Positions 1 to 64,000 of a stretch of DNA of 64,000 bases are shown here, in pieces. Numbering within the stretch: the first letter of the stretch is position 1; each line of letters starts with the position of its first letter. The stretch is from IMG/VR virus record IMGVR_UViG_3300028654_000384, positions 124,001-188,000 of that record; one strand, written 5' to 3'. The notes under the pieces are model-generated. The model did not search any database and was not told where the DNA came from. It saw only the letters and a list, made by a program, of their open reading frames with translations. The translations under genes were made by a program, and so were the position numbers.

Positions 1-2
1 TC

Positions 3-236
3 GCTGAACAGGAACGCATCAAGGTTGAGACGGCGACGGCACTGTTGCAGGTCGACAAGACCGCCGCCGAGGCACAAGCTGAAGCACGTAAGATCGATGT
101 GGTCGGTGCTGCGCTGCACCGCAATCCCGAGTACTACGTCCGCGACGTCTATTACTACGCCGCGGAGCACGGAGGCAGCGTGATGCTACCGACGAATCCC
201 AACGTCATCCTGTCGATGACGCCCGGACACAAGTAG
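3..236 (+). CDS. C-terminal part of a probable SPFH/band-7 (prohibitin-like) protein, 5'-truncated by the window
   Basis: Open frame from base 3: AEQERIKVETA..AEAQAEARKIDVVGAALHRNPEY, a coiled-coil tail typical of SPFH proteins. Confidence 0.45.
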   Translation, partial: AEQERIKVETATALLQVDKTAAEAQAEARKIDVVGAALHRNPEYYVRDVYYYAAEHGGSVMLPTNPNVILSMTPGHK

Positions 237-244
237 AGAACGCC

Positions 245-523
245 ATGGTCGTCGCCGATGTCATTGCGCTGTTCGTCGTCCTGGGCCTGTTCGGCCTGGG
301 CGGCAAGACGATCTTCTCGGCGTGGAATTCGTTGCGCGAGCGCCATAAGGAGAAGGTCGTTGACCACGACCGCATGCGGAATGAACTACGTGCTGCTCTC
401 AATTCGCGTGACTACAAGCAGCTCGAGGACTTTCTCATCGTCTGGGACGCCGACATCAATAGCGTCACCCGAGACGTCATCAGACAACGCATCAACGAAC
501 TGATCAGCGAGCACGGGCTATGA
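245..523 (+). CDS. hypothetical membrane-anchored protein
   Basis: N-terminal hydrophobic helix; stop overlaps next ATG. Confidence 0.65.
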   Translation: MVVADVIALFVVLGLFGLGGKTIFSAWNSLRERHKEKVVDHDRMRNELRAALNSRDYKQLEDFLIVWDADINSVTRDVIRQRINELISEHGL

Positions 524-699
524 GCACCAAGCTCCCCGACGTGGCGTCCGTCTTCCTGCAGCTCGACGCCGCGCTGTGCCTACTGTCGCGCGCCAAGGGT
601 GAGAAGCCGCCGGCACAGTACTTCGACCAACGCTCAAAGCACGTCTGTCGACTGACGCTCGACGGTCACACTTATCAGTTAGTCATTACCGAAGTCTAG
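520..699 (+). CDS. hypothetical protein (59 aa)
   Basis: ATGA overlap with upstream stop; MSTKLPDVASVFLQLD... Confidence 0.55.
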   Translation: MSTKLPDVASVFLQLDAALCLLSRAKGEKPPAQYFDQRSKHVCRLTLDGHTYQLVITEV

Positions 700-707
700 G
701 AGAGAAC

Positions 708-932
708 ATGATTGATTCGCTAGGAACACGATGGGTAAAGTGCGTGCGTGCAAGCAACACGCAGGGGCAGCTCCACGTCGGGAACATCTACCATGTGCGC
801 GGTGAGATCGGTGCCTACACCTACTTCGATGGAATGCAGGACGGATTTCTCACGCGGCGGTTCGTCGACTGCGATCCACCACCGGCACGAGGTTCGACCT
901 TAAAGTCGAGGAGGGCTCGTGCCCGACGCTAG
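708..932 (+). CDS. hypothetical phage protein (VKC..L.VG.IY.V type, similar to 27407-27721)
   Basis: GGAG RBS upstream; motif WVKCV..QLHVGNIYHV..RRF shared with 27407-27721. Confidence 0.65.
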   Translation: MIDSLGTRWVKCVRASNTQGQLHVGNIYHVRGEIGAYTYFDGMQDGFLTRRFVDCDPPPARGSTLKSRRARARR

Positions 933-1155
933 GGAAGTGCGCGCACCCGATTGCGAAGGTTGGTGGCTACGGGGCAAGGGTGGCTTCAATGTCAAGCTGT
1001 TCTTCGTCCAGGGCTTCGACGACGGCACGCCTCTCAGCATTTGGGATGAAGACATTGAAGATTTCATCCCGGTGACCAAGTACGTCAAACCCCTAGTACG
1101 TTGGTGGGGGCCCATCGTCCACACGTTGAGCGATGAAAAGTTGAGCTCTACATAG
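919..1155 (+). CDS. hypothetical protein
   Basis: ORF track; overlaps upstream stop. Confidence 0.5.
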   Translation: MPDAREVRAPDCEGWWLRGKGGFNVKLFFVQGFDDGTPLSIWDEDIEDFIPVTKYVKPLVRWWGPIVHTLSDEKLSST

Positions 1156-1363
1156 GGGTGCAAATGAAGTGTTTGATCTACATCGTCGGAACAATGAACA
1201 TTCTGATCTGGGGGTGGTGAAGTGCGAAGATCAGCGTTGGTTTTGCACCATCAATGGGGTCAACATTGGGTCGACGTCATCGCTGCGATGCTAGGATTGC
1301 CCGTAGAGCTGATGTTCATCGCAATGAGCGTCTACATCATGTTGCCAGTGGCGAGAGAATGAT

Positions 1364-1531
1364 ATGAGGAGCAAACTTACGGCGCCACAGTGTACTGACC
1401 CCAACTGCAAGTACAACATACGTGGCATTCGCCACACGTGTGGACAGTGCAGCTTTTTGTCCGAAGTGAAGTGTGCTTGCTATGAGAAGAACGTGAAACG
1501 GGGTCTCAAGGCACATGTTGACAATGAGTGA
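1364..1531 (+). CDS. small Cys-rich, possibly Zn-binding protein (55 aa)
   Basis: MRSKLTAPQCTDPNC..HTCGQC..KCAC; GAGAG upstream. Confidence 0.45.
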   Translation: MRSKLTAPQCTDPNCKYNIRGIRHTCGQCSFLSEVKCACYEKNVKRGLKAHVDNE

Positions 1532-1546
1532 CGTGAATGATAGGTT
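1518..1546 (+). promoter_or_regulatory. canonical sigma70-type promoter of a probably leaderless NRDE gene
   Basis: TTGACA-17 bp-TAGGTT; ATG 5 nt after the -10. Confidence 0.65.
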
Positions 1547-1551
1547 AAGAC

Positions 1552-2316
1552 ATGTGCACCCTCATCGTCCTCAGTGAAGCGATCGATGGTTACCCACTCG
1601 TCGTCGCCGCCAATCGCGATGAGCACTATGATCGGCCTTCGCTGCCGCCTGCAATCACCGGTGATGTCATCTGCCCGCGTGATCTCCACAAGGGTGGCAC
1701 GTGGCTGGGCGTGGCTCGTGGTGGCTGGTTCGCCGGGTTGACCAACCAAGTCGACGCCCACCAACCGCACCTGCTGGCGTCACGAGGCCACGTCGTTGAT
1801 GCTTGCCTCAAGGCCGGCAATCACCTGGCCGTGGCCCAATACCTGCAGGGGCTTGATCGTGGCGTCTACAACAACTTCAACCTGGTCTTTGGCAGGCCCG
1901 GCGCCATTTTTTTGTGCCGTGTCTGGGGGCTGCACGCGCTGGAGATGCTCGTGGTGCCTGCAGGAACCAGCGTCTTCACCAATGATTGTTGGGACGGGCA
2001 GTTTCAGGCCAAGGCCGAGCGCGCCCGCGAATTGACCACCCACCTCGCCGGCGCAGTACCGATCCACGACGTCAAGAACGCGTTGTTCGCAGTGCTGTCA
2101 GACCACCAACACGGTGACGATCCTCGTCAATCGATGTGCATCCATGCCGACGGTTGGGGCACTCGTAGCACCTCGATCATCACAGTGTCCAATGAGGGGG
2201 CCGTGGAGTACTACTATTCAGATGGTGCACCGTGTAGGAGTCCCGGTGTTGCATGTGTGGGCGTTCTATCGATTGATGACGAACTCATCACTGACGCAGA
2301 CCTGAAGAAACCCTGA
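1552..2316 (+). CDS. NRDE/TANGO2 family protein
   Basis: N-terminal MCTL, ANRDE, GGTWLG, GTRSTS motifs. Confidence 0.9.
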   Translation: MCTLIVLSEAIDGYPLVVAANRDEHYDRPSLPPAITGDVICPRDLHKGGTWLGVARGGWFAGLTNQVDAHQPHLLASRGHVVDACLKAGNHLAVAQYLQGLDRGVYNNFNLVFGRPGAIFLCRVWGLHALEMLVVPAGTSVFTNDCWDGQFQAKAERARELTTHLAGAVPIHDVKNALFAVLSDHQHGDDPRQSMCIHADGWGTRSTSIITVSNEGAVEYYYSDGAPCRSPGVACVGVLSIDDELITDADLKKP

Positions 2317-2513
2317 TGCAGGACAACTACTCAATCCACTCGCGGCCCATCACTCACAAGGTCGAGAAGGACGTCGTCATGACGTTGACCAGGGCACAAG
2401 CCGACATCCAACGCTTCAAAGAACGCTTGGGTTCCAACGTGCTCATCACTCTGACGATCACTGCACACCTACCCACGAGGCCCGTGCTCAATGAAGACAA
2501 CGCAACAGAGTGA
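2316..2513 (+). CDS. hypothetical protein
   Basis: TGATG coupling to NRDE gene. Confidence 0.5.
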   Translation: MQDNYSIHSRPITHKVEKDVVMTLTRAQADIQRFKERLGSNVLITLTITAHLPTRPVLNEDNATE

Positions 2514-3174
2514 CGTCATCGAACAAGCCAGCGATCGCCGACACCTGAAGGGTTATGGCAAGAACTTCAAACCATTGGTCGCCGCCGGCTCGTGGGTGAT
2601 CAGCGGATTCCGTTACGGCAGGTCGAAGTGTGCCTGTTGTGGGCGACCCATTCACCACGTATTGCAGTTGACCAACGAGAGCCACGACGATTCGATCAAG
2701 GTGGGCAAGTTCGACGCGAGCGGACAGTCATTTTCGAAGACGATCGACATCGGCATTGTCTGCGGGCCCAAGGTCTTCACCGAATCATGCGTCGGCTTCT
2801 ACGATGACCCTACACGTGAGTGGGAGCGCCAGATCAAGACGTGGCGCGACTTCATCACCTACACCATTCTCTGCGTCAAGAACGCTGACACTTGGGCGCG
2901 GGTACCTGAAGAGATCAGAGGAGCCATTGACCTCTACCTTGAGAAGGGATACAAGGTTGACTTGCAGCACAGCGGTAAATGGTGTCTCATCAAGGATTGC
3001 AAGAAGCGCTATCTCAAGATCAAGCGCTCGCCCGGGGTGATGCCGCAGGTGCAAGTGCTTCTCATGTATGCGCGCTCGTTGATCAGCGTTGCAAAGCGTC
3101 AGGGACTGATCCCACTCAACTGGAGACTCGGTGACGACATGAACCTGATCAAGGACATCGAGGTGTGCACGTGA
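2491..3174 (+). CDS. hypothetical protein with a Cys/His cluster
   Basis: 227 aa ORF; CACCGRPIHH ... GIVC. Confidence 0.75.
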   Translation: MKTTQQSDVIEQASDRRHLKGYGKNFKPLVAAGSWVISGFRYGRSKCACCGRPIHHVLQLTNESHDDSIKVGKFDASGQSFSKTIDIGIVCGPKVFTESCVGFYDDPTREWERQIKTWRDFITYTILCVKNADTWARVPEEIRGAIDLYLEKGYKVDLQHSGKWCLIKDCKKRYLKIKRSPGVMPQVQVLLMYARSLISVAKRQGLIPLNWRLGDDMNLIKDIEVCT

Positions 3175-4532
3175 GTGCCTCGCGCTCGTGGACTGACCTA
3201 TTGTTTACCGACAAGGCACCATCACCACCATCACCACCATCAACTAGGAAGACAGCTCACATGGCAGACGACAGTGATTCTAAGTTGATGCACGAATCGA
3301 CGTCCCTCTATGATGAAGTCAGGCGTGCCCTGGGCGTCAACCACGTCAAACGAGCCTTTGCGTTGGGCACCGAACTGTTCGGTGCGGCGACTCCATTCCT
3401 CGACAAGCCCACGTGGTGGAATGCGGCCAAGTCTGTCTTTGCCATGGGCAAAGTGATGGTCGAAGACGTCGAAGTGTACAGCGACGACTACTTCGGGGGT
3501 GACGAGTGGACCGAACCCTACAATCCTGACTTCAACCAGACGTTGCTCCACGTGCTGCAAAAGTTCCCGTATGAGCGCATCAAGACGGCCGAGGACAACA
3601 CCTTTGTCAGGTTGGTCACCCTGCCCAATGGAATCAGGGTGGGATGGACATACACGGGCAAGATGCAGATGGTCGACCACATCTACGTCAAGACCGATCA
3701 AGTTGACATGGCGCGCGACTTCATCAAGAAGTTGTTGTGGGCTCAATTTGAGGGCAAGTCGCTCGTCATGCGGAAGAATAACCGGGTGATGATGACCGGT
3801 GATGAAGCGCGTGTCATCTTTGAGGTCGACAATGCCTTCGAATCGAAGTTGTCACAGCGCGCGACCGACTACGCCGAGTACCTCAAGAAGCCACTGACGG
3901 CAGGGGTGCCGCGGTCGGTGATGTTCTATGGCCCACCAGGCACCGGCAAGTCGACGCTGGCGCGGACGATCGTGGAGCTGATGAACCTCAGGTCATTCCG
4001 CATCAGGATCGCTGACCTTGGCGGGCTCGATAACTCCACGTTGTTCGAGGCCATCAACATCTTCGAACCCGACGCCGTCATCCTTGACGACTTTGATCGG
4101 GCTAACGGCCAAGCGCAGTTGCTCGAGACGCTGGAGTTTTTTCAACAGCGCGTCAAGCTGGTCATTGTCACCGTCAACAATAGGATGGAACTTGATGAGG
4201 CACTGCTGCGACCGGGACGCATTGATGAACTGGTCCTCATTGACAAGATGGACAATGAGGTCGTCAAGCACGTGTTGGGCGACTACGTCGACGGTTTCGA
4301 CGTGGTGAAGGATTGGCCCATCGCATTCATTGCAGAATATGTTGTCCGTCGCACCTACCTCTCGGCAGAAGAGGCGGCAACGTCTGTCAAGGAATTGACA
4401 GAACGCGTCAATCGTCTCGCATGTTATCGTGATGAGAATGACGTGCAGCGGATGGTAAAGTTGATGACCGCGAAGAACAAGAAGGCCAAGCGCAAGACGT
4501 TGAATGAGAATGGAGGTAGTGGCCCTTTTTGA
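3171..4532 (+). CDS. AAA+ ATPase with C-terminal AAA domain (BCS1-like layout)
   Basis: Walker A GPPGTGKST, Walker B VILDDFD, SRH LLRPGRID; GTG start overlapping upstream TGA assumed. Confidence 0.9.
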   Translation: MSASRSWTDLLFTDKAPSPPSPPSTRKTAHMADDSDSKLMHESTSLYDEVRRALGVNHVKRAFALGTELFGAATPFLDKPTWWNAAKSVFAMGKVMVEDVEVYSDDYFGGDEWTEPYNPDFNQTLLHVLQKFPYERIKTAEDNTFVRLVTLPNGIRVGWTYTGKMQMVDHIYVKTDQVDMARDFIKKLLWAQFEGKSLVMRKNNRVMMTGDEARVIFEVDNAFESKLSQRATDYAEYLKKPLTAGVPRSVMFYGPPGTGKSTLARTIVELMNLRSFRIRIADLGGLDNSTLFEAINIFEPDAVILDDFDRANGQAQLLETLEFFQQRVKLVIVTVNNRMELDEALLRPGRIDELVLIDKMDNEVVKHVLGDYVDGFDVVKDWPIAFIAEYVVRRTYLSAEEAATSVKELTERVNRLACYRDENDVQRMVKLMTAKNKKAKRKTLNENGGSGPF

Positions 4533-4798
4533 CGCGCGGCGGGAGGCCGGTACCTGAGTCACACGAACCGCTGGTAATGTCTTTTGATGACGCCGCAGAC
4601 AACGCACTCAAAGGAGACCTTTCCGAGGCTGATAAAGATGCCATACGCCAGACACGTCAAAGGCTAAAAGAAGCCGGTTACCATCTCGACCTTAGTGAGC
4701 GCGGCTACGGCAAGGTGCCTGCACGTCCACACACCAAGCGACTACGTAAAGTCCGTATGAAGGTCAAGCGTCTATTGTCACGGACGACTGATAAGTAG
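4529..4798 (+). CDS. hypothetical protein
   Basis: ORF track; start may be ATG 4577. Confidence 0.45.
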   Translation: MTRGGRPVPESHEPLVMSFDDAADNALKGDLSEADKDAIRQTRQRLKEAGYHLDLSERGYGKVPARPHTKRLRKVRMKVKRLLSRTTDK

Positions 4799-4926
4799 TA
4801 CTATGCAGTCATGGCTCACTTTCGACACCCCACCCCTGTAAATCACCATTGTGCCTACGCTCACCACGTGTCAGTGCGGTGTCATTGGGATTCAGGCACC
4901 CATTAGTCAGAGGTTGCAGGCTACTT

Positions 4927-5184
4927 ATGATCTTGATGGCTACACGCAATCCCGGATTCCCTGACCGTACCGAAAAATACACGGAGTTTCAACTCTATGT
5001 GGGTCGCGGTAACGTTGTAGTTGACTTTACTGAGTGCAAGTTGAGGCGATACGCCGCGGCGGCAATCGACCCACAGCAGAAATTGACGCTGTGTGCCATG
5101 ATCGACGACTACCTCGCTGGTCACATTGCCATCGCGTGGAAGCGCGGCGTGCCGATCTGGCTGAAGGTGACCAAGAACGCCTGA
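4927..5184 (+). CDS. hypothetical protein
   Basis: Starts at/after a CTACTTAT late-promoter-like motif. Confidence 0.6.
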   Translation: MILMATRNPGFPDRTEKYTEFQLYVGRGNVVVDFTECKLRRYAAAAIDPQQKLTLCAMIDDYLAGHIAIAWKRGVPIWLKVTKNA

Positions 5185-5209
5185 TTGAACAATCGGCCTA
5201 ATCAGGTGT

Positions 5210-6871
5210 ATGATTGAGGCCATGAACGACAATACCACGCACGTCATCTTTGCCGCGGACGCTCGTAAGCAACTGTGGGCCGGCATGAAGATTGCTGCCG
5301 ATGCCGTCACCACGACGTTGGGCCCTAAAGGTCGCACCGTCATCATCCAGCGCGCTAACCAATCCCCTCTGGTGACGAAGGACGGGATCACCGTCGCCAA
5401 GTCGATCAAGTTGAAAGATCCCGTCAAGCGGATGGGCGCCGAACTGATCCTCGAAGCTGCCAATCAGACCAATGAGGTCGCCGGTGACGGCACCACGACG
5501 GCCACGTGCCTGACGGCCGCGCTCGTCGCCGAAGGTTTGAAGCTGGTCGAAGGCGGCTTTAGCCCACTCGAGCTGTGCAAGGGCATTGAGGCAGCGACCG
5601 GGTTGGTGCTCGCCGCCCTCAAACAACAGGCGGTGCAGGTGTCAACCAGTGCTGCGGTCGCCCAAGTCGGTACCATCAGTGCCAACGGTGATGCACAGAT
5701 CGGCAAGTTGATCGCCGATGCCATGGAACACGTGGGCCGCGACGGCATCATCACCGTCGAGGACGCCAAGGGCATGGCCACGTCAATGTCAATCGCTGAT
5801 GGCATGCAGTTTGAACGCGGCTACATTAGCCCCTACTTCGTCACCGATGCAGAACGGATGCGGGCGACGTACGATGATGCCTTTGTCCTCGTCACTGACA
5901 AGAAGATCAGCAGCCTCAAGGAACTGATCCCACTGCTCGAGCGAGTGGTGCGGTTACAGAAGGGCCTGCTGATCATCGCTGAAGATGTCGACGGTGATGC
6001 ACTGACGGGCCTCGTCCTCAACCGCGTCAAGTCAGGCCTGCCCGTTGTCGCCATCAAGGCACCCGGTTACGGCCTGCACCGACAAGAGCTACTGCACGAC
6101 ATCTGCGTCATGACGGGTGCAACCCTCGTCTCCAGTGCCAACGGCCTGACACTCGACAAGGTCACTGACGCCAACTTGGGACGTGTCAAGCGCTTCAACA
6201 CCGACGCGAAGTCGACGACGCTCGTCGGGACGGGTGCTCAAAAGACGCACATTGACACCCACGTGGTTGAACTGCGCAAGCAGCTCGAGGACATCACTCT
6301 GGGGCAGGATGAGGTGACCAAGCTGAAGGTTCGCATTGCCAAGTTGGCCTCGGGCGTCGCCGTCATCCGCGTCGGCGGCGCGACCGAAGTCGAGATGACA
6401 GAGCGGCGCTTCCGCGTCGAGGATGCATTGAACGCGACGAAAGCGGCCGTCGAAGAGGGCATTGTGCCCGGTGGCGGCATGGCCTTCTACCACGCCGTCC
6501 ATGCAGTGAAGAGTACGACGGTCGATGAAGCCACCGGCGCCCACGATGAGCAGGCAGGCATGGGTGTCGTCTATCGGGCGTGCCTCGCGCCGCTCAAGCG
6601 CATCATTGAGAATGCAGGTGCCAGCTCTCCCGTGGTGCTGGCGGAATTGGCGCGCAGGGATGCCGCGGCACCGCTCATCAATGACAACATGGGTTACAAC
6701 GCGGCGACGGGTGAATACGTCGACCTCGTCACTGCCGGCGTCGTCGATCCTGTCAAGGTGGCACGGACTGCACTGAAGAACGCAGCATCAGTTGCTGTCA
6801 CCTTCCTCAGCCTCGACGCCGTGGTGTATGATGAACAGGTCACCAAGGAGCAACACGCTGATGAACAGTGA
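5210..6871 (+). CDS. groEL: chaperonin GroEL (Cpn60)
   Basis: TLGPKG, VTKDG, AGDGTTTAT, GMQFERGYISPYF, GIVPGGG, DPVKV motifs; 553 aa; no GGM tail. Confidence 0.97.
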   Translation: MIEAMNDNTTHVIFAADARKQLWAGMKIAADAVTTTLGPKGRTVIIQRANQSPLVTKDGITVAKSIKLKDPVKRMGAELILEAANQTNEVAGDGTTTATCLTAALVAEGLKLVEGGFSPLELCKGIEAATGLVLAALKQQAVQVSTSAAVAQVGTISANGDAQIGKLIADAMEHVGRDGIITVEDAKGMATSMSIADGMQFERGYISPYFVTDAERMRATYDDAFVLVTDKKISSLKELIPLLERVVRLQKGLLIIAEDVDGDALTGLVLNRVKSGLPVVAIKAPGYGLHRQELLHDICVMTGATLVSSANGLTLDKVTDANLGRVKRFNTDAKSTTLVGTGAQKTHIDTHVVELRKQLEDITLGQDEVTKLKVRIAKLASGVAVIRVGGATEVEMTERRFRVEDALNATKAAVEEGIVPGGGMAFYHAVHAVKSTTVDEATGAHDEQAGMGVVYRACLAPLKRIIENAGASSPVVLAELARRDAAAPLINDNMGYNAATGEYVDLVTAGVVDPVKVARTALKNAASVAVTFLSLDAVVYDEQVTKEQHADEQ

Positions 6872-7211
6872 TACTCGCACTCAACAATTGTTAGCAATTG
6901 ACATCGCCGACGCGGCGCTGCACGCCTACGAAAAGAGGCGAGTGGCGTGGGGCACTGCATTGGGTGGCGTCATTAGCGTGGCGATGATGACGGTACTCGG
7001 GGTGCTGGTGGGTGCCAGTGGTTACTTCATTGCCGGCCTCATCGTCACTACACAGGTATTCCGCACTCTGTGGTTGGGGTACAAGGCGTTTCGCGCGGGC
7101 CAGGAGTGTGATCGGTTGCAATGTGAAGCGGCCTTCGCGAAGGTCGGCATACCGTTCAATCACGTGGATGCTGATGTCGATGATCTCTTAGGCGAACAAC
7201 CTCCCCAATAA
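6861..7211 (+). CDS. membrane protein with two TM helices
   Basis: Hydrophobic stretch AWGTALGG..AGLIVTTQV. Confidence 0.65.
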   Translation: MNSDTRTQQLLAIDIADAALHAYEKRRVAWGTALGGVISVAMMTVLGVLVGASGYFIAGLIVTTQVFRTLWLGYKAFRAGQECDRLQCEAAFAKVGIPFNHVDADVDDLLGEQPPQ

Positions 7212-7220
7212 GTATGACAT

Positions 7221-7445
7221 GTGCAGCCCGGTGAATTGGTCGTCAAGCGCGTCAGGTGGAGCGTGGACGCCGAGTGCATGGGGTTTGTCGTCGCCCACGC
7301 CGCCGGTGATGTCGATGAGTGTTTGGTGATGTGGACGATGGGTGACCAACGCATCATGTTCAAGTGGCACCTGACCGACGCGTTGATGGCGGTCGACACG
7401 TCTAACGTTGCCGAAGTGAGGGGCAGATGCGACCTCGGTTCTTGA
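7221..7445 (+). CDS. KOW/SH3-like PGxL family protein
   Basis: QPGELV..GFVVA..CLVMW. Confidence 0.6.
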   Translation: MQPGELVVKRVRWSVDAECMGFVVAHAAGDVDECLVMWTMGDQRIMFKWHLTDALMAVDTSNVAEVRGRCDLGS

Positions 7446-7651
7446 CGGGTGACCTGATCTTGCATACCGGGTGGGATCGTCTGTCGTGGTGTCGGACGAT
7501 TGCCATGGTCGTCTCCGTGATGCCGGCTAATGACGTGCCTGACGCACAGATCAGAGGCATTGAAGCACAACCATGGATCTACTACGTGCTCGACGTCAAT
7601 ACCAACATCATCAACGGTCCACTAACGTCATCGGAGATGGACAGTGCTTAG
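7427..7651 (+). CDS. KOW/SH3-like PGxL family protein
   Basis: LTGDLI..AMVVSV..YYVL. Confidence 0.55.
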   Translation: MRPRFLTGDLILHTGWDRLSWCRTIAMVVSVMPANDVPDAQIRGIEAQPWIYYVLDVNTNIINGPLTSSEMDSA

Positions 7652-8003
7652 GTCGTGGCGACCCGGTGATTTAGCGATCGTCTGTGGCAATAGCCTCATC
7701 AGTCGACTCAACAGCAATGTGGCACAGTGGACATTCGGTCACAAGCTTGTCATCATCGTCGGCGGAGTCAACAGGTGGGTTAGTTCTTCTGACGATGAAG
7801 ATGTCGTGCAATGTTACATCGTCATGGTGTCTCACACAGACTACGGTGCACACGCTCCAGGTGGCAATCTCAATCCCATCACATGGCCCCACGTCGTGCC
7901 GCTAGTCAGTGGCTTGTACTCGGTACCGAGCGACAGGCTGCTCGATCTGACGGAGTTCAGTGAACCAGGCCGCCTGTTTGGCACCCAGAGGCTGCGAGAT
8001 TAA
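7644..8003 (+). CDS. KOW/SH3-like PGxL family protein
   Basis: RPGDLAIV..LVIIVG..YIVMV. Confidence 0.6.
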   Translation: MLRSWRPGDLAIVCGNSLISRLNSNVAQWTFGHKLVIIVGGVNRWVSSSDDEDVVQCYIVMVSHTDYGAHAPGGNLNPITWPHVVPLVSGLYSVPSDRLLDLTEFSEPGRLFGTQRLRD

Positions 8004-8009
8004 TTGTCG

Positions 8010-8273
8010 TCACCTAGGTGTAAGCAACTGCCAGTTATACTTGAGGTTTTCAAGTGACGACGAGAAGATGAAGATCTTGTCGAGCGCTAAGACGTCGAAC
8101 CTCACGCTCTCCCGTACACGACCGATAAACATGACGGCCATCACCAGCCCGGTGAATCCTGGGTAAATAACATCACCGTGGTCGCCCCTGTACCAGTGCG
8201 ATTCCCACGCCCGCATCGGATGTAGGGCGGCAATTAGGTCACCCGGTTGCAGCGTCAAAGGCCGCGGCGTCAC
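8010..8273 (-). CDS. KOW/SH3-like PGxL family protein
   Basis: QPGDLIA..TGLVMAV..FDVL. Confidence 0.65.
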   Translation of the reverse strand: MTPRPLTLQPGDLIAALHPMRAWESHWYRGDHGDVIYPGFTGLVMAVMFIGRVRESVRFDVLALDKIFIFSSSLENLKYNWQLLTPR

Positions 8274-8800
8274 TTGAGTCTGAAAGATCGCAACACATCA
8301 CCGCACACCACACCGGCGCCCGATCGTTCCGAATCGGCCTTGCAGGCGATGACATAACCCAGGTGCGTTGACGCTTGGCCAATGCCCACGATGCCGAAAC
8401 CCAACTTGGCGTCGGTGACAATGATCGTCATCGATGCCGGCGAGCCCCCGACGTCAATCATGTTACGTTTGATGAAGGAGGGTGTGCCTTGCACCAGTCG
8501 CGGCGCCTGCATCGCCACGTTCCCAGCGAACTGTTCAGGCGTCTCCTCTTCATCCATGCCCCGCGCGGTGACGATGACACCCGTGGGTGAACGGGTGCTC
8601 GGCCCGGGAGCGTGCGCACGGGTGGCCTCAGCATTGTCTTGATCGATGATCCAACCATCGGGGAACGTCATTGACCAATTTGCGTGATTGATGACGACGC
8701 GTGCAGGCGTAGCAGCGGCGCTTGCCGGGCTAGAGTGTTGGTGCGTACAGCAGGCAGTCGTGACGACCAGTAATGCTAGAGCACTCAATCGCTTCATCAT
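8270..8800 (-). CDS. lipoprotein, PsbP/DcrB-like surface domain
   Basis: Lipobox-like TTAC after hydrophobic helix; WSMTFPDGW start of an alpha/beta sandwich. Confidence 0.6.
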   Translation of the reverse strand: MMKRLSALALLVVTTACCTHQHSSPASAAATPARVVINHANWSMTFPDGWIIDQDNAEATRAHAPGPSTRSPTGVIVTARGMDEEETPEQFAGNVAMQAPRLVQGTPSFIKRNMIDVGGSPASMTIIVTDAKLGFGIVGIGQASTHLGYVIACKADSERSGAGVVCGDVLRSFRLK

Positions 8801-9120
8801 GGCTCAACACTACATGGGGGGCGGACAATTGTCCAAAGGTTGTCGTATCCCTCCCAATCGAGCTCAAGTATCGTCATCTCACACCAACCATGACCTGACA
8901 TCAACCCATTGACTAATTGCCCGATCGATGAACGCTCGTAGTAGGCGAGAGTGGCCTGTTCTTCGCTGGAGATGATGAACGCATGGTTGCCACTGACGTG
9001 GAAGACGATCATGTCCCCCGGGCGCACGGGCAACACCTTGCGGGCGAGGCCGTCCATCGCTCGGCGCAGTTCAGGGCGCACGGTGGAAGACTCGCCAGCG
9101 TTTTCCGCGCTCATCATCAA
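8797..9120 (-). CDS. KOW/SH3-like PGxL family protein
   Basis: RPGDMIVF..AFIIS. Confidence 0.55.
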   Translation of the reverse strand: MMMSAENAGESSTVRPELRRAMDGLARKVLPVRPGDMIVFHVSGNHAFIISSEEQATLAYYERSSIGQLVNGLMSGHGWCEMTILELDWEGYDNLWTIVRPPCSVEP

Positions 9121-9313
9121 ACAACACTAGCACCTTGACATATTCACCGATGATGACTGTCACCACGTTGTAGCGACCCTCAACACGTTTTTCAACATTG
9201 ACAATGAAGGCCAATATGGGCTTGCCGGTCGTCGCGCGGAAATCAATGAGCAAGTGGCCCGGTAACAATGGAAGATCAGCGGCCATCTTTCGTAAGTAAT
9301 CGTTCGAGTTCAC
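9071..9313 (-). CDS. KOW/SH3-like PGxL family protein
   Basis: LPGHLLI..AFIVNV..VTVII. Confidence 0.55.
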   Translation of the reverse strand: MNSNDYLRKMAADLPLLPGHLLIDFRATTGKPILAFIVNVEKRVEGRYNVVTVIIGEYVKVLVLFDDERGKRWRVFHRAP

Positions 9314-9675
9314 AGCGCAATGTCACGTTGATCGGGGGCCGTGGCCGTGGGTGCCGGGGGCGTGATTGTGGTCGCGGTCGGGGCGGCGTACGGTGCACAC
9401 TTGCACACGACGTTGTTGTCGATGATGTGGAGCGAAGTGTGGGGCGGACACGTGGCCACGTCGTGCTGTTCAGGTTCAACATTGACAATGACGTCAACGC
9501 ACGCATTGCGCTCGTCCAGCCTTTCAACGCCGCGTCCCAACACGAACGTCAACCCAATTATAACCGTGGCGATGAAGGAAACGATCAGGCCATCAGTGAC
9601 AGGTTTGAAAGACTTTGCCCACATGTTCAAGCTCCTCTTACAGCACGCACCATGAACGATTGCGATCATTGTCAT
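9310..9675 (-). CDS. membrane-anchored Cys-containing protein with Pro/Thr tail
   Basis: TM helix then C..C..CKC; true start probably downstream. Confidence 0.55.
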   Translation of the reverse strand: MTMIAIVHGACCKRSLNMWAKSFKPVTDGLIVSFIATVIIGLTFVLGRGVERLDERNACVDVIVNVEPEQHDVATCPPHTSLHIIDNNVVCKCAPYAAPTATTITPPAPTATAPDQRDIAL

Positions 9676-9865
9676 CGAGGAGTAATTCGTGCACTCGTTC
9701 CTCGAACAATGCTAACACTGACCAAGTCATCTCATTGATGAAACCTCGACGTTGTTGATGTTGACACGAGATGATCAAACCCACGGTATACATCGGTGTC
9801 AACCATGGATCACGGTTTAGATCAATGCGCCTAGTCACGGTCTTAAGTAGTGAACCGGGCTGCAT
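9638..9865 (-). CDS. KOW/SH3-like PGxL family protein
   Basis: MQPGSLL..VGLIIS..WSVLALF. Confidence 0.6.
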   Translation of the reverse strand: MQPGSLLKTVTRRIDLNRDPWLTPMYTVGLIISCQHQQRRGFINEMTWSVLALFEERVHELLLDDNDRNRSWCVL

Positions 9866-9901
9866 CTGATCAGAGTGTAATCCACGTAGGAAGGATGTAC
9901 T

Positions 9902-10270
9902 GTGATTGAGATGGAATTGATGTCTCAAGAGCGTACTTCAATCGTGCTTGAGGGCCATGTGACCCTGTCACGACCCAACTACACGACGCCGTTGTCGGCG
10001 ATTGAATTGGCTCACATCAAGGCGGGCGAACCGCTGGCGATTGCCGCGGGGCGTAATCCCACCACCAACGGCATCACCTTCTTGCTGGCCTCAGGTGAAC
10101 TCAGGGAGTTGGCTAATGCCAGCAGCCTAGGAATTCCTGATGGCGCTGTCAGGCCCACCGATCACGGTCAAACGCTCGCTGTAGACTGGTACGCCGGCGA
10201 CTTTGAGATTGACGTGGGCTATGCAATTGATCATAGTGCCATCATTGGCTTAGATTCTCAAGAGAGGTAA
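9902..10270 (+). CDS. hypothetical protein
   Basis: 122 aa ORF with phage-like codon usage. Confidence 0.65.
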   Translation: MIEMELMSQERTSIVLEGHVTLSRPNYTTPLSAIELAHIKAGEPLAIAAGRNPTTNGITFLLASGELRELANASSLGIPDGAVRPTDHGQTLAVDWYAGDFEIDVGYAIDHSAIIGLDSQER

Positions 10271-10279
10271 CAGAAGTAC

Positions 10280-10639
10280 ATGTTCAACGCATTCCTCGTC
10301 GCGTTAGCGCTGTTGGCACCGACGTATCAACCCACGCAGCAGGCATTCAAAGCGGGTGACATTCAGCCTGATCACACTCGCACCTACGTGATGCCGGCGA
10401 CCAAGCGTGGCTATTACTACTCGGTCAATGTCAGGGGCCTTTCCAAGGGCGGTGATGTCGACTGCTACTTGTTGACCAAGAACACCGAAGGCAAAGGTTT
10501 TGTCATCAAGTACACTGATGAGAGCACGGCCAACAAGTGCAGCTTTGGTTTCTACGCGTCGGGCAATGACACGTACAAGTTGTGGTTGGTCAACAACGGT
10601 ACCAGCGATGATGCCTTTGATGTCACCGTCACTCAGTGA
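10280..10639 (+). CDS. secreted beta-sandwich protein (PPC-domain-like)
   Basis: Signal peptide; GDVDCYL..YKLWLVN..FDVTV pattern. Confidence 0.6.
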   Translation: MFNAFLVALALLAPTYQPTQQAFKAGDIQPDHTRTYVMPATKRGYYYSVNVRGLSKGGDVDCYLLTKNTEGKGFVIKYTDESTANKCSFGFYASGNDTYKLWLVNNGTSDDAFDVTVTQ

Positions 10640-10657
10640 GCGCGCCTATCTATAGCA

Positions 10658-10924
10658 ATGAGGCTCACCCTACGTCGTCTACGACGATTGATACGAGAAT
10701 TCGGTGTTGACGACACACTACGGAATGATGCTGGCTTCTTCATGGCAGGCGGCCTGAGTTCAGCGCACCGTGACCGTGAGAATACGTTGATGGATCCACC
10801 GCCCGGGTTGGGCAGTGACGCAGAAGAGACAGATGACGCAGAGAAGGATGGAGACATTGAAGACAAATCACAGTTCGCAGTCAGGGTTGACGACAAACGA
10901 GGCGGGCCGGGACGATCGGCTTGA
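10658..10924 (+). CDS. putative virion/internal head protein (M-x-x-T-L-x-x-L-R-x-x-I-x-E N-terminus)
   Basis: MRLTLRRLRRLIRE; CTATCTAT motif 5 nt upstream. Confidence 0.6.
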   Translation: MRLTLRRLRRLIREFGVDDTLRNDAGFFMAGGLSSAHRDRENTLMDPPPGLGSDAEETDDAEKDGDIEDKSQFAVRVDDKRGGPGRSA

Positions 10925-11120
10925 AATGCAGGGTAAGGTCGAAGAGTGCATGCCGGGCACGCTGTTCCGGGTGCGCTGCGACAACGGGCACCTCGTCCTG
11001 TGTACCTTGAGCGGCAAGTTGAGGCAGAACCGCATCAGAATACTGGCCGGTGACGCGGTGACGTGCGAGTGCAGTCCGTATGATGTCTCGAGGGGTCGCA
11101 TCACCTGGAGACGTACGTAA
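10887..11120 (+). CDS. infA: translation initiation factor IF-1
   Basis: DDRLEMQGKVEE.MPGTLFRV..NGH..LSGKLRQNRIRILAGDAV..SPYD.SRGRI aligns with E. coli IF-1; start TTG 10887 or ATG 10926. Confidence 0.95.
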   Translation: MTTNEAGRDDRLEMQGKVEECMPGTLFRVRCDNGHLVLCTLSGKLRQNRIRILAGDAVTCECSPYDVSRGRITWRRT

Positions 11121-11125
11121 TCACC

Positions 11126-11317
11126 GTGAAGTGGTTGCTCTATGTCTTGATTTTCACTGGCGCAGGTGTGTTGGGTTCCACCTGCACTTGGTTAGCATCG
11201 CGTGGTCGTACGTTCGATGCGGGTGTATTGACGTGGATGACGGTATGCACCACGTGGTTCATCCTCACTGACCTGCAGCTCGAACGTGCTGACACAACCA
11301 ATCACCGTGTGACGTAG
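11126..11317 (+). CDS. small two-TM membrane protein
   Basis: Two hydrophobic segments. Confidence 0.55.
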   Translation: MKWLLYVLIFTGAGVLGSTCTWLASRGRTFDAGVLTWMTVCTTWFILTDLQLERADTTNHRVT

Positions 11318-11368
11318 TAAGGCTAGGACGTTGTTGTACTACTGGTTGATCGAACGTAGTATGGCAGT

Positions 11369-11638
11369 ATGAAATACGTCATCACTGCCCTGGTCGCCAT
11401 GACGCTCGTTGCCTGCGCTTCAGGTCCCGTCTTCAATGAGGGTGCCGATCATGAAGAAGGCGCCGACATCCCGTGCCAGACACCCGGACAACCCCGTGCA
11501 CAATTGGGTTGGCATGCATGTCGCCGTGGGCCCGTTGCCTGTTGCCCCGACGGTTATTCGTGCTCGGCCGACGATTTCGTGCCGCGTGCTGACGGCGCCT
11601 GTCGTTGGTGGGCCCCCACGGCGACGTCCCAATATTAA
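11369..11638 (+). CDS. Cys-rich lipoprotein
   Basis: Lipobox LVAC; CCPDGYSC; TTGTAC-17-TAGTAT-6 nt-ATG upstream. Confidence 0.7.
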   Translation: MKYVITALVAMTLVACASGPVFNEGADHEEGADIPCQTPGQPRAQLGWHACRRGPVACCPDGYSCSADDFVPRADGACRWWAPTATSQY

Positions 11639-11691
11639 GGGAGAACGCGGTTGAGCCGCGACCTAATTAGAGTGTTGGGTAGGACGAGCAC

Positions 11692-12075
11692 ATGAAGACA
11701 ACACTACGTCGCTTGAAGCAGGTCATCCGAGAAGCCGCGGGTGAAGAGCACCTCAAGTCTTACGAGAACGTCACAGTGGGTGACTGGTACAAGGAACGTC
11801 CTGAACCTCGCTTTCGTGGTGCACAGCCCGAAGCAGCCGACGTCGCACAGTTGGTCGACCTGTATTGGCGTGACTTTGGTGGCACTCACGGCAAGTTGTT
11901 GATGGCGACGCGACGTTTTCCCAGCGGGCACAGCACCAACAGCAGGTACGACGTGTGGATGGAGAAGTTTGAGGGCCCGGCGACGCCCGAAGAGGTCACC
12001 CAAGCGAAGGCACACGGTGATGCCAAACAGCGTCACATGGCTCGCACGATCGACACCTCACGCGAGGGCACCTGA
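11692..12075 (+). CDS. putative virion/internal head protein
   Basis: MKTTLRRLKQVIRE N-terminus; CCTAATTA upstream. Confidence 0.65.
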   Translation: MKTTLRRLKQVIREAAGEEHLKSYENVTVGDWYKERPEPRFRGAQPEAADVAQLVDLYWRDFGGTHGKLLMATRRFPSGHSTNSRYDVWMEKFEGPATPEEVTQAKAHGDAKQRHMARTIDTSREGT

Positions 12076-12344
12076 TGGGCGGGTTGATGCCTTACATCAG
12101 GCTCATCAACAGGAACAACCTGCGCGGTGACTATGGGTCAGAACTGACGGATCACTTCGACGCAAGGCTCACGCACCTCAATTGCATTCGGGGTGACATG
12201 CGGCGCTTTGAACGAGACTGTCGTTCCGAAGAGATGTTGCACCAGTACGCTCAACGAACGGGCCTCACCACTGACCAAGTGAAAGCCGTCCTCGATGCGT
12301 TGCTCGAGGCACCGTACGGTGATCCTGATTACACCCGAGCGTGA
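12075..12344 (+). CDS. hypothetical protein
   Basis: TGATG coupling. Confidence 0.6.
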   Translation: MGGLMPYIRLINRNNLRGDYGSELTDHFDARLTHLNCIRGDMRRFERDCRSEEMLHQYAQRTGLTTDQVKAVLDALLEAPYGDPDYTRA

Positions 12345-12971
12345 TCAGCGCTTCACCCAGCAACCCCACAGCGCCCGCCTCATCACGTCCTCAGCGAAGG
12401 GCTCACAGCCATTGGCGGTCAGTGCGTCCTTGACGTTGCACCACTGTGATTCATACGACGGCCAGTCACCCACCAACGCCTGATCCTTGAGGTCATCGGG
12501 GTGCTTGACGTAATCATGGCACATGATGAGGTCACCCGCCTTCAGGTAGGCGCAGAACTCATTGACCTCGCGTTCCTTGGCACCCCCGTCGCAGAAGACG
12601 AGCGCCTGTATGGGTTGCGTCAAGAGCAACCGTAGGTACGTGCGCTGCACAGTGAACACGTCACCCAAGATGCGATTGACGTTGGTGCCCAAGTCGAAGA
12701 CAGTGGGCACGGTGTCCTTGATGTCGAAGGTGTAGATGGGTGAGTGAGTGCTGATGTCATGGTCACGCAAGATCCGGGTGAAGCCTCCGTACAGAGTACC
12801 GATCTCAACGATCAGGCGGGGCGTGCCCATGGGCAACATCGCATTGAGCTGATCCAACGCTTCAAAGATTCGCCGTGATTGGGAGACACGCGTGCCCCTG
12901 TAGCGAAATAGGAAGCCACAGCCCGGGTTCTCATCGGGTGTCACGTACTGCATTAGATCGGCGCTCTTCAT
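12345..12971 (-). CDS. class I SAM-dependent methyltransferase (CmcI/Methyltransf_24-like)
   Basis: IVEIGTLYGG, YTFDI, ILGD, VFCDGG, MCHD motifs. Confidence 0.8.
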   Translation of the reverse strand: MKSADLMQYVTPDENPGCGFLFRYRGTRVSQSRRIFEALDQLNAMLPMGTPRLIVEIGTLYGGFTRILRDHDISTHSPIYTFDIKDTVPTVFDLGTNVNRILGDVFTVQRTYLRLLLTQPIQALVFCDGGAKEREVNEFCAYLKAGDLIMCHDYVKHPDDLKDQALVGDWPSYESQWCNVKDALTANGCEPFAEDVMRRALWGCWVKR

Positions 12972-13011
12972 GTGGTCATCCTACACGGTGTTCGCGCGCT
13001 TGTCATCCACA

Positions 13012-13791
13012 TCAATACGTGTAGACGTCATCGCCGATCGGGAACAGTTTACGTTCAAAGCGTGACTCGCCACTGTGAACGGCACGCGCCTTGACGCTGA
13101 CCAACCTCTCATCGGGCAGCACATAGGCCCACAGCTCGCCGCCAAAGCAACAACCACCGTCGAGGCCCACCGCTTTCGGGGTGATCAATGGCCTATTGAG
13201 GACGCTGTGACCGAAGAAGATGCGCTCAGGCCCGTCCCAAAAGTGGTGCCAAAAGCGCCAACCTTCGTTGGGAGGAATGCGACTCGGCCACATCGACTTG
13301 TCGTTGATCCTCATCTGACCATCGGCACCAAAGTCGTAGGGACAGATGCACTGTATGTGGGTCAAGTGACGCACGGACTGGCGTTCGATGGGCACCCCTG
13401 GGAAGACGCCGGCATGGACGGCGACGGCGTTGAACTCTGGTAGACGCAGGTACAGTGGCAACCGCCTGAAGTAGTCGTAGTGCTCGGGACGGAGCTGTGA
13501 CCGGGTGACGACGTGAGACGGGGGTAGCTGACTCGGCAGCTTACCAGTGCGTGCCAGTACGTCTTCATGATCGAGGTGCCGGTGTTCATGGTTGCCCAGG
13601 ATGCAGGCGGGTTTGCCTTGTCGCGCTTCGATCCGCATCGCCAGGTCAACGCACTTGCCGCTCTCGGGACCTCGGTCGACGGTATCACCGAGGAAGATGA
13701 CCCAGTCTTCAGGACGCGCCTTGCACTTGTCGAGCAGTTCTTGTTGTTCTGCATAACAACCTTGAACATCACCCACTAGAATTGTGCGCAT
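13012..13791 (-). CDS. metallophosphoesterase, ApaH/PrpE-like (Ap4A hydrolase/phosphatase family)
   Basis: GDVQG, GDTVDRG, GNHE, VHAG, FGHS, DGGCCFGG motifs. Confidence 0.9.
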   Translation of the reverse strand: MRTILVGDVQGCYAEQQELLDKCKARPEDWVIFLGDTVDRGPESGKCVDLAMRIEARQGKPACILGNHEHRHLDHEDVLARTGKLPSQLPPSHVVTRSQLRPEHYDYFRRLPLYLRLPEFNAVAVHAGVFPGVPIERQSVRHLTHIQCICPYDFGADGQMRINDKSMWPSRIPPNEGWRFWHHFWDGPERIFFGHSVLNRPLITPKAVGLDGGCCFGGELWAYVLPDERLVSVKARAVHSGESRFERKLFPIGDDVYTY

Positions 13792-14639
13792 TGCCATTTG
13801 AACCCATATGCTGTTTCTTTTTCACCAGTCAAACACGCCTTAATTGTATCTTTATGGGCACCAATACCCAGCTCTTTTAGAGCTAACACAGCGTGTTTAA
13901 TTGATGAAAAGGTGGCGACGATATTGCCATTTAATGATAATTGATCAACTGCAATCCATGATGATTTCGTTTTCACTTTTGGAACATGAACGTCATCACC
14001 CGCCACTCTCCAATAAAAACCATGACTCAACATTACATGACCTATTTTAACAGGAATCACTCGTTGGGTGGCTTTTGTTAATCCTTGTTCACTTAACCAT
14101 ATTTGTACTGCGCTTCGAGAATCGTGTAATTCTAAAAACTGTCCATCAGTTGACCAACGTTCAATGCGTACTTTTTGTTGATTAGCACCTTGAGATCTAT
14201 TTTGAATTTCTTCATCAGTGTACGGTGCTTTACGCCAACCAACGTGACTTCTATATTTATGTGCTTGACGAATTTTCTCATTTGTTTCAGGCGTTGGTTT
14301 CTTATGCGTTTGTGGCTTTCTCGTATAGAAGTCTTGTCCACCTACAGTAAGATTGTAACCATATCCACCCATTCTGATGTTAGTATTTAATTTTGCGATC
14401 CAATAACGTTCACGATCATTGAGTTGTTCATCAGAACATTCTTCAATGACTTCATATTTGAAATTTTCAAATCCATGTTTGATTAACGCACCCAAAATTG
14501 GTCTGCCCAATTTATTGTACTTTTTATGATGCGTTGCACCGTATTTGTAATTGCGCCAATGTATTTCTGGATCGACTTTTGATTGACCAACATACAGCTT
14601 ATCATTGAGAATATTAAGAATCTTATAAATGTGACTCAT
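13776..14639 (-). mobile_element. freestanding GIY-YIG homing endonuclease with NUMOD3/IENR1-like C-terminal repeats
   Basis: HIYKI..LYVGQS..FKYEVIE..LNDRERYWI..GYN; two Q/R-x-S-x-x-G-x-x-x-x-x-x-S motifs; strongly AT-rich relative to flanks. Confidence 0.88.
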
Positions 14640-14656
14640 TCTACCTTTAATATACT

Positions 14657-14947
14657 CTAGTTGACGTCATACTTCGATGCAGGCCAAGCCACGTCCTTGG
14701 CGACATCGATGCCCCGTGACGAATTGTCGGCGTAGGTAGGATCGAAGATCAGCACCTTGAGTGACTTAGGTAGTTCGGGACGTGCACTCACCGCGTACGT
14801 CGCTGCGATGGCCACGGGAGGTAGTTGCGGTGGCGCTTCGGGCGATGCATCCGCGAAATTACCGATGAATTGGGCCAACTTCGGAAAGTCAGCGAGGTAC
14901 AACCAGACCTGAAGCTTGTCGATGATTCGTCTTAGCATGGAATCCAT
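14657..14947 (-). CDS. hypothetical protein
   Basis: ORF track; TACAAT -10 just upstream of ATG 14938. Confidence 0.55.
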   Translation of the reverse strand: MDSMLRRIIDKLQVWLYLADFPKLAQFIGNFADASPEAPPQLPPVAIAATYAVSARPELPKSLKVLIFDPTYADNSSRGIDVAKDVAWPASKYDVN

Positions 14948-14981
14948 TGTACTCTGGCACTGCCCACAGTATTATCTGACC

Positions 14982-15074
14982 ATGAGTGATGCAGTCGTCT
15001 ATGTTGGCCTACCCGTGTTGCTGGGGTTGGCGATCCTCATCGACAGGATCCGCGACGGCAAGAGGAAACGATGA
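14982..15074 (+). CDS. single-TM micropeptide (30 aa)
   Basis: TTGTAC-17-TATTAT-6 nt-ATG; ATGA overlap with next gene. Confidence 0.55.
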   Translation: MSDAVVYVGLPVLLGLAILIDRIRDGKRKR

Positions 15075-15325
15075 AACGACCCAAGACGATTGAGGAACGC
15101 ACGGCACTGGCGTATACGTGGTGGGACTTGTCGAACGCGCTGTGGCTCGCCTTCGCGTGGACGGTATTGGTCGGCTTGTTGCTAGTCTGCGTGGCGTTCG
15201 GCGTGGGTCTGACATTGGGCGAACGTACCGGGCGCTACAACCAACGGTGCCTCGCCGCCGGGGGTGAAGTGCTAGCCACTGGCGCCTGTGGTCACATCAC
15301 CTATGTCAAGGTTGGCACGCCGTGA
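15071..15325 (+). CDS. membrane protein
   Basis: Central hydrophobic helix; GTGA overlap. Confidence 0.6.
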   Translation: MKRPKTIEERTALAYTWWDLSNALWLAFAWTVLVGLLLVCVAFGVGLTLGERTGRYNQRCLAAGGEVLATGACGHITYVKVGTP

Positions 15326-15552
15326 AGATGTCGGAGCTGCGCCGCCTCAAGGCCGAAGTCGATGAGGTCATCGTGCTTCGCGACAACCTGCAGGCAGTGC
15401 AGGCCCGTTGCACCGAACTGCTCAATGCCTACCGCACCATGCGCTACGTACTCGAGGAGTGCGACAGGTGGTTCAGTTGCGGTACCGTCGGTCGGAGCGG
15501 TGCTATCCTGCATGACAAAGTCAAGCAAGCACTATCGGAGCCCAATCGATGA
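15322..15552 (+). CDS. coiled-coil hypothetical protein
   Basis: Coupled overlaps on both sides. Confidence 0.6.
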   Translation: MKMSELRRLKAEVDEVIVLRDNLQAVQARCTELLNAYRTMRYVLEECDRWFSCGTVGRSGAILHDKVKQALSEPNR

Positions 15553-15671
15553 TCGTCGTCATCGCCGCGATGCTGTCAGGCATTCCCCTCATCACCTTTT
15601 GCATCCTCATCGTGGTCGACATGATCGATCAGTGGCGCGCAAAGAAACAACGTGCGCGCAAGGCTAAGTGA
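15549..15671 (+). CDS. single-TM micropeptide (40 aa)
   Basis: ATGA overlap; hydrophobic helix + basic tail. Confidence 0.5.
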   Translation: MIVVIAAMLSGIPLITFCILIVVDMIDQWRAKKQRARKAK

Positions 15672-15825
15672 GTGGGTCAAGGCGCTGGCGCTGCGCCTGA
15701 GGTGCAGCTTGGGCTGGCACGACTACGAACTGTTATTCGATCTCGACACCGACAGTGATGATGCTTTCGGTGAACTGTGGCACTGCAAACACTGTGAAAA
15801 GGAAGCACCAACGTGGCCATTATGA
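15652..15825 (+). CDS. small C/H..CxxC zinc-ribbon-like protein
   Basis: RCSLGWHDY..WHCKHC; ATGA overlap with next gene. Confidence 0.5.
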   Translation: MRARLSEWVKALALRLRCSLGWHDYELLFDLDTDSDDAFGELWHCKHCEKEAPTWPL

Positions 15826-16058
15826 AGACGCTGTGGCACTGGTTTCACCCCGTCAATCGAGCGCCGGTCGCGCTGTTCGCGGGTGGTGAAGTATTCACCA
15901 ACTTCGTGGCGATCGGCGCCTACACCAAGCACCCGTGGTTGACAGGCACCTGCCTCGTCGGTGCAGTGCTGTGCCTAGGCGCCTGCGTAATGATGTGCAT
16001 CAAGGCAATGAAGGCACTGTACTCACAACCCTACGTCGAAGAACTGGAGACGCCGTGA
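15822..16058 (+). CDS. small membrane protein
   Basis: Hydrophobic helices; coupled starts. Confidence 0.55.
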   Translation: MKTLWHWFHPVNRAPVALFAGGEVFTNFVAIGAYTKHPWLTGTCLVGAVLCLGACVMMCIKAMKALYSQPYVEELETP

Positions 16059-16159
16059 AAGTCATCGTTGTGCTGGCCATTCTGGTCGCCCTATTCTTTG
16101 CCTTCGTCTACCGTGAGGAGAAGCCCAAGCCCAAGACGATGCGCGATCGCTTAGATTAA
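16055..16159 (+). CDS. single-TM micropeptide
   Basis: GTGA overlap; VIVVLAILVALFFAFVY. Confidence 0.5.
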   Translation: MKVIVVLAILVALFFAFVYREEKPKPKTMRDRLD

Positions 16160-16160
16160 C

Positions 16161-16432
16161 GTGAGCGTCCACTATGCTCACGTCGATGCCCGCGACATCA
16201 GGCCAGGGGACCTGCTGTTCGACCTGCAGGCACAACACCTACCAAGCATCGGTAGTATGCTGACGACGCGCGTTGCACAGTGCCTGTTGCTGGTGATTGG
16301 CAACCTGGAGTTAGAGGCACCAGACGTTCGCAAGGGTGCTACTTCTTGGTCGTCAACAATAGCGGGCAGGTGACCGAGAGGTTCTGCTATTTTGGCTCGG
16401 GCAATGACGTGGTGAGAGTTGATGATCGATGA
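16161..16432 (+). pseudogene. PGxL family member with apparent frameshift (or sequencing error)
   Basis: RPGDLLF..CLLLVIG in one frame; family-type C-terminus GCYFLVVNNSGQV.. in another frame after the GGG run at 16334-16336. Confidence 0.45.
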
Positions 16433-16490
16433 TCTCAATAATCGTCGATGATTTTCTGATTGCGTACACTACTTACTAGTGGAGTAAGCA

Positions 16491-16667
16491 ATGAAAACAT
16501 CGATTGTATTCGCAGCATTGGGCATCATCTTTCTAGCATCGGCGTGTGACGTAGGTCTTAGGACGCGGCCCGTTCACGTTGAGGGACAAGTTGAGGTCAG
16601 ACACGACCGTGACAACCATGACCACGGTGACCACGATCGCGGTGACCACCACGACGATCACCGCTAA
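16491..16667 (+). CDS. small lipoprotein with His/Asp-rich tail (58 aa)
   Basis: GGAG RBS; lipobox ASAC; tail HDRDNHDHGDHDRGDHHDDHR. Confidence 0.7.
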   Translation: MKTSIVFAALGIIFLASACDVGLRTRPVHVEGQVEVRHDRDNHDHGDHDRGDHHDDHR

Positions 16668-16706
16668 GACATCAGAAAGTACACGCAACGTGCCTAATTA
16701 TTGACC

Positions 16707-17021
16707 ATGAGGGTCAGGTTAGGCACGTTGCGTCGTTACTTGCACGAGGCGTTGTTGGCCGAAGTCTGGCCCGGGCAACCTTATGGCCGCAACACGTTAA
16801 GTCCTGACATCAATAACCGTGAGCAAATTGGTGCGCTCACCGCAAAAGCTCTCGACACAGTTGACGACCCAGATGGTTTACCCGATCACCTGAAGGAGCC
16901 CCTCGTTTCCCGAGAGGACTGTGAAGGGCCAGTGCCGCCCACCGCCGAGCCCGTGACAATCCACAGTGATCCATTTGCGAGGGACTTCTCGCCGGCACCG
17001 ACAGCTGGCATCAATCGCTAA
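16707..17021 (+). CDS. putative virion/internal head protein
   Basis: MRVRLGTLRRYLHE N-terminus; CCTAATTA 6 nt upstream. Confidence 0.6.
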   Translation: MRVRLGTLRRYLHEALLAEVWPGQPYGRNTLSPDINNREQIGALTAKALDTVDDPDGLPDHLKEPLVSREDCEGPVPPTAEPVTIHSDPFARDFSPAPTAGINR

Positions 17022-17348
17022 TCACTTCGCCAACTTGTCGAACAACGGCAAGTCACCATTCTTGGTGATGCACTTGTCCTCATAGGGTGCCCACACCCGC
17101 CTGTACAACTCCGTCGCCACGTTGGTCAACACGCCCGACACTGTGGCCACGACGTGGTACCTGACCACACCGAACCTCACGTTGATGACCTGCATCACGA
17201 GCCTCGTGATGGTGTAATTGAGCACCCCCGCGAAGTCAGCGCTGTCGAACGGAGGACCGTCAGCGCCGGCGACCTCCACTACTACACCCGCTAGGTTGTC
17301 GATCAACGCGTCAAGTGGTGCTCGCTGTTCCTGCTTGATGTAGGGCAT
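17022..17348 (-). CDS. conserved phage protein (DUF6899-like)
   Basis: MPYIK..GVLNYTITRL..ELYRRV.APYED..I.KNGD pattern. Confidence 0.7.
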   Translation of the reverse strand: MPYIKQEQRAPLDALIDNLAGVVVEVAGADGPPFDSADFAGVLNYTITRLVMQVINVRFGVVRYHVVATVSGVLTNVATELYRRVWAPYEDKCITKNGDLPLFDKLAK

Positions 17349-17378
17349 GACCAATCATCACCCACGTGCACACGGTGT

Positions 17379-17645
17379 TCACTCGGTGACGATCCGCCTG
17401 ATCCAACCCAACGAACCCGTGTGCCAGATCACCGTGGGCCCGGGTCCCAGCAACTGATACATGTACCAGCCACCCACCGTTGCCATCTTATAGTCACGCG
17501 CCAACAGCAACCACGGTACCGCCCGATCGATGCCGGCGTTCGGATCTATGGAGAAGATGGTCCACCCATCGCCGTTCGGATTGGCGATAAAGAAGAAGAA
17601 TGTCCCAACCTCGATGTTAGCGGGGGAAAATTCACGATCACGCAT
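17379..17645 (-). CDS. KOW/SH3-like family protein (divergent)
   Basis: EVGTFF..WLLLA..YQLLG..VIW. Confidence 0.5.
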   Translation of the reverse strand: MRDREFSPANIEVGTFFFFIANPNGDGWTIFSIDPNAGIDRAVPWLLLARDYKMATVGGWYMYQLLGPGPTVIWHTGSLGWIRRIVTE

Positions 17646-17865
17646 TGAATGCCATCATTGTTGACTTGCACTCATAGTCGGTGTAGTGACGTAGTTTACA
17701 CTCGTCAGTGAAGACCGTGACGGTAGCCTTTGCGAGGTTGCCCACAGATCTGTCAGTGAACGGCTCAACACCGATGACCAGCGCGGTGATCCACTCGATG
17801 TTGGAGGCAGAGCTCTGCAAGCTCTGCAACATGTCGCCCGGTTTCAGGTTCTTTGCCGACCTCAC
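17638..17865 (-). CDS. KOW/SH3-like PGxL family protein
   Basis: KPGDML..ALVIGV..VTVF. Confidence 0.65.
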   Translation of the reverse strand: MRSAKNLKPGDMLQSLQSSASNIEWITALVIGVEPFTDRSVGNLAKATVTVFTDECKLRHYTDYECKSTMMAFNA

Positions 17866-18074
17866 TTGACAACCTCACACCATGTGCCGATATAGGCGTA
17901 ACTATATGCCTCAACCTTGCCATTGTCAACCACAATGGTCACCCTATCATCAAAACTATTGACGTCAGGGTCATCGGGCACCGCAATGACGAAGGCGAAG
18001 TGCCATGGCACCAAGTCGCCTTTACCACGGTAGTGTATCCGACGCAGGAGATTACCTGGCACGGGCAGCATCAT
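17862..18074 (-). CDS. KOW/SH3-like PGxL family protein
   Basis: VPGNLL..AFVIAV..VTIVVDNGKV. Confidence 0.6.
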   Translation of the reverse strand: MMLPVPGNLLRRIHYRGKGDLVPWHFAFVIAVPDDPDVNSFDDRVTIVVDNGKVEAYSYAYIGTWCEVVK

Positions 18075-18397
18075 GCATGCCTGTCATTGATGACACGTAA
18101 TTCACAGTCGCTCGACGACACCCAAATTGGTCGGCCCTTCCACAGGACGAGGTGTGCAGTGATAGCTCCGAGGTTGAACTTGATCTTCGGGGGCGCCAAC
18201 TGCTGGCTGGCGATGTAGAGGCAATAGGTACCCGCGGGGATGACTCCCACCATGATGGCATCTACCTCAGTTCTTGTCTTCGCGCGATCGAACAACTCTG
18301 GCACACGCTTGGCTTTGATCGAGAACGAATCACGGAGTTGCCAGAGCTGTACTAGGTTGCCCGTCTTGAGATCGGTCACTGTCCGACTCCGCACCAC
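18071..18397 (-). CDS. KOW/SH3-like PGxL family protein
   Basis: KTGNLVQLW..YCLYIA..HLVLWKGRPIWV. Confidence 0.65.
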   Translation of the reverse strand: MVRSRTVTDLKTGNLVQLWQLRDSFSIKAKRVPELFDRAKTRTEVDAIMVGVIPAGTYCLYIASQQLAPPKIKFNLGAITAHLVLWKGRPIWVSSSDCELRVINDRHA

Positions 18398-18725
18398 ACT
18401 CGCGAGCGTATTGCCTGATGAAGTCGTCCAAGTGCAGGCGTATGGTGCAGAGATCTAATAGTGTCAGTCGGCGCAAACCACGGGTGCCTAGTACGACAAA
18501 TGAGTCGATGCTGTCGCCTACGGGACTGGTCACGTCGAACGCCGCACGGAAAGCGTAGCGATGGTTGGCATAGCTCGTTGATTCGAGAGCATCCTTCTTG
18601 ACGACCTGATAGATGACGTGGTTCTTTAATTGCGACAACTTGTCGTCGACCGTGTAGACGCAGAGATCTCCTAGTTGTAGTTCGCACGATTCAAGCGTCC
18701 CCTTTAGCGATCCCGGTGCTGCCAT
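18330..18725 (-). CDS. KOW/SH3-like family protein (longer member)
   Basis: QLGDLCVY..YQVV; TAAGAT-6 nt-ATG upstream. Confidence 0.6.
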   Translation of the reverse strand: MAAPGSLKGTLESCELQLGDLCVYTVDDKLSQLKNHVIYQVVKKDALESTSYANHRYAFRAAFDVTSPVGDSIDSFVVLGTRGLRRLTLLDLCTIRLHLDDFIRQYARECGAESDSDRSQDGQPSTALATP

Positions 18726-18750
18726 CCTCAGATCTTACACCACGCTCAGG

Positions 18751-19098
18751 TCACCGCGTGTAAGGGTGTGTAAGGGTGTGTAAGGGTGTGTAAGGGTGTG
18801 TAAGGCCGAGGAAGTCTGCGGGCACTTGAAGCGCCGCGGCGAGCTTGCGTCTAAACACGTTCACATCATCATCGTCGAACAGCATGGGCATGCGTGACCA
18901 CAGCACCTTCACCTGCTCGACACCATCGTCGTCATTGACCACGGCACTGACCACGACACCCAAGGAAGTATGGCGAAAGCTAACGTCACAGACGAGGTCA
19001 CCGGGACGGGGTTGCCACGCCAGCCGCTCGAACTCGTTTACCTGTTGTCGACGATCGACGTGAACTATCAACGTCGTCCACGTGGTTGCCAGCTTCAC
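18751..19098 (-). CDS. KOW/SH3-like PGxL family protein; C-terminus encoded by the 10-mer repeat
   Basis: RPGDLVC..LGVVVS..VKVLWS. Confidence 0.55.
   Translation of the reverse strand: MKLATTWTTLIVHVDRRQQVNEFERLAWQPRPGDLVCDVSFRHTSLGVVVSAVVNDDDGVEQVKVLWSRMPMLFDDDDVNVFRRKLAAALQVPADFLGLTHPYTPLHTLTHPYTR
18758..18805. repeat. perfect tandem repeat (GTGTAAGGGT) x4.8
   Basis: Directly visible; 10-bp period. Confidence 0.95.
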
Positions 19099-19107
19099 TG
19101 CATCACC

Positions 19108-19404
19108 CTATACCACGTCACACACAAGTTCAGCGCACTCCAACTCACCGTCATTGATCCAGAACAGCTTGCCCTGTCTCAGGCAGACGTGCCACCGCTT
19201 AGGGACGCGCCCGCATCCGTCGTCGCCCGCAATGGGCATGAACTGTGGCACGGGCACTTCATGTGGACCCACGTCATCGGTGCTGACGATGACAAAGGTG
19301 TCGCCCGTCGTCATCGACAAGGTGGTGTATTTGTATGAGAAGCCTCGCTCGACCAGGCGAAAGGGCCACCAACCGCGCGCGACGCCGCAGGTGAATGTCC
19401 ACAT
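19108..19404 (-). CDS. KOW/SH3-like family protein (divergent)
   Basis: GDTFVIVS..WHVCLRQGKLFWI; start uncertain. Confidence 0.45.
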   Translation of the reverse strand: MWTFTCGVARGWWPFRLVERGFSYKYTTLSMTTGDTFVIVSTDDVGPHEVPVPQFMPIAGDDGCGRVPKRWHVCLRQGKLFWINDGELECAELVCDVV

Positions 19405-19421
19405 CCACAATTGACAGGGCT

Positions 19422-19625
19422 TTACGACCACAACACCCAGACATAATACGACGGGTATCGTGCGCGGGAAGGTGGGCGCCCAATGACGAGGCCCAAGCGC
19501 CTTGGGATCAACTCCGTGGATCGACACACCAGCGCGCCGGGTGCGATGTCACGAGCCCCTTGAAGCGCGGCGCACTTCGGCTCATGCGCCACAATCAACG
19601 CAAACTGGTTCACCTCTTCGAGCAC
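19422..19625 (-). CDS. KOW/SH3-like PGxL family protein
   Basis: APGALV..LGLVIG..YVWVLW. Confidence 0.55.
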   Translation of the reverse strand: MLEEVNQFALIVAHEPKCAALQGARDIAPGALVCRSTELIPRRLGLVIGRPPSRARYPSYYVWVLWS

Positions 19626-20368
19626 GTCAGCACCTCACAGCCGTCGTCGGTGATCAACACCGTGTGCTCAAACTGTGCACTCCAACCCTTGTCGTAAGTC
19701 CGCACTGTCCAGCCGTCGGCCTCCACGTAGACGTCACGCGCTCCCAAGCACAGGATGGGTTCGATGGTGAAGACATCACCCACCTTCAGCACCGTCTGGT
19801 CGCCGCAGGCCCAGTGATTGACGTGTGGCTTGGTGTGGAACAGGGTGCCGATGCCGTGACCACCGAACTCACGCACCACGGTGCAGCCCCCTGCCCTTGC
19901 CAGTGGTTCAATCGCTTGGCCAATCGCACCCAACCTCACCCCGGGCCCGACAATGCCCACCGCCGTTTCCAACGCCAGCCGGGTCAGTTCCACCAATCGC
20001 CGTGCGTCGGGTGACGGGGTGCCCACGTAGAAGGTGGCGCTGCAATCGCCGAAGTGGCCGTCAAGGATCGTCGTCACGTCGATGTTGATGATGTCGCCGT
20101 CGCATAGGACGAGTGCACCTGGGATGCCGTGACAGACGACGTCATTGACGCTGGTGCAGACGCTGCGCGGGAAGCCGTGGTAGTTGAGCGGTGCCGGGAT
20201 GCCGCCCCGCGCGACGGTGTGATCGTGGACAAAGTCGTTGAGGGCGGCCGTCGTCGAGCCCGGGCGAACGATGGCACCCGCCGCCTGCAGCGTGTCCGCC
20301 GCCGAGGCACATGCCTTACGCATCTTGCTTAGGTCGAAGGACTGCACCTCTCTAACATATTCAATCAC
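19610..20368 (-). CDS. map: methionine aminopeptidase type I
   Basis: GFPRSVCTSVNDVVCHGIP, IDVT..DG..GD, GHGIG, FTIEP, SAQFEHT metal-binding motifs. Confidence 0.96.
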   Translation of the reverse strand: MIEYVREVQSFDLSKMRKACASAADTLQAAGAIVRPGSTTAALNDFVHDHTVARGGIPAPLNYHGFPRSVCTSVNDVVCHGIPGALVLCDGDIINIDVTTILDGHFGDCSATFYVGTPSPDARRLVELTRLALETAVGIVGPGVRLGAIGQAIEPLARAGGCTVVREFGGHGIGTLFHTKPHVNHWACGDQTVLKVGDVFTIEPILCLGARDVYVEADGWTVRTYDKGWSAQFEHTVLITDDGCEVLTCSKR

Positions 20369-20374
20369 CGCGCA

Positions 20375-20674
20375 CTATACATCATCATCCTGTACCTGAG
20401 CAAACCGCGGTGATGAGATGACATTGGTGTATTCGGTCCGAACCCAACCCCATTTCACCTGAGCACCATGGGTGCCGATGATCCAGACCAACACCCAGTC
20501 CAAGTGCCGGTTGATGCCGATTACAAGAGCGCTGGTGCCGCCCGGCGCTCCGCCAATGTGAGCGCGCACGGCGGGCTTGGTATAAAGCAACGCGTAGCCA
20601 TTGAACACGACGACATCACCAGGTAGCGCCCGTCGCCCGTGAAAATGTAGACGGAGGCGCTTGGTGAACGTCAC
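20375..20674 (-). CDS. KOW/SH3-like PGxL family protein
   Basis: LPGDVV..SALVIGI..WVLV..WGWV. Confidence 0.7.
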   Translation of the reverse strand: MTFTKRLRLHFHGRRALPGDVVVFNGYALLYTKPAVRAHIGGAPGGTSALVIGINRHLDWVLVWIIGTHGAQVKWGWVRTEYTNVISSPRFAQVQDDDV

Positions 20675-20904
20675 GTCGGCACCAATATGATGCCGCGTTC
20701 AACGATCCAACCCAGCGTATTGCCCCACAACGCGTAGACAAAACCGTCTCGGTGAGCGATGACGACGCCCATGACGCTTGGCTCAACGTGGCCCACACAG
20801 TCGTTAACGCCCACATCGACCGACGCCCACACGGCCACCTTGAGAGAGGTCCAACGTGCGTCGAGTTGCACGAAGTCGCCGGGTAACCATTCGTGATCTA
20901 TCAT
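20671..20904 (-). CDS. KOW/SH3-like PGxL family protein
   Basis: LPGDFV..GVVIA..VYALWGNTLGWI. Confidence 0.75.
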   Translation of the reverse strand: MIDHEWLPGDFVQLDARWTSLKVAVWASVDVGVNDCVGHVEPSVMGVVIAHRDGFVYALWGNTLGWIVERGIILVPT

Positions 20905-21140
20905 ACGGGCGCCACGACGGTGTTGTCAACCCATGCCATGATGGCCAACTCCGACCAAAAGACACAGACGAGGAACTGGTCACATTGGCCGATGACGAGG
21001 CCCAACGCCCCCGCGGTGGGACGACCTACACGATCGTGATTGGTGACATCGTTGGAGGCCCACAGTGAAAAGATGTTGTTGCGTGGCAATGGCACCACCT
21101 TGACAAGGACACCGGGTAGTAACAGTGACCCGTTGTTCAC
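20901..21140 (-). CDS. KOW/SH3-like PGxL family protein
   Basis: LPGVLV..GLVIG..VCVFW..AWV. Confidence 0.75.
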   Translation of the reverse strand: MNNGSLLLPGVLVKVVPLPRNNIFSLWASNDVTNHDRVGRPTAGALGLVIGQCDQFLVCVFWSELAIMAWVDNTVVAPV

Positions 21141-21403
21141 GGCAAGAACCTCAACTCATCATTGAACAGCCAACCCACCTGGTCATCAACGAGGCACAGC
21201 GAATAGCATGTGCCCTTATTTTTCGGTGACTCTATGGCAATGACCAGCGCTACCATGTGATTTTTAGCCGCGATGCCCCGACCGTTCCACCATGCTTGGC
21301 GTTCATCGAGGTTCTCATAGAGCGCAGCACCCGGTCGCACGCCATATAACTTCCCCGGCCTTGTGGTGAGGCGTGAGTAATGTGACCTAGTCATCTTCAC
21401 CAT
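21137..21403 (-). CDS. KOW/SH3-like PGxL family protein
   Basis: RPGKLY..ALVIA..LCLVDDQVGWL. Confidence 0.75.
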   Translation of the reverse strand: MVKMTRSHYSRLTTRPGKLYGVRPGAALYENLDERQAWWNGRGIAAKNHMVALVIAIESPKNKGTCYSLCLVDDQVGWLFNDELRFLP

Positions 21404-21407
21404 TGCA

Positions 21408-21653
21408 TCACACCTTACGCAGGTAGCCGTCCGACACGTAGCCCAACACCGACGGCATTGACCACAACACGTAGGTGTAGTCCCGCCGACGATTGATGAC
21501 GAGGCCTAGGCCACCCGGCATCACCACGCCTAGGCGACTGCGCACGACGAGGAGCTCGCCGGCGCTAACGGAGCTCCATACCGAAACGGGCTCATCACCG
21601 CGAACCAACACGATGTCACCGGGTGCGGGTGGCCTGTCGATGTAACTCATCAC
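21408..21653 (-). CDS. KOW/SH3-like PGxL family protein
   Basis: APGDIV..GLVIN..TYVLW..LGYV. Confidence 0.75.
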   Translation of the reverse strand: MMSYIDRPPAPGDIVLVRGDEPVSVWSSVSAGELLVVRSRLGVVMPGGLGLVINRRRDYTYVLWSMPSVLGYVSDGYLRKV

Positions 21654-21681
21654 GAAGTGCTTTCGGACTGAGTGTAGCTCA

Positions 21682-21951
21682 TTACTTGACCCTCACCAAG
21701 AACTTGACCAGCGTCCAGCCCTTTTTCATTGATGCACTGTCAAAGACAAACGCCCATGCAACGTCTTTTTCATGTCGCCCGTCGACATCGGTGATGGTTC
21801 GCTCTGCCAACAATAATCCGAACTTGAATGTCCCGGTCGCTGACACCATGCGAGGTACAAACACCGACGGCAATGGTTGATCCCACGTACCATGACCACC
21901 CACGTGTACGCTCCTCACCAGGTCACCCGTACGTAGTAACTTGCGGCCCAT
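21682..21951 (-). CDS. KOW/SH3-like family protein
   Basis: RTGDLV..GLLLA..WAFV..KGW; TGATG coupling. Confidence 0.65.
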   Translation of the reverse strand: MGRKLLRTGDLVRSVHVGGHGTWDQPLPSVFVPRMVSATGTFKFGLLLAERTITDVDGRHEKDVAWAFVFDSASMKKGWTLVKFLVRVK

Positions 21952-22289
21952 CAGTGCCTTCCGACGACGCGAAGGGCCGAGCCCCAGACCCATTTAATCC
22001 GCGGCTTACTGGTGTTCACTAGCACCAAGGTGGGATGCGAGGTGTAATCGGAATAAAGGCTCGGTACGGCGATCACCGCGAGGACGAGGGCATGCTTCTC
22101 GACGAACATTAAGGCACCTTCAATAAGCCCCGTCAAGAGGGCACGCGCTGGCACTTCCGTACCAAACACCGTGACTTGTCGACCCGGGATGGGATTCAGC
22201 CTCACATCGTCCCACAGCGCCACGGGGTGTTTACACGCGACGATGTCACCGGGCCTAATGTCGATCACGTGTTTGATGACATCGATCAC
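21951..22289 (-). CDS. KOW/SH3-like PGxL family protein
   Basis: RPGDIV..ALVLAV..TLVLV..KWVW. Confidence 0.75.
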   Translation of the reverse strand: MIDVIKHVIDIRPGDIVACKHPVALWDDVRLNPIPGRQVTVFGTEVPARALLTGLIEGALMFVEKHALVLAVIAVPSLYSDYTSHPTLVLVNTSKPRIKWVWGSALRVVGRH

Positions 22290-22561
22290 GGCGCGGCCTC
22301 GATGCTCTCGAGCAGCACCCAGCCCAGCTTGCCGTCGTCATACAACACGTAGACGACGGTGTCACCACCCTTCTTGTGCATGGTGATGACCAGCGCCTTG
22401 GCATTGAGGCGACCCTGCAACCCACCGGCGAACAGGTTGCTGTCGTCACCACCGTTGATGTGACTAAAGATGATGCGCGGCATGTAGGGCACGGGCACCA
22501 CCAGGTCGCCGGGCTTGATGCAGGCATCAGGCGACCATTGGTCAGCTTTGGCGTCGATCAT
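22286..22561 (-). CDS. KOW/SH3-like PGxL family protein
   Basis: KPGDLV..ALVIT..VYVLYDDGKLGWV. Confidence 0.75.
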   Translation of the reverse strand: MIDAKADQWSPDACIKPGDLVVPVPYMPRIIFSHINGGDDSNLFAGGLQGRLNAKALVITMHKKGGDTVVYVLYDDGKLGWVLLESIEAAP

Positions 22562-22944
22562 GGCACTTTCTTCAGGTCAGCTGCCCACATATAGCCAACC
22601 TCGCCACCGAGGAGTACGAGCACCAAGCCCAGATTGGCTCCATTCCATGGAGCACCTAACCCGCATCGGGAAATGACGAAGATCAACCTCCCGTCGATTG
22701 GTACGGACCTCACACAATCACCCAAGATGAATGCATCTTCGCCTAGGTCCTGGTTGGTGTCGGGATCACGTAGTCGGACACGTTCAATGCTCGGGCTAAA
22801 GGCTCCAGGTTGGCCGCGCGACCCCATCGTCACCCAATCACCGTGATCAAATTGAGTGCGGAGGGTGTACATCGGTTCTTCACGATTGTAAGGCCCATGA
22901 CGTGGGCCTTTGCTACGGTACATGACGACTTGGGACGGCATCAC
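22558..22944 (-). CDS. KOW/SH3-like family protein (longer member)
   Basis: LIFVIS..VLVLLGGEVGYM. Confidence 0.65.
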   Translation of the reverse strand: MMPSQVVMYRSKGPRHGPYNREEPMYTLRTQFDHGDWVTMGSRGQPGAFSPSIERVRLRDPDTNQDLGEDAFILGDCVRSVPIDGRLIFVISRCGLGAPWNGANLGLVLVLLGGEVGYMWAADLKKVP

Positions 22945-23264
22945 CGCGATCCTAGGCGATCATCCCACCAACCGTCGTTGTACGAGCCACCGTCGGGCCC
23001 GCCGGGCCGCATCGAACCCGGCGTGATGCCATGGCCACAGTCGGTGAAGCGGTGCAGGCGTTCCCACTGGTTGCCGTTGTTGACGAAGACGCCGACGACG
23101 ACGCAGTCCTGCCCGTGGAGCGAGAACTCGGCCTCAACGCGCAGGGTGACGTTGGCACCCGTCGCGCGGGGCGGGTCGGGCGGAGCAGGCGCCGGCGTAC
23201 GTACGAGAAAGCTGGCGAGTACAATTCCAGCTAAGCCCAGGCCACTGATCCACAGCCCGTGCAT
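22941..23264 (-). CDS. membrane-anchored protein with Pro-rich linker
   Basis: TM helix, PAPAPPDPP, Cys pair. Confidence 0.55.
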   Translation of the reverse strand: MHGLWISGLGLAGIVLASFLVRTPAPAPPDPPRATGANVTLRVEAEFSLHGQDCVVVGVFVNNGNQWERLHRFTDCGHGITPGSMRPGGPDGGSYNDGWWDDRLGSR

Positions 23265-23379
23265 GATGGTGTTGTATGCCTTCACTTTGACACCTCTCTC
23301 CGCAACCCCCACCCGCGTACCACGCACGTGAAGATGAGGCTTCCGACCACGGCGGGCGCCAGTGTTGCCAACCACGGGA

Positions 23380-23667
23380 TCACGCGGGCACCATGGGAGG
23401 CGGGGGCGACGTCGGACAGGTGTTCGGGTTCGACGCCTCGCACAGTACATCGCGCTCGGGCAGGGTGTACTCCGTCGTCACCTCATCCCAAGTGTCCTCG
23501 GGCACCAATTCTTGGCCCGTCGGAGTGGTGACGATCGACAGCATGTCACTGTCTATGTCAATGTCGACCGACGATGGTAGCTTACCACGCACGCTCCTGA
23601 AGGGTTCATCGAGCTGATTGATGTCAACCATCGGCGTCTCCTCGGGTGCGGGGTACCAAGTATTCAT
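23380..23667 (-). CDS. acidic hypothetical protein
   Basis: ORF track; start uncertain. Confidence 0.45.
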   Translation of the reverse strand: MNTWYPAPEETPMVDINQLDEPFRSVRGKLPSSVDIDIDSDMLSIVTTPTGQELVPEDTWDEVTTEYTLPERDVLCEASNPNTCPTSPPPPMVPA

Positions 23668-23863
23668 CGAGGCTGACGCCGTCCTTCAATGCCCACACGA
23701 TGCAGTTCGGGCAGGCCTCAATGACCTTGCTGGTGGCGTAGAAGGTGATGGCGCGGGCAGCGTCCTTGAAGACGAAGTCTTTCGTCTCGATGTCACGGCC
23801 ACAATAGGCACGACCGCTATAGCGTTGAATGCAGGCCTGCGGCGTCTTGTGAGGTGTGGTCAT
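23624..23863 (-). CDS. hypothetical protein, possible Zn ligands
   Basis: H..C..YC ... CPNC; ATGA overlap. Confidence 0.6.
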   Translation of the reverse strand: MTTPHKTPQACIQRYSGRAYCGRDIETKDFVFKDAARAITFYATSKVIEACPNCIVWALKDGVSLDEYLVPRTRGDADG

Positions 23864-24150
23864 GTGACAGCCGCCGACCGATTGCGCAGCGCCTCGAGCT
23901 CCCCTAGGTCATATGACCCGGTGTTATCGACGTCGGTGTCGCGGACTGTCACCGCCGCATGCTCGGCAGTTGGGTGCGCCTGCATGAAGAGCCGTGCTGC
24001 CTCGCGGCGTCCATCGCGGACTTGGTTGGTCAGCAGCTTGCTCAGCGATTGTGCCAGCGGCTCGCCGTTGGTGTCCAGCGACATCGGATCGACGCCGGCT
24101 TGAAACAACCAGAGGTGGCTCATGGCCAGGTGACGGCGTTCAGCGCTCAT
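23860..24150 (-). CDS. hypothetical protein, paralog of 25341-25613
   Basis: LAMSHLWLFQAG..SL..LL..R.A shared motif. Confidence 0.7.
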   Translation of the reverse strand: MSAERRHLAMSHLWLFQAGVDPMSLDTNGEPLAQSLSKLLTNQVRDGRREAARLFMQAHPTAEHAAVTVRDTDVDNTGSYDLGELEALRNRSAAVT

Positions 24151-24403
24151 CGGAGACCTCCGGGTCTGCATTGGTGTCGTCATCGACGCCATCGTTGGTG
24201 TGGTGGCGCTGCTCCTTGCGGGGGTATTCGCCGTTCTCGTCGGGCAGTTGAAACTTGATGTAGGTCGGTGCGCTGTCGGCACCCTCTTCGGGGATGTTGG
24301 AGACGCAGATGACCTTGATCGGGCCCATGTTGAAGGAGAAACTCAACGTCTCGGTACCCCGACGCGTCGGCCTGATGACATTGTTGACAACGATCTGTTT
24401 CAT
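24140..24403 (-). CDS. hypothetical protein
   Basis: ATGA overlap with upstream gene. Confidence 0.65.
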   Translation of the reverse strand: MKQIVVNNVIRPTRRGTETLSFSFNMGPIKVICVSNIPEEGADSAPTYIKFQLPDENGEYPRKEQRHHTNDGVDDDTNADPEVSDER

Positions 24404-24936
24404 GTTGCACGTCCTTTCTTGGCGGCCTTTTCGGCCTCAATCACTGCCTTGGGTCGATTTTTGGTGCCCTTCGGGCGCCCTTTTCCTCGTTTGCCGGGTT
24501 GTGGCACAGTTGGCTGCACCTTCACTTCGGTGACGATGAAGGGACTGCCCTTCGCCGGCGCCAACTTGAAGCACGCCAGTCCGTCCTTGAACGAGGCCCA
24601 CCGTGCCCGCGGCGACCTGAAGTCGGAGTCCTCATCGTACAGCGACACCATGCCGGTGTCATCATCGATCGACCTGACGCGGCCGACGATCGTCTCCAAC
24701 CACGGCAGGCCCTTCAACAGGGAGGTGCGGGTGTCGACGACGATGCGATCACCGACGTCGAACAGGACGACTGACGAGCCGTCGCCTAACACGGCGATGC
24801 CGTCCTTCAGGTGCTCGATGGGAGGGCGCTTCGACTGCCAGCGCTGGTGGCGTTCGGCGCGGGATAGACCCACGTCGGCATCGGGTTTTGAATCGTCAGC
24901 ATCGCCGAGCGACCCTGACACAGGGGTCTCATTCAT
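24400..24936 (-). CDS. SH3/KOW-like domain protein with C-terminal AT-hook
   Basis: FDVGDRIV..GRV; KRGKGRPKGTKNRPK; GAAGGAG RBS. Confidence 0.75.
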   Translation of the reverse strand: MNETPVSGSLGDADDSKPDADVGLSRAERHQRWQSKRPPIEHLKDGIAVLGDGSSVVLFDVGDRIVVDTRTSLLKGLPWLETIVGRVRSIDDDTGMVSLYDEDSDFRSPRARWASFKDGLACFKLAPAKGSPFIVTEVKVQPTVPQPGKRGKGRPKGTKNRPKAVIEAEKAAKKGRAT

Positions 24937-24973
24937 TGCAATCTCCTTCGCAGCAGTTCCAACCTATGATCTA

Positions 24974-25003
24974 ACTGTACCACGGACGTGACCGAACTTA
25001 CAC
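24974..25003 (-). promoter_or_regulatory. phage promoter GTGTAA-18-TACAGT
   Basis: Consensus match, followed by TAGATC. Confidence 0.8.
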
Positions 25004-25189
25004 CCAGGAGTTGACGAGCGAACGTTCGAAGTGAGTCAGCATCCACGTAGCATCCAGCACCTTGACCAAGTTGGCAGGGTCTTTCACCCCGTATGCTTGC
25101 CTCTTGACGCCATTGGGGAGCGTGAACTCGACCCGGTTGGTCGTGGGATCAATGACGGTAAAAGTTGTCGTTGCTGCTCTCTTCACCAT
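24998..25189 (-). CDS. hypothetical protein (leaderless)
   Basis: ATG 6 nt after -10. Confidence 0.7.
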   Translation of the reverse strand: MVKRAATTTFTVIDPTTNRVEFTLPNGVKRQAYGVKDPANLVKVLDATWMLTHFERSLVNSWV

Positions 25190-25195
25190 GATCTA

Positions 25196-25225
25196 ACTCT
25201 ACCACGGTTCACCAGGGACTTACAC
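25196..25225 (-). promoter_or_regulatory. phage promoter GTGTAA-18-TAGAGT (leaderless)
   Basis: Consensus match; near-identical to the 31595 copy. Confidence 0.85.
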
Positions 25226-25232
25226 CGTCCAC

Positions 25233-25255
25233 GAATTATACTCGAGGTGTAATTC
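25233..25255. promoter_or_regulatory. 23-bp palindromic operator GAATTATAC-N5-GTGTAATTC
   Basis: 7 bp upstream of the -35; one of five copies. Confidence 0.75.
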
Positions 25256-25340
25256 CTCGGGCCGCCCATGTGGGCGAGGTATGATACCCCGTCCCAGCAC
25301 CCGTGACGACACGGTGGGCGGTCTGTGGGTGGTGGTTCCG

Positions 25341-25613
25341 TCACCAGGTGGGCCTGGCATACTGTCGGGTGGGCATGTCATCCCAGTCGTCCGGGGCACC
25401 CACGGGATGCGTGGTCGAACGTGACAGGACGTCACGGGAGACGCTTGGTGCGTTCCTGACGGCGTCTCTTCGCGCATCGTCGAGGAGGATCGCCAGTGAA
25501 CCCGCGATGGCGGTGACTTCGGCCTCTGACTTGCCGTCATCGAGGCCCGTCTGGTAGATCCACAGGTGGGACAGCGCAAGGGTGCGAACATCGTGACGAT
25601 TGTTCTTCATCAT
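25341..25613 (-). CDS. hypothetical protein, paralog of 23860-24150 (leaderless)
   Basis: LALSHLWIYQTG motif; ATG 6 nt after -10. Confidence 0.7.
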   Translation of the reverse strand: MMKNNRHDVRTLALSHLWIYQTGLDDGKSEAEVTAIAGSLAILLDDARRDAVRNAPSVSRDVLSRSTTHPVGAPDDWDDMPTRQYARPTW

Positions 25614-25619
25614 GAATGT

Positions 25620-25673
25620 ACAGTACCACACTTGACCACGGCGCTTGCACTCTGCGCGGGAGGGTGGTACAAT
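25620..25673. promoter_or_regulatory. overlapping divergent promoters sharing one hexamer (GTGCAA-19-TACTGT on -, TTGCAC-17-TACAAT on +)
   Basis: Both -10 boxes are 6 nt from an ATG (25613 and 25680). Confidence 0.7.
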
Positions 25674-25679
25674 TGAAGC

Positions 25680-25871
25680 ATGAGAACCACGTTGATCACA
25701 TTCGTGGCACTCGTCATCACGTGTGTCATCGTCTCGTATGCCTGTGTCTACTCGCCGCCCAATTCCCTGCCCAACGGACACTCGCGGTGCGAGTACAACG
25801 CTGATTGTAGGCCACCCCAACAGTGTGACAGGGGCCTGTGTACCCTCGAACCCCATGACGTGGGGCGCTGA
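25680..25871 (+). CDS. small Cys-rich secreted/membrane protein
   Basis: Hydrophobic N-terminus; C..N..C....C....C disulfide pattern. Confidence 0.7.
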   Translation: MRTTLITFVALVITCVIVSYACVYSPPNSLPNGHSRCEYNADCRPPQQCDRGLCTLEPHDVGR

Positions 25872-26262
25872 TCACGTGCGCTCACTGAAGTGCGGGGGCG
25901 TTGACGTCTACGTAGACAGCTATTACACCCGTGGCACAGGCAGCACCTTCATCGGTGGTAACTTCTCGCTCGACAGTGCGATTGACTATGCTCGCCGCTC
26001 GCTTGAACTCCTATGGGGACCCAATCGTCACAGCGTCGTGGTGCCGCCCAAGGTGACAGCAGGCGGGCGCATTCCACAGCGCACGTTGATGATGTGGCTG
26101 CACTCCGACGAGCGGCCCATGGAACACCCAGGCGACGATGGATCACACCTGTTCCTCATCTGGTTTGCTGACGATGATCCCATCGATGCACTGCAGGACG
26201 CGGTGCGGCACCTCGATGGCATGGGTGGCTGGTGGCCACACGCGAAGGGTTACGTGCTATGA
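25855..26262 (+). CDS. hypothetical protein
   Basis: ORF track with adjusted ATG. Confidence 0.65.
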   Translation: MTWGADHVRSLKCGGVDVYVDSYYTRGTGSTFIGGNFSLDSAIDYARRSLELLWGPNRHSVVVPPKVTAGGRIPQRTLMMWLHSDERPMEHPGDDGSHLFLIWFADDDPIDALQDAVRHLDGMGGWWPHAKGYVL

Positions 26263-26453
26263 GCACCGGCGATAGGTTGAGACAACTGGCGATGGCGTGG
26301 CGCAAACAAGTGGCTAGCGATGCGTTGAGTCACGTGGGTAGCAATAGCGAGATCCGCCGGGCGAGGGGCGAACGCCTGCTGATGTGCGCAGGCGAACTTG
26401 AGGCGCTGGCGAGAGAAGTCGACAAGGCAGTCACGTCAACCGATTGCTCCTGA
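26259..26453 (+). CDS. hypothetical helical protein
   Basis: ATGA overlap. Confidence 0.55.
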   Translation: MSTGDRLRQLAMAWRKQVASDALSHVGSNSEIRRARGERLLMCAGELEALAREVDKAVTSTDCS

Positions 26454-26706
26454 TGTAGCAGGTGCGGCCTACACACACGATCTGGCAATACGAGTGGTGT
26501 ACCCCCGACATGGTGATGACTGCCAACACTAGCGCTAGTTCACCATTGCACCACACGCTGCGCGCCACGACTCCCGCGCCGTATCCTACAGTATAGAACG
26601 GAAACGGGCGGGTGTAGCCCCAGCCCTTGGCCACGTACAGTTCCCCGGGTTTGCGGATCAAGTCAACGTCAGGGGTATTGAGTTCAGTGGGCATGCACGT
26701 CCTCAA
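26431..26706 (-). CDS. KOW/SH3-like PGxL family protein
   Basis: KPGELY..LALVLAV..QIVCVGRTCYI. Confidence 0.7.
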   Translation of the reverse strand: MRTCMPTELNTPDVDLIRKPGELYVAKGWGYTRPFPFYTVGYGAGVVARSVWCNGELALVLAVITMSGVHHSYCQIVCVGRTCYIRSNRLT

Positions 26707-26956
26707 AGAATTGGTGATAGCCCCAACCCAGCTTGCCTGTCGGTGTCAACACCAACACCTCGAGCGTGCCATTGGAGTTCACCGCGACGGCGACAGCTAA
26801 CACCACTTTGAGTGGCTCTATGCGATCGATGATTGGGTTGGCACTGAGTGCAGAGATGCCTATGCGCGCGCTGACGTTGACATAAGAGTCCTGATCAGGC
26901 AACCTGCTGCGTATGCGAACCAGCATGCCTGGGAGAATGCGGCCATGCGGCGCCAT
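26684..26956 (-). CDS. KOW/SH3-like PGxL family protein
   Basis: LPGMLV..VVLAV..VLVLTPTGKLGW. Confidence 0.75.
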   Translation of the reverse strand: MAPHGRILPGMLVRIRSRLPDQDSYVNVSARIGISALSANPIIDRIEPLKVVLAVAVAVNSNGTLEVLVLTPTGKLGWGYHQFFEDVHAH

Positions 26957-27165
26957 CACCTCACCAACCACTTCAACACCCCGATGTACCATGCTTGGCG
27001 AAAGTCGCAGGTCCAGTACCAGTAGGGGCTGGTGCACCCGCCGCCCAAGTATTCTCGACCGTGACCCATAATTTTGCCGCGCCCGTCCTTGACCCATGAC
27101 TCATTGCTGGTGAGGGTGCGGTCACATGCCGGGCACGTCAATTCTGTGTTGATGAAGTACGTCAT
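26956..27165 (-). CDS. small CPxC zinc-ribbon-like protein
   Basis: TCPACD; ATGA overlap. Confidence 0.55.
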   Translation of the reverse strand: MTYFINTELTCPACDRTLTSNESWVKDGRGKIMGHGREYLGGGCTSPYWYWTCDFRQAWYIGVLKWLVR

Positions 27166-27410
27166 CTCTGCACCGTGCGCACGTTCTTGCTCCATACCCA
27201 ACCCAGCGTGTTCTTCGACGTCAAGATCAACACTTCTTCCGGCGGGATGCGAGGCTGACAAACGTTGATGACGAGCGCGATGTCACTTGCGTGCAGGAAG
27301 CCGACGCCAAGATTGTCCTCCGTTCGCATGCCCGGATACTGCGTCATGCAACACCGATAGTCGTAGTCATACCCAACCAGCAGGGTGACGAGTGAGCCGG
27401 GCGTGATCAC
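27162..27410 (-). CDS. KOW/SH3-like PGxL family protein
   Basis: TPGSLV..IALVINV..VLILTSKNTLGWV. Confidence 0.75.
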   Translation of the reverse strand: MITPGSLVTLLVGYDYDYRCCMTQYPGMRTEDNLGVGFLHASDIALVINVCQPRIPPEEVLILTSKNTLGWVWSKNVRTVQR

Positions 27411-27721
27411 GGGCGGTGAAGGTTGCACTGATCACGGGGAATGTCGCAGTTGCAATTGCCGGGAGCGACGCGCCGCCTGAACAGCTTCCAGATGCGCTCC
27501 TCCTCGTGATCGACCTGTGGTTCACCCACCACGACGGCGAGCTCAACGTTCTCAATTGGTTCACCATCGATGATTTCAAAGCGATTGCGATTCCAATACC
27601 CAGGCACGTCGACGAGCGTGTAGACGCGCGTGGCACCATCATCTTCGAGGACGCTGTAGACGTGACCCTCGGTCAGCTTGTCGGAGGCCAACCCACTGAC
27701 ATCAATGCACTTGACCTTCAT
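27407..27721 (-). CDS. hypothetical phage protein (KVKC..LT.G.VY.V type) with C-terminal CxC..C..H (leaderless)
   Basis: Related motif to 708-932; ATG 6 nt after -10. Confidence 0.7.
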   Translation of the reverse strand: MKVKCIDVSGLASDKLTEGHVYSVLEDDGATRVYTLVDVPGYWNRNRFEIIDGEPIENVELAVVVGEPQVDHEEERIWKLFRRRVAPGNCNCDIPRDQCNLHRP

Positions 27722-27727
27722 GGTTCA

Positions 27728-27757
27728 ATCCTATGCCAATTGCAGGGCACTTTGCAC
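27728..27757 (-). promoter_or_regulatory. phage promoter GTGCAA-18-TAGGAT (leaderless)
   Basis: Consensus match; spacer nearly identical to the 32306 copy. Confidence 0.85.
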
Positions 27758-27758
27758 C

Positions 27759-28001
27759 TCACACCGGACACAACTTGCGCGCATCGATCCACCCCAAGAT
27801 CCCACCCACCATGACCAGCGTTTCAGGACGCCATGCTACGTCTGGCTCAACGTAGATGATGAAGGCAACATCGATGTCTGGTAACATTTCGTAGAGAACA
27901 GGATTGTCGCCGTGAACCACGCCCCTTTTCGGAGTGACGCGTTTGATGCCCTCCGTTCGGCTAGTGACAAAGGTGCCGGGCACAAGGCGAGTAGTGCTCA
28001 T
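27759..28001 (-). CDS. KOW/SH3-like PGxL family protein
   Basis: VPGTFV..VAFII..LVMVGGILGWI. Confidence 0.75.
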   Translation of the reverse strand: MSTTRLVPGTFVTSRTEGIKRVTPKRGVVHGDNPVLYEMLPDIDVAFIIYVEPDVAWRPETLVMVGGILGWIDARKLCPV

Positions 28002-28243
28002 TTCGACACCACGTTGAGCCATGATTGACTCATCCAACCTACCCTGTTCAACGCTGACACGTAGACGATGACCTCGAGAGTATATGAGTCCGACGCACCT
28101 AGAATGAGCACCAACGAGCCGAGCGCGATCGCCGTGGGGATGTTACCGTAATCACTGTCACTGATCGTGCCACGTGGCCACAACTGACACCACACGCGCG
28201 TCACTGCTAGTTGGCCGATCAACGCGACGGATACAGTGTTCAC
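27998..28243 (-). CDS. KOW/SH3-like family protein
   Basis: LIGQLAV..SLVLIL..VYVSALNRVGWM. Confidence 0.7.
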   Translation of the reverse strand: MNTVSVALIGQLAVTRVWCQLWPRGTISDSDYGNIPTAIALGSLVLILGASDSYTLEVIVYVSALNRVGWMSQSWLNVVSK

Positions 28244-28497
28244 CGGCGCTCCAAGTGCTCGACGCGTTGAATCACCGACGTGTAGATCCAACCCACCGCG
28301 CTAGTTAGTGACTCAATGACCTGTGCCCGTCGGTCGCCGCCGGTATCGAACGTAATCGCAATGACAAGACCAAAGTTGAAGTCACACAGGCGTCGTCTAT
28401 GTCCCATATCACCATAGACGCCCGGACGCCAAGAAGACGCGTGAAGTGATGTCGGGTACCAGATCAGGTCACCAGGATGGAAAATGCGGGTCACCAC
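28240..28497 (-). CDS. KOW/SH3-like PGxL family protein (leaderless)
   Basis: HPGDLI..GLVIAI..AVGWI. Confidence 0.75.
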   Translation of the reverse strand: MVTRIFHPGDLIWYPTSLHASSWRPGVYGDMGHRRRLCDFNFGLVIAITFDTGGDRRAQVIESLTSAVGWIYTSVIQRVEHLERR

Positions 28498-28501
28498 AAT
28501 C

Positions 28502-28783
28502 TTATCCTACACCGACAACTATTTCGGTTACACCGTGCCAGTGGGTGCCACGTCCCATCACCTCTTCACTGATTTCGTGAATGTACAGACGACCGCGCAT
28601 TAATAGGATCAATTCGATTACGTCGTCGGACCGCAATCTTCGCCTGCTGATGATCATGGCAAGGGTGTCTGCGTTGAACACCGTGAACCTGCCCAGCGTG
28701 AAGTGATTGAGAGGTCGATTATCAACGAGTCGTGCATGCATCATCGTCAGGGAAGTGATGAGGTCACCCGGTTCAAACTTCAT
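28502..28783 (-). CDS. KOW/SH3-like PGxL family protein
   Basis: MKFEPGDLI..AMIIS..LILLMRGRL. Confidence 0.7.
   Translation of the reverse strand: MKFEPGDLITSLTMMHARLVDNRPLNHFTLGRFTVFNADTLAMIISRRRLRSDDVIELILLMRGRLYIHEISEEVMGRGTHWHGVTEIVVGVG
28504..28533 (-). promoter_or_regulatory. phage promoter GTGTAA-18-TAGGAT (leaderless, inside the upstream gene's 3' end)
   Basis: GTG start 6 nt after -10. Confidence 0.8.
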
Positions 28784-29085
28784 GGGGTGATCACCTTGAT
28801 GAAGGTGCTGTTGATCCAACCCATGCCCTGCGCGGTGACGATGAAGACATAATGTCCCATCACCGTCGCCATAACTGTGCTAGCGACGATTCCGACGTAG
28901 AGCGAATCAATGTACGTGTAATGACTGTCGTACACGTGGCCGGATACATCCGTATGAACGATGATGCACACGTCGCCCGGATAGTATGCGTGTCCCATGA
29001 TGCGCGGGGGCAGTGCCGTCCACGAATAACCTGGGTGCCTGAAGGTCACCAGCGCGCCCGGTGTGGCCTGAGCGGGGGTGATCAT
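28780..29085 (-). CDS. KOW/SH3-like PGxL family protein
   Basis: TPGALV..DVCIIV..VFIVTAQGMGWI. Confidence 0.75.
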   Translation of the reverse strand: MITPAQATPGALVTFRHPGYSWTALPPRIMGHAYYPGDVCIIVHTDVSGHVYDSHYTYIDSLYVGIVASTVMATVMGHYVFIVTAQGMGWINSTFIKVITP

Positions 29086-29354
29086 GCGCGCACCAGGTCG
29101 GTGGGAAACACCCACCCCACGCGATGGCCGAGCAAGACACAGATCCATTGAGTGCCTGGTGAAAAGATGTGGGATACGTCCTTCACGTAATTGATGACGA
29201 GGCACCGTTTACCACGGCGATACCATCGGAGGCCACTACTATTTTCCCCGGGATGAGTGATCCTGACTGCAACATCCTCGCCGTGTCGCCGCGCGTGCGA
29301 CGACCCATGGAGGCAACACAGCGTCCCGGGCAGGAATTGCTCCTCATGGGTCAT
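29082..29354 (-). CDS. KOW/SH3-like PGxL family protein
   Basis: LPGTLCCL..CLVIN..ICVLLGHRVGWVFPTDL. Confidence 0.75.
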   Translation of the reverse strand: MTHEEQFLPGTLCCLHGSSHARRHGEDVAVRITHPGENSSGLRWYRRGKRCLVINYVKDVSHIFSPGTQWICVLLGHRVGWVFPTDLVRA

Positions 29355-29366
29355 CGAGTTCTTTTC

Positions 29367-29396
29367 ATCCTATCACACCATGGCGTCGACTTGCAC
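29367..29396 (-). promoter_or_regulatory. phage promoter GTGCAA-18-TAGGAT
   Basis: Consensus match. Confidence 0.8.
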
Positions 29397-29407
29397 GGTA
29401 CACTCAA

Positions 29408-29683
29408 TCAGAGCGGTTCCAGGTCAGTAAGAAAGACCCAACCCAGCGAGGCATCGGCAAATAACAAGCAGACCCATCTCGTGGATGACAGGCCAAACCG
29501 CCAACTGTTGATGACCAGACACACCACGCCAGCAGCATACCAGACGACGACGCGTTCCATCGGCAGGCCTTGGTGGGTGCCCAGATCGGGGTGCACGATC
29601 CGAACGGCAATCTTGTCACCATAGTCTCTTCGGAGGCACGCTAGTGTGCCGGGCAGCAACTTCTCCTCGTTGGTCATTGTCAT
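29408..29683 (-). CDS. KOW/SH3-like PGxL family protein (close paralog of 29082-29354)
   Basis: LPGTLACL..RIVHP..CLVIN..VCLLF..LGWVFLTDL. Confidence 0.75.
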   Translation of the reverse strand: MTMTNEEKLLPGTLACLRRDYGDKIAVRIVHPDLGTHQGLPMERVVVWYAAGVVCLVINSWRFGLSSTRWVCLLFADASLGWVFLTDLEPL

Positions 29684-29895
29684 CTGTTTTCGAGGAAGTA
29701 CACTGAAACCCAAACCAAGCGCTCCGCGTGCAGGACGAGAACATAGTCCAGGAGGGCGTCCCATTGCTGAACAATGAGGCACGCGTCACCTGCCTCGTGT
29801 GCGTGTCCCAGCGCCAACGTCTTGCGATCTTTCCACCCAATCCACGCGTGCATGAAGACTGCCAGCATTCCGGGAATGACGTCATGCGGCGTCAT
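29680..29895 (-). CDS. KOW/SH3-like PGxL family protein
   Basis: IPGMLA..ACLIV..VLVLHAERLVWV. Confidence 0.75.
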   Translation of the reverse strand: MTPHDVIPGMLAVFMHAWIGWKDRKTLALGHAHEAGDACLIVQQWDALLDYVLVLHAERLVWVSVYFLENR

Positions 29896-30167
29896 GCCAA
29901 CACCAAGTCACTGTCGAAGATCCACCCAACAATGCCGTCTGACGTTAGCACACAGATCCACCAGATGTTGGCTGACCACACGTAGTCAATGATCAAACCA
30001 GCAGTGCCACACCGGGCATATATCACCAGTGATGGTACCTCATCTTTGGGGTGCCTAGTGCGGATGCTGACCGTTACCAACTTCCTCTTATTGTAGAGAA
30101 AGATCAACGTCCCACGTGCATGGATCGTAGGCTGCACAAAGGGTGCTGGGGTTGGTGTGGAGATCAT
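29892..30167 (-). CDS. KOW/SH3-like family protein
   Basis: ARGTLI..GLII..ICVLTSDGIVGWI. Confidence 0.7.
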   Translation of the reverse strand: MISTPTPAPFVQPTIHARGTLIFLYNKRKLVTVSIRTRHPKDEVPSLVIYARCGTAGLIIDYVWSANIWWICVLTSDGIVGWIFDSDLVLA

Positions 30168-30430
30168 GGAACATCACTCGTCTTCGCTATGCGAACGGCG
30201 CGGAAGATCGCTCCGATCACGTGGCTGCCTTCGAGCGCGCGAGATAACCCATTACAGTTCAACCACGTCAGGATGCCTTCGGCGCGGGCGACCAACAGGT
30301 TAACGCCACCGATGAGCACGAAGCGATGCTCGACGGATGACCATATCTCTTCATGCGTGACAACCTCATTGCCGTTACGGGTGTACACCCACTTGATGAG
30401 GTCGCCGGGCTTCAATTCACTCGGCGTCAT
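30164..30430 (-). CDS. KOW/SH3-like PGxL family protein, WxY/IGGV subfamily
   Basis: KPGDLIKWVY..EEIWS..IGGVNLL..LTWL; cf. 47217 and 57660. Confidence 0.75.
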   Translation of the reverse strand: MTPSELKPGDLIKWVYTRNGNEVVTHEEIWSSVEHRFVLIGGVNLLVARAEGILTWLNCNGLSRALEGSHVIGAIFRAVRIAKTSDVP

Positions 30431-31208
30431 CAGGTGCAACCCAATCCTGACCCTTGGTGAATGAACCGCGGTTCTCGATGCCCGTCTTGGTCAAGGCGAC
30501 GACGAACGTTTTCCCGCTACAACCCCACCTGTTCTTGCTGACCTCGAACAACAGGCCCCCAAACGTCGGGCTCTTCTTGTTCTCGTCGTACGACAGGTGG
30601 GCATGGACGTCGATGGCGTGGCGGATGGTGTTCTTGCCCGCGAATTCTCCACCCTTGGTACATTGTCCCACGAAGATGCAGAAGGCGAAGTTCTGCTGGC
30701 ACCAGGCGACCAACATCTCAGTGCAGCGCACCGGGGTGTTGCCCGTCGTCCCACCGTCCTTGTACTTCATGTCGTTCAACGTCTGCAGTGAATCTTGCAG
30801 TAGGACGATGACCTTGCCCGGGTTGGCCTTCTTGACGCCGTCGAGGAACTTCAACAGCTTAGGCAGGTTAGTCTCCTCGGCGACCATGAAGTCGTGCTTC
30901 AACTGCAACCGTTCAACGGCCAGCTTGGCCTGAAACAGGCTCTCTTCGCCCGTGTTGTAGACGACGATGTGACCCGCACCCGTCAGCGTCGACGCCAACT
31001 GGCGCACCAGCGTTGACTTGCCGGTGCCCGGGCCACCCGTCAGCATCAGCGTCGTCGTCGCGGTGAAGCCACCTTCGCCGCCCAACGCCTCGTCGATCCA
31101 ATCGAGGCCCGTCGAGTGCTTGACCCGCAGTTCGGGTGGCACCGCGATGGTGCTGATCTTCGTCCCAGCCTTGAAACCACGCCCAACGTGCAGATTCATC
31201 TCGGCCAT
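30417..31208 (-). CDS. RecA-superfamily ATPase, RadA/Sms-like core only
   Basis: TGLDWIDEALGG, GGPGTGKST, YNTGEES, DSLQT, GQCTKGG..AG, KNRWG (RadA KNRFG-like); no Zn finger or Lon-like domain. Confidence 0.85.
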   Translation of the reverse strand: MAEMNLHVGRGFKAGTKISTIAVPPELRVKHSTGLDWIDEALGGEGGFTATTTLMLTGGPGTGKSTLVRQLASTLTGAGHIVVYNTGEESLFQAKLAVERLQLKHDFMVAEETNLPKLLKFLDGVKKANPGKVIVLLQDSLQTLNDMKYKDGGTTGNTPVRCTEMLVAWCQQNFAFCIFVGQCTKGGEFAGKNTIRHAIDVHAHLSYDENKKSPTFGGLLFEVSKNRWGCSGKTFVVALTKTGIENRGSFTKGQDWVAPDDAE

Positions 31209-31238
31209 TGTCTCGGCATCTCCGTCGGTTGAGATCTA

Positions 31239-31268
31239 ACTCTACCAGGTTCGTGGTGGAACTTGCAC
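31239..31268 (-). promoter_or_regulatory. phage promoter GTGCAA-18-TAGAGT
   Basis: Consensus match; leader with GGAG before RadA-like gene. Confidence 0.8.
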
Positions 31269-31270
31269 TA

Positions 31271-31384
31271 TCACCGAGCCAGGATGAACATGCCCAGTGC
31301 GACCCACGAGGCGCCACAGACGACGAGGGCAGCGCTCCAGAACATCACCATCTCGGCCCGACTTGCCTTTGCTTCCTTCATCAT
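31271..31384 (-). CDS. single-TM micropeptide (37 aa, leaderless)
   Basis: MMKEAKASRAEMVMFWSAALVVCG..; ATG 6 nt after -10. Confidence 0.6.
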   Translation of the reverse strand: MMKEAKASRAEMVMFWSAALVVCGASWVALGMFILAR

Positions 31385-31390
31385 GATCTA

Positions 31391-31420
31391 ATCCTACCAC
31401 GGTCGCCGGCGAACTTGCAC
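31391..31420 (-). promoter_or_regulatory. phage promoter GTGCAA-18-TAGGAT (leaderless)
   Basis: Consensus match. Confidence 0.85.
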
Positions 31421-31427
31421 TGTCCCC

Positions 31428-31450
31428 GAATTATACCCCGGGTGTAATCC
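31428..31450. promoter_or_regulatory. 23-bp palindromic operator GAATTATAC-N5-GTGTAATCC
   Basis: 7 bp upstream of the -35. Confidence 0.75.
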
Positions 31451-31594
31451 TAGCCTGCCTGTCCCGGGACACCCCCGGACCCACCCAGGTGCGGCCCGAC
31501 GGCCCACAGGACGGCCCAGGTCACCTTGCCACGGGCGGGAGGCAGTTCCACCCCTTCGATTATTGTGGGTGCCCGGTGACAAGGCACGTGGACG

Positions 31595-31624
31595 GTGTAA
31601 GTCCCCGGTGAATCGTGGTAGAGT
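31595..31624 (+). promoter_or_regulatory. phage promoter GTGTAA-18-TAGAGT (leaderless)
   Basis: TAGATC then ATG 31631. Confidence 0.85.
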
Positions 31625-31630
31625 TAGATC

Positions 31631-31930
31631 ATGGTAGCAAATAGGTCTCGCCTCAACGTGCCCATCCACAGTGCTCGCAAGTTCAGGTGGAGCAACGATT
31701 TCACCGGCAGTGCCGAGGTGTCTGACTTCAGCCGAACAATCAGCTCGCGGGTGTACACCGATGCCGCGGACGTGGGTTTCATCTGTGAATCACCGCGGAC
31801 GGGTAAACAGGTGCTGTTCACGTTGTGTGAAGAAGAACGGCACGATGGTGAGTTGGTGTCGGAGACCTACGTGTCGTGCGCTTTTGGGGGTTGGGTGCCC
31901 GACATGCGCATCATAATCTTCAACGACTGA
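31631..31930 (+). CDS. hypothetical protein (leaderless)
   Basis: Own promoter. Confidence 0.7.
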   Translation: MVANRSRLNVPIHSARKFRWSNDFTGSAEVSDFSRTISSRVYTDAADVGFICESPRTGKQVLFTLCEEERHDGELVSETYVSCAFGGWVPDMRIIIFND

Positions 31931-31931
31931 A

Positions 31932-31961
31932 GTGCAAGTTCAACTCCGAACCTGGTAGGAT
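31932..31961 (+). promoter_or_regulatory. phage promoter GTGCAA-18-TAGGAT (leaderless)
   Basis: TAGATC then ATG 31968. Confidence 0.85.
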
Positions 31962-31967
31962 TAGATC

Positions 31968-32264
31968 ATGATCAAATACAAGCGTGCCCCTGCCGGGTAC
32001 ATTGCCCAGTTCTTCACAGACGAGAAGCTCCCATACCCGGGCGCGGTCAACCAGGATTACCGTGACAACCATTTCATGGACGTGACAGGAGACTGGTGTC
32101 CCACTCTCCCGGAGGCGATCGAGTCAGTCAAGAAACAACGTCCCAAGGAGATCAAGAAGCTCCAGAAAAAGCTCGAAGCGCTTGAGGCGAGAGCTCAGGA
32201 ACTGAGGGCTTACATCAAACAACTCCAGGAAACGTCAGCGACCTCCGTCGAAGAGAAAGTCTGA
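31968..32264 (+). CDS. hypothetical protein with C-terminal coiled coil (leaderless)
   Basis: Own promoter. Confidence 0.7.
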   Translation: MIKYKRAPAGYIAQFFTDEKLPYPGAVNQDYRDNHFMDVTGDWCPTLPEAIESVKKQRPKEIKKLQKKLEALEARAQELRAYIKQLQETSATSVEEKV

Positions 32265-32305
32265 GGAAGATCTGTGCAAGTTCAACTTCGAACCTGGTGG
32301 TTGCA

Positions 32306-32335
32306 GTGCAAGTTGCCCTGCAACTGGCATAGGAT
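32306..32335 (+). promoter_or_regulatory. phage promoter GTGCAA-18-TAGGAT (leaderless), preceded by a decayed copy at 32274
   Basis: TAGATC then ATG 32342. Confidence 0.85.
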
Positions 32336-32341
32336 TAGATC

Positions 32342-32584
32342 ATGGCAAAGAGAACCCTCAAAGTCGGCGACGAATTCCACAAGGGCCTGTGCATTGTGCG
32401 GGTGATGACCCTCGAGAACCCGGGCAGGTTCCCGGTACGCTACGTGTGGGTCGTCGAGGCCAATGGCCGCCGCGAAGCGGACCATTGTGGCCGTGAAATG
32501 GCCGGCGTCAATTCGGTCAGCGGCACCTTCAAGTTCCTCGAAGGCGAGGGCTTCACCTATCACCCGGTGCAAGTCACCGCCTGA
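32342..32584 (+). CDS. small beta-rich protein, SH3-like (leaderless)
   Basis: LKVGDEF..IVRV..VRYVW. Confidence 0.7.
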   Translation: MAKRTLKVGDEFHKGLCIVRVMTLENPGRFPVRYVWVVEANGRREADHCGREMAGVNSVSGTFKFLEGEGFTYHPVQVTA

Positions 32585-32596
32585 TCGTGGTAGAGT
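32567..32596 (+). promoter_or_regulatory. phage promoter GTGCAA-18-TAGAGT (leaderless)
   Basis: TAGATC then ATG 32603. Confidence 0.85.
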
Positions 32597-32602
32597 TAGA
32601 TC

Positions 32603-33034
32603 ATGGCAAAGAAAGTAGCAAAGAAGTCATCCAAGGCGACACCGTCTCACTACTGCGTCGGCGACACATTTGTACACTCCGACCACAACGCGGGAGTGCA
32701 CATCCGGGTAGTAGCTGTCACCTCTAACTCGGTGTCTTACACGTGGCACTATTCGCCCGGTGGTGTCGGCGAGCCACCGTGGAAACAGCCCGTGTCACAT
32801 TCACAGTTTCAAACGCTGCTCACTGACTTTGGCTTCACAAAGCAAAGCTGTAACAAGAGACGCGCGGCGCTCGTCGATCACATTGCACTGGCGGTGTGCA
32901 ATGCGTTCAACCGAGAGGTCAGCAACGCGCTCAGTGAATTGACTCCCGTGTCGCCCGGGCTCATTGAACACGATGGGGCGATGATCATCATGAAAGATGC
33001 AGTGCACGCCGCCATTCAGCGCTTGACTTCGTAG
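32603..33034 (+). CDS. hypothetical protein, N-terminal SH3-like part (leaderless)
   Basis: CVGDTF..IRVVAV..VSYTW. Confidence 0.7.
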   Translation: MAKKVAKKSSKATPSHYCVGDTFVHSDHNAGVHIRVVAVTSNSVSYTWHYSPGGVGEPPWKQPVSHSQFQTLLTDFGFTKQSCNKRRAALVDHIALAVCNAFNREVSNALSELTPVSPGLIEHDGAMIIMKDAVHAAIQRLTS

Positions 33035-33039
33035 GAGCA

Positions 33040-33069
33040 GTGCAAGTCTTCCGTCACTCGTGGTATCCT
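33040..33069 (+). promoter_or_regulatory. phage promoter GTGCAA-18-TATCCT
   Basis: Consensus match with TGG extension. Confidence 0.7.
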
Positions 33070-33101
33070 GATCTCTCCACCCATAATCAAGGAATGAAGC
33101 C

Positions 33102-33341
33102 ATGTCGATGCGATCCACCAACTCTCCCCGCCGTGTCTACTCCCGCAACAACGTCGTCCACGTGCTGTTCGCCGGCACCGTCTTCGGCCCCAACGGCGAC
33201 ACCAAGGTGCGCCTCGACACCCCCGTCCGCATCACCGGCAACGGCGACGGGACATGCACCATCGTGCAGCGCCGTGCTCACGCCAAGGGCATCACCGAAG
33301 TGTGGCCGCAGGTCAAGGTGCCCTGCACCCCGCGTGGTTAG
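33102..33341 (+). CDS. hypothetical protein
   Basis: AAGGA RBS; high-GC3 codons. Confidence 0.7.
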   Translation: MSMRSTNSPRRVYSRNNVVHVLFAGTVFGPNGDTKVRLDTPVRITGNGDGTCTIVQRRAHAKGITEVWPQVKVPCTPRG

Positions 33342-33344
33342 GTC

Positions 33345-33617
33345 GTGATTCACACAGGTCCCCGGGTACACATTCCTCACGGTGACTCAAATGATCGAAC
33401 GGATGCGAACCTGCTGCCCGGTACCCTGGCCATCGCCGGTGCCCTCTGGCACGACGTAGACCTACAGCAACCCGTGGTGGGCACCAATTTTCTGTGTCTC
33501 ATCGTCGGCGAGGTGTGCAATGGCAACATCTGGCGACCCACGTTGGTCAGTGCGCTCGACGGAGGGGTGCTGTTTGGCTCAGCCTTCTATTTGGAGCCGA
33601 CGACCGTTAGGTCGTGA
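33345..33617 (+). CDS. KOW/SH3-like PGxL family protein (inverted relative to its array)
   Basis: LPGTLA..GALW..LCLIVG..WRPTLV..DG. Confidence 0.65.
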   Translation: MIHTGPRVHIPHGDSNDRTDANLLPGTLAIAGALWHDVDLQQPVVGTNFLCLIVGEVCNGNIWRPTLVSALDGGVLFGSAFYLEPTTVRS

Positions 33618-33847
33618 CTTCGCTCAAGTGCCCAGGCCTCGCGCACGCCGAAACAGCTGACCCACAGCAATTGATCACCAAACAGGATGAACGGGTGGTC
33701 ACCGGTGATATCTTGGCACGAGATGACGAGGCACAGCGTGGGGCGCTGCACCTGGGTGACATAGTCAGCGGGTAGCATTGTCTCATTGCTCCACAACACC
33801 GCGCCCGGGACGACGGTGATCAATTGTCCGGGTCGCAGCACGCTCAT
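33587..33847 (-). CDS. KOW/SH3-like PGxL family protein
   Basis: RPGQLI..LW..LCLVIS..ILFGDQLLWV. Confidence 0.75.
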   Translation of the reverse strand: MSVLRPGQLITVVPGAVLWSNETMLPADYVTQVQRPTLCLVISCQDITGDHPFILFGDQLLWVSCFGVREAWALERSHDLTVVGSK

Positions 33848-34065
33848 GTCGGCACCCGATGCAGGTACACGTGGCTACACCACAGTAGCTGATCATCACC
33901 GGTGAGGACGAGTGCCAGTTGCCATTTTTTTGATGTCCTGATCACAGCGATGATGAGTGACACGCTATCGGGCTTGTTCAATACGTTAAAGCCACGCATC
34001 CTTCCGTCGTCGCAAGTTCTCCACCCGGCGTCGCAGAGGACCAGCTGTCCGGGCACCAGTTTCAT
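33844..34065 (-). CDS. KOW/SH3-like PGxL family protein
   Basis: VPGQLV..SLIIAV..LVLTGDDQLLW. Confidence 0.75.
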   Translation of the reverse strand: MKLVPGQLVLCDAGWRTCDDGRMRGFNVLNKPDSVSLIIAVIRTSKKWQLALVLTGDDQLLWCSHVYLHRVPT

Positions 34066-34298
34066 ACCTGCCTCAGGTAGTGTTCACTAGTCCACAACAA
34101 TCGCCCATCACTAGTGACGACGAGTGTCGGCCGCCAGTTGTTAGAAATGACACCAGCAGAGGTGCCGATGACGAGGCACAGTTCTTCACGCCAGACGCGG
34201 CGAACATAATCGATCAGTGTTTGATTGAACCACAGACCCGCACCTGGGATCAGGAATGTCAGTTGACCCGGTTGATAGAGCCAATCGTCACCTGTCAC
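34062..34298 (-). CDS. KOW/SH3-like PGxL family protein
   Basis: QPGQLT..LW..LCLVIG..WRPTLVVTSDGRLLW. Confidence 0.75.
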   Translation of the reverse strand: MTGDDWLYQPGQLTFLIPGAGLWFNQTLIDYVRRVWREELCLVIGTSAGVISNNWRPTLVVTSDGRLLWTSEHYLRQV

Positions 34299-34513
34299 AA
34301 CAGCCTCCAACGTCCGGGGTGGGCCCACGTCAGGCCCAATCGACCGTCGATCAACAACAACGTCGGGTGACCGTGATTTGATCGACGACCGACGACCAGC
34401 GCGACCCGGCCGGCTTCGATGACGGTGCCGTTCTGATCAGATGAACTGACCATGATGGGTGCCGTGATCTCAATCAGTGCTCCTGGGACGGGCGCGGTGG
34501 GTGACGGCATCAT
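34295..34513 (-). CDS. KOW/SH3-like PGxL family protein
   Basis: VPGALI..ALVVG..LLLIDGRLG. Confidence 0.75.
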   Translation of the reverse strand: MMPSPTAPVPGALIEITAPIMVSSSDQNGTVIEAGRVALVVGRRSNHGHPTLLLIDGRLGLTWAHPGRWRLL

Positions 34514-34755
34514 ACTCCCACTATGGAGTTACGATTGATCTCACACAGTTTGCCGCGCGCAAGGCAAATCACGTAATCAGCATCAACCTTAGAATGGGTG
34601 ATGACGAAGAAACACTCGCCAGGCCAAGCAGTGCTGGGCATTTCGTTGACGAAAGCGATGATGTCTGTTGTCATCCACCACAATGTGCAGGCGGCGTGCG
34701 TCGGCATGGTCAAGGTGCCCGGAGAGAACTTCACGTCGGCGGGTGACAACACCAT
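34510..34755 (-). CDS. KOW/SH3-like PGxL family protein
   Basis: SPGTL..LWW..ECFFVI..YVICLARGKLCEI. Confidence 0.75.
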   Translation of the reverse strand: MVLSPADVKFSPGTLTMPTHAACTLWWMTTDIIAFVNEMPSTAWPGECFFVITHSKVDADYVICLARGKLCEINRNSIVGV

Positions 34756-34798
34756 TAATCATACCCCTGGTGTCGGTCAGTGTTCAAGCGTTGAACAT

Positions 34799-34999
34799 TC
34801 ACAGCGACTTTAACCAGGCATATGCAACCTCGCACAGTCGCCCCCGTGCGATACAAATGACGTACTTGGGGGAATAGCCGGCACCAATGATGAGGCAAGG
34901 CTCGCCGTGAACGGCGTTGTTGGGGTCACAGTCGCCCAACCACCACAACAGACAAGGCAGTTGGGTGATAACGGCCAAGGTGCCAGGTTGCAGCTTCAC
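34799..34999 (-). CDS. KOW/SH3-like PGxL family protein
   Basis: QPGTLA..LWW..PCLIIG..YVICIARGRLCEV. Confidence 0.75.
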   Translation of the reverse strand: MKLQPGTLAVITQLPCLLWWLGDCDPNNAVHGEPCLIIGAGYSPKYVICIARGRLCEVAYAWLKSL

Positions 35000-35223
35000 C
35001 TGACTTCCTCCCCTTCGACGGCGTGTCGGTGACACCAGCCCAGCCGTCCGGTCGCCAGCACCCGGACGCGGAATTCAATCGGGTTCACTTCAACGATGAA
35101 GACAAGGCTTCCGGGGCGCAAAGAACCAAGGTTCACGCCGTCCGCGCCGTCGGCGCACGTCCACAGCGCCCATGCGCCTCCTTCGAGGTCACCCACCTTC
35201 CTGAGTTGACCGGGGGCGATCAC
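34996..35223 (-). CDS. KOW/SH3-like PGxL family protein
   Basis: APGQL..LW..LVFIV..VRVLATGRLGW. Confidence 0.75.
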   Translation of the reverse strand: MIAPGQLRKVGDLEGGAWALWTCADGADGVNLGSLRPGSLVFIVEVNPIEFRVRVLATGRLGWCHRHAVEGEEVR

Positions 35224-35429
35224 CAAAATGCCTCGACGGTCAGCCAACCCAGGCGCCCTAGGGCAAGAACACAGAAGTAGCCACGGTGCCCGGGGCCCGA
35301 GACGATCAAACAGACAGTGCCAGCAGGGAGCCTGGTGCTCCAGTTGGGGCCTGCGTTTCGCAGTTCATTCATGTCGAGCGCCCACACGGGCCTCTCGGGC
35401 CGGGTGATGGTGCCCGGTGATATCATCAT
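35220..35429 (-). CDS. KOW/SH3-like PGxL family protein
   Basis: SPGTI..VW..VCLIVS..FCVLALGRLGWL. Confidence 0.75.
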   Translation of the reverse strand: MMISPGTITRPERPVWALDMNELRNAGPNWSTRLPAGTVCLIVSGPGHRGYFCVLALGRLGWLTVEAFW

Positions 35430-35641
35430 GCCAGTGCGAGGTAGTGAAGGCAACCGATCTGGTCGCCGATGATGACGTCGACATACTCGCCGACGTCGCT
35501 GCGCTTGGCGATGATGAGGCACAGGCAACCCACGGCCACATCACCTATGACGTAAGTCGAGCCTCCGTTATCATTCCTGAACCGCCACAGGGCAAAGTGG
35601 GGGCTTTTGACGGCGTGCAGGTCACCCGGAACCAACATCAC
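35426..35641 (-). CDS. KOW/SH3-like PGxL family protein
   Basis: VPGDL..LW..LCLIIA..VDVIIGDQIG. Confidence 0.75.
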   Translation of the reverse strand: MMLVPGDLHAVKSPHFALWRFRNDNGGSTYVIGDVAVGCLCLIIAKRSDVGEYVDVIIGDQIGCLHYLALA

Positions 35642-35850
35642 GTGGCGTCCCTCATACCGAACGTGTGGAGCCAACCACTGCGTTCCAGGCGCGAGACAAA
35701 GACGTGCACGTAGGCACCGTCGAATCCCAATACCAGGCAGACGTCGCCACGCTGCATGTCGCCAACCTTCAGGGCACCAAGCCCCCGAAAGTTTCCAGGG
35801 TTGCGATCCCACAGGCGGCCGGATCCATCGCAATCGACGACGCGGATCAC
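35638..35850 (-). CDS. KOW/SH3-like family protein, SRL.R.GW subfamily
   Basis: LW..GDVCLVLG..YVHVFVSRLERSGWL. Confidence 0.7.
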   Translation of the reverse strand: MIRVVDCDGSGRLWDRNPGNFRGLGALKVGDMQRGDVCLVLGFDGAYVHVFVSRLERSGWLHTFGMRDAT

Positions 35851-36056
35851 GGCACCACCCTCCCAGCGCTGGTCCGGAGCCAACCCGCTCGCTGGTGCCG
35901 TGAGGCAAAGACACGGATGTACTCACGACGCGGAGGCCAGGCCTCCAACAACAGGCAGACGTCATCCATGTGGACAACTTCAATCGGCCCGTGCCCATGG
36001 GCGGCGCGGGGGAGCTCGGGCCACAGGAAGGCGGTCTGATTGACGAGGAAGATCAC
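35847..36056 (-). CDS. KOW/SH3-like family protein, SRL.R.GW subfamily
   Basis: LW..DDVCLLL..YIRVFASRHQRAGWL. Confidence 0.7.
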   Translation of the reverse strand: MIFLVNQTAFLWPELPRAAHGHGPIEVVHMDDVCLLLEAWPPRREYIRVFASRHQRAGWLRTSAGRVVP

Positions 36057-36274
36057 GACAGCACCCACTTGTTGAGCCAACCAAAGCAACCTGCAGCGAG
36101 GACGAAGACGTAACCACAGTCGCGGTCGACCATGCCCACGATGAGCACCGCACCGTTGAGTGTAACGTAGCCCCGCTTATTGGTGCCGACTGTGGCCAGT
36201 ATGGGATCGGTGTCCCACAGCACAGCACCGATGTTGGCGAAGAACAGGGTGCCGGGCTCGAACCCAGACATCAC
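36053..36274 (-). CDS. KOW/SH3-like PGxL family protein
   Basis: FEPGTLF..LW..VLIVG..YVFVLAAGCFGWL. Confidence 0.75.
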   Translation of the reverse strand: MMSGFEPGTLFFANIGAVLWDTDPILATVGTNKRGYVTLNGAVLIVGMVDRDCGYVFVLAAGCFGWLNKWVLS

Positions 36275-36516
36275 AACACCTCCAAGTGGAAGGTGTTGAG
36301 CCAACCCAACTGACCCTCACCGGTGACGATGAAGGCAAATACCTGCCCGTCTAGTCTCCTCACGACCTGGGCCGCGGCGAGGGCGACGGTGTTACCAGCA
36401 GCGCGCAGGTTCGCGTAGTCAGCACTAGTGATTGAATCAGGCGACGGCACCCGTGGCCACAACAGGCCACCGAGGGGTGGGACGAGGTGACCGGGTTGAA
36501 GTTTGACGGAAGACAA
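36271..36516 (-). CDS. KOW/SH3-like PGxL family protein
   Basis: QPGHLV..LW..AFIVTGEGQLGWL; start uncertain. Confidence 0.65.
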   Translation of the reverse strand: MSSVKLQPGHLVPPLGGLLWPRVPSPDSITSADYANLRAAGNTVALAAAQVVRRLDGQVFAFIVTGEGQLGWLNTFHLEVL

Positions 36517-36523
36517 GGTGCAC

Positions 36524-36730
36524 TCACCTGCGACTGCGATAAAAGGCACGCTGGGCATCGGGATGATAGGCGACCTTGGCCAGCACCTGAGTGCCCCGCG
36601 AGATGTGCCCGGGCAAAAAGGCATAGCGCTCGGCACTGGCACAGTCGAAGGACACGATGGTGCCCCTGTCGTCGGTGGTCAGCAGTTCATTGGTTTCGAA
36701 AGAAGGGGAGGAGGTGGCCATGATGGTCAA
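36524..36730 (-). CDS. hypothetical protein
   Basis: ORF track; fills gap within array. Confidence 0.4.
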   Translation of the reverse strand: MTIMATSSPSFETNELLTTDDRGTIVSFDCASAERYAFLPGHISRGTQVLAKVAYHPDAQRAFYRSRR

Positions 36731-36759
36731 TGGTAAGCCAGTATTGGCACAGTATGCAC

Positions 36760-37002
36760 TCAGGTGATGTCACACAGGTACCGCAACTTGACCCAACCGC
36801 ACCGGTGCAAGCGCGAGACAAAGACATAGGCATCATCGACGTCACGGCCGACCGACAGCACCAGGCAGACATCGTCCACCCGCAGGACCTCGGTGTCAAT
36901 GCCGTAGCCCGCGCCAGGCCGCGCACCGAGCCACAACAGGTTCACGCTGCAAACCCTCTTGAGGGTGCCCGGCGGTGAGGAGGAGGAGGAGGGTTGCATC
37001 AC
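36760..37002 (-). CDS. KOW/SH3-like PGxL family protein, SRL.R.GW subfamily
   Basis: PPGTL..LW..DDVCLVLS..YVFVSRLHRCGWV. Confidence 0.75.
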   Translation of the reverse strand: MMQPSSSSSPPGTLKRVCSVNLLWLGARPGAGYGIDTEVLRVDDVCLVLSVGRDVDDAYVFVSRLHRCGWVKLRYLCDIT

Positions 37003-37260
37003 CGTGATGACCATGACAGAATGTCGTGCCGAACCCAGCCGACCTTCATGAGGCGGGAGGCAAGGACGCAGACATAGGCGACGTTGCGCTGGTCGGGGGT
37101 GACCCCCGGTTGAATGTAGACAACAGCAGACAGGCGTCGCCGGCCCACAAGTCATCGGTGTGGAGATCCCACAGCCCGGGCCCTCGGGGTGCATGCGACG
37201 CCACAGGAGGCCGGGCTGCGCGGTGAAGAACAGGGTCTGGACCGGGGGCATCATCTGCAT
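36999..37260 (-). pseudogene. SRL.R.GW subfamily member split over three frames (or sequencing errors)
   Basis: MQMM..LLW (frame A), LWD..GDACLLL (frame B), AYVCVLASRLMKVGWV..stop (frame C, TGA coupled to next GTG); both shifts at G runs. Confidence 0.6.
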
Positions 37261-37617
37261 CTAGACCTCCCCCAAAGAATCGAGGCGAACCCAACAGATT
37301 CGCTGCAAACGTGAGACAAAGACACGGGCATAGGACGTGCTCGCGCCGGGAAAGGGACTCACTGCCAACAACAGGCAGGTGTCACCCACTTCGAGTGCAC
37401 TAAGTGCGTCATCGTTCGCCGTGACTGAGCAACCATCGGGCCAGGCAATGACGTGCGAACAGGCAAACAGCAAGGCGGGGGTCGGATCGGTGAAGACCAA
37501 CGTACCTGGCCTCGGGAACCGAGGCGCCTTCGGTGGGAGTTTGGCTCCCACTGGCATGTCGGTCGTCGTGCGATGAACTCGTTCGTCGTCGGGAATCGAC
37601 ACTGGGGTGATGATCAT
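37261..37617 (-). CDS. KOW/SH3-like PGxL family protein, SRL.R.GW subfamily
   Basis: RPGTLV..GDTCLLL..YARVFVSRLQRICWV. Confidence 0.7.
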   Translation of the reverse strand: MIITPVSIPDDERVHRTTTDMPVGAKLPPKAPRFPRPGTLVFTDPTPALLFACSHVIAWPDGCSVTANDDALSALEVGDTCLLLAVSPFPGASTSYARVFVSRLQRICWVRLDSLGEV

Positions 37618-37619
37618 GG

Positions 37620-38155
37620 GGCTAGCAACACATCTCGCAGGTCGCTGCGGCCGAGCCAACCCAGGTGGGGGTTGGACCCGCGCGTTAAGATTGGGCGGGC
37701 GTGTGGTCGCACCACACGCAGGCGCGTGCATGTGATGATTGATCATTTGAGGGTGCGAGAGGGGCACTGATGTGTGGTAGGCACGTATGGTGATAGGCTA
37801 CGGTGTCCACGGTTTGACGGGCGCTGGAGGCTGCGTGAAGGGGTGAAAGGGGCACCATGAAGCGTGGAGGTGAACCGCGTGACGGCTGAGCATTGCGAGA
37901 GCATTCGTAACGAATATATTCGCTGTCGATCTGCGAGGTCGCAGCGAGAGAGCTCGTCGCCAAGTGAAGTGACTTCACCCATCCCCTCTGCGTCACACGG
38001 TGCGTCCGCCAAATCTGCCGCCCACGTGCTCAGTCTGGCTGCTGCAAATAGCCGACCCAACTGCACCTCCGCTCATGCGGGTGGGATTGTCTCGCACGTT
38101 GCTCGCGCATCGCGTCCTTCGTTGCAAGGCGCTGCTGGTCCAGGCATTGGGTGCA
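37620..38155. other. probable non-coding, hairpin-rich region
   Basis: No ORF with phage-like codon bias; hairpins CCAACCC/GGGTTGG, GTGTGGT/ACCACAC, GTGAAG/CTTCAC, palindrome CGAATATATTCG. Confidence 0.5.
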
Positions 38156-38157
38156 CC

Positions 38158-38433
38158 TTACACGATGTAGAAGTTGCCGTCGATGCCCAGGTAGCTGCCC
38201 ACTGCCATGACGCGGCCCAGCGTGTTGTGGCGACGGGCGGCCAGCGACTGCTTGCTGTGGAAGCTGATGGTGGTGGCTCGCTGTGCCCAGTAGTAGCTCT
38301 GGCCATCGACTGCCACCATGGTGGGCTTCCGCTGCAGGGCGGCCTGCAGTGCCTTGGTCACCGCGTCGTTGGCGACCCAGTGGAGCTTCGCGGTGACGAC
38401 GGTGATGGGGATGTGGTCTTGTGCGTTCTTCAT
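38158..38433 (-). CDS. hypothetical protein
   Basis: GGAG RBS; high-GC3 codons. Confidence 0.7.
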   Translation of the reverse strand: MKNAQDHIPITVVTAKLHWVANDAVTKALQAALQRKPTMVAVDGQSYYWAQRATTISFHSKQSLAARRHNTLGRVMAVGSYLGIDGNFYIV

Positions 38434-38439
38434 GGTGGT

Positions 38440-38710
38440 CTCTGCTCCGGGCGTTGTGGTGATCTGAAGATGTTCAATTGCTCTCGCGAGCACGTGTCGT
38501 GTCGTCGTGCGCCCGACAACAACTCGTGGGTTTGGGCGCACTTCACTCGAGCGCTCGCTCGCGAGCAGGGGTGTCGTCGAGCGTGTGTGCTCGCATCGCA
38601 GGTCGCTACAACGACGCGTGTCGTCCGCCTGCGTGCACCCGAAAGATCGCGTATCGGGTCGCACGTGGCGCCCGGGCGTGCAGGGGTTTATGCGACCTTA
38701 CGGGGTGACC
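38440..38710. other. probable non-coding, hairpin-rich region
   Basis: GTGCGCCC..GGGCGCAC, ACCCGA..TCGGGT stems; CTCGCGAG palindromes. Confidence 0.5.
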
Positions 38711-38711
38711 C

Positions 38712-38894
38712 CTACGGCACCTCGATGACGTGTGACTGGGCGATGAGGTTGCCGTCGCTGTCGAGGGTGACGGTGTGGACCCACTGGCCGTCGCAGTACC
38801 AGCAGCACTCGAGCTCGATGAGGGGCTCGGTGGGAATGTTGTTGATGAGCCGGGTGTGCCAGAGGTGGTCACCGGGGCAGAAAGTGGGGTCCAT
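38712..38894 (-). CDS. hypothetical protein with CxxC (leaderless)
   Basis: CCWYC; ATG 6 nt after -10. Confidence 0.7.
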   Translation of the reverse strand: MDPTFCPGDHLWHTRLINNIPTEPLIELECCWYCDGQWVHTVTLDSDGNLIAQSHVIEVP

Positions 38895-38900
38895 GATCTA

Positions 38901-38930
38901 ATCCTACCAGGAACGGGTGGTCTCTTGCAC
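38901..38930 (-). promoter_or_regulatory. phage promoter GTGCAA-18-TAGGAT (leaderless)
   Basis: Consensus match. Confidence 0.85.
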
Positions 38931-38937
38931 TGTCCAT

Positions 38938-38960
38938 GAATTATACCCGGAGTGTAATTC
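38938..38960. promoter_or_regulatory. 23-bp palindromic operator GAATTATAC-N5-GTGTAATTC between divergent promoters
   Basis: 7 bp from the left -35. Confidence 0.75.
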
Positions 38961-38978
38961 TGGCAGACAACGTGAGTA

Positions 38979-39008
38979 GTGCAAGTCTCAAGTAAACCGT
39001 GGTACAGT
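38979..39008 (+). promoter_or_regulatory. phage promoter GTGCAA-18-TACAGT (leaderless)
   Basis: TAGATC then ATG 39015. Confidence 0.85.
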
Positions 39009-39014
39009 TAGATC

Positions 39015-39260
39015 ATGGACCCCAACAGCAGCTTCGAGATGGAGTGGATCATCTGCATCAACTTGCAGCCGGCGCCCTCGGTGATCACCAAGCTACCCAA
39101 TGTCTACTTGACCAACGTGAACGTCGACACCCGGGTCACCACCAACATCTACCAGGCGCAGGGTTACCACTACAAGTCAGACGCTCGGGTCGCTGCCGAG
39201 CTGACCGGTGTGGTCTACGACATTCGCCGACGACGTGACTTCCGCGCCTCAACGGTGTAA
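39015..39260 (+). CDS. hypothetical protein (leaderless)
   Basis: Own promoter. Confidence 0.7.
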   Translation: MDPNSSFEMEWIICINLQPAPSVITKLPNVYLTNVNVDTRVTTNIYQAQGYHYKSDARVAAELTGVVYDIRRRRDFRASTV

Positions 39261-39284
39261 ACTCCTCACCGTACGTGGTAGAAT
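39255..39284 (+). promoter_or_regulatory. phage promoter GTGTAA-18-TAGAAT
   Basis: Consensus match. Confidence 0.8.
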
Positions 39285-39316
39285 GGTACTTGATGGTGGA
39301 TGAAGCAGTCCACACA

Positions 39317-39335
39317 GTGAGGGCGCTCCCCTCAC
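39317..39335. promoter_or_regulatory. palindrome GTGAGGG-N5-CCCTCAC (copy 1 of 4)
   Basis: In the leader of 39377-40009. Confidence 0.5.
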
Positions 39336-39376
39336 CAGAACTCCCTCCAACAGGAACACAGGAAAAGGAACATCCC

Positions 39377-40009
39377 ATGTCAGACACGCAGAACGACCCG
39401 ACCAGCACGTCCGAGATCGACAAGGCCATCAACGCTGCCAAGGCACGCAAGGCCGCGCGCGGTGAGAAGGTCATCTCTGCCGACGGCACCCCCAAGGCCG
39501 CGAAGGCGCCCCGGGCACCCCGCGCTCCCAAGGCCACCGACGAGGCCAAGCTCGCCCTCAAGGCAGCGAAGGCAGCCACCGCCGCCGCCAAACGTGCAGC
39601 GCGCCAGGCAAAGAAAGCGGCCGCAGCGCCCAAGGCGACGGCCCACATGAAGAAGGTCGAGAAGGCCGCCGAGCGCCTAGGCACCCTGTCCGACGCCGCT
39701 TCCCTCATCTTCAACGAGGCGACGGCGAGCCTGTCGGCCCTCGAGCTGGGCATCCTCGCCGGCCACCTGCAGCACTTCAACCGCGTCAAGGCGACGTCCC
39801 GCGCCGCGGCGACCCGCCCGTCGGTGGGCCAGACTGTCACCATCGTGTCGGGCGACCCCCGCTACGTGGGCCGCACGGGCACCGTCACCAAGTCGCAGCG
39901 CATCCGCATGTACGTGCAGCTCGACGGCGTCAAGAAACCCGTCTACCTGTTCACCAGCGACGCAGTCCTCGCGAATGACGAAGCGACCGAACAGTCCGCA
40001 TCGGCGTGA
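39377..40009 (+). CDS. Lys/Ala-rich histone-H1-like region fused to a C-terminal KOW domain
   Basis: AAKA/KAA repeats; VGQTVTIVSGD..YVGRTGTV KOW motif; AAGGA RBS. Confidence 0.8.
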   Translation: MSDTQNDPTSTSEIDKAINAAKARKAARGEKVISADGTPKAAKAPRAPRAPKATDEAKLALKAAKAATAAAKRAARQAKKAAAAPKATAHMKKVEKAAERLGTLSDAASLIFNEATASLSALELGILAGHLQHFNRVKATSRAAATRPSVGQTVTIVSGDPRYVGRTGTVTKSQRIRMYVQLDGVKKPVYLFTSDAVLANDEATEQSASA

Positions 40010-40239
40010 AGGTGATGTTGCAGTGGGTGGTGCCGGCACTCGTCGGCACCACTTTGCTGTCACCCGCTCAGGCCCACCCGTCTCCCACCCACAATTCGAC
40101 GACACAGTGTGAGGCCATCAGTGACCCCGACCACCGGCACTTTTGCCGAGCGGTGGTGGGCCACGACCCCCTCGAGTGCGAGCTGATCCACAACCACGAC
40201 CTGCGGCAGCTGTGCCGCGCCGAAGCCACACCGAAGTGA
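40006..40239 (+). CDS. secreted Cys-rich protein
   Basis: Signal peptide AQA; repeated C..I.(D/N).D.R..CRA. Confidence 0.7.
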   Translation: MKVMLQWVVPALVGTTLLSPAQAHPSPTHNSTTQCEAISDPDHRHFCRAVVGHDPLECELIHNHDLRQLCRAEATPK

Positions 40240-40255
40240 AGAGGAGCAACGCCGG

Positions 40256-40555
40256 ATGACCAGGAAAGAATTCTGCCACCAACTGCTGCTGTCGAACCTG
40301 CTGAGCAAGGGCCAGGACTACAACAGAGCCGACAAGCCCACCGAGCCCGAGGTCGACGCCGTCAAGCGCCGCTGCACCTTCATCGGCAGGCTGGCGGACG
40401 CGGTGCCCATCGGCTTCTTCGATGACGAGCACCCGGGTGCGGTGTCCCTCGGCCTCGACGAGAGCGCCGGCCCATTTTGCCCACCGCAGTCCGACGCCAC
40501 CGACCCACAGGTCACCCTCACCCAGCGCGTCACCGGCAGCATCGATCCCAAATAG
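40256..40555 (+). CDS. hypothetical protein
   Basis: GAGGAG RBS. Confidence 0.7.
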   Translation: MTRKEFCHQLLLSNLLSKGQDYNRADKPTEPEVDAVKRRCTFIGRLADAVPIGFFDDEHPGAVSLGLDESAGPFCPPQSDATDPQVTLTQRVTGSIDPK

Positions 40556-40610
40556 GCCTCCCAAAGTTGAACATTCTTCGGATCACAGATCCAGAAAGTC
40601 ACGGTGCGCG

Positions 40611-40817
40611 GTGAATAAAAAGGCGAGACAGCTCAACAGCTTCAAGATCAAGGCCTCGCAGCAGGGGCTGACGAGGGCGCGAGCAGAAAGACTGATCAGC
40701 CAGCAGTGGGACACGCTGACCGACGAGCAGCACGCTCAACTGGCCGCCCACAAGAACAACCACGTCAAGGTGAAGCTGGCAGTGAAGTTGGCGCAGCAGA
40801 AGGCACAGCAGGGATAG
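40611..40817 (+). CDS. small basic helical protein
   Basis: GTG start; MNKKARQL.. Confidence 0.5.
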   Translation: MNKKARQLNSFKIKASQQGLTRARAERLISQQWDTLTDEQHAQLAAHKNNHVKVKLAVKLAQQKAQQG

Positions 40818-40844
40818 ATAACGCGCCGAGACCATAAATACAGC

Positions 40845-41120
40845 ATGCACTGGCAACCACCCTTCCCGGCGCGCCAACTGGAGCTGCAGTGCCCGAGCTG
40901 CGGAGTGCAGGGCCACGTCTGGGCGCGGGTGTCGGCCAGCTACTGCGACGGCGACACCGTCGACGCCTACTGCGGGCACTGCCATCAACCCCTCGAGGTG
41001 ACGGCACGGGTCAGGGTCGCCTTCGTCGATGCCGCGTGCTGTGAGACGGGCTCGGTGGAGCCGGCGGCCGACGAGCGGGGGATGGACATGCTGCAGCACG
41101 ACCCGCGGCACCACGGGTGA
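40845..41120 (+). CDS. zinc-ribbon protein
   Basis: CPSC ... CGHC. Confidence 0.7.
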   Translation: MHWQPPFPARQLELQCPSCGVQGHVWARVSASYCDGDTVDAYCGHCHQPLEVTARVRVAFVDAACCETGSVEPAADERGMDMLQHDPRHHG

Positions 41121-41438
41121 GCGACCCCCTGAGCGGGCGGCCGGTTGAGGGCCCACCGCAGAGCCACGGCGGGGCCCCGTCGAGACCCCATGGCCCCACC
41201 CCATGGCCCTGGAGGGGCAGGCAACCTTTGTGGGGCCTTTCTGGGGGAGGCTCGAGCTTGACCTCATCGCACAAATCACGTGCAATTCCCGCGCCTAATC
41301 AGCCCATCTGTGTGCATCTGTGTGGCTTTGTGATGTATGATGTAGCGCGAGAGCAGGTGGGAGTGAAGCTCCCACTTCACCACATTCACCGCGCCCACAC
41401 GAAAATCCCGTGAAGCAAAGTGAGGCATACTTACCACC

Positions 41439-41777
41439 ATGGACATGACAGCATTTTGGGCCACCGTCCCGCCGCAAGACAAGTTGGCCGTGGGCCAGCT
41501 GAAGAATTCACCTTCGCTGGCCGCGGCCAGGCAGGACTTTCTCGGTGACGCGCCGACGGAGTTCGCTTCCACTGTCATCCCCAACATCGGGCCCAGCGGC
41601 GCGACGACCGACGACGACGAAGAAGACCTCGCCGAACGCGATCCCGATCAGGAGATCACCGACGCCGACGGGCCCTCGGTCAGCGGCGACAAGGCCCTGA
41701 TGGCCTACCAACCGTCGATCGATGCCCTGTACCTGTGGTACCCCGACGACAAAACTTGGCGCATGTGGAACTATTGA
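41439..41777 (+). CDS. acidic hypothetical protein, possibly late/virion
   Basis: ATACTTAC motif 4 nt upstream of ATG. Confidence 0.65.
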   Translation: MDMTAFWATVPPQDKLAVGQLKNSPSLAAARQDFLGDAPTEFASTVIPNIGPSGATTDDDEEDLAERDPDQEITDADGPSVSGDKALMAYQPSIDALYLWYPDDKTWRMWNY

Positions 41778-42229
41778 TGCCGTGCCTTGATGCCGGCATG
41801 GCCATTGAAGTGAGTGTCGGGCCCAGGAACTGGGTGACCCTTTTGGGTCATGTCGGTTCCCGACACTGGCCCTCACCGCGCACCCTGATCCTGTTGCTCA
41901 CCCTTCTCCAGGTCTCTGCTTGCGGCGGCACCCTGGTTGGGCCCGTCTTCGAGTATCAGGTGGGGGCACAGCCCCCACCGCCTGCACACCCCACTTCCGG
42001 CTTTGCTGCTTCAACGTGGTCGCCGACGAACAGTAACCAGGCCATCGTCTATGCTCAAGCGGCGACCCCTGCCGCGGTACCGCCCATCCACAAGCGCCAC
42101 ACCACCGTCGCCTCGGTGCAGTGGCCGTGGATCGCCGTCGCCGCCACCGTCCTCGTCGGCGGCACCCTGGCGGGCCTGGCGGCGTCAGGTTGTTTCGATG
42201 GCAACTGTGGCAAGACACTGGGCTGGTGA
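41777..42229 (+). CDS. membrane protein/lipoprotein with C-terminal TM
   Basis: VSAC lipobox-like; C-terminal hydrophobic helix. Confidence 0.55.
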   Translation: MPCLDAGMAIEVSVGPRNWVTLLGHVGSRHWPSPRTLILLLTLLQVSACGGTLVGPVFEYQVGAQPPPPAHPTSGFAASTWSPTNSNQAIVYAQAATPAAVPPIHKRHTTVASVQWPWIAVAATVLVGGTLAGLAASGCFDGNCGKTLGW

Positions 42230-42338
42230 CGTGCCCAGCACGTCACGCACCCGGTGCACCCAAGTCCCTTCGGGACGTTGGGCTGGTGATTGTCATGAAG
42301 GGACGAAATTGCTTCAGTCCTCACGGACTTCAGGACGT

Positions 42339-42361
42339 GAATTACACCCCGAGTATAATTC
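42339..42361. promoter_or_regulatory. 23-bp palindromic operator GAATTACAC-N5-GTATAATTC
   Basis: 8 bp upstream of the -35 at 42370. Confidence 0.75.
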
Positions 42362-42369
42362 GACGGGGA

Positions 42370-42399
42370 GTGCAAGCGCACTGACTTCTGGCTTACAGT
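42370..42399 (+). promoter_or_regulatory. phage promoter GTGCAA-18-TACAGT (leaderless)
   Basis: TAGATC then ATG 42406. Confidence 0.85.
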
Positions 42400-42405
42400 T
42401 AGATC

Positions 42406-43149
42406 ATGAGGACGATAGGAATCATGACGATGGCCTGCCTGGTGGGAGCAACGCTCCCACTGGTTGCCTGTGGCGGCGCGCCCCCGGCAGCGCCCCCCGA
42501 GCTGACGAGTGCCTGCGCCGGCCATACCTGCAGTGGGGGTTCCACCCCCACCAGCCCCACCGACCCTTCACTTGCCCCCACCGTGTCGCCCCCAAGCGCT
42601 TCGTCGGTGCCGGCGAAGGAATCCCCTTCGCCTGAGGCGGGGATTTTACCTGATGCCGCCACGGTGCCAGTGGGGGCAACGCCCCCACCAGCCCCACCAT
42701 CGACCCCGCTTCCCGACGCTGCCAGTGAGGGTTCAACCCTCACCGCCGTCGATATCGATGCAGGTACCATGGTCAGTGTCCCCGAAGTCGATGCCGGGCC
42801 CGATGCGCCGGTTATGGCCGTGCTTCAAACCGACGCCGCGCCACTGCCCGATCCCTGTGCTGGTGCGAGTGGGGGTTCCACCCCCACCATGGTTCCTCGT
42901 GCCTATCCGGGCGGCGGTGGCATCGGTTGTGCGCGGCTCGCGGGTACCGGCACCTCGGTGCCTTGCCAGTGCTTCGTTACTGCTGGTGAGGGCGGCACCC
43001 TCACTGCCACCGCGCTGGCCCTTACCGTCTGCGGGCCGACGGGCTGCAACTGCATCGCCAACGACGGCGAGGGCCCGGCTGACCGCCCGTACTGCATCGG
43101 GCCCAAGTGCACCGCTGACCAGATCGCCAACCAGACGTGCTGGTATTGA
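42406..43149 (+). CDS. lipoprotein with Pro/Ser/Thr linker and Cys-rich C-terminal domain
   Basis: Lipobox LVACGG; DAG repeats; nine C-terminal Cys. Confidence 0.75.
   Translation: MRTIGIMTMACLVGATLPLVACGGAPPAAPPELTSACAGHTCSGGSTPTSPTDPSLAPTVSPPSASSVPAKESPSPEAGILPDAATVPVGATPPPAPPSTPLPDAASEGSTLTAVDIDAGTMVSVPEVDAGPDAPVMAVLQTDAAPLPDPCAGASGGSTPTMVPRAYPGGGGIGCARLAGTGTSVPCQCFVTAGEGGTLTATALALTVCGPTGCNCIANDGEGPADRPYCIGPKCTADQIANQTCWY
42725..42743. repeat. palindrome GTGAGGG-N5-CCCTCAC (copy 2)
   Basis: Exact arms. Confidence 0.5.
42986..43004. repeat. palindrome GTGAGGG-N5-CCCTCAC (copy 3)
   Basis: Exact arms. Confidence 0.5.
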
Positions 43150-43157
43150 TGCCGAAG

Positions 43158-43189
43158 GTGGGAGCGAATCGCTAGCGATTCGCTCCCAC
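43158..43189. repeat. perfect loop-less 32-bp palindrome
   Basis: GTGGGAGCGAATCGCT|AGCGATTCGCTCCCAC; intergenic, possible terminator/cruciform. Confidence 0.9.
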
Positions 43190-43197
43190 TGCAACAA

Positions 43198-43227
43198 GTG
43201 CAAACACTGCACCAACCGTGTTAGGAT
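43198..43227 (+). promoter_or_regulatory. phage promoter GTGCAA-18-TAGGAT (leaderless)
   Basis: CTGATC then ATG 43234. Confidence 0.85.
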
Positions 43228-43233
43228 CTGATC

Positions 43234-43428
43234 ATGGACAGCTACTCGTACCGCATCATTCCCATTGCCGAACGCCATGGCGTTCTCGCCGAACAAAAGG
43301 CTCTGCGCCCCGGCGAACGCCTGTGGGTGATCACCACTGCGATGTATGGGGCCTTGTACGCCGAACGCGCTACCCCTTTTCGCAGCAGGTTTCGCGGCAA
43401 GTCGAAGACGCGAGGTGAACACCGATGA
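43234..43428 (+). CDS. hypothetical protein (leaderless)
   Basis: Own promoter. Confidence 0.65.
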   Translation: MDSYSYRIIPIAERHGVLAEQKALRPGERLWVITTAMYGALYAERATPFRSRFRGKSKTRGEHR

Positions 43429-43589
43429 TGCGCGGTCCATCCATTTCCGTCAACGTTATGTGCATTCTGGCCTGGGCCTCTCTGTCGGTGTACTTGACAT
43501 GCCTGGCCATCTCCGCGGTGGAGCACCTCGGTGATGCTGGTGAGGGCGGGACCCTCACTTCCGACGTCGTCATGCGGGAGCACCAGTGA
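43425..43589 (+). CDS. small membrane protein (54 aa)
   Basis: ATGA overlap; TM helix. Confidence 0.45.
   Translation: MMRGPSISVNVMCILAWASLSVYLTCLAISAVEHLGDAGEGGTLTSDVVMREHQ
43540..43558. repeat. palindrome GTGAGGG-N5-CCCTCAC (copy 4)
   Basis: Exact arms; flanks match copy 3. Confidence 0.5.
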
Positions 43590-43689
43590 GGTGGGTGATC
43601 TTTGCCATCATCATGGTGCCCATCGCTTGGGTGGTCATCATGTGCACGCTGTCACACGTAGCGTATAAACGGTCACGAGGAGACGATAG

Positions 43690-43908
43690 ATGAACAATGC
43701 TAGCACATTTCTCATCATTCTCTGCGCCGGCGCGCTCGTCCTGTTTTTCATGTGCAGGCCTGAGCTCCTCGACAATCATCCATCGTCGTTGGGCACCAAC
43801 ACGCTGGTCCAACATCACACTCCACCGTCTGATGCCGCCCGTCTCGACGCTGTCGAGAAACGGCTCCACGACATCTGTTCGATGAACGTCCTAGCGGGGT
43901 GCCCGTGA
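43690..43908 (+). CDS. TM + coiled-coil small protein (tandem paralog 1)
   Basis: FFMC..RLD..EK.LH..AGCP. Confidence 0.65.
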   Translation: MNNASTFLIILCAGALVLFFMCRPELLDNHPSSLGTNTLVQHHTPPSDAARLDAVEKRLHDICSMNVLAGCP

Positions 43909-44135
43909 AGAACCACATTGTGCTCATCTACATCATCGGCGTCTGTGCTAGCACCGTGTTTTTCATGTGCACGCGCGACGCCATCATTAGGCTGGCCGCC
44001 CGGGCGGGAGCCGAGCTCGCGCCTTCACCTCCTGCCCTACATGAACATATCCCGCATGAATGGTCAGCGACTGTCGACGACCGCCTCGACCGCCTGGAGA
44101 AGCAACTTCATACCTGTGATGCGGGGTGCCCGTGA
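43905..44135 (+). CDS. TM + coiled-coil small protein (tandem paralog 2)
   Basis: FFMC..RLDRLEKQLH..AGCP; 20-bp direct repeat at both junctions. Confidence 0.65.
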   Translation: MKNHIVLIYIIGVCASTVFFMCTRDAIIRLAARAGAELAPSPPALHEHIPHEWSATVDDRLDRLEKQLHTCDAGCP

Positions 44136-44245
44136 AGAACATCAGCTTTTTACTCGTCCTAATCGCCGTTTGCAGCATCGCCCTGGTTCTCATGTGCACC
44201 GCTTTTGCGGCGCCTGAGCTCCGCGCAGCGTTGAGGTGCCAGTGA
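44132..44245 (+). CDS. TM micropeptide (tandem paralog 3)
   Basis: MKNISFLLV..LMCT. Confidence 0.5.
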   Translation: MKNISFLLVLIAVCSIALVLMCTAFAAPELRAALRCQ

Positions 44246-44517
44246 CAAAACGTCATGCACCCAAGTCGCGCAGCGACGTTGGGCCAGTGAAAAAGTCAAC
44301 TCGTAAGGTCGTGGAGAACATCAAGGCACAGGGTTCCGTCTTTGCTCCCCGCGACGACGTCTATTCGTTGATGCCACAGTGGCCCATCGACCCTCGCCTC
44401 GACAAGTGGTCGCCCATCGCCCCGCCCGTTGACTGTGACCTGTGTCACCGCACTGCGACGTGGCGGCACACCCGCGGCGCCCTTCGCTGCGACAGGTGCC
44501 CTCGTCCGAAGAAGTGA
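44242..44517 (+). CDS. basic protein with C-terminal CxxC..CxxC
   Basis: CDLC..CDRC. Confidence 0.65.
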   Translation: MTKRHAPKSRSDVGPVKKSTRKVVENIKAQGSVFAPRDDVYSLMPQWPIDPRLDKWSPIAPPVDCDLCHRTATWRHTRGALRCDRCPRPKK

Positions 44518-44527
44518 GGAATTCCCC

Positions 44528-44761
44528 ATGAGCAATCGTCGTTTCATTGTCACCCTTGAACTGTCGACCGATGCGCTCGCCGACGCTGACGAGGTGTTGG
44601 ATGCAGTGGGCCGCGCGCTGACTGCATCGTTGCAGCTACCTCACACGGCCGGGGTGTGGACGCTGGGCATCGTCGGCATGCCCGACGTGCCGGCGACCCG
44701 CGACGATGTCGCCCACGCTCAGCGCGACGTTTCCATTGAACGTGATCCGAGGTTGAACTGA
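44528..44761 (+). CDS. hypothetical protein
   Basis: GAGGA RBS. Confidence 0.65.
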   Translation: MSNRRFIVTLELSTDALADADEVLDAVGRALTASLQLPHTAGVWTLGIVGMPDVPATRDDVAHAQRDVSIERDPRLN

Positions 44762-44994
44762 TGGCATCTTATGTCGTCGTCCCACTGAAGCTGACCAAGC
44801 CTACGTCGGGTCACACCTTCGATCGCCTCGACGTTGCCGCCTCGCTGGCGGCCATGCTGCAGCCCGGCGACCGCGTCGTCAGCGTCTACCCCGTCCGTGG
44901 CCTCGTCCGCAATCAGTGGGACCCCGCGGCCACCTACTTCGAACTTGAGGCCCTCGTCGAACGAAAGGAACCCGCATCCCATGAAGAAACGTAG
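44761..44994 (+). CDS. hypothetical protein
   Basis: TGATG coupling. Confidence 0.6.
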   Translation: MASYVVVPLKLTKPTSGHTFDRLDVAASLAAMLQPGDRVVSVYPVRGLVRNQWDPAATYFELEALVERKEPASHEET

Positions 44995-45274
44995 CAAGAA
45001 GGAACGCCGCGACCTGTCACCCATCCACCCGCCCATGCCCGTCGAACAGGCCGAGACCTATGCCCGGGCCCTGCAGGCACAGAAGGACCTCCGCGCGCAG
45101 CTGGTCAAGGCCACCCCGAAAGGGGCCGACGCGCCCTGCATCGGCCTGGCCGACACGTGCACCGGCACGTATCAGCTGTTGGTCTGGTGCAATGCGGGTC
45201 GACCCGCGGCGTTGCCCGCCACCTTCGAGGGTTTTGCAGTCGACTTTAGGGGTCACCTGCCCCGCGCACTGTGA
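44981..45274 (+). CDS. hypothetical protein
   Basis: AAAGGA RBS. Confidence 0.6.
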   Translation: MKKRSKKERRDLSPIHPPMPVEQAETYARALQAQKDLRAQLVKATPKGADAPCIGLADTCTGTYQLLVWCNAGRPAALPATFEGFAVDFRGHLPRAL

Positions 45275-45422
45275 TTCGCTGCCGGCACCACACTCGAGGT
45301 AGAAATGAAAAGAAGCGTAAAACAGTTGGCGTCGGACGCGTACCAAGACCTGCGTAGTCTACCCCTTGATTGTTGTGCACTGATCCTGTATGGGTTCTGG
45401 CGCTTGTATGCTAAGCTTGACA

Positions 45423-45671
45423 ATGAGCAGTCAGCAGCTTGAATACCTGCCCGGTCGCCTCGCCCGCGTGGCCTTTGAGTACTATCACTTGTGGACGATC
45501 GACATGAACACCGACCTCGCCACCCGCTCTCGCGTCGGCGATGGTGCTGTCGTGCGCTGCGGCATGGTGGGCCTCATCGTATCGCCGATCGGCGGTGCGG
45601 GCTACGTCGTGGCACTGTTCGGTGATAAGTGGGGGTGGATCCACCACCGCGCGTTGGCAGCGGTGCAGTGA
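45423..45671 (+). CDS. KOW/SH3-like PGxL family protein
   Basis: YLPGRL..LW..VGLIVS..VALFGDKWGWIHH. Confidence 0.75.
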   Translation: MSSQQLEYLPGRLARVAFEYYHLWTIDMNTDLATRSRVGDGAVVRCGMVGLIVSPIGGAGYVVALFGDKWGWIHHRALAAVQ

Positions 45672-45901
45672 TGAATTACTTGCCCGGTCGCCTCGTCGTT
45701 GCTAGCTACAACCACTATGGCCTGTGGCTGACGGCGAAGGCGGTCGGTCTCGTGGCGGTGGTGCAACGCGGTGAAGTGGGCCTCATCGTGTCGGCGACGC
45801 GTGGGGCGGGGGGTTATGAACTGGTGCTGTTCGGCGACAAGGTGGGTTGGATACACCATGATGCATACGTGGTTTACACCGCCACCACCACACCCGTGTG
45901 A
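45668..45901 (+). CDS. KOW/SH3-like PGxL family protein (recent duplicate of previous)
   Basis: YLPGRL..LW..VGLIVS..LVLFGDKVGWIHH. Confidence 0.75.
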   Translation: MMNYLPGRLVVASYNHYGLWLTAKAVGLVAVVQRGEVGLIVSATRGAGGYELVLFGDKVGWIHHDAYVVYTATTTPV

Positions 45902-46026
45902 CGTGGTGGGGATTTCCTGGTGTGCGCGGAAGGCATGAGCCATTGAACACCGAGGTTGGGCAAAGTAGGATTGGTGGCGAGGGGGTGGGCCTTTGGTGTC
46001 CACGAATACCCAAAGAAAGGTCCATC

Positions 46027-46128
46027 ATGAAACAGTTCATCAACAACAACGCCATCATCATCGCCATCATAGGCGCCGGCGCCCTCGCCTTCGCCGTCAG
46101 CCTCTGGGCACTGCACCTGTGCAACTAA
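46027..46128 (+). CDS. TM micropeptide
   Basis: AAAGG RBS; 33 aa hydrophobic. Confidence 0.6.
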   Translation: MKQFINNNAIIIAIIGAGALAFAVSLWALHLCN

Positions 46129-46129
46129 C

Positions 46130-46239
46130 ATGAACAACATCAACATCGGCTTTGGCATTCTGCTCGGCTCGTTGCTCGGCGTGTTGCTTGGCATCGCGAT
46201 CATGGCGGTCATTTCATCTTCGTGCTGGTGACTAAATGA
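46130..46239 (+). pseudogene. TM micropeptide with apparent 1-nt deletion, paralog of next gene
   Basis: Adding one T to TTT at 46212 gives ..VIFIFVLVTK* with ATGA coupling, matching the next peptide. Confidence 0.5.
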
Positions 46240-46328
46240 ACATCGTCTTTGGCCTCATGCTCGGCGCGATGTGCGGCGTCGGGATCGTCGTCATCATCTT
46301 CGTCATTGTTGCGCTGGTGACTAAATGA
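46236..46328 (+). CDS. TM micropeptide (30 aa)
   Basis: MNIVFGLMLG..LVTK; 18-bp direct repeat GCTGGTGACTAAATGAAC. Confidence 0.55.
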   Translation: MNIVFGLMLGAMCGVGIVVIIFVIVALVTK

Positions 46329-46346
46329 ACGCTGTCCGTTCAACCC

Positions 46347-46499
46347 ATGAAACAACCTAAACCACGCAAGTGCAAGGCCGGGCCCAACTGCGCCACGGCA
46401 CCCGACCAAGAACTGGCGTGGGATTGGTTCAATCCCCGCGCACAGTACTGCAAGATGTGTCAGAATACGTCTCGTCGAAAGTTTCGCCCCTCACTGTGA
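46347..46499 (+). CDS. small Cys-rich protein
   Basis: KC..NC..YCKMC. Confidence 0.45.
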   Translation: MKQPKPRKCKAGPNCATAPDQELAWDWFNPRAQYCKMCQNTSRRKFRPSL

Positions 46500-46506
46500 G
46501 AACACC

Positions 46507-46659
46507 ATGAAAAACAGCTTCCTCGCGTGGGCCTTCATCATCGTGCTTGTTTGCCTTGCGTTCTATGTCTTGCACTTTGCGATGTCTTGCACTGCGACAA
46601 ATACCTGCAACGGACACAGTCGTCTGGCGTCACCGCCCGCCGAAAGAAAACACCCATGA
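46507..46659 (+). CDS. TM micropeptide
   Basis: Hydrophobic helix; ATGA overlap with next. Confidence 0.5.
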   Translation: MKNSFLAWAFIIVLVCLAFYVLHFAMSCTATNTCNGHSRLASPPAERKHP

Positions 46660-46895
46660 ACAATCACCTTCGAACTTTCACTGTCACCGCGTTCATCATC
46701 CTCGCCGGCTGCGCCTCAAGCGCGGGGGCGCCCCTCATCCCCGTCAAGCCCGTCGCCACCCACTATGTCACCGTCCCCAACCAAGAACAGGCGTGCAGCG
46801 GGCCCCTGTCGTGCGGCAGTCGCGGGGGTTTCTGCACCATGCGGTGCACCGGTGACGTCGCCCCCTTCGACTGCACCGTGCTGGAGTGCCATTGA
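46656..46895 (+). CDS. Cys-rich lipoprotein
   Basis: Lipobox LAGC; five further Cys. Confidence 0.7.
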   Translation: MNNHLRTFTVTAFIILAGCASSAGAPLIPVKPVATHYVTVPNQEQACSGPLSCGSRGGFCTMRCTGDVAPFDCTVLECH

Positions 46896-46896
46896 C

Positions 46897-47106
46897 ATGG
46901 AAAAGTTCAAGGACGACTTCAAGTTCGATGGCGATGATGCGGCATGGCTCGAGTTCATGAAGGCGGCGATGCCCATCGCCGCAAAGTTCTGGGGTTCTGA
47001 TGTTGGCGGTTCATACCGCGATGAATTCATCAAGGACGCCGCCGTGCTCGCTGACGCTGCACTGGCCGAGTGGAACCGCCGACGAGGCACCCGCACACCC
47101 CTGTAA
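46897..47106 (+). CDS. hypothetical protein
   Basis: High-GC3 codons. Confidence 0.6.
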   Translation: MEKFKDDFKFDGDDAAWLEFMKAAMPIAAKFWGSDVGGSYRDEFIKDAAVLADAALAEWNRRRGTRTPL

Positions 47107-47216
47107 AAACCCCTGATCCCAAGCCGTGAGGTGGGCTGTAAGTGACCCCTCCCTACATGGCAAAGGCACGTGCAACCCACCTCACGGCTTGGGATCCTTT
47201 CTACAGTGTTGCTAAC

Positions 47217-47495
47217 ATGAAGCCCGGAGACATGATCGAATGGCGCTACGAGTCGAGCGATAAGCCCATCGCCCGTGATGAATATGTCTGGTCATCGGTG
47301 ATGAACCGTTGGTTGCCCATCGGCGGTGTACACCTGTTGATCAGTCGTGACAATGACGAGCTGACGTGGCTCTACACAAGTGCCGGTGCCACGCGCATCG
47401 GCAAGGCACTGGTTAGTGACAGCAACCTGGGTCGCTTAGATAAACGAGTGTTCGATGGGTGCTACCCCGTCGTAGTGCAAGGTCACCTCACTTAG
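47217..47495 (+). CDS. KOW/SH3-like PGxL family protein, WxY/IGGV subfamily
   Basis: MKPGDMIEWRY..YVWS..IGGVHLL..LTWL. Confidence 0.75.
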   Translation: MKPGDMIEWRYESSDKPIARDEYVWSSVMNRWLPIGGVHLLISRDNDELTWLYTSAGATRIGKALVSDSNLGRLDKRVFDGCYPVVVQGHLT

Positions 47496-47531
47496 GTCTA
47501 TAATGGTCTTTCAACGCTAGAAAGCAGTGCA

Positions 47532-47702
47532 ATGCAGGTCTATAAGCACACGGAAATTCAGGCGGTGTTGGCCATGTTCTCCGCCTTCAACATCGAAGTT
47601 GAAGTGGTCGAGGGCGGTGCCAACCAACCCATGACGATCCACACCAAGTTGTTTCAACGCAAAGACGGAGAGTACGCTGATGAACCCGAAGAGACTGTTT
47701 AG
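47532..47702 (+). CDS. hypothetical protein (56 aa)
   Basis: TATAAT upstream; overlaps next start. Confidence 0.4.
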   Translation: MQVYKHTEIQAVLAMFSAFNIEVEVVEGGANQPMTIHTKLFQRKDGEYADEPEETV

Positions 47703-48798
47703 CTCGCTCGCCGCACTGCTGGTGGGGCTGGGCGTCGTTGGCACCGCCAGTGCGCAGGAAACGGGTCACGACAAGGATATTCACGATCGTGATTATTGCG
47801 ACAAGGTGCAGGCCCGCGCCCATGCTGATGCGTGGTTGTTGTTCTCGCCGTCGCTGCAGGTGCAGGGCATCAAGTACCCGGCGGGGGCACCGGGCGTCGT
47901 CGCGGTTGGTGGATCAGAAACTCCCGGTGGTTATCAGGTTCGTAGCTCACTATTGTGGAGCCCGCTCGATGCCTACAAGGGCACCGTCGAACAAGCCGTC
48001 GCAAATAAGGATTGCCTGCAACACTCGGCCATGGTCGATGCCCAAAATCTTTTGGAGATGATGAATGACGTCGGCCGAGCACCTGCATTGCAGGCCGAGG
48101 TGACGTACCTCAAGTTCCATGCCGACGATATGAACGACATTCTCACCAATGTGCATAAACGCCTTGTGATTGGTCACAGCACGATCATCGAACTCGCTGC
48201 TGTACAGGCAGGCATCGATCTGCTTGAACGCAAGCTCGCCGCAGCGCAGGGTCAACTGTCACTCATCGAAACGAAGGATTATGTCGTTACACCACGCTCG
48301 TCGACAGAGATCGTCGAGCGATTACAACGCTACTCAATGGAATATGAGAAAGAGACGGCACGACTCAGATCGATCGATCCATGGGCTATCAGCGTGTCAG
48401 GCGGCGTTGTCCCGCCCATGGGCGACGGTGGTTCGGCGGCGTGGTTTGGCATGGTGACGGTGCAGTATAATTTCGGGGGTTTCGTCCGCGGGGCTGATGA
48501 GAGCAAGTATCTCTCAGCCCGCCAGCACGAACTGCAATATGCTCGTTACGAACTTGCTGATCAGGTTCGGCGTTTACAAGATGGCATTCAGGTGGGCATC
48601 GAATCTGCGGATGCCGAAATCGTCACGCTTGACAAGCGTATCAGTGAACTTAATGACCTATGTGAGCAGTTAAAGCTTCATATTGAAGCACCCAATGCTA
48701 TGAGCACATTAGGCGTCGTTGAGCTTCAGCACATGGATGCGGTGAGTGATAGGTTGTACTTGATCGAACTACGTCGGCAATTGTCGGCGTGGAAGTGA
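47680..48798 (+). CDS. secreted TolC/outer-membrane-factor-like protein
   Basis: Sec signal (ASA|Q); two repeats of amphipathic beta-hairpin plus long coiled coils. Confidence 0.55.
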   Translation: MNPKRLFSSLAALLVGLGVVGTASAQETGHDKDIHDRDYCDKVQARAHADAWLLFSPSLQVQGIKYPAGAPGVVAVGGSETPGGYQVRSSLLWSPLDAYKGTVEQAVANKDCLQHSAMVDAQNLLEMMNDVGRAPALQAEVTYLKFHADDMNDILTNVHKRLVIGHSTIIELAAVQAGIDLLERKLAAAQGQLSLIETKDYVVTPRSSTEIVERLQRYSMEYEKETARLRSIDPWAISVSGGVVPPMGDGGSAAWFGMVTVQYNFGGFVRGADESKYLSARQHELQYARYELADQVRRLQDGIQVGIESADAEIVTLDKRISELNDLCEQLKLHIEAPNAMSTLGVVELQHMDAVSDRLYLIELRRQLSAWK

Positions 48799-48820
48799 TG
48801 AAAGTAACGAGAGAGGGAAT

Positions 48821-49909
48821 ATGACAATGGAACAGACCATGGAAACTGCACGCGCCTCTGCACAAATTAACGTGGGGCGGTTTTGGAAGACGCGTGTCTT
48901 CTCGTTTGTGGCATTAGCATCAATGGTGGGTGGCTGCGGCGCCATGGTGCGAGAGGGCTATTTTGTCACTACCGATTCCTTCGTTGCCCCGGCGATTTTG
49001 TCGCCTAATAACGATCTCGTCCTCGACGCACGTTTGAAGCTGGAACAAATCATGTTACAGAAGGGTATTGCCGAACAGGCATTGACGGAAGCCGAGGGCG
49101 ACATCAATGCAGGTGAACAAGCAACGATCAAGTTGATCGAATTGCGTGACACCATTAGTCATGCACTGACGTGGACCAGCAACTTGACAGGTGCGCAAGT
49201 GACGATGGGTAACGCCGATGTTAAGGTCATTGCGACACAGAAGGATGAGTTACAAAACATGATTGCTCGTCAAGAGCAGCTAGTTGAAGACGCTAAATTG
49301 AATATGAATGGCGGGTTGATCGCGCGTCCTGATTATGACCGCGAGGTGCAGGCGCTTGACTCGCTGAAACTAGCACAGTTCGAAAATGACAGGACGCGTA
49401 TGGCTAGCGACCTACAGTTGAAACAGGCTAGTATGGGTCAGCAGGCGCTACTTGCGGGTAAGGGCACCAAGATGCCGATGCCCGATCAGGTCATGGTATT
49501 GAACTCATTGATTACGGTCGAGGTGCAGTTGTTGCAGACGGAAGAATTGCAGAGAACGAAGATTGCTGAGAAGGAAAAAGATCAGGAAGAATTGAAGAAG
49601 ATTGAGTCGCTAGAGAGCGATCTGCGATCGCGGCCTATTTTCAAGGCAATTGATAGTAACGTAGATTTGAGCTTTGCACCATATTCTGCTTTGAAGAATA
49701 TTGTTGTGGGTGCGAAAGTGATGAATTGTGTTTGGGGAGTTTTCAATTGTAAGGAAGTTGGAAAAGTGAAAGAAATTATCTCTGGTGAGGCAGTTCTTCC
49801 CGCAATTTTTGGAACGGGGCAAACAAGAGGACAATTTATTGCAGTTGAGCTAAATGATGCAGATCATGATGCTTCAATGAAAAGTACGATTCTAAGAATC
49901 CGAAACTAA
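48821..49909 (+). CDS. HlyD/membrane-fusion-protein-like periplasmic adaptor
   Basis: N-terminal TM/lipobox-like GGC, long central coiled coil, beta-rich C-terminus. Confidence 0.55.
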   Translation: MTMEQTMETARASAQINVGRFWKTRVFSFVALASMVGGCGAMVREGYFVTTDSFVAPAILSPNNDLVLDARLKLEQIMLQKGIAEQALTEAEGDINAGEQATIKLIELRDTISHALTWTSNLTGAQVTMGNADVKVIATQKDELQNMIARQEQLVEDAKLNMNGGLIARPDYDREVQALDSLKLAQFENDRTRMASDLQLKQASMGQQALLAGKGTKMPMPDQVMVLNSLITVEVQLLQTEELQRTKIAEKEKDQEELKKIESLESDLRSRPIFKAIDSNVDLSFAPYSALKNIVVGAKVMNCVWGVFNCKEVGKVKEIISGEAVLPAIFGTGQTRGQFIAVELNDADHDASMKSTILRIRN

Positions 49910-49919
49910 AGGACATCAG

Positions 49920-51662
49920 ATGGATACTATTCTTTGGCGTTTGCATGATTCCATGCATCTTGCATGGGTTGTTATTTTTGCACTCGTAGTCAGTCTTTGT
50001 TTGCTCAACGTCCACTACATTCCTGTAGTATTTCGTACAGCATTCAGAAGGTTGGTATCTGGCAATTCTTCACATACGCCCAAGAATATGGGCAATTGCC
50101 CTACTGGACTTGTAATCATTCCATCGCTGCTTAGAAACGAAGAAGATTATACCGCCATCATTGCCACAGTAGAAAGTTGTGCTTCTAATCAATACCCCAA
50201 TGATTTGTATATCATAGTTAGTATTGATGGGAAGAACGAGAATCAAAAATTATTTGCACAACTAGCTAACTGGCTCGATTCAAGATCGTACTCTAACACT
50301 GTAAAACTGCACCTCACATATGATGAGGTTCGTCGTAGCAAAATGATGGCTATCGATCGTGGGGCACAGTATATGAAAGCCCTTGTTGCTAGTGGCGCGG
50401 TGTCATCCTTTCCCACCATCTATTTTAGCATCGACGCTGACTCTATTCTTAGTGAGCAAGCTCTCAATAGAATGGCATCTCAGCTAAATACTCCACACCC
50501 AATTACCGGTAACAAAAGGCGAACTATTGCCGGAACTCCGATGGTTCACTCGCACGTGTTATGGCAAGGTTGGCGCTCATTCTTTACGATTGAAAATCAG
50601 ATCTATCTCAATGTTGCTCGTATGTTTATGATGTCAGGTGTTGCTCGTAGCAATTTGGGTGTTATTCCTTACATTGGAGTGCCAGGAGCTATTTACGCTA
50701 CTTGGAGTGAGATTCTATTGGATGCTCCTAAGTTTATGGGTTACATAAGATCCATTACATTTATTGACTGGCTACGTTGGTGGGTGGGAATTCCTCTTCC
50801 TACGTTTGCAGAATCTAGCGCTGAGCCAATTCCTCAATTGTTGACAGGAAACACAGATGATACAAGTATGGCGGTTGTAATTTCAATCTCTACTTGGCAA
50901 GACAATAGGTTTGTTCTTGAGTTGCCAAGATCTCCACTTCATGCGTTTGGCAGATTGCTTCGCTCTTGGTTTATTGAACGAACGCATAATCACGATCCAG
51001 AATCGAAAGCTTATACTTATGTTCCTCCTTCTATTAAGGGATTGTGGCTTCAACGAAAACGATGGAACAGCTCGAGAATTGAATTAAATTTGAGATTCTC
51101 AAAAGCATTTTTGTTTTGCTGGGACACTGGATTTCCGTTTATGTTTCAGCTATCTATTGTTGGAATAATTTTCTTTCGAGTGTTGCTGACATACGTTATA
51201 ATTCCATTCGTCATATTTGGTGAAGCCTCCAACGTCTTCTATTGTTTGATGGTGGGTATGACGTTGAGTTTTATTTGTAATCTCATTCTTACATTGACCG
51301 CACTTGCAATGGATACTGAACGACGTAGATATTGGGCGGTGTTGCTTGCGTTACCAACGGCTGGTTTGTTTTCTCTCGTGTTCGGTGCAACCGTAGGTAT
51401 TTGGGGATTTATGAAAGACGTATTGTGGAAAGGAAACAATGTTAAATTCACACCAGCTTCTACGTTGATAACTGGTGGAAGTCAGCGAATTGCAATTGCA
51501 TTTCGTGTTCAGCGATTCCTATCAATGTGTATTCGTTCATTACGATATGGTGATGTTCCGTTCGGTCTTTGGTGGGGATCTTGGTATGAAAGAGTGCCCT
51601 ATGTTCGTAACGGTTATGCAGATTGGTCTAACAAAAAGAACAGTCAATACGTGCTAAAATGA
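49920..51662 (+). CDS. processive GT2 polysaccharide synthase (cellulose/chitin/hyaluronan-synthase fold)
   Basis: D (SIDG), DxD (SIDADS), TDD, QRKRW; N-terminal TM and several C-terminal TMs. Confidence 0.88.
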   Translation: MDTILWRLHDSMHLAWVVIFALVVSLCLLNVHYIPVVFRTAFRRLVSGNSSHTPKNMGNCPTGLVIIPSLLRNEEDYTAIIATVESCASNQYPNDLYIIVSIDGKNENQKLFAQLANWLDSRSYSNTVKLHLTYDEVRRSKMMAIDRGAQYMKALVASGAVSSFPTIYFSIDADSILSEQALNRMASQLNTPHPITGNKRRTIAGTPMVHSHVLWQGWRSFFTIENQIYLNVARMFMMSGVARSNLGVIPYIGVPGAIYATWSEILLDAPKFMGYIRSITFIDWLRWWVGIPLPTFAESSAEPIPQLLTGNTDDTSMAVVISISTWQDNRFVLELPRSPLHAFGRLLRSWFIERTHNHDPESKAYTYVPPSIKGLWLQRKRWNSSRIELNLRFSKAFLFCWDTGFPFMFQLSIVGIIFFRVLLTYVIIPFVIFGEASNVFYCLMVGMTLSFICNLILTLTALAMDTERRRYWAVLLALPTAGLFSLVFGATVGIWGFMKDVLWKGNNVKFTPASTLITGGSQRIAIAFRVQRFLSMCIRSLRYGDVPFGLWWGSWYERVPYVRNGYADWSNKKNSQYVLK

Positions 51663-52618
51663 AAATTTTATCGCTTATAGCTCTAGTACTGTCTTCGTGT
51701 GTAAGTAGCAATCTCTATTTTAGAGAAGTTCACGCTAAAAAGCCAACATTTTCATTAGAGGAGAAAAAAATGACAGTCATAAACAACGATTCTGTGCGTG
51801 GACTATTTGTGTGGGATGATGTTGCTAACTCAGAAGAGGAAATTACCAGTTTAGTAACTTTTTGTAAAGTAAAGGAAATCAACGTAGTATATGCATCATT
51901 GTATAGTCACTTACTTGTAAAAAAAGATTTTGTCGCAGTTCAAAATCTACTCAATAGTTTGCATTCCAACGGAATAAAAGTTCATGCATTGTTTGGTAAT
52001 TCAGATTACGGTTCCAAAAAACAATGGGTTGTTGAAAACGTTGGCGAAGCAGTAGTTCAATATAATTCAGTATCATCTGATAAAATCGATGGTGTGTTGC
52101 TAGACGCTGAGTATTGGTCTGGTAGTGCTGGACATCATACGCAAGCCGATGCGATAGGCATGATGGATCTAATAAGGGCACTAAAAATAAAAACTGGCAC
52201 GCCAGTTGGATTTAGCCCTCCGTACTGGTTTGCAGATCCTAAAAATAATCAAGCGCTGGACGTTGTTTATGATGGACACACAATGAAAGAAGGTCAGCAC
52301 ATGATTTATGTTGCGGACTACGTTGTAGTGCAGGACTATTTTAGTGATCCACAAAAACAGATTGAACATTTCAATCCGTGGTTTGATTTTGCAGTTTCTA
52401 CCGGTAGAAATGTTGGTTTGGTGTTGGCATCAGAAGTTAGTGAGCCATCGAAACTAGCTCATGCCTATTCCTATAATAGACTACAGGTGGGTGATGAGGC
52501 GCACATGCAGTCTAGCCTGGCCAGCGTTTCGCAATTCTATACAATGAAGCACGGTGCAGACAGGGTATGGTGGGGTTGTGCTATTGAGCAGTATCGTTCG
52601 TATCGTCAGATGAAGTAA
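51659..52618 (+). CDS. lipoprotein glycoside-hydrolase-like TIM barrel (GH18-like)
   Basis: Lipobox LSSC; RGLFVWD, KVHALFG, IDGVLLDAEYW; GTGA/ATGA-type overlap with synthase. Confidence 0.6.
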   Translation: MKILSLIALVLSSCVSSNLYFREVHAKKPTFSLEEKKMTVINNDSVRGLFVWDDVANSEEEITSLVTFCKVKEINVVYASLYSHLLVKKDFVAVQNLLNSLHSNGIKVHALFGNSDYGSKKQWVVENVGEAVVQYNSVSSDKIDGVLLDAEYWSGSAGHHTQADAIGMMDLIRALKIKTGTPVGFSPPYWFADPKNNQALDVVYDGHTMKEGQHMIYVADYVVVQDYFSDPQKQIEHFNPWFDFAVSTGRNVGLVLASEVSEPSKLAHAYSYNRLQVGDEAHMQSSLASVSQFYTMKHGADRVWWGCAIEQYRSYRQMK

Positions 52619-52650
52619 ATGCGCATTCGATATCATTGCATAGATTTACG

Positions 52651-52851
52651 ATGACCACTCCCAATCACTACTGGTACATCCTCGACAACGCGGGAGCTGA
52701 CTGCTGCATGCCCTTCTGCGACGAGGAGAAATTCCGCGCCGAGTTCTGGCATGACTACCTGTCGCGCGCCAACCCGACCCGCGGTCCCTACTCACTGGCC
52801 TTCCTACCTTACCAGAAACCGGCCGAGTATATTCCGCCGCCCAATCCGTAA
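52651..52851 (+). CDS. hypothetical protein
   Basis: Return to high-GC codons. Confidence 0.55.
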   Translation: MTTPNHYWYILDNAGADCCMPFCDEEKFRAEFWHDYLSRANPTRGPYSLAFLPYQKPAEYIPPPNP

Positions 52852-52867
52852 TCGGTCAGTGAACACC

Positions 52868-52890
52868 ACAACCTACATGGTGTAGGTTGT
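52868..52890. terminator. stem-loop ACAACCTACA-TGG-TGTAGGTTGT
   Basis: Perfect 10-bp stem, intergenic; weak U tract. Confidence 0.45.
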
Positions 52891-52930
52891 TACAGCATAC
52901 AACTAAACCATTCCAAGGAGAGAACAACAC

Positions 52931-53971
52931 ATGTCGAAACGTATCATCACGGTGCTCGCCGCAATCGCGCTGGCATCAGTCACCTCCGCCGCATCGGCCG
53001 AGGACTTCTCGCTCCACGTCGAAGGCGGCCCGGCGCTTCAGCTCCGCGCCCCCAACGGCGACATCGTCGACCACAATCGCTTCAAGTTCGGCGCTAGTGG
53101 TGAGGTCGACGGCCTCATCGCCTTGATCCCCAACCTCGCAGTCGGTCCGACGGTGTCGGCGGTGTTTCTGCCGCAGTCCACCCCCAATACCGAAGGCGCT
53201 GTCATGTGGCAGTTCGACGGCACCGTCCGCCTGCAGGGCGCGCGCTCGGCCGGCTGGTCGCCCTACATTCAAGGTTCGCTCGGCGCTGCGAAACAGGCGG
53301 CGATCTGGAACCCGGGTTTCATGACGCAGGTCGGCGTCGACTTCGCCCTCAATCAGGAGCACTCGTCGTGGCTCGGCCTTTACGTGGGCTGGGACAAAGT
53401 GCTCGACACCTACAACGCCGCTGACAAGCAGACGGCGCTGCTCTCTCGCCAAGACACCAGCGTCGGCACCGCAGGCGTCAGCATGTCGTTCGACTTCCCG
53501 TCGAAGCACGCAAAGCGCACCCTCGGCGTCATCACGGTGCAGGAACCGGCACCCGCCTGCCCGCCCGCTCCCGCTGCCCCTGTCGCAGCGCCCGCTCCCG
53601 CGGCCGACGACGGCACGGCACTGTTGGCACCGTCGGTACAGTTCGACAAGGACAGCTTCGTTGTCAGCGCAGACGCTCAGGCGATGCTGACCGACTTCGC
53701 CTCGCAGTACAATGCTGCTCCCGGTGCGAAGAACTACATGCTGATGGTCGAGGGTTATGCCTCGTCGGAGTGCAGTGCGTGCGAAGTTACGCACAACCTC
53801 GTACTGTCGAATAGCCGCGCCAACGCGGTCGCAGACGTCCTCGTCAACAGTGGCAAGGTCGATCGCACCATGATCCACCCGGTCGCCTTCGGCGGCGTGG
53901 GCGCCCCGAACGATGCGAGCAACCGACGCGTCGACACGATTGTCATTCGCCTCGTGAAGATCCAGAAGTAA
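52931..53971 (+). CDS. OmpA family outer-membrane protein (beta-barrel + Pro/Ala hinge + OmpA_C)
   Basis: Signal peptide; amphipathic strands; VQFDKDS, VEGYAS, NLVLS..RANAV, NRRV; AAGGAG RBS. Confidence 0.9.
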   Translation: MSKRIITVLAAIALASVTSAASAEDFSLHVEGGPALQLRAPNGDIVDHNRFKFGASGEVDGLIALIPNLAVGPTVSAVFLPQSTPNTEGAVMWQFDGTVRLQGARSAGWSPYIQGSLGAAKQAAIWNPGFMTQVGVDFALNQEHSSWLGLYVGWDKVLDTYNAADKQTALLSRQDTSVGTAGVSMSFDFPSKHAKRTLGVITVQEPAPACPPAPAAPVAAPAPAADDGTALLAPSVQFDKDSFVVSADAQAMLTDFASQYNAAPGAKNYMLMVEGYASSECSACEVTHNLVLSNSRANAVADVLVNSGKVDRTMIHPVAFGGVGAPNDASNRRVDTIVIRLVKIQK

Positions 53972-54035
53972 CAGACGTAGACGTCTCGGTGTGCTCGGTC
54001 ATCTCACGGTGGCCGGGCCTTCGCCGTTAAGAAGT

Positions 54036-54287
54036 ATGAACTTCATCAAGCCACCCTCATCACAATGCGCATGGATCAACAAGCTCAAGCAGCCGTCGCC
54101 TCGCCTGTCGCTGTGGGTCAACCTGCTCATCGGGCTCTACACGGGCTGGTGTCTGGCACACTCGCCGCCCCACGTTAATGCGTTGACAATCATCAGGCTG
54201 TTGACACTTTCCTACAACGCGTGGGTCGTGTCGTACTTCGTACAGCACGTCATCGTCAAGACTTTCAAGTCACCCCGCGCCCATTGA
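54036..54287 (+). CDS. small membrane protein
   Basis: Two hydrophobic segments. Confidence 0.55.
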   Translation: MNFIKPPSSQCAWINKLKQPSPRLSLWVNLLIGLYTGWCLAHSPPHVNALTIIRLLTLSYNAWVVSYFVQHVIVKTFKSPRAH

Positions 54288-54291
54288 GCGG

Positions 54292-54321
54292 GTGTAAATT
54301 GGACGCAGCTCGACTTAGGAT
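54292..54321 (+). promoter_or_regulatory. phage promoter GTGTAA-18-TAGGAT
   Basis: Consensus match; AAGGAG RBS follows. Confidence 0.8.
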
Positions 54322-54348
54322 CTAACTCTCTACCCAAGGAGTTCGTTC

Positions 54349-55143
54349 ATGAAGAGTACGTTGATAGGTCTGTGCGTTGCCCTGTGCTGCGTGGGTGTTG
54401 CGACCAACGCCATGGCACAGGACAAGGGTACCAACAGCGCCGACGTCGCGGATCAGGCGTCGACCGTCGTGCACAACGACGTGCAGGTTGCGAACGATCT
54501 GGTGAACCAAGTCGGCACGCAAGAGCCCGTGGTTGCACCGCCAGCAGTTGCACCCGTGGTGCCTGCCCCCGCGACCGTGGCACCCGTCGGCGATCACACC
54601 CACGATCAGTGGTACCATCGGGGCAACTACGAGTACTACTCTCCCACCGAGTACCACCCCGACATCCGCGCCTCACTGCACCCGCACCAGCTCCACGCGG
54701 GCCTGTACCTCGACGCGGGTTTCCCGAGCGGTGCCAGCGCCGGCGTGCTGGTGTCGCCCTGGCTCCCGTGGTTGAAGCTGGGCGTGGGCGGCAACTACAA
54801 CTACGTGGGTGAGGGCCTGTCGGGCCACGTCACCCTCGATCCCTTCCACTTCCCGGTGTCGCTGACGCTGACGGGTGAGGCGGGCGGCTTCTTTCCGTCG
54901 ACGATCCCGGGCATCAAGAACAGCCCGACCGTCGCCTATACCTACGAGAGTGCGTTGCTGGGCCTCGAGCTTGGCTCACAGCGTCACCTGCGTTTCTTCC
55001 TGCGGGGCGGCATCAGCCACGTCGATGCCAGCGTCAGCAACTTCGGCACCGCCTTCACGCTGCCCAACGGCGTCAGCATCGGCGAACCCAACATGAGCCT
55101 CGTCGCTCCCGCGGGTAAATTCGGCATTGATTGGTTGTTCTAA
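54349..55143 (+). CDS. outer-membrane beta-barrel protein, myxobacterial type
   Basis: Signal peptide; LDAGFP.G..PW..L.LG.G..YNYVG..LGLE.GS..FFLRGG; C-terminal aromatic WLF. Confidence 0.7.
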   Translation: MKSTLIGLCVALCCVGVATNAMAQDKGTNSADVADQASTVVHNDVQVANDLVNQVGTQEPVVAPPAVAPVVPAPATVAPVGDHTHDQWYHRGNYEYYSPTEYHPDIRASLHPHQLHAGLYLDAGFPSGASAGVLVSPWLPWLKLGVGGNYNYVGEGLSGHVTLDPFHFPVSLTLTGEAGGFFPSTIPGIKNSPTVAYTYESALLGLELGSQRHLRFFLRGGISHVDASVSNFGTAFTLPNGVSIGEPNMSLVAPAGKFGIDWLF

Positions 55144-55154
55144 AGGAGCATGCG

Positions 55155-55676
55155 ATGAAAACTCTAGGTCTGTTCGCGCTGGTCGCTACGCTGGGTGGCT
55201 GTGTCACCGGCACGCTGTCCGACACCGTCCACGTCACCGAAGACATGCAGTTCGCGGTGCCCGTCATCGGCGGCTTTAGCCCACCCATCTGTGGGTCGGC
55301 CAACGCGCCCGTCTTCACCACGACGCAGGGCACCTCATTCGACATGAGCGACGTGGTGTCGCAGTTGCAGAAGCAGGGCACCCTCGCCGTCGACTTCACT
55401 GACAACGGCATCAGCGGCGACCTGTCGGCATTCAAGCACGCCCGCATCTTCATCAACAACGATGGGTTGCCCCCGGCACTGTTGTCGGAGACCGACTTCG
55501 TGCCCGTCAACGGCCACGTCAACCTGCCCATCCTGCTCGATCACGCGGTGCTCGTTGCCGACGTGGCCCGGGGCAAGGTCAACGTCACCGTCGACTTGAG
55601 CACCTGCATTCCGACCAGCGCCGTCGACGTGCACTACACGATGAACGCTGACTTGGCACTGACCGTCAGCAAGTAG
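55155..55676 (+). CDS. lipoprotein (beta-rich)
   Basis: Lipobox LGGC; AAGGAG RBS. Confidence 0.75.
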   Translation: MKTLGLFALVATLGGCVTGTLSDTVHVTEDMQFAVPVIGGFSPPICGSANAPVFTTTQGTSFDMSDVVSQLQKQGTLAVDFTDNGISGDLSAFKHARIFINNDGLPPALLSETDFVPVNGHVNLPILLDHAVLVADVARGKVNVTVDLSTCIPTSAVDVHYTMNADLALTVSK

Positions 55677-55683
55677 GGGTACC

Positions 55684-55773
55684 ATGTTCATCTTTCTGGC
55701 GATTGTACTAGTAGTCATCGTAGCGTGTTTCCTTCTTGATCGACAACCCGGCGAGAACGTGAGACCACCATAA
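55684..55773 (+). CDS. TM micropeptide (29 aa)
   Basis: MFIFLAIVLVVIVACFLL. Confidence 0.45.
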   Translation: MFIFLAIVLVVIVACFLLDRQPGENVRPP

Positions 55774-55791
55774 ACGCCGGCGCGGTGTGCA

Positions 55792-55821
55792 GTGCAAGTC
55801 TCCACCGATCCGTGGTACTGT
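55792..55821 (+). promoter_or_regulatory. phage promoter GTGCAA-18-TACTGT
   Basis: Consensus match + TAGATC. Confidence 0.8.
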
Positions 55822-55841
55822 TAGATCAACAGAGAATACCA

Positions 55842-56303
55842 ATGAACACCAAGATTGCCCTCACCCTTGCATCCCTCGCCCTCATCCACTGCGGGGGTTC
55901 GGCCTTCACCAGTGCAGCATCACAGTCGTCAGGCACCTACAAGGCCGGCAGGTTCACGTACACCTGGGCCATCACGTCGCAGACGCCGCAACAGACCTGC
56001 GTCACCGTCACCAACCCAGCACAATCGCCATCGGAGCAACAGCAAACGACGTGTGTGGCCCACTGGTACGGCTTCGTGCCGGTGAAGGGTGGCACCGTCC
56101 CCGAGGCGGTCGATGAGAGCGGCGACTGTGCGGGACAGGCCTACGCCGATGGCGACCTCGGCGCGAATTGCCCACCAGGCACCCAGTACGTCTATGACTG
56201 CAACGATGGCACTCAACCCGAAGGGGTCGGGGCGTGGACGAAGTTGTGGCCCAGTGCAGTCTCCCACGATCCCAAAGCCGGCGTCTTCTGCATCGCGCCG
56301 TGA
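55842..56303 (+). CDS. Cys-rich lipoprotein
   Basis: ALIHCGGS lipobox-like; six further Cys. Confidence 0.7.
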   Translation: MNTKIALTLASLALIHCGGSAFTSAASQSSGTYKAGRFTYTWAITSQTPQQTCVTVTNPAQSPSEQQQTTCVAHWYGFVPVKGGTVPEAVDESGDCAGQAYADGDLGANCPPGTQYVYDCNDGTQPEGVGAWTKLWPSAVSHDPKAGVFCIAP

Positions 56304-56304
56304 A

Positions 56305-56334
56305 GTGTAAGTTAACACCCAACAGTGATAGGAT
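56305..56334 (+). promoter_or_regulatory. phage promoter GTGTAA-18-TAGGAT (leaderless)
   Basis: CTGATC then ATG 56341. Confidence 0.85.
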
Positions 56335-56340
56335 CTGATC

Positions 56341-56961
56341 ATGGCATACGACGAAGCATTCTTCACCGCCTACCGCGCCTACCTGCAGGAGACCCTCGTC
56401 AGGAAGAACCACAGGCGAGCCTTCGATCACCTCATCGGCCTGATGACCGACGGGCCCATCGATTACGCTCCTCGCGTCGTCGACCTGGGTTGTGGTACCG
56501 GTGAGTTCTACGAGCGGGGTTATCACCGCGACTACGTCGGCATCGATCTCAATCCACGCATTGCCTGGCAGGGCGCCAAGGTGATCAAGGCCTCCAGCGT
56601 CGACGTCGATGCATGGAGCAAGCAGCTACCCTTCGAGCCCAACACCTTCGTCAGCGTGTTCTCGATCGAGCCAATGCGGGGCGCGTACTATCGCTACGAG
56701 CTGTACGATCGCCTGTTCAGGGAGTTGCCGTCGCTGCAGTTCGGCATGTCGGCAGGTTTCTACTATGACAATGAGCGTATGGGCGACCGCAAGGTCAGCG
56801 AGGCGGGTGGCATCGTCAGCTGGCAGACCAACCAACTGTTGGGCAAGGACGGTGATCGCAGCCTGTACAATGAAGAGTGGCTGACGATGCGGACGCCGTC
56901 GCAGATGTTCGGGCCCGACGTCGTCGAGGTCTGGAAGTTCTTCAGTCGAGTGCAGCCGTGA
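56341..56961 (+). CDS. class I SAM-dependent methyltransferase
   Basis: VVDLGCGTGE, YVGIDLN motifs. Confidence 0.85.
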   Translation: MAYDEAFFTAYRAYLQETLVRKNHRRAFDHLIGLMTDGPIDYAPRVVDLGCGTGEFYERGYHRDYVGIDLNPRIAWQGAKVIKASSVDVDAWSKQLPFEPNTFVSVFSIEPMRGAYYRYELYDRLFRELPSLQFGMSAGFYYDNERMGDRKVSEAGGIVSWQTNQLLGKDGDRSLYNEEWLTMRTPSQMFGPDVVEVWKFFSRVQP

Positions 56962-57392
56962 AGCAGTGGTACTTTCCGCTGGCCCGCGTCGAGCAGGATG
57001 ACAACTACGGTTGTGCCATTGCGTCGGTGGCGACGGTCTGCGGCGTCACCTATGGTCGAGCGCGAGCCGAGTTCTTTCCCAAGCGGCGCGACTTCGACGA
57101 CAACCGAACGCTGTGCGTGCGCGGTCACCACATGCTGCGCGTCATTCACAAGTTGGGCTTCAAGGCGCACTTCCACCATGGGACCTACGGGCACTTCAGG
57201 TGCCCGGTGCTGGTGCCCTTCGCGTGGTTCCCGCCCGATCCCAATTGGATCCACTGCGTCGTCTGGGATCCCTTCGGAGAAGAGTACATTGATCCCGGGC
57301 CCGATCACAACGACCCGGCGCCCAACAACAGGTACACCAAGCTGTGGCGCAAGAGCAACTTTCGCGTCATCGTCGTCACCGGCAAGAGGTAG
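56958..57392 (+). CDS. C39-like papain-fold cysteine peptidase
   Basis: Q....GCAIA (Q/C), HCVVWD, YIDPG. Confidence 0.7.
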   Translation: MKQWYFPLARVEQDDNYGCAIASVATVCGVTYGRARAEFFPKRRDFDDNRTLCVRGHHMLRVIHKLGFKAHFHHGTYGHFRCPVLVPFAWFPPDPNWIHCVVWDPFGEEYIDPGPDHNDPAPNNRYTKLWRKSNFRVIVVTGKR

Positions 57393-57397
57393 GTCAC

Positions 57398-57679
57398 ATG
57401 GTCACCAAGAGCATCGCCAAGCGCCTCGACGCAATGCAGAAGCACAAGCAACCCAAGGTGCCCGTCTTCCCGCCGTCGGCACAGACGACCTATGACAAGG
57501 CGCTGTGCATCAGCACCGAAGGTGGGCCCATGGCGTGGGTTGCCTACGGCATCATGAGCCGCATGAGCGTGCTGTATGCAGCTAACACGGATGCCTTCGA
57601 CAATGAGAAGATGATGGCTGCCATGTTGACCATGGTGAACACGCTGTCGGCGTACGTCGATGCCACAACCTCAACATGA
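57398..57679 (+). CDS. hypothetical protein
   Basis: GAGG RBS. Confidence 0.65.
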   Translation: MVTKSIAKRLDAMQKHKQPKVPVFPPSAQTTYDKALCISTEGGPMAWVAYGIMSRMSVLYAANTDAFDNEKMMAAMLTMVNTLSAYVDATTST

Positions 57680-58001
57680 GCTGAAGGGCGGCGGGACACT
57701 ACGTCCTGGCGACTTGATCGAGTGGGTCTATACCGTCGGCAGGGACCTCGTCTATGCTGACGACATGATGTGGTCACCAGAGATGCAGTCGTCGGTGGCG
57801 ATCGGCGGCGTCCACCTGTTGGTCAGTCTCCGCGTCGGCCTTGGACTTGCATGGTGGGAGATGACGTGGTTGCCACTGGGCGACGGCCCGGATCGTATGG
57901 GATTGTGTAGCATCGCCATTGTTCATACGTCTCCTGCACGACCCAGGCGAATGACCGAAGGTGCTCGGGGCCATGGCCAGCCGCGCCGGCGCTACCTATG
58001 A
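57660..58001 (+). CDS. KOW/SH3-like PGxL family protein, WxY/IGGV subfamily
   Basis: RPGDLIEWVY..MWS..IGGVHLL..MTWL; start uncertain. Confidence 0.65.
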   Translation: MPQPQHELKGGGTLRPGDLIEWVYTVGRDLVYADDMMWSPEMQSSVAIGGVHLLVSLRVGLGLAWWEMTWLPLGDGPDRMGLCSIAIVHTSPARPRRMTEGARGHGQPRRRYL

Positions 58002-58049
58002 TAGGGGAAACTACCTTCGTTCGAGTGCATCATCCTAGGGCGGCTCGTG

Positions 58050-58072
58050 GAATTGTACCCGAGGTGTAATCC
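58050..58072. promoter_or_regulatory. 23-bp palindromic operator GAATTGTAC-N5-GTGTAATCC
   Basis: 8 bp upstream of the -35 at 58081. Confidence 0.7.
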
Positions 58073-58080
58073 CGAGACAA

Positions 58081-58110
58081 GTGCAAGTTCACCCCTGACC
58101 ATGGTAGGAT
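58081..58110 (+). promoter_or_regulatory. phage promoter GTGCAA-18-TAGGAT (leaderless)
   Basis: TAGATC then ATG 58117. Confidence 0.85.
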
Positions 58111-58116
58111 TAGATC

Positions 58117-58413
58117 ATGGCAAAGCAGACGGCAAAAGCAACGATCGTCAACGGCATCCACGTCCTCCACACCGACGGCGGACGCAAGACCTACGGCATC
58201 ACCGTCCGGGCGACGGGCACCGAAGCCGACGTCGAGAAAAAAGGCTTCAAGCGCGAGTGGGACCTCAATGCCCGCTACATTCTCGACACCACGTTCGAGC
58301 GTCTTGAGGGACTGTTGGGCCTGTCTCGCCTTGAACACGTTGCCCTCATCGTCGCCGCTCAATCGAAGATGAACGAAGAGGCGGCCGCCGAGGCACAGCG
58401 CTTCACCAAGTAA
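58117..58413 (+). CDS. hypothetical protein (leaderless)
   Basis: Own promoter; high GC3. Confidence 0.75.
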   Translation: MAKQTAKATIVNGIHVLHTDGGRKTYGITVRATGTEADVEKKGFKREWDLNARYILDTTFERLEGLLGLSRLEHVALIVAAQSKMNEEAAAEAQRFTK

Positions 58414-58441
58414 ATCAGGTGCAGGTGATCACGGAGATCGA

Positions 58442-58651
58442 ATGAAACTCATCAAGTGTACACAGACAAACGACGGCCTCATCCACTTCGAGCCCGATGA
58501 TGCCGAAGATCAAGCGTTGCTCGACGAGTGGGAAACGTTGAAAAAGTGCATGTTGACCGGCGATAGGTTACGCGGCAACATGCATGAAGTGCATGTTTAC
58601 GATCAGATGAATGCGCTGCGCGAGAAGATCATGAAGAGGTTGACGCCGTAA
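58442..58651 (+). CDS. hypothetical protein
   Basis: GGAG RBS. Confidence 0.65.
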   Translation: MKLIKCTQTNDGLIHFEPDDAEDQALLDEWETLKKCMLTGDRLRGNMHEVHVYDQMNALREKIMKRLTP

Positions 58652-58680
58652 TTTCATGAAATTCTTGCTACTTATTGGGC

Positions 58681-59619
58681 ATGTTGCGTAGACTCGGCGA
58701 ATTACGTGAATTCATCGCCCTCGAACTGATGTTCGAGGCGTTGAACGTCGGGGCCATGGCAACCCGCGGTGCGAACGGAAAGGGCATCGTCACCGACTCA
58801 AGTCGCTCTGAGGACGGTCATGCATCGCACTTTGTCGCGGTGTCAACGAGCGTCAAAGCAGCGTACAAGATTGCACACGATGCAGAACTACCCAAGGTGC
58901 TCGGAGCCGTTGTTGGCATCGAGAAGTCGCCAGTCAAGGGCAAGCAGGTGTGGCAGTTGAAGACGCTCTATGCTGACAATCCTAGCACGATGATGGTGCT
59001 GTTGGCCACGGCGTTGTCACGCTGGGGCGTCATCGTCCCCGACACAAGCGTCAGTCCTGCCGTGTCCGCCGTCATCAAGCGCTACTACGAGATGTACAAG
59101 GGCGACCCAACACGCGTCAAACAGTGTTTTGACCGCGACATGAGCTTTGAGGAAACGCGTGACTACAAGGAGGCGCCATGGCGCTGGGCCGCATACTTGG
59201 GGCCTGTCCCGGGATTCAACCTTGATGCAGTCATCAAGGCGGGTGATGATGCAGTGGCATCTGCCACCGACCCTACCAACCCACCCGTCAAGGATGAGAA
59301 GCGTACCAGGGCTTGGATCCGCATCGTCGGCGAACAGGGCTTTGGAGCGGCCTTTGCCGATCCTGACAAGACGGGTCGCAAGGCCGTCGAGGCCTCTGAC
59401 TTCAGCGCCATGCTACGCAATGCACGTCATGGATTTGACGATAGTGACAAGTTGCTGTTATCGCTGATGCGTGCGTTGGGAGCGGGCGAGAAGACGCGCG
59501 CTCGTAAGATTGCGCTTGACTGGTACGCCGACAACAAGACACACGTCAACGACCTGTTCAAAGATGATGTAACATGGACCGAACACGGTGTGAACTTGCT
59601 GACCGATCCCGACGCGTGA
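58681..59619 (+). CDS. putative virion/internal head protein
   Basis: MLRRLGELREFIALE N-terminus; CTACTTAT 5 nt upstream; 14-bp palindrome AATTTCATGAAATT at 58650-58663. Confidence 0.7.
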   Translation: MLRRLGELREFIALELMFEALNVGAMATRGANGKGIVTDSSRSEDGHASHFVAVSTSVKAAYKIAHDAELPKVLGAVVGIEKSPVKGKQVWQLKTLYADNPSTMMVLLATALSRWGVIVPDTSVSPAVSAVIKRYYEMYKGDPTRVKQCFDRDMSFEETRDYKEAPWRWAAYLGPVPGFNLDAVIKAGDDAVASATDPTNPPVKDEKRTRAWIRIVGEQGFGAAFADPDKTGRKAVEASDFSAMLRNARHGFDDSDKLLLSLMRALGAGEKTRARKIALDWYADNKTHVNDLFKDDVTWTEHGVNLLTDPDA

Positions 59620-59649
59620 GTGCAAGAACACCCACCACCGGTTTAGGAT
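59620..59649 (+). promoter_or_regulatory. phage promoter GTGCAA-18-TAGGAT (leaderless)
   Basis: ATG 59656 6 nt after -10. Confidence 0.85.
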
Positions 59650-59655
59650 GGAACC

Positions 59656-60606
59656 ATGGATCCCATCGAAGTCCTCGAACTGTGTGCACGTGCTAGCGAC
59701 GAAGGCGCGCCCTCCGACGTCCTCGTCCCGCACGTCTTCACCTCGGGTGACTATGAGGCGATGTGGCGGCGTGACCCCGACAAGGTGCGTCAGATCCTCG
59801 ATCGACTGATGTGCGGTGTTCACGCCGATGACGGCCTCGACCTGTTGATGAAGTCGGGTGCGCTGAACGCCTTGTTGCCAGAGTTGGTGGCGATCAAGGA
59901 CTTGGGCGATGACCCCGCCTCCACGCTGCACAAGGACGTGTGGACGCACACACAGAACGTGGTGATGGGCGTGCCTGCCGTGGTGGAACTGAGGTATTCT
60001 GCGCTCTTCCACGATGTCGGCAAGGCGCTGACCCGCAAGTTCGACGGTCGCAAGGTCACCTTTCACAACCACGACGTCGTCGGCGCACGCCTCGTCCTCA
60101 ACGTCGAGCTACGCCTCGGCCTGTTTGGTGACGACGGTGCACTGTTCTCGACTGTCCGCAGCTTGGTGTTGAACCACCTGCGGCCCGCGGGTTACAAGAA
60201 AACGTGGACCGACTCGGGGGTCAGGCGCCTGCTCGTCGACGTCGGCGGGCTCGAGGGCTTTGAGCGCCTGATGCAGTTGTCACGCGCCGACCTGACGACC
60301 AAGAACCCGACGAAACGCGCCAACTGTGTTCGCCGCGGCGATGAGCTCGAAGCACGGGTGCGGGCAGTGCTCGCGGCTGATGCGGCGCCGAAGCTACCCA
60401 AGGGCACGATGGGCCTCATCATCGAACGTCGGGTGCTGCCCGTGGGCCCCGCGTTGAACCTCGTCCGCGACGGGCTCGAGCAGATGCTGCGGGTGGGCAC
60501 CTTGCCCACGGGCCACGATGCACAGTGGTACGCGACCGAGGGCCTCAGGCTGTTGTTGGCACAGGGCCCGGTGGTGGGCATCCACGATAAATTGGTGAGC
60601 ACCTAG
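59656..60606 (+). CDS. HD-domain phosphohydrolase homologous to the C-terminal half of CCA-adding enzymes; no nucleotidyltransferase head
   Basis: SG.L..LLPEL, HKDVWTHT, ALFHDVGK, FHNH..VGA, LV.NHLRP, WTDSGVRR, L.RAD.T. Confidence 0.85.
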   Translation: MDPIEVLELCARASDEGAPSDVLVPHVFTSGDYEAMWRRDPDKVRQILDRLMCGVHADDGLDLLMKSGALNALLPELVAIKDLGDDPASTLHKDVWTHTQNVVMGVPAVVELRYSALFHDVGKALTRKFDGRKVTFHNHDVVGARLVLNVELRLGLFGDDGALFSTVRSLVLNHLRPAGYKKTWTDSGVRRLLVDVGGLEGFERLMQLSRADLTTKNPTKRANCVRRGDELEARVRAVLAADAAPKLPKGTMGLIIERRVLPVGPALNLVRDGLEQMLRVGTLPTGHDAQWYATEGLRLLLAQGPVVGIHDKLVST

Positions 60607-60616
60607 CGCAGAGACG

Positions 60617-60646
60617 GTGCAAGCCGCCGGTGACATGGCCTAAGAT
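60617..60646 (+). promoter_or_regulatory. phage promoter GTGCAA-18-TAAGAT
   Basis: ATG 60654 7 nt after -10. Confidence 0.75.
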
Positions 60647-60653
60647 GGAGCCC

Positions 60654-60875
60654 ATGGAAACCTTGAGCACCGAATTGGTGGGATTGCCCCGGAAATTGGC
60701 GTCGGTCCGGATGCGTTTGGTCGATGCTCGTGTTGGCCTCGACCTGTTCATCGCCGAGGCACAAAAAGCGCTGGCCACGCGCGAGCTGACGGTTGATCAA
60801 CACGTGTCGCTGTCGGCGATCTTGGCATCGGTGGAACTCGAGGCCATGCGCTTTGACGTCATCGGCGCACCGTAA
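60654..60875 (+). CDS. helical hypothetical protein
   Basis: Own promoter. Confidence 0.6.
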   Translation: METLSTELVGLPRKLASVRMRLVDARVGLDLFIAEAQKALATRELTVDQHVSLSAILASVELEAMRFDVIGAP

Positions 60876-60926
60876 CTATAGTCGCTTTGTGTGGATGATT
60901 GGCGACGCGGCTAACTAGTTAAGATC

Positions 60927-61391
60927 ATGTTTTCTATGTCCGATCTCATTGGTGCCGGCTTCCTTGGCATCAGTGCTGGCGCAGGCTTTGCTGGCGCTGT
61001 TTTCAGGAAGATGTACGGTGGGCCGGCGCCGAGTGTGGACGGAGTGAGCTTCCCGCCTCGATCAAAACCCGCCACGCGGCTCTTTGCATCGGGCACAGTG
61101 CTGGTCACTGGTTCAGGCGAACTCATCATTGACGAGGTGTTGCCGGCGATCAAGACGATCCTCGAAAACCCCGACATCTACATCGTCATTGAGTTTGACC
61201 CGAACGCACCTGCACCGCCTCCCTGCGCTGGTGGTTTGCCCGATGAGTGCGATTGGACGCTGTGTTTTAAGCACGTCCATGACGACACTCACATCGATCC
61301 GAAACAACGCCACGAAGAACTCAAGTTGAAGATTGAGTGGCGAGTGGCGGCTGCGCGTTTCCTCACCTGGCGGATCTACTTCCCGGTCTAA
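60927..61391 (+). CDS. hypothetical protein, tandem paralog of next gene, with N-terminal TM
   Basis: G..LVTG.G..II ..PPC..DE..W ..L.I.WRV..AR..W. Confidence 0.7.
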   Translation: MFSMSDLIGAGFLGISAGAGFAGAVFRKMYGGPAPSVDGVSFPPRSKPATRLFASGTVLVTGSGELIIDEVLPAIKTILENPDIYIVIEFDPNAPAPPPCAGGLPDECDWTLCFKHVHDDTHIDPKQRHEELKLKIEWRVAAARFLTWRIYFPV

Positions 61392-61395
61392 GGCA

Positions 61396-61707
61396 ATGGA
61401 CGATCGGCACTACCCCCACCCAAAGCAACGCGTGCTGGGCCACGGTAATTTGCTGGTCACCGGCCATGGCCATGTCATCATTGAAGAACGACTGCGACGT
61501 AGCCGTGCATTGCTGGTGAGATCGATTGAAGCCGTCTATGTTGCGTTTAGTGCCGACGATCCCCCGTGCCCGCCCTGCAGCTCATCAGCGCCTGATGAGC
61601 TGTCGTGGGAGACGATCGAGCGTCACCGTGGCGAGCTGTACCTGAAGATCAATTGGCGCGTGTCATGTGCACGCACGATCAATTGGAAGGTGTTTGAGAT
61701 AGAGTGA
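61396..61707 (+). CDS. hypothetical protein, tandem paralog of previous gene
   Basis: GNLLVTGHGHVII..PPCPPC..DELSW..LKINWRV..AR..W. Confidence 0.7.
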   Translation: MDDRHYPHPKQRVLGHGNLLVTGHGHVIIEERLRRSRALLVRSIEAVYVAFSADDPPCPPCSSSAPDELSWETIERHRGELYLKINWRVSCARTINWKVFEIE

Positions 61708-61711
61708 GGTC

Positions 61712-62671
61712 ATGAGCCTCACCTTCCTTGTCTACGGCTGGTTCAACAAGCAAAACGTCGGCGATGAGCTGATGAAGCAGGCACTCCGCGTCATCTTTGA
61801 GCCCAAGAGCGTCGACCTGCGCTTCGTCGATCACATCAGTACCCAACAATTGGTGGGCGTCGATGCCGTCGTGTTCGGTGGTGGCAGCATCCTCTACGAT
61901 GATCCCGTCATCGATGCCGGAGTGTTGGCGGCGTTGTTGGCACGTGAAGTGCCCACCTTCTACGTCGGCGTGGGCGGCGAGACGGCGGTGGGCCGGGTAC
62001 ACCAACAATTACTCGACGTCGCCGAGCTCACCTTCTTTCGGGAGCTCGATGTACCTGACCTGGTCTATGCGTTGGAGCCCGACCTCAGCACGTTGGCCCA
62101 CCCGCCCAAGGGCGTGCTCTTCGTGCCCAACGTTGAGGTGGTGCCCACCCATGCCGAGCCACACTGGGCCCACGTGGCGTGGGAGCACTTCAAGAACGAG
62201 GTGGCACAGTGCCTCGATCAGTTCATCGATCGCGGCGTGCCCGTCTCCTTCCTGCTGATGTGCAACGGCGAACAGAAGCAGGACGCATGGCCTGCGGCCG
62301 AGCTGATGGGCAGGATGCTGCGACGAGCGCCTCGCCTGTGGACGTATGCAGCGACTGACCTGTCGATCACTCGCTTGATGCGACACTTTGAGTGTGTTGT
62401 CACGCAGCGTTATCACGGCATCATCCTGTCAGAACTGGCGGGGGTGCCCTACGTCAGCATCGCCCACCACGACAAATTGAAGCTCGCGCAACCACACCGA
62501 GGCCAGCACTTGGCATACCACGCCATGAATAAAGACATGCTGACGGATGCACTGGAATTGGCTCGCACCACGCCCATCGCGCCGCACCGTGTCCCGCGCA
62601 AGGTGTACGATGACATGGTCGATCAGATCATCAGCGTCGTCACCGGCGGAAGAAAGAGTGGGCACACATGA
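61712..62671 (+). CDS. polysaccharide pyruvyl transferase family protein (WcaK-like)
   Basis: GWF...NVGDELM, FGGGSIL, FRE, VPD, TQRYHG.I motifs. Confidence 0.8.
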   Translation: MSLTFLVYGWFNKQNVGDELMKQALRVIFEPKSVDLRFVDHISTQQLVGVDAVVFGGGSILYDDPVIDAGVLAALLAREVPTFYVGVGGETAVGRVHQQLLDVAELTFFRELDVPDLVYALEPDLSTLAHPPKGVLFVPNVEVVPTHAEPHWAHVAWEHFKNEVAQCLDQFIDRGVPVSFLLMCNGEQKQDAWPAAELMGRMLRRAPRLWTYAATDLSITRLMRHFECVVTQRYHGIILSELAGVPYVSIAHHDKLKLAQPHRGQHLAYHAMNKDMLTDALELARTTPIAPHRVPRKVYDDMVDQIISVVTGGRKSGHT

Positions 62672-63966
62672 ACAGGTTCGTTGCATCACGAAGAGGCAGC
62701 ATCTATGCAGTCTCCAGTGCCCCCATCGTGGCTCCCGATGCTGTCGACACCGAAGTCGTTGAAGTACCAGACGTCCACGCTGACGTCGACACCGCCATGT
62801 TGATCACACACTTTCGGGTGCGCGGCGGCAAGGTACAACCGCGACGGGGCTCACCCGGCACCGCCAGTGCGTTGAAGTTGGCGCTGGTCGGCAACTGGAA
62901 GATGCGGTGCGGCATTGCCACGTACAGCGAGAACCTGTGGCCCGAAATCGCCAAACACGTCGGCGACTTCAAGCTGTTCATCGAGAAGAATGAGCAACCC
63001 ACTGGGCCCACCAACGTCATCGGCGACGTCGCTGTCCCACCTGAGAAGGTGCTGGCGTGCTGGCGGAGGGGCGAGCCGCTGGCCGAGCTGGTGAAGGCGA
63101 TCAAGGACTATGAACCTGACGTGGTGCTAATTCAACACGAATTTGGCCTGTGGCCCAACGCAGGACACTGGCTGTCGCTGATGAGCCAGTTGAGCAACTA
63201 CCGCGTCATTGTGACGATGCACAGTGTGTTTCGACACCGTGACAAGACGATCGTCGAGGCGGCGATCCCCGAGATCGTGGTGCACCTCGAGGGCGCCAAG
63301 CGAGTGTTGAAAGAGGAGAAGGGGGTGCCCGGTGAGGTCTATGTCATCCCACACGGGTGTGCTCCAGTCACTGACGTTGAGCGCCTGTGGAATTTCTATA
63401 AGTCAGATCGAACGCTAATGCAATTCGGATTTGGCTTTAGATACAAGGGGTTTGAGCTGGCGATCAAGGCGACCGACGTGCTGCGGCGCAGGTACCCCGA
63501 CGTCTTCTTCACCGCGTTGTTCAGCGAGTCGCCTTACAACTTGATCGATCACCAGGTCTATTACGACGAATTGATGCACCTCGTCGATGACCTCGATCTC
63601 CATAACAACGTGGCAATCATCCGGGGTTACCAAAGCGACACTTCGCTTGACTCCTACATGCGGACGAATCAGGCGATCCTGTTTCCCTACATCAGTCACC
63701 CGGAACACGAAGTCTTCGGTGCCTCGGGCGCCGCGCGGCTGGCGATGTCGAAGATGGCACCCATCGTCACTACGAGTGTCAATCACTTCAGCGACTTGCC
63801 GACGTTGAAAGCAGACACCCCTGAACAGATCGCCGATGCTCTTGACGCGATGTTCTCCAATCCGATCGCTCGCAAAGTGCAGGTCGATCGGCAACTAGCT
63901 TACTTGAACGACAACACTTGGGCTCGGGTTGGCGTCCGCTATGTAGAACTGTTCACGAAGGTGTAG
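62668..63966 (+). CDS. GT4 (GT-B fold) glycosyltransferase
   Basis: CGIATYS..L, IQHEFG, TMHSV, VIPHG, FGF...KG.E, FPY, SGAARLAM. Confidence 0.85.
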   Translation: MNRFVASRRGSIYAVSSAPIVAPDAVDTEVVEVPDVHADVDTAMLITHFRVRGGKVQPRRGSPGTASALKLALVGNWKMRCGIATYSENLWPEIAKHVGDFKLFIEKNEQPTGPTNVIGDVAVPPEKVLACWRRGEPLAELVKAIKDYEPDVVLIQHEFGLWPNAGHWLSLMSQLSNYRVIVTMHSVFRHRDKTIVEAAIPEIVVHLEGAKRVLKEEKGVPGEVYVIPHGCAPVTDVERLWNFYKSDRTLMQFGFGFRYKGFELAIKATDVLRRRYPDVFFTALFSESPYNLIDHQVYYDELMHLVDDLDLHNNVAIIRGYQSDTSLDSYMRTNQAILFPYISHPEHEVFGASGAARLAMSKMAPIVTTSVNHFSDLPTLKADTPEQIADALDAMFSNPIARKVQVDRQLAYLNDNTWARVGVRYVELFTKV

Positions 63967-64000
63967 TGTTATTCATGGTCAAGCACGTAAATGAAAGGGC

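What the first reader, a model, noticed from the sequence alone, without database searches (positions are those of the whole stretch)
25233..58072. Five copies of a 23-bp palindromic operator fixed 7-8 bp upstream of the -35 box
Seen: GAATTRYAC-N5-GTRTAATYC at 25233, 31428, 38938, 42339 and 58050, all intergenic and each 7 or 8 bp from a GTGYAA element. One copy sits between divergent promoters. No obvious regulator gene is adjacent. Inference: a dimeric phage regulator controlling a sub-regulon (the fixed position near -55 suits an activator), or less likely a recombination site flanking promoter-gene cassettes.
Basis: partly seen in the sequence, partly recalled or inferred. Interest (0 to 1): 0.68.

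Follow-up and report, generated by a model that had tools for sequence, protein, structure and literature searches.

The report
Palindromic operator upstream of jumbo-phage promoters
A 23-bp palindrome sits at a fixed place (about 55 bp upstream of the predicted transcript start) in front of a subset of the near-identical, leaderless promoters of an uncultured 358-kb soil phage, and is most likely the docking site of a still unidentified dimeric regulator.

Summary
Five exact copies of GAATTRYAC-N5-GTRTAATYC lie in the window, against 0 expected by chance. Four looser copies lie elsewhere in the same phage, which joins into at least 357,755 bp.

All nine copies are intergenic and fall in a 72-kb region of small orphan genes. 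Each belongs to a member of one promoter family, RGTGYAAGT-N13-TGGTAnnnT-TAGATC-ATG, which is predicted to be leaderless and has about 30 members.

In six of nine copies the palindrome centre lies 55 or 56 bp upstream of the predicted +1. The other distances are -66, -85, -85 and -88.

The same palindrome occurs in four related uncultured phage lineages whose flanks are unrelated. It is absent from a complete 369-kb relative. In relatives a second palindrome (TTGAAAGCACTTTTCAA) holds the same slot at about -53.

The hairpin is weak and has no T-run. No recombinase gene was found, long contigs show no rearrangement, and no bacterial genome is enriched for the site.

My best reading is a cis-operator for a dimeric, probably phage-encoded regulator of a sub-regulon. 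The position favours class-I-like activation. The binder and the sign of regulation are not established.

One twist is that each half-site resembles the promoters' own -35-like box. I rate this a new variant of a known kind, of moderate interest.

The parts
25233..25255 (.). T1 palindrome copy 1 (GAATTATACTCGAGGTGTAATTC). Its centre is 55 bp upstream of the predicted +1 of the minus-strand promoter.
25189..25225 (-). Family promoter served by copy 1: GTGTAAGT box, TGGTAGAGT extended -10, TAGATC, then the ATG at 25189 (predicted leaderless).
   Evidence: the +1 position is inferred from the 6-nt distance between the -10 and the ATG
25001..25189 (-). 63-aa orphan gene downstream of copy 1.
31428..31450 (.). 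T1 copy 2 (GAATTATACCCCGGGTGTAATCC), centre at -55 of the minus-strand promoter.
31384..31420 (-). Family promoter served by copy 2. It drives a 37-aa hydrophobic ORF (31274-31384). A second family promoter and a 263-aa gene conserved in relatives follow.
38938..38960 (.). T1 copy 3 (GAATTATACCCGGAGTGTAATTC), between divergent promoters. Its centre is at -55 on the minus side and -66 on the plus side.
38894..38930 (-). Minus-strand family promoter of the divergent pair. It drives a 60-aa Cys-rich orphan (38715-38894).
38979..39017 (+). Plus-strand family promoter of the divergent pair. It drives an 81-aa orphan (39015-39257).
42339..42361 (.). T1 copy 4 (GAATTACACCCCGAGTATAATTC), centre at -56. 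It is preceded by a 33-bp module (42306-42338) that recurs inverted beside the copy at genome 199759.
42370..42408 (+). Family promoter served by copy 4. Its extended -10 is weaker (GGCTTACAGT). It drives a 247-aa protein with a lipoprotein-like signal sequence (42406-43149).
58050..58072 (.). T1 copy 5 (GAATTGTACCCGAGGTGTAATCC), centre at -56.
58081..58119 (+). Family promoter served by copy 5. It drives a 98-aa orphan (58117-58413).
31595..32605 (+). Four members of the same promoter family without T1, with ATG at 31631, 31968, 32342 and 32603. They serve as internal controls: the same core promoter with no palindrome.

Best explanation
T1 (consensus GAATTACAC-N5-GTRTAATTC) is a cis-acting operator. 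It is probably bound by a dimer of a sequence-specific DNA-binding protein, most likely phage-encoded and not yet identified. It sets apart a sub-regulon: ten promoters served by nine sites, out of roughly thirty near-identical promoters that drive small orphan genes in the 149-222 kb region of an uncultured jumbo myovirus.

In six of nine copies the site is centred 55-56 bp upstream of the predicted +1. That places it just upstream of the promoter's -35-like box (G at -36). A bound dimer would therefore sit beside RNA polymerase rather than under it. I take the most likely action to be class-I-type modulation by contact or recruitment, which leans towards activation or a change in timing.

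What is shown: the sites, their number, their positions, their conservation across phage lineages, and the exclusion of several rivals.

What is inferred: that the ATG is +1, that a protein binds, that it binds as a dimer, that it is phage-encoded, and the sign of regulation.
For: (1) The number of sites is far above chance, and the sites are confined to promoter-upstream DNA.

(2) The geometry is fixed. The gap to the GTGYAA box is 7-8 bp in six copies. The centres lie at -55 or -56 (six copies), -66, -85, -85 and -88.

(3) The arm sequence is conserved, not only its ability to pair. The cores TTACAC and GTGTAA are centred 11 bp apart, one helical turn, as expected for a dimer reading two successive major grooves. 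This is read directly from the sequences.

(4) The same palindrome occurs in four other uncultured phage lineages whose flanks are unrelated: C (G001/G002, 5 copies), D (G011), E (L251) and F (L252).

(5) It is absent from a complete 369-kb relative and from a 309-kb relative that keep the promoter family. It therefore behaves as an accessory regulatory element.

(6) In relatives B, C, E and F a different palindrome (T2, TTGAAAGCACTTTTCAA) holds the slot centred near -53. At the orthologous promoter upstream of the conserved 263-aa gene, this phage has T1 where phage B has T2.

(7) The hairpin is weak: -2.5 to -5.4 kcal/mol as DNA, and in two of five copies the best fold is not the T1 hairpin. 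No T-run follows.

(8) The perfect site gives only 7 single hits in 185,579 species genomes, about the number I estimate for chance, and no genome has more than one.
Against: No binder was found.
- Pfam scans of about 340 ORFs of the phage listed no classical helix-turn-helix regulator apart from sigma-related proteins.
- About 150 ORFs in the first 114 kb were not scanned. For two of the three batches only the top 25 families were shown.

Promoters with T1 have core elements as close to the family consensus as those without it. Dependence on an activator is therefore not evident, and a repressor or a timing switch is equally possible.

The distances of -85 are not in helical phase with -55, -66 and -88.

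Some copies share longer flanking modules. Part of the copy number therefore reflects duplication of whole regulatory regions rather than independent selection.

There is no transcript or binding data. No RNA run holds this phage.
Confidence: 0.6

Rival explanations
1. Same-reader model. T1 is an inverted pair of the promoters' own -35-like box. It is read by the same phage factor that reads GTGYAAGT at -35, or by a paralogue of it. T1 would then act as an auxiliary docking or sequestering site for the phage's transcription machinery, not as the operator of a separate regulator.
For: - The half-site GTGTAATTC matches the box GTGYAAGTY at 8 of 9 positions and, on the promoter-proximal arm, in the same orientation.
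- Further GTGTAA boxes occur in other arrangements between T1 and the promoter at genome 207838-207868 and 209381-209412.
- No extra regulator gene is needed, which fits the empty search for one.
- The phage sigma-70-family protein P0001 has a shortened, divergent region 4.2 that ends early in three related phages.
- About 0.7 kb downstream of that sigma gene lies a 100-aa protein with an invariant helix-turn-helix-like stretch, conserved across 46 relatives.
- The GTGCAA box is likewise kept across relatives with 38-61% GC.
Against: - T1 half-sites consistently differ from the box. None of the 18 half-sites of this phage, nor any in the relatives' copies I listed, has C at position 4, although most -35 boxes do. 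Almost all half-sites (17 of 18 here) have T at position 7, where the box has G.
- Relatives with the same conserved proteins and the same promoter box lack T1 altogether.
- The 100-aa protein's model (pLDDT 81) gave no significant PDB fold match. The only link to Sigma70_r4 is an Atlas feature score of 0.87, which is below the level the tool treats as more than a lead.
Confidence: 0.17
2. Hijacked host operator. T1 is the binding site of a host transcription factor that the phage uses to tie a few genes to host physiology.
For: - No phage regulator was found.
- The patchy distribution among relatives could follow host range.
Against: - The perfect palindrome occurs only as 7 singletons in 185,579 bacterial and archaeal species genomes. 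No genome has more than one, and none of the seven loci resembles this phage.
- Only the perfect form was scanned, so a degenerate host regulon would have been missed. The host itself is unknown.
Confidence: 0.1
3. Recombination or cassette-boundary element. T1 plus its promoter would act like the promoter-early stem-loop (PeSL) motifs of T4-like phages. As repeated DNA, it would mediate shuffling, inversion or loss of the small orphan gene cassettes, with no regulatory role of its own.
For: - The layout is similar: a palindrome followed by a conserved promoter, flanking small orphan genes in a variable region. PeSLs are described in PMC2839356 and PMC4122927.
- A 56-bp module (33-bp flank plus T1) at window 42306-42361 recurs inverted at genome 199759-199814.
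- One low-depth Logan contig joins the two loci as an inversion would.
Against: - The odd contig crosses a 35-bp exact inverted repeat, longer than the 31-letter word I assume the assembler used, at depth of about 5. That can produce a chimera.
- The 6 places shown for 24 contigs, one of 359 kb, keep the reference order at 199759.
- No resolvase or tyrosine recombinase gene was found in 357 kb.
- Across lineages T1 is conserved while its flanks are not. Passive repeats would not show that pattern.
- T1 is a poor terminator, whereas the stem-loop of a PeSL is described as a terminator.
Confidence: 0.08
4. Nucleic-acid structure. T1 acts as an RNA or DNA hairpin: a terminator or processing site for the upstream gene, or a cruciform.
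For: It is a 9-bp inverted repeat with a 5-nt spacer. On one strand the mismatch would be a G-U wobble.
Against: - Folding energies are weak, and in two of five copies the best fold is not the T1 hairpin.
- There is no T-run, and the terminator scan does not call it.
- At 38938 both neighbouring genes point away from T1, so no transcript is expected to cross it.
- The arms are conserved in sequence and show no compensatory changes.
Confidence: 0.03

Closest known systems
P2/P4-type late promoters with the Ogr/Delta upstream dyad (TGT-N12-ACA)
   Same: A short element of dyad symmetry stands upstream of the -35 region of a set of promoters in one phage and defines a co-regulated set. The motif and its dependence on Ogr are described in PMC3931495. 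That the P2 element is centred near -55 is from my own knowledge.
   Different: The sequence differs, and here the arms are much longer (9 bp). No Ogr_Delta zinc-finger gene is present. T1 promoters keep a well conserved -35-like box. The same core promoter also occurs without the palindrome, so dependence on an activator is not evident.
PeSL (promoter-early stem-loop) cassettes of T4-like phages (PMC2839356, PMC4122927)
   Same: A composite of palindrome and conserved promoter is repeated between small orphan genes in a plastic genome region.
   Different: PeSL stem-loops are described as terminators, and the motifs as recombination points. T1 folds weakly, has no T-run, is conserved in sequence, marks only a third of the promoters, and showed no recombination junctions in long contigs.
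Class I activator sites of bacterial promoters, such as CRP at -61.5 and further turns upstream (own knowledge)
   Same: A two-fold symmetric site of about 22 bp lies upstream of and next to RNA polymerase. Several of the spacings differ by about one helical turn (-55, -66, -88).
   Different: The half-site order is CAC...GTG, not the CRP TGTGA...TCACA. The centre lies about 6 bp closer to the promoter than the classic -61.5. No CRP-like protein was seen in the phage.
Repressor operators repeated through actinophage genomes: the L5 stoperators and the phiC31 conserved inverted repeats (own knowledge)
   Same: A short conserved site is repeated many times in one phage genome and is linked to conserved promoters.
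   Different: Those belong to temperate phages with a known repressor and often lie inside transcribed regions or over promoters. Here no integrase was found, no repressor-like HTH_3 protein was found, and every site lies upstream of the -35 box.

Membership tests
Transcription-factor operator (generic dimer site) | Two-fold symmetric sequence with half-sites about one helical turn apart | tested here: met
   The cores TTACAC and GTGTAA are centred 11 bp apart in all nine copies.
Transcription-factor operator (generic dimer site) | Fixed position relative to promoters and absence from coding DNA | tested here: met
   The centre lies at -55 or -56 in six of nine copies. All copies are intergenic and none occurs elsewhere in 357 kb.
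Transcription-factor operator (generic dimer site) | Conserved in related genomes while the flanks diverge | tested here: met
   Lineages C, D, E and F carry it with unrelated flanks.
Transcription-factor operator (generic dimer site) | An identified cognate DNA-binding protein | tested here: not met
   No candidate emerged from the Pfam, PHROGs, presence/absence or fold work.
Transcription-factor operator (generic dimer site) | Protein binding and an effect on transcription | not testable with these tools
   This needs EMSA or footprinting and transcript mapping. No RNA run holds the phage.
P2 Ogr/Delta-type late promoter element | An Ogr/Delta zinc-finger activator gene in the genome | tested here: not met
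   PF04606 gave no match in G000, G005, G001 or G011.
P2 Ogr/Delta-type late promoter element | TGT-N12-ACA dyad upstream of the promoters | tested here: not met
   The T1 sequence is GAATTACAC-N5-GTGTAATTC. Only the position is alike.
PeSL promoter-terminator cassette | The stem-loop acts as, or looks like, a terminator next to an early promoter | tested here: not met
   The fold is weak, there is no T-run, and the terminator scan does not call it.
PeSL promoter-terminator cassette | Indel or rearrangement boundaries between close relatives fall at the motif | tested here: inconclusive
   One chimera-prone contig suggests an inversion. The 6 places shown for 24 contigs keep the reference order at one copy. 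The strains available were identical.
Site-specific recombination site | A recombinase encoded by the element | tested here: not met
   No Resolvase or Phage_integrase match was found.
Intrinsic terminator / structured repeat | A stable G+C-rich hairpin followed by a T-run | tested here: not met
Host global-regulator operator | Several copies upstream of genes in some bacterial genome | tested here: not met
   The scan found 7 singletons in 185,579 genomes. Only the perfect form was scanned.

The most novel reading that the evidence does not exclude
This phage clade may recognise its own promoters with a split machinery: a sigma factor whose region 4.2 is shortened, plus a separate, invariant small helix-turn-helix protein that reads the GTGYAA box. 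On that reading T1 is an inverted pair of a variant of that box. The 'operator' and the '-35 element' would then be two uses of one recognition code.
Probability: 0.15. Interest if true: 0.8.

Novelty: new variant of a known kind. Interest (0 to 1): 0.5.

Why it matters
Gene regulation in uncultured jumbo phages is almost unknown. This case provides a concrete, testable regulatory code:
- about thirty near-identical, apparently leaderless promoters;
- a defined subset tagged by one palindrome;
- a second palindrome that replaces it in relatives.

These short sequences could be used directly to fish for the binding proteins. Once a host is found, they could be used to sort early genes into temporal classes and to build controllable promoters. 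If the half-site and the -35-like box prove to be read by related factors, it would show a new way in which a phage organises promoter recognition.

Tried and rejected
**Looking for the binder**
- Pfam and PHROGs scans of the nine downstream genes found only orphans.
- Pfam scans over about 340 ORFs listed no classical regulator.
- Six-frame searches for WhiB, HTH_3, Sigma70_r4 and Ogr_Delta gave nothing for WhiB, HTH_3 or Ogr_Delta. Sigma70_r4 matched only sigma-related proteins.
- Presence/absence profiling compared T1-bearing phages (A, C, D, E, F) with T1-free ones (G009, B). It pointed to the 216-aa protein P0003, which is under T1/T2 control in lineages C and F. However, P0003 also occurs in the T1-free 309-kb relative, lacks any DNA-binding signal, and shares only its C-terminal domain with a protein in lineage D. 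I rejected it as an established binder.
- The 73-aa protein downstream of the copy at genome 209352 has one homologue, whose promoter lacks T1. Rejected.
- The stand-alone Sigma70_r4 protein P0002 is also present in the T1-free relative G009, so it is not specific to T1.
- The 100-aa conserved protein gave a confident model but no significant PDB fold match. It stays only a lead.

**Relatives and host**
- No cultured phage is close.
- The host remains unknown. My early guess of an actinobacterial host rested on TAGRRT-type -10 boxes and leaderless starts. It is weakened because the same promoter layout occurs in relatives with 38-46% GC.

**Recombination**
- The apparent 'divergence at the palindrome edge' turned out to be the phage's own copy at genome 220431 aligning to the copy at 38938. 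It is not a mosaic joint.

**Other negative results**
- A scan of viral contigs for T1 at 6-10 bp from GTGYAA added only unrelated AT-rich chance hits.
I reran it from the stored file.
- Literature searches found nothing on this phage group.

Full report
**Observation**

The pattern GAATTRYAC-N5-GTRTAATYC matches exactly at window 25233, 31428, 38938, 42339 and 58050. None is expected by chance: 100 dinucleotide-preserving shuffles gave a mean of 0.00. Allowing 3 mismatches adds nothing in the window. An alignment of the five loci shows that each palindrome is part of a longer conserved unit that runs on to '...TAGATCATG'.

**Where the window lies**

- The window is bases 124001-188000 of a 215,857-bp IMG/VR virus record.
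- A 99.8-kb IMG/VR contig overlaps the end of that record at 99.99% identity. It also overlaps a second record of 141,862 bp at 100% identity, in reverse. The phage sequence in hand is therefore 357,755 bp.
- Contigs of 359-361 kb of the same phage exist in public assemblies.
- The phage encodes two tail-sheath paralogues of about 1000 aa, a DnaE-type polymerase, ribonucleotide reductase, GroEL and malate synthase. Its family scans also matched IF-1, peptide deformylase and peptidyl-tRNA hydrolase families, and it carries an array of 15 predicted tRNA genes (two with an uncertain anticodon).
- It is found in rhizosphere metagenomes.
- It has no close cultured relative.

**The promoter family**

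Twenty copies of TAGATCATG occur in the first record. Eighteen of them are preceded by RGTGYAAGT, 13 bp, then TGGTAnnnT. Looser scans bring the family to about 30 members, all between 148.9 and 222.1 kb.

TGGTAnnnT reads as an extended -10. Six bases later comes the ATG that opens an ORF. I therefore infer that the transcripts are leaderless, with the A of the ATG as +1 and the G of GTGYAAGT at -36. This is inference; no RNA data exist.

A standard TTGACA/TATAAT scan calls none of these promoters. Their -35-like box is therefore not of the E. coli type.

**Census and geometry of the palindrome (T1)**

- The 357-kb sequence has nine copies at 3 or fewer mismatches: the five in the window plus genome 199759, 207808, 209352 and 220431. 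There are no others.
- All are intergenic.
- The gap to the GTGYAA box is 7 or 8 bp in six copies.
- The distance from the centre to the predicted +1 is -55 (three copies), -56 (three copies), -66 (the second promoter of the divergent pair at 38938), -85 (two copies) and -88.
- The cores TTACAC and GTGTAA are centred 11 bp apart.
- In this phage one arm usually reads ATAC instead of ACAC. In most copies that arm lies on the promoter side.

**Downstream genes**

The nine genes directly served by T1 are orphans in Pfam and PHROGs. They include a 37-aa hydrophobic peptide, a 247-aa protein with a lipoprotein-like signal, and several proteins of 60-98 aa. At 220431 the served promoter is followed by about 190 nt without an ORF. 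That stretch folds moderately (z = -2.2) and matches no Rfam family.

**Relatives**

The phage's sigma-70-family protein P0001 has 135 relatives in IMG/VR, on contigs of up to 369 kb and 35-61% GC. The promoter layout GTGCAA, about 16 bp, TGGTAnnnT, 6 nt, ATG is seen in many of them, down to 38% GC.

T1 is much rarer:
- Lineage C (G001/G002): five copies of the perfect form AATTACAC-N5-GTGTAATT.
- Lineage D (G011): two copies. One has GTGYAA boxes 7 bp and 4 bp away on its two sides.
- Lineage E (L251): two copies.
- Lineage F (L252): one degenerate copy.

A complete 369-kb relative with terminal repeats has none, and neither does a 309-kb relative.

In C, E and F, T1 is followed at once by a second palindrome, T2 (TTGAAAGCACTTTTCAA). 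T2 then occupies the place centred near -53, and T1 moves out to about -75 to -82. Lineage B (G003/G004) has T2 only, and this phage has T1 only.

Upstream of the conserved 263-aa gene (66% identical between the two phages), this phage has a T1 promoter where B has a T2 promoter. I read T1 and T2 as interchangeable operator modules for one promoter slot.

**Rivals tested**

- Hairpin or terminator: DNA folds are -2.5 to -5.4 kcal/mol, and in two of five copies the best fold is not the T1 hairpin. There is no T-run. At 38938 no transcript should cross the site.
- Recombination: neither a resolvase nor an integrase gene was found.
  - Laying contigs of four runs gave one 1,745-nt contig that joins window 41677-42361 to the reverse of the left flank of genome 199759.
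  - The two loci share an exact 35-bp inverted repeat, and depth was about 5, so a chimera is likely.
  - The 6 places shown for 24 contigs that carry the gene next to 199759 keep the reference order.
- Host operator: the perfect palindrome gives 7 single hits in 185,579 species genomes, none of them related to the phage.

**Search for the binder**

No classical regulator appears in about 340 ORFs. Three leads were followed.

1. *P0003 (216 aa).* It lies behind T1 in this phage and directly under T1+T2 in C and F. However, it is also present in a T1-free relative and shows no DNA-binding signal.
2. *Sigma P0001.* It has regions 2, 3 and 4.1. Its region 4.2 is shortened and divergent, and the protein ends early in the same way in three phages.
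3. *A 100-aa protein about 0.7 kb downstream of the sigma gene.* It has a helix-turn-helix-like stretch that is nearly invariant in 46 relatives. It is fused to the next gene's product in one relative. Its model is confident (pLDDT 81) but has no significant PDB match. An Atlas feature hit to a partly Sigma70_r4 cluster scores 0.87, which is only a lead.

None of these is tied to T1 by evidence.

**Half-site and -35 box**

The half-site GTGTAATTC and the box GTGYAAGTY agree at 8 of 9 positions. Extra GTGTAA boxes stand between T1 and the promoter at two copies. However, none of the 18 half-sites of this phage has C at position 4, while most boxes do, and 17 of the 18 have T at position 7 where the box has G. 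The two motifs are related but distinct. This keeps the 'same or paralogous reader' model alive as a minority view.

**Verdict**

- T1 is a real, non-random, promoter-linked cis-element that is conserved across phage lineages.
- The best-supported mechanism is an operator for a dimeric regulator that marks a sub-regulon of an otherwise uniform promoter family.
- The position next to, not under, the polymerase site favours class-I-like action. The sign of regulation and the binder are open.
- This is a familiar kind of element in an unfamiliar setting: an uncultured jumbo-phage clade with its own promoter code.

Noticed in passing
window 31595-32605 and, genome-wide, 148.9-222.1 kb: A family of about 30 near-identical promoters, RGTGYAAGT-N13-TGGTAnnnT-TAGATC-ATG, each opening a small ORF at a predicted leaderless ATG. 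The discriminator nearly always contains GATC. The same layout occurs in relatives from 38 to 61% GC.
   Followed up: partly
genome 203218-204063 (L117:5218-6060), outside the window: A sigma-70-family protein (regions 2, 3 and 4.1) whose region 4.2 is shortened and divergent. The protein ends the same way in three phages. There are 135 relatives in IMG/VR and none in cultured phages.
   Followed up: partly
genome 204733-205035 (L117:6733-7032) and 205053-205514: Two small helix-turn-helix-like proteins, conserved next to the sigma gene in all relatives. The 100-aa one has a nearly invariant stretch (NYREIA...MNHSSARNYVLRVM). In one relative (L151) the two are fused into one ORF.
   Followed up: partly
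G005:57561-57836 (L123:17561-17836): A stand-alone 92-aa protein with a Cys/His-rich N-terminus and a clear Sigma70_r4 match (E 1.4e-8), in an AT-richer spot. A 74% identical copy is present in the complete relative G009.
   Followed up: partly
window 47680-52618: A low-GC island (40-49% against about 58%) with four ORFs of 372, 362, 580 and 319 aa. None matches Pfam or PADLOC. It looks like foreign DNA of unknown function.
   Followed up: partly
window 30164-30439, 47142-47495 and 57660-58001, plus nine more places genome-wide: A 12-member paralogue family of proteins of 82-117 aa (MKPGDLIEWVY...WSS...IGG.HLL...LTWLPLG) with no Pfam match. One member ends 49 bp before the T1 copy at 58050.
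   Followed up: partly
L098:1250-1455 minus strand (genome about 220,500-220,700): The T1-served promoter at genome 220431 is followed by about 190 nt without an ORF before the next promoter. The stretch folds moderately (z = -2.2) and matches no Rfam family. It could be a small RNA or a long leader.
   Followed up: partly
window 58008-58049; genome 199710-199758 and 209300-209351: A module of about 45 bp (AACTACCT...TCCTAGGGCGG...) stands just upstream of three T1 copies. A 33-bp module left of window 42339 recurs inverted to the right of genome 199759. Their function is unknown.
   Followed up: partly
genome 207838-207868 and 209381-209412: An everted pair of GTGTAA boxes (GTGTAACACGGCAC-GAT-GTGCCTTACAC) is inserted between T1 and the promoter in two duplicated regulatory regions.
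   Followed up: no
G001:6718, 7363, 16816 and 17010; G004:3174; G003:9074; L251:8237: A second palindrome, TTGAAAGCACTTTTCAA, is centred near -53 of the same promoter family in relatives and is absent from this phage.
   Followed up: partly
genome 197.3-199.3 kb; window 5210-6868; genome 104342-105976: The phage has an array of 15 predicted tRNA genes (two with an uncertain anticodon), GroEL and malate synthase. Its family scans also matched IF-1, peptide deformylase, peptidyl-tRNA hydrolase (two ORFs) and several sugar-modifying enzyme families. An IF-1 homologue may be relevant to leaderless translation.
   Followed up: no
genome 9151-9876, 13057-13848, 69352-69861 and 312366-313100: Four paralogous ORFs. 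The one scanned (genome 9151-9876) is a GIY-YIG/NUMOD homing endonuclease. They are scattered among structural and replication genes.
   Followed up: no

Follow-up and report, generated by a model that had tools for sequence, protein, structure and literature searches.

Gene organization of the locus

Four tightly packed genes (p1 to p4), all on the + strand, lie in the window, the 64,000-nt stretch analyzed here (positions 124,001 to 188,000 of IMGVR_UViG_3300028654_000384). They are separated by gaps of 22 nt and 10 nt, followed by a 4-nt ATGA overlap between p3 and p4. The initial annotation had described four co-directional, coupled genes encoding a TolC-like signal-peptide protein, an MFP/HlyD-like adaptor, a multi-TM GT2, and a lipoprotein with a GH18-like motif. 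This observation was confirmed, and every sequence feature listed for the four proteins was found. The signal peptide of p1 ends in ASA|QE. One N-terminal TM helix is present in p2. D103, D172-A-D174, T312-D313-D314, and Q378-R-K-R-W382 are present in p3, as are D144-G-V-L-L-D149-A-E151 and an N-terminal MKILSLIALVLSSC lipobox-like signal in p4. The match is not due to chance, as each protein has homologues at E values of 1e-20 to 1e-195.

Table 1. Features of the locus (positions in the window)
Feature	Position	Strand	Length	Assignment
TATAAT	47499-47504			
Overlapping ORF	47532-47702	+	56 aa	Conserved; function unknown
p1	47680-48798	+	372 aa	Secreted protein with predicted TolC-type outer membrane factor (OMF) fold
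p2	48821-49909	+	362 aa	Inner-membrane-anchored protein with predicted periplasmic adaptor (MFP) fold
p3	49920-51662	+	580 aa	Membrane-embedded processive-type GT2 synthase, by motifs, topology, and remote homology
p4	51659-52618	+	319 aa	Putative periplasmic or lipoprotein glycoside-hydrolase-like enzyme
p4, internal start	51770	+	282 aa	Alternative start of p4
Low-GC segment	49450-52450			GC of 0.33-0.45, from about 0.58-0.60

The start of p1 is overlapped by a small ORF without TM segments or a Pfam hit. Its product is 71% identical to the ORF at the same position in locus L005 and 50% identical to that in locus L042, and it was not found beside bacterial modules. The motif surrounding the TATAAT sequence is not repeated in the window. 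The lipoprotein start of p4 competes with the internal start, which is preceded by a strong AGGAG Shine-Dalgarno sequence and was chosen by public gene callers. The GC content is 0.41 for p3 and 0.40-0.47 for p2 to p4, compared with 0.575 for the window, indicating that the module is compositionally foreign to its carrier.

Predicted structures and family assignments

The initial annotation had named structure predictions unlike OMF and MFP folds as grounds for rejecting its reading, and we modeled p1 and p2 using AlphaFold2 and compared the models with the PDB using Foldseek. The p1 model (pLDDT 88, pTM 0.75) showed two repeats of a beta-hairpin plus helices of roughly 70 residues, and the top 38 PDB hits were all OMFs (CusC, VceC, SilC, TolC, OprM, and others; E values of 3e-10 to 4.5e-4, probability of 1.0). 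By sequence, p1 does not belong to the OEP family (PF02321): none of 24 family members had an OEP hit at E≤0.01 or any other Pfam hit, and no PDB sequence was matched. Its Sec signal peptide and invariant Cys pair (Cys40/Cys112) are consistent with periplasmic exposure, whereas formation of a homotrimer with a 12-stranded barrel was not modeled. The p2 model (pLDDT 89) showed a helical hairpin of about 200 residues flanked by split beta domains, with the invariant Cys303 and Cys310 in the C-terminal beta domain. All eight PDB hits with E<1e-3 were adaptors (EmrA 4tko at 7e-7, EmrAB-TolC, and MacA), and HlyD scored 4e-3; the TM-scores were low (0.2-0.3) because of the elongated shape. The TM helix at about residues 25-43, modeled as helix 18-51, provides the N-terminal inner-membrane anchor. 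No Pfam family, including the HlyD families, was found in any of 24 members of the p2 family, and a 24-sequence profile searched against PDB sequences retrieved only coiled-coil noise.

The catalytic signature of processive membrane GT2 synthases (D103, D172xD174, D313-D314, and Q378RxRW382) was invariant across 24 homologues of p3. Hydropathy indicated one N-terminal and at least three C-terminal TM segments flanking a cytosolic GT-A domain, although a glycan channel was not modeled. Matches to GT2 family models were mixed and leave formal family membership unsettled. The p3 protein had no Pfam hit and only weak NCBIfam hits far below cut-offs (PgaC at 2e-8 and NodC at 9e-5), whereas 13 of 24 homologues matched PF13641 and 9 of 24 matched PF13632. 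An hhalign comparison gave a probability of 92.7% against E. coli PgaC and only 2% against BcsA, and neither p3 nor its 24-sequence profile matched any PDB sequence. The GT2 assignment of this divergent protein thus rests on the motifs and on its homologues. No PilZ or known c-di-GMP domain was detected in 24 members; a conserved Arg-rich C-terminal tail (R523, R529, R532, and R539) was observed but not analyzed further, so that the presence of a c-di-GMP receptor is neither supported nor excluded. Production and translocation of a polymer by p3 were not assayed.

Exhaustive HMMER searches retrieved 106 homologues of p4, which belongs to an unannotated family. The family profile matched PDB 10yv_A, described as "putative GH97 from Cellulomonas fimi", over its full length (E value of 6.7e-23; positions 25-296 of 299 against residues 6-271 of 275). 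No Pfam hit, including GH97, was found in 35 members, and it was not ascertained whether 10yv is a true GH97 or an active hydrolase. The GH18 affinity proposed in the initial annotation was rejected: the conserved FDGxxxDxEYW motif lacks the middle Asp of DxxDxDxE and differs in spacing, there was no Glyco_hydro_18 match, and chitinase sequences in the PDB matched only at E values of 0.057-0.49. The TIM barrel and the lipoprotein status of p4 are inferred, as its fold was not modeled and its export depends on the uncertain start codon. Many homologues lack signal peptides, and some are domains of 550-1650-aa proteins.

Distribution and genomic context of the module

A search for the same synteny, which had been suggested in advance for phage and Myxococcota genomes, showed that p1 to p3 form a conserved operon found otherwise only in Myxococcota (31 species-representative loci), often in 2-3 copies per genome. 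The p1-p2-p3 order, with the synthase gene next to the adaptor gene, is kept in nearly all of the 31 Myxococcota loci, 37 metagenome loci, and other phage-like contigs. The conserved unit is three genes plus a variable slot after the synthase, and not the fixed four-gene set initially described. The slot holds p4, GH16, an unknown 240-aa protein, or NDP-sugar 6-dehydrogenases. A p4 homologue with 38% identity occupies the slot in another phage-like module.

At least ten low-GC, phage-like contigs carry the module, which is mosaic. The p1, p2, and p3 sequences of these carriers each form one clade (SH-aLRT 99-100) with deep internal branches and intact catalytic residues, which speaks for long-term retention; composition bias, which was flagged in the tree analyses, could inflate this support. 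The GC content of the carrier (0.575; relatives 0.37-0.51) is far below that of Myxococcota (0.64-0.74), and the host is unknown.

That the locus might be bacterial or chimeric had also been named beforehand as a refuting outcome. The locus is not chimeric, as the same flanks appear in ENA, JGI, Logan, and IMG/VR assemblies. The carrier looks like a huge phage: two IMG/VR UViGs carry the identical locus, and contigs of 359,321 bp and 361,059 bp are linearized at different points, indicating a circularly permuted element of ~360 kb that was assembled independently many times. Phage-type genes lie nearby, including T4-type dNMP kinase (phrog_139), endonuclease VII, and DenV-like (phrog_624) genes and a GIY-YIG homing endonuclease gene. 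One gene is 35% identical to that of a published 595-kb phage (LR756511.1), and GroEL relatives are located on 200-345-kb contigs. No capsid, portal, terminase, or tail gene was seen in the 84 kb examined (contig positions of about 110-192 kb of 359 kb; the remainder was not read), and only 2 of 46 further window ORFs matched PHROGs. Substrate-supply and other envelope genes on the same genome encode UDPGP, an OmpA-like protein, a CsaB-like pyruvyl transferase, and a GT4, in favor of the reading given below.

Proposed function of the module

The best explanation, to which we assign a probability of roughly 0.7, is that the locus encodes a self-contained, tripartite synthase-dependent polysaccharide secretion machine carried as an accessory module by a ~360-kb huge phage. 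In this model, p3, an inverting GT2 in the inner membrane, would polymerize a beta-linked glycan from UDP-sugars and thread it through its own TM channel. The adaptor p2, anchored beside p3, would assemble through its very long hairpin into a periplasmic tube, and p1 would supply the outer-membrane exit as a TolC-like trimer. Then p4, probably exported as a lipoprotein, would trim or release the polymer, as BcsZ, PgaB, and PelA do in other synthase systems. Of these elements, the folds of p1 and p2 are shown by the models, whereas the activity of p3 is inferred from its family, and the p2 oligomer, the docking of p1, and the role of p4 are inferred as well. No polymer, complex, or expression has been observed, and all interactions are deduced from gene order and monomer folds.

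Related modules carry NDP-sugar 6-dehydrogenases (one TviB-like), heparinase II/III-like lyases, or GH16 enzymes instead of p4, and in this view, the family probably makes variable polymers that often contain uronic acid or HexNAc. This copy lacks the dehydrogenase seen in its relatives, and its product is unknown. We infer that the phage uses the module to re-coat the infected diderm cell during a long infection, with masking of receptors against competing phages as the most likely purpose, although this is a guess. The initial interpretation, that the phage makes an infected Gram-negative cell secrete a polysaccharide coat, was supported in every element that could be tested, including the link to Myxococcota; its proposed purposes (superinfection exclusion, protection, or aggregation) remain pure inference.

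Comparison with known systems

No comparable phage system was found in 50,697 GenBank phages, BFVD, or the literature searched, in agreement with the initial annotation, which knew of no complete set in a bacteriophage. Among cellular systems, BgsA-BgsB(-TolC) of Sinorhizobium meliloti, which makes a mixed-linkage beta-glucan, also pairs a processive GT2 synthase with an HlyD-type membrane fusion protein, and a TolC-type channel is genetically required in a proposed tripartite conduit (PMC13438883). There, TolC is the housekeeping channel encoded elsewhere, and its role may be indirect, whereas a dedicated OMF gene heads the operon described here and the carrier is a phage; no detectable sequence similarity was found, p2 and p1 having no Pfam HlyD or OEP hits. 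The cyanobacterial cellulose system (Maeda et al. 2018, via PMC12430437 and PMC8892547) comprises the synthase XcsA, the HlyD-like XcsB, and the endoglucanase XcsC, sometimes in one operon, with a proposed TolC-like exit. Its TolC-like gene is not in the operon, reviewers call the model unvalidated, and its synthase is a BcsA homologue with PilZ, whereas p3 is closer to PgaC/NodC-type GT2s.

Chloroviruses encode hyaluronan or chitin synthases with UDP-Glc dehydrogenase and GFAT, and a virus-encoded processive GT2 thereby re-coats the infected cell. Relatives of the present module likewise carry NDP-sugar 6-dehydrogenases next to the synthase. The chlorovirus host is eukaryotic and needs no export apparatus, and no sequence relationship was shown here. 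Jumbo cyanophages carry surface-glycan (LPS/capsule) gene clusters proposed to block superinfection (PMC7824862), but these are sets of soluble glycosyltransferases and sugar-modifying enzymes that feed host pathways, without a synthase, adaptor, or outer-membrane channel. Tripartite efflux pumps and type I secretion systems (EmrAB-TolC, MacAB-TolC, and HlyBD-TolC) match in their OMF and adaptor folds and in the N-terminal TM anchor and long hairpin of the adaptor. In these systems, the inner-membrane partner is an MFS or ABC transporter rather than a glycosyltransferase, and p1 is shorter than their OMFs (372 aa against about 430-490).

Alternative interpretations

Of the alternatives, a different role of p4 survives best, although we consider it unlikely. 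In this reading, p4 would be a depolymerase aimed at the pre-existing surface glycan of the host, clearing the surface or helping release, or a cytoplasmic enzyme made from the internal start. The strong Shine-Dalgarno sequence, the homologues lacking signal peptides or embedded in larger proteins, and the absence of p4 from most modules are in its favor. However, p4-like genes sit immediately after the synthase in this phage, in the P0008/P0079 contig, and in the bacterial locus L029. The same slot holds GH16 or the 240-aa protein in other modules, which is the usual pattern of a cognate glycanase in synthase operons, and the ATGA coupling and the lipoprotein-like signal precede the domain.

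It is less likely that the carrier is a megaplasmid, another mobile element, or a reduced symbiont, in which case the module would be an ordinary cellular EPS operon on a mobile element. The lack of structural hallmark genes in the 84 kb and the predominance of ORFans are compatible with this reading. GroEL, OmpA, DNA glycosylases, and eIF-1a also occur in cells, and IMG/VR membership is a pipeline call that we did not verify. The phage-type genes, the circular permutation, and the similarity to the 595-kb phage argue against it, as do the tiny co-directional ORFs without Pfam hits, which are typical of huge phages. No tRNA genes and nothing cell-like (ribosomal or core metabolic genes) appeared in the window or its flanks.

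Similarly doubtful is the possibility that p1-p2 and p3 do not form one conduit, with p3 making a periplasmic or membrane-associated glycan (as with osmoregulated or cyclic glucans, or Nod-factor-like oligomers) and p1-p2 serving another inner-membrane partner or exporting something else. The best family hits of p3 include NodC, an oligosaccharide synthase, and direct TolC involvement is unproven even for BgsAB (PMC13438883); multimers were not modeled here. However, no other transporter gene is conserved with p1-p2, and the three genes stay adjacent and co-oriented in Myxococcota and phage-like loci across large divergence (25-60% identity) and share one tree shape at the clade level. In addition, p2 resembles EmrA and HlyD, adaptors for inner-membrane partners that lack periplasmic domains, which fits a GT2.

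A recently acquired, non-functional passenger, as might be suggested by the foreign GC content and the missing dehydrogenase, is very unlikely, as all ORFs are intact, every invariant catalytic residue and every Cys pair is retained, the identical sequence appears in many independent samples, and the phage-type clade is old and diverse.

Gene organization and composition

All four genes of the module were found on the + strand exactly where the initial annotation had placed them, and its observation held. They are separated by 22 nt (p1-p2), 10 nt (p2-p3), and a 4-nt ATGA overlap (p3-p4). The catalytic motifs it had described were also present: p3 has D103, D172-A-D174, T312-D-D314, and Q378-RKR-W382, and p4 has D144-GVLL-D149-A-E151. 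A 56-aa ORF overlapping the start of p1 is conserved with the module in two relatives, at 71% and 50% identity. The window averages 0.575 GC, but GC falls stepwise across the module, with the step inside p2 near 49450. A search for a phage-specific promoter motif around the TATAAT upstream of p1 showed that this motif is unique in the window, and a generic promoter and terminator scan performed no better than on shuffled sequences.

Positions of the genes and sequence features discussed in the text (window coordinates unless a contig is named)
Feature	Position	Strand	Length	GC	Details
GroEL	5210-6871	+			phrog_5725, 6e-146
GIY-YIG homing endonuclease	13776-14639	-		0.37	GC3 0.27; phrog_314, 1.7e-26
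Start of the 361-kb JGI contig	~37119
Divergent strand switch	37767/37864				minus-strand genes end at 37767, plus-strand genes start at 37864
TATAAT	47499
Small ORF	47532-47702		56 aa
p1	47680-48798	+	372 aa	0.55	predicted OMF
p2	48821-49909	+	362 aa	0.47	predicted periplasmic adaptor
p3	49920-51662	+	580 aa	0.41	GT2 synthase
p4	51659-52618	+	319 aa	0.40	hydrolase-like
Alternative start of p4	51770
OmpA-like protein	52931-53971	+			PF00691, 1.8e-12; phrog_7897
CsaB-like polysaccharide pyruvyl transferase	61712-62671	+			TIGR03609, 6e-11, below cut-off
GT4-like glycosyltransferase	62668-63966	+
UDPGP-family nucleotide-sugar pyrophosphorylase	L044:2500-3564				PF01704; same contig, ~6 kb left of window base 1
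x240	L005:12754-13497, L041:12827-13531, L009:9914-10630, and others		~240 aa		no Pfam or NCBIfam hit
TnpB/Cas12f-like (OrfB_IS605) genes	L005:3901-5067 and L005:16788-17981

Predicted structures and families of the four proteins

Sequence methods were almost blind to the module. Direct searches of p1, p2, and p4 against Pfam, PHROG, and PDB sequences gave no hits, and profiles of p1 and p2 did no better. p3 had only sub-threshold NCBIfam hits, to PgaC (2e-8) and NodC (9e-5). Thus, we collected homologues from related loci and predicted the structures of p1 and p2, and only structure prediction resolved these proteins.

The initial annotation had named predictions unlike an OMF or an MFP as evidence against it, and both models came out in its favor. 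The p1 model (pLDDT 88) has two repeats of a beta-hairpin followed by roughly 70-residue helices, and its 38 best PDB matches are all outer membrane factors (CusC, VceC, SilC, TolC, OprM, OprN, CmeC, and MtrE), with E values from 3e-10 to 4.5e-4. p1 also has a Sec signal peptide and an invariant Cys pair. The p2 model (pLDDT 89) has an N-terminal TM helix, a helical hairpin of about 200 residues, and a small beta domain. All eight PDB matches below E 1e-3 are periplasmic adaptors (EmrA at 7e-7, EmrAB-TolC, and MacA), and HlyD follows at 4e-3.

For p3, the D, DxD, DD, and QRxRW residues were invariant across 24 homologues, 13 of which hit Pfam Glyco_tranf_2_3. The hhalign comparison gave a probability of 92.7% against E. 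coli PgaC and 2% against BcsA, and the p3-family profile (A1) found nothing among PDB sequences. Hydropathy showed one N-terminal and at least three C-terminal TM segments.

For p4, a word-indexed homologue search found only p4 itself, whereas an exhaustive HMMER search retrieved 106 homologues; none of the members searched against Pfam carried an annotation. The family profile matched PDB 10yv ('putative GH97 from Cellulomonas fimi') over its full length at E 6.7e-23, while chitinases matched only marginally, and hhalign of the family alignment (A4) against PgaB was negative. The conserved FDGxxxDxEYW block resembles the GH18 strand-4 motif but does not satisfy it, and a GH18 assignment for p4 was considered and rejected on the basis of the Pfam and PDB profile results. 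p3 and p4 were not modeled, so the TIM barrel of p4 lacks structural confirmation. The lipoprotein reading of p4 depends on its start at 51659, which is supported by coupling to the p3 stop codon, a textbook signal and LSSC lipobox, and a hydrophobic N-terminus in the nearest syntenic homologue. The competing start has a strong Shine-Dalgarno sequence and was chosen by public gene callers.

Relatives and synteny

A search of Myxococcota and phage genomes for the same gene order had been proposed in advance as a check on the system. A scan of one genome per GTDB species found 31 loci, of which 30 are titled Myxococcota (Polyangiaceae, Kofleriaceae, Labilithrix, and others); one is titled 'uncultured proteobacterium' but nests among the Myxococcota sequences. 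In nearly all loci, the order p1-p2-p3 is kept with overlapping or abutting genes, and several genomes have two or three copies. DNA searches against GenBank phages were empty, and none of the four proteins had a tblastn match in 50,697 GenBank phage records.

The position after p3 is variable. It can hold an unannotated protein of ~240 aa (x240; at least 8 bacterial loci), NDP-sugar 6-dehydrogenases, heparinase II/III-like lyases, GH16, or, in one bacterial locus, a p4-like gene. x240 follows the synthase in many bacterial and phage-like modules and is probably another polymer-processing or polymer-modifying enzyme. The long dehydrogenase type is closest to TviB, a UDP-GlcNAc 6-dehydrogenase (464 bits, below the 592-bit cut-off), and UGDH-like dehydrogenases also occur in this slot. 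The GH16 type is closest to endo-1,3-1,4-beta-glycanases. Taken together with the affinity of p3 for PgaC and NodC, this suggests beta-linked polymers that vary between modules and often contain uronic acids and/or HexNAc. The product of the present copy was not identified; a UDP-sugar dehydrogenase or x240 gene was sought in the window and its flanks (84 kb) and none was found. The variable slot further suggests a reservoir of unknown polysaccharides and matching glycanases.

The carrier element

A chimeric contig at this locus had been named as a condition that would overturn the annotation. The identical locus with identical flanks occurs in ENA, JGI, and Logan assemblies and in two IMG/VR UViGs, so it is not a chimera. 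Two near-full-length contigs (359,321 bp and 361,059 bp) are linearized at different points, with the synthase at 168 kb in one and at 12.8 kb in the other, which indicates a circular or circularly permuted genome of about 360 kb. The start of the 361-kb JGI contig lies close to a divergent strand switch and a change of GC-skew sign, which may be an origin or terminus, or only an assembly break.

The neighborhood consists of small co-directional ORFans, together with GroEL, an AAA ATPase, and a GIY-YIG homing endonuclease. The flanks of the window on the 359-kb contig (L043 and L044) encode a T4-type dNMP kinase (phrog_139), endonuclease VII, a DenV-like pyrimidine-dimer glycosylase, Fapy and HhH DNA glycosylases, NUDIX, an eIF-1a-like protein, and Band_7 and Trypsin_2 proteases, an unusually rich repair and host-interaction repertoire. 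No capsid or terminase gene was seen in the 84 kb examined, and phage identity is therefore well supported but not proven. No host could be inferred from GroEL, whose nearest relatives (60-71% identity) lie on metagenomic contigs of up to 200-345 kb, and there are no tRNAs in the window. These relatives point to a large uncultured clade of GroEL-bearing huge elements. One window protein, the GT4-like glycosyltransferase, is 35% identical to a gene of the published 595-kb phage LR756511.1.

Phage-type modules

Nine further low-GC (0.37-0.51) contigs carry the module. Those long enough to judge show phage-like gene density, and one is 160.6 kb. In these contigs, p1-p2-p3 is followed by dehydrogenase plus x240, by GH16 (in two of them followed by a dehydrogenase), or by a p4-like gene plus dehydrogenase.

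In the trees of p1, p2, and p3, the low-GC carriers formed a single clade each time (SH-aLRT 99-100), although composition bias is a caveat for this support. For p3, the clade is sister to a Polyangiaceae-rich clade inside the Myxococcota radiation. Internal branches are long and the catalytic residues stay invariant, and the module has therefore been kept under selection in these elements for a long time. Within the clade, the p1 and p2 trees group the window with the low-GC carriers L005 and L042, while the p3 tree pairs L005 with L052, and L042 with L060-L065. Together with the GC step inside p2, this points to recombination that swapped the p3-p4 end between phages; the donor was not found.

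Proposed mechanism and comparison with known systems

The interpretation in the initial annotation, a phage-encoded system for polysaccharide synthesis and secretion, was supported. The best-supported reading is a tripartite, synthase-dependent secretion machine. In this view, p3 would polymerize the glycan and translocate it across the inner membrane, a p2 oligomer would bridge the periplasm, a p1 trimer would form the outer-membrane exit, and p4 would act as the cognate periplasmic glycanase. The EmrA/HlyD-like architecture of p2 suits an inner-membrane partner that has no periplasmic domain. The folds, the motifs, and the conserved gene order are shown, whereas complex formation, polymer identity, p4 activity, and the biological purpose are inferred. 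As to purpose, we favor receptor masking or superinfection exclusion during a long infection, by analogy with the surface-glycan clusters of jumbo cyanophages (PMC7824862). The hyaluronan and chitin coats of chloroviruses offer a second analogy. Aggregation or protection from predators is equally untested.

The closest described systems are BgsA-BgsB with TolC in S. meliloti (PMC13438883) and cyanobacterial XcsA-XcsB with a TolC-like protein plus the XcsC glucanase (PMC12430437, PMC8892547). In both, the channel gene lies outside the operon. Reviews state that the proposed tripartite GT2-HlyD-TolC export route (cyanobacterial cellulose and rhizobial mixed-linkage glucan) lacks validation, partly because the channel gene is never in the operon. 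What differs here is that a dedicated OMF heads the operon, that none of the 24 p1 or 24 p2 family members tested has a Pfam hit, and that the carrier is a phage. The compact three-gene operon, found in Myxococcota and phages, is a portable and directly testable version of that route. BFVD contained no OMF-like fold at E<=0.001, and literature searches found no phage or Myxococcota report of such a system. The finding would extend what phages are known to encode, from soluble glycan-modifying enzymes to a complete envelope-spanning secretion system with its own outer-membrane channel.

A more far-reaching reading, which we consider slightly less likely than not, is that huge phages build their own trans-envelope glycan-secretion nanomachine, including what would be the first virus-encoded TolC-type outer-membrane channel, and use it to cover the infected cell with a phage-specified polymer, possibly glycosaminoglycan-like and containing HexNAc or uronic acid. 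The same operon family in Myxococcota would then define a distinct, self-contained route for synthase-dependent polysaccharide export, in which a dedicated OMF and adaptor replace the TPR/beta-barrel porins, and this would give genetic proof of the still-unvalidated tripartite synthase model.

Other envelope-, glycan-, and mobility-related genes

The OmpA-like protein encoded downstream of the module has a signal peptide, a probable beta-rich N-terminal half, a Pro/Ala linker, and a C-terminal OmpA peptidoglycan-binding domain. OmpA-like genes recur next to the module in phage-like contigs (two in L041 and one in the P0008/P0079 contig) but not in the bacterial loci, which suggests wider envelope remodeling by these phages. 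The overlapping pair of CsaB-like and GT4-like genes forms a second glycan-related unit 9 kb downstream of the module, and the UDPGP-family gene on the same phage genome is a possible supplier of UDP-sugar for the synthase. The GIY-YIG homing endonuclease gene is a second low-GC island in the window, and TnpB/Cas12f-like genes sit within L005, the related low-GC phage-like contig that carries the module.
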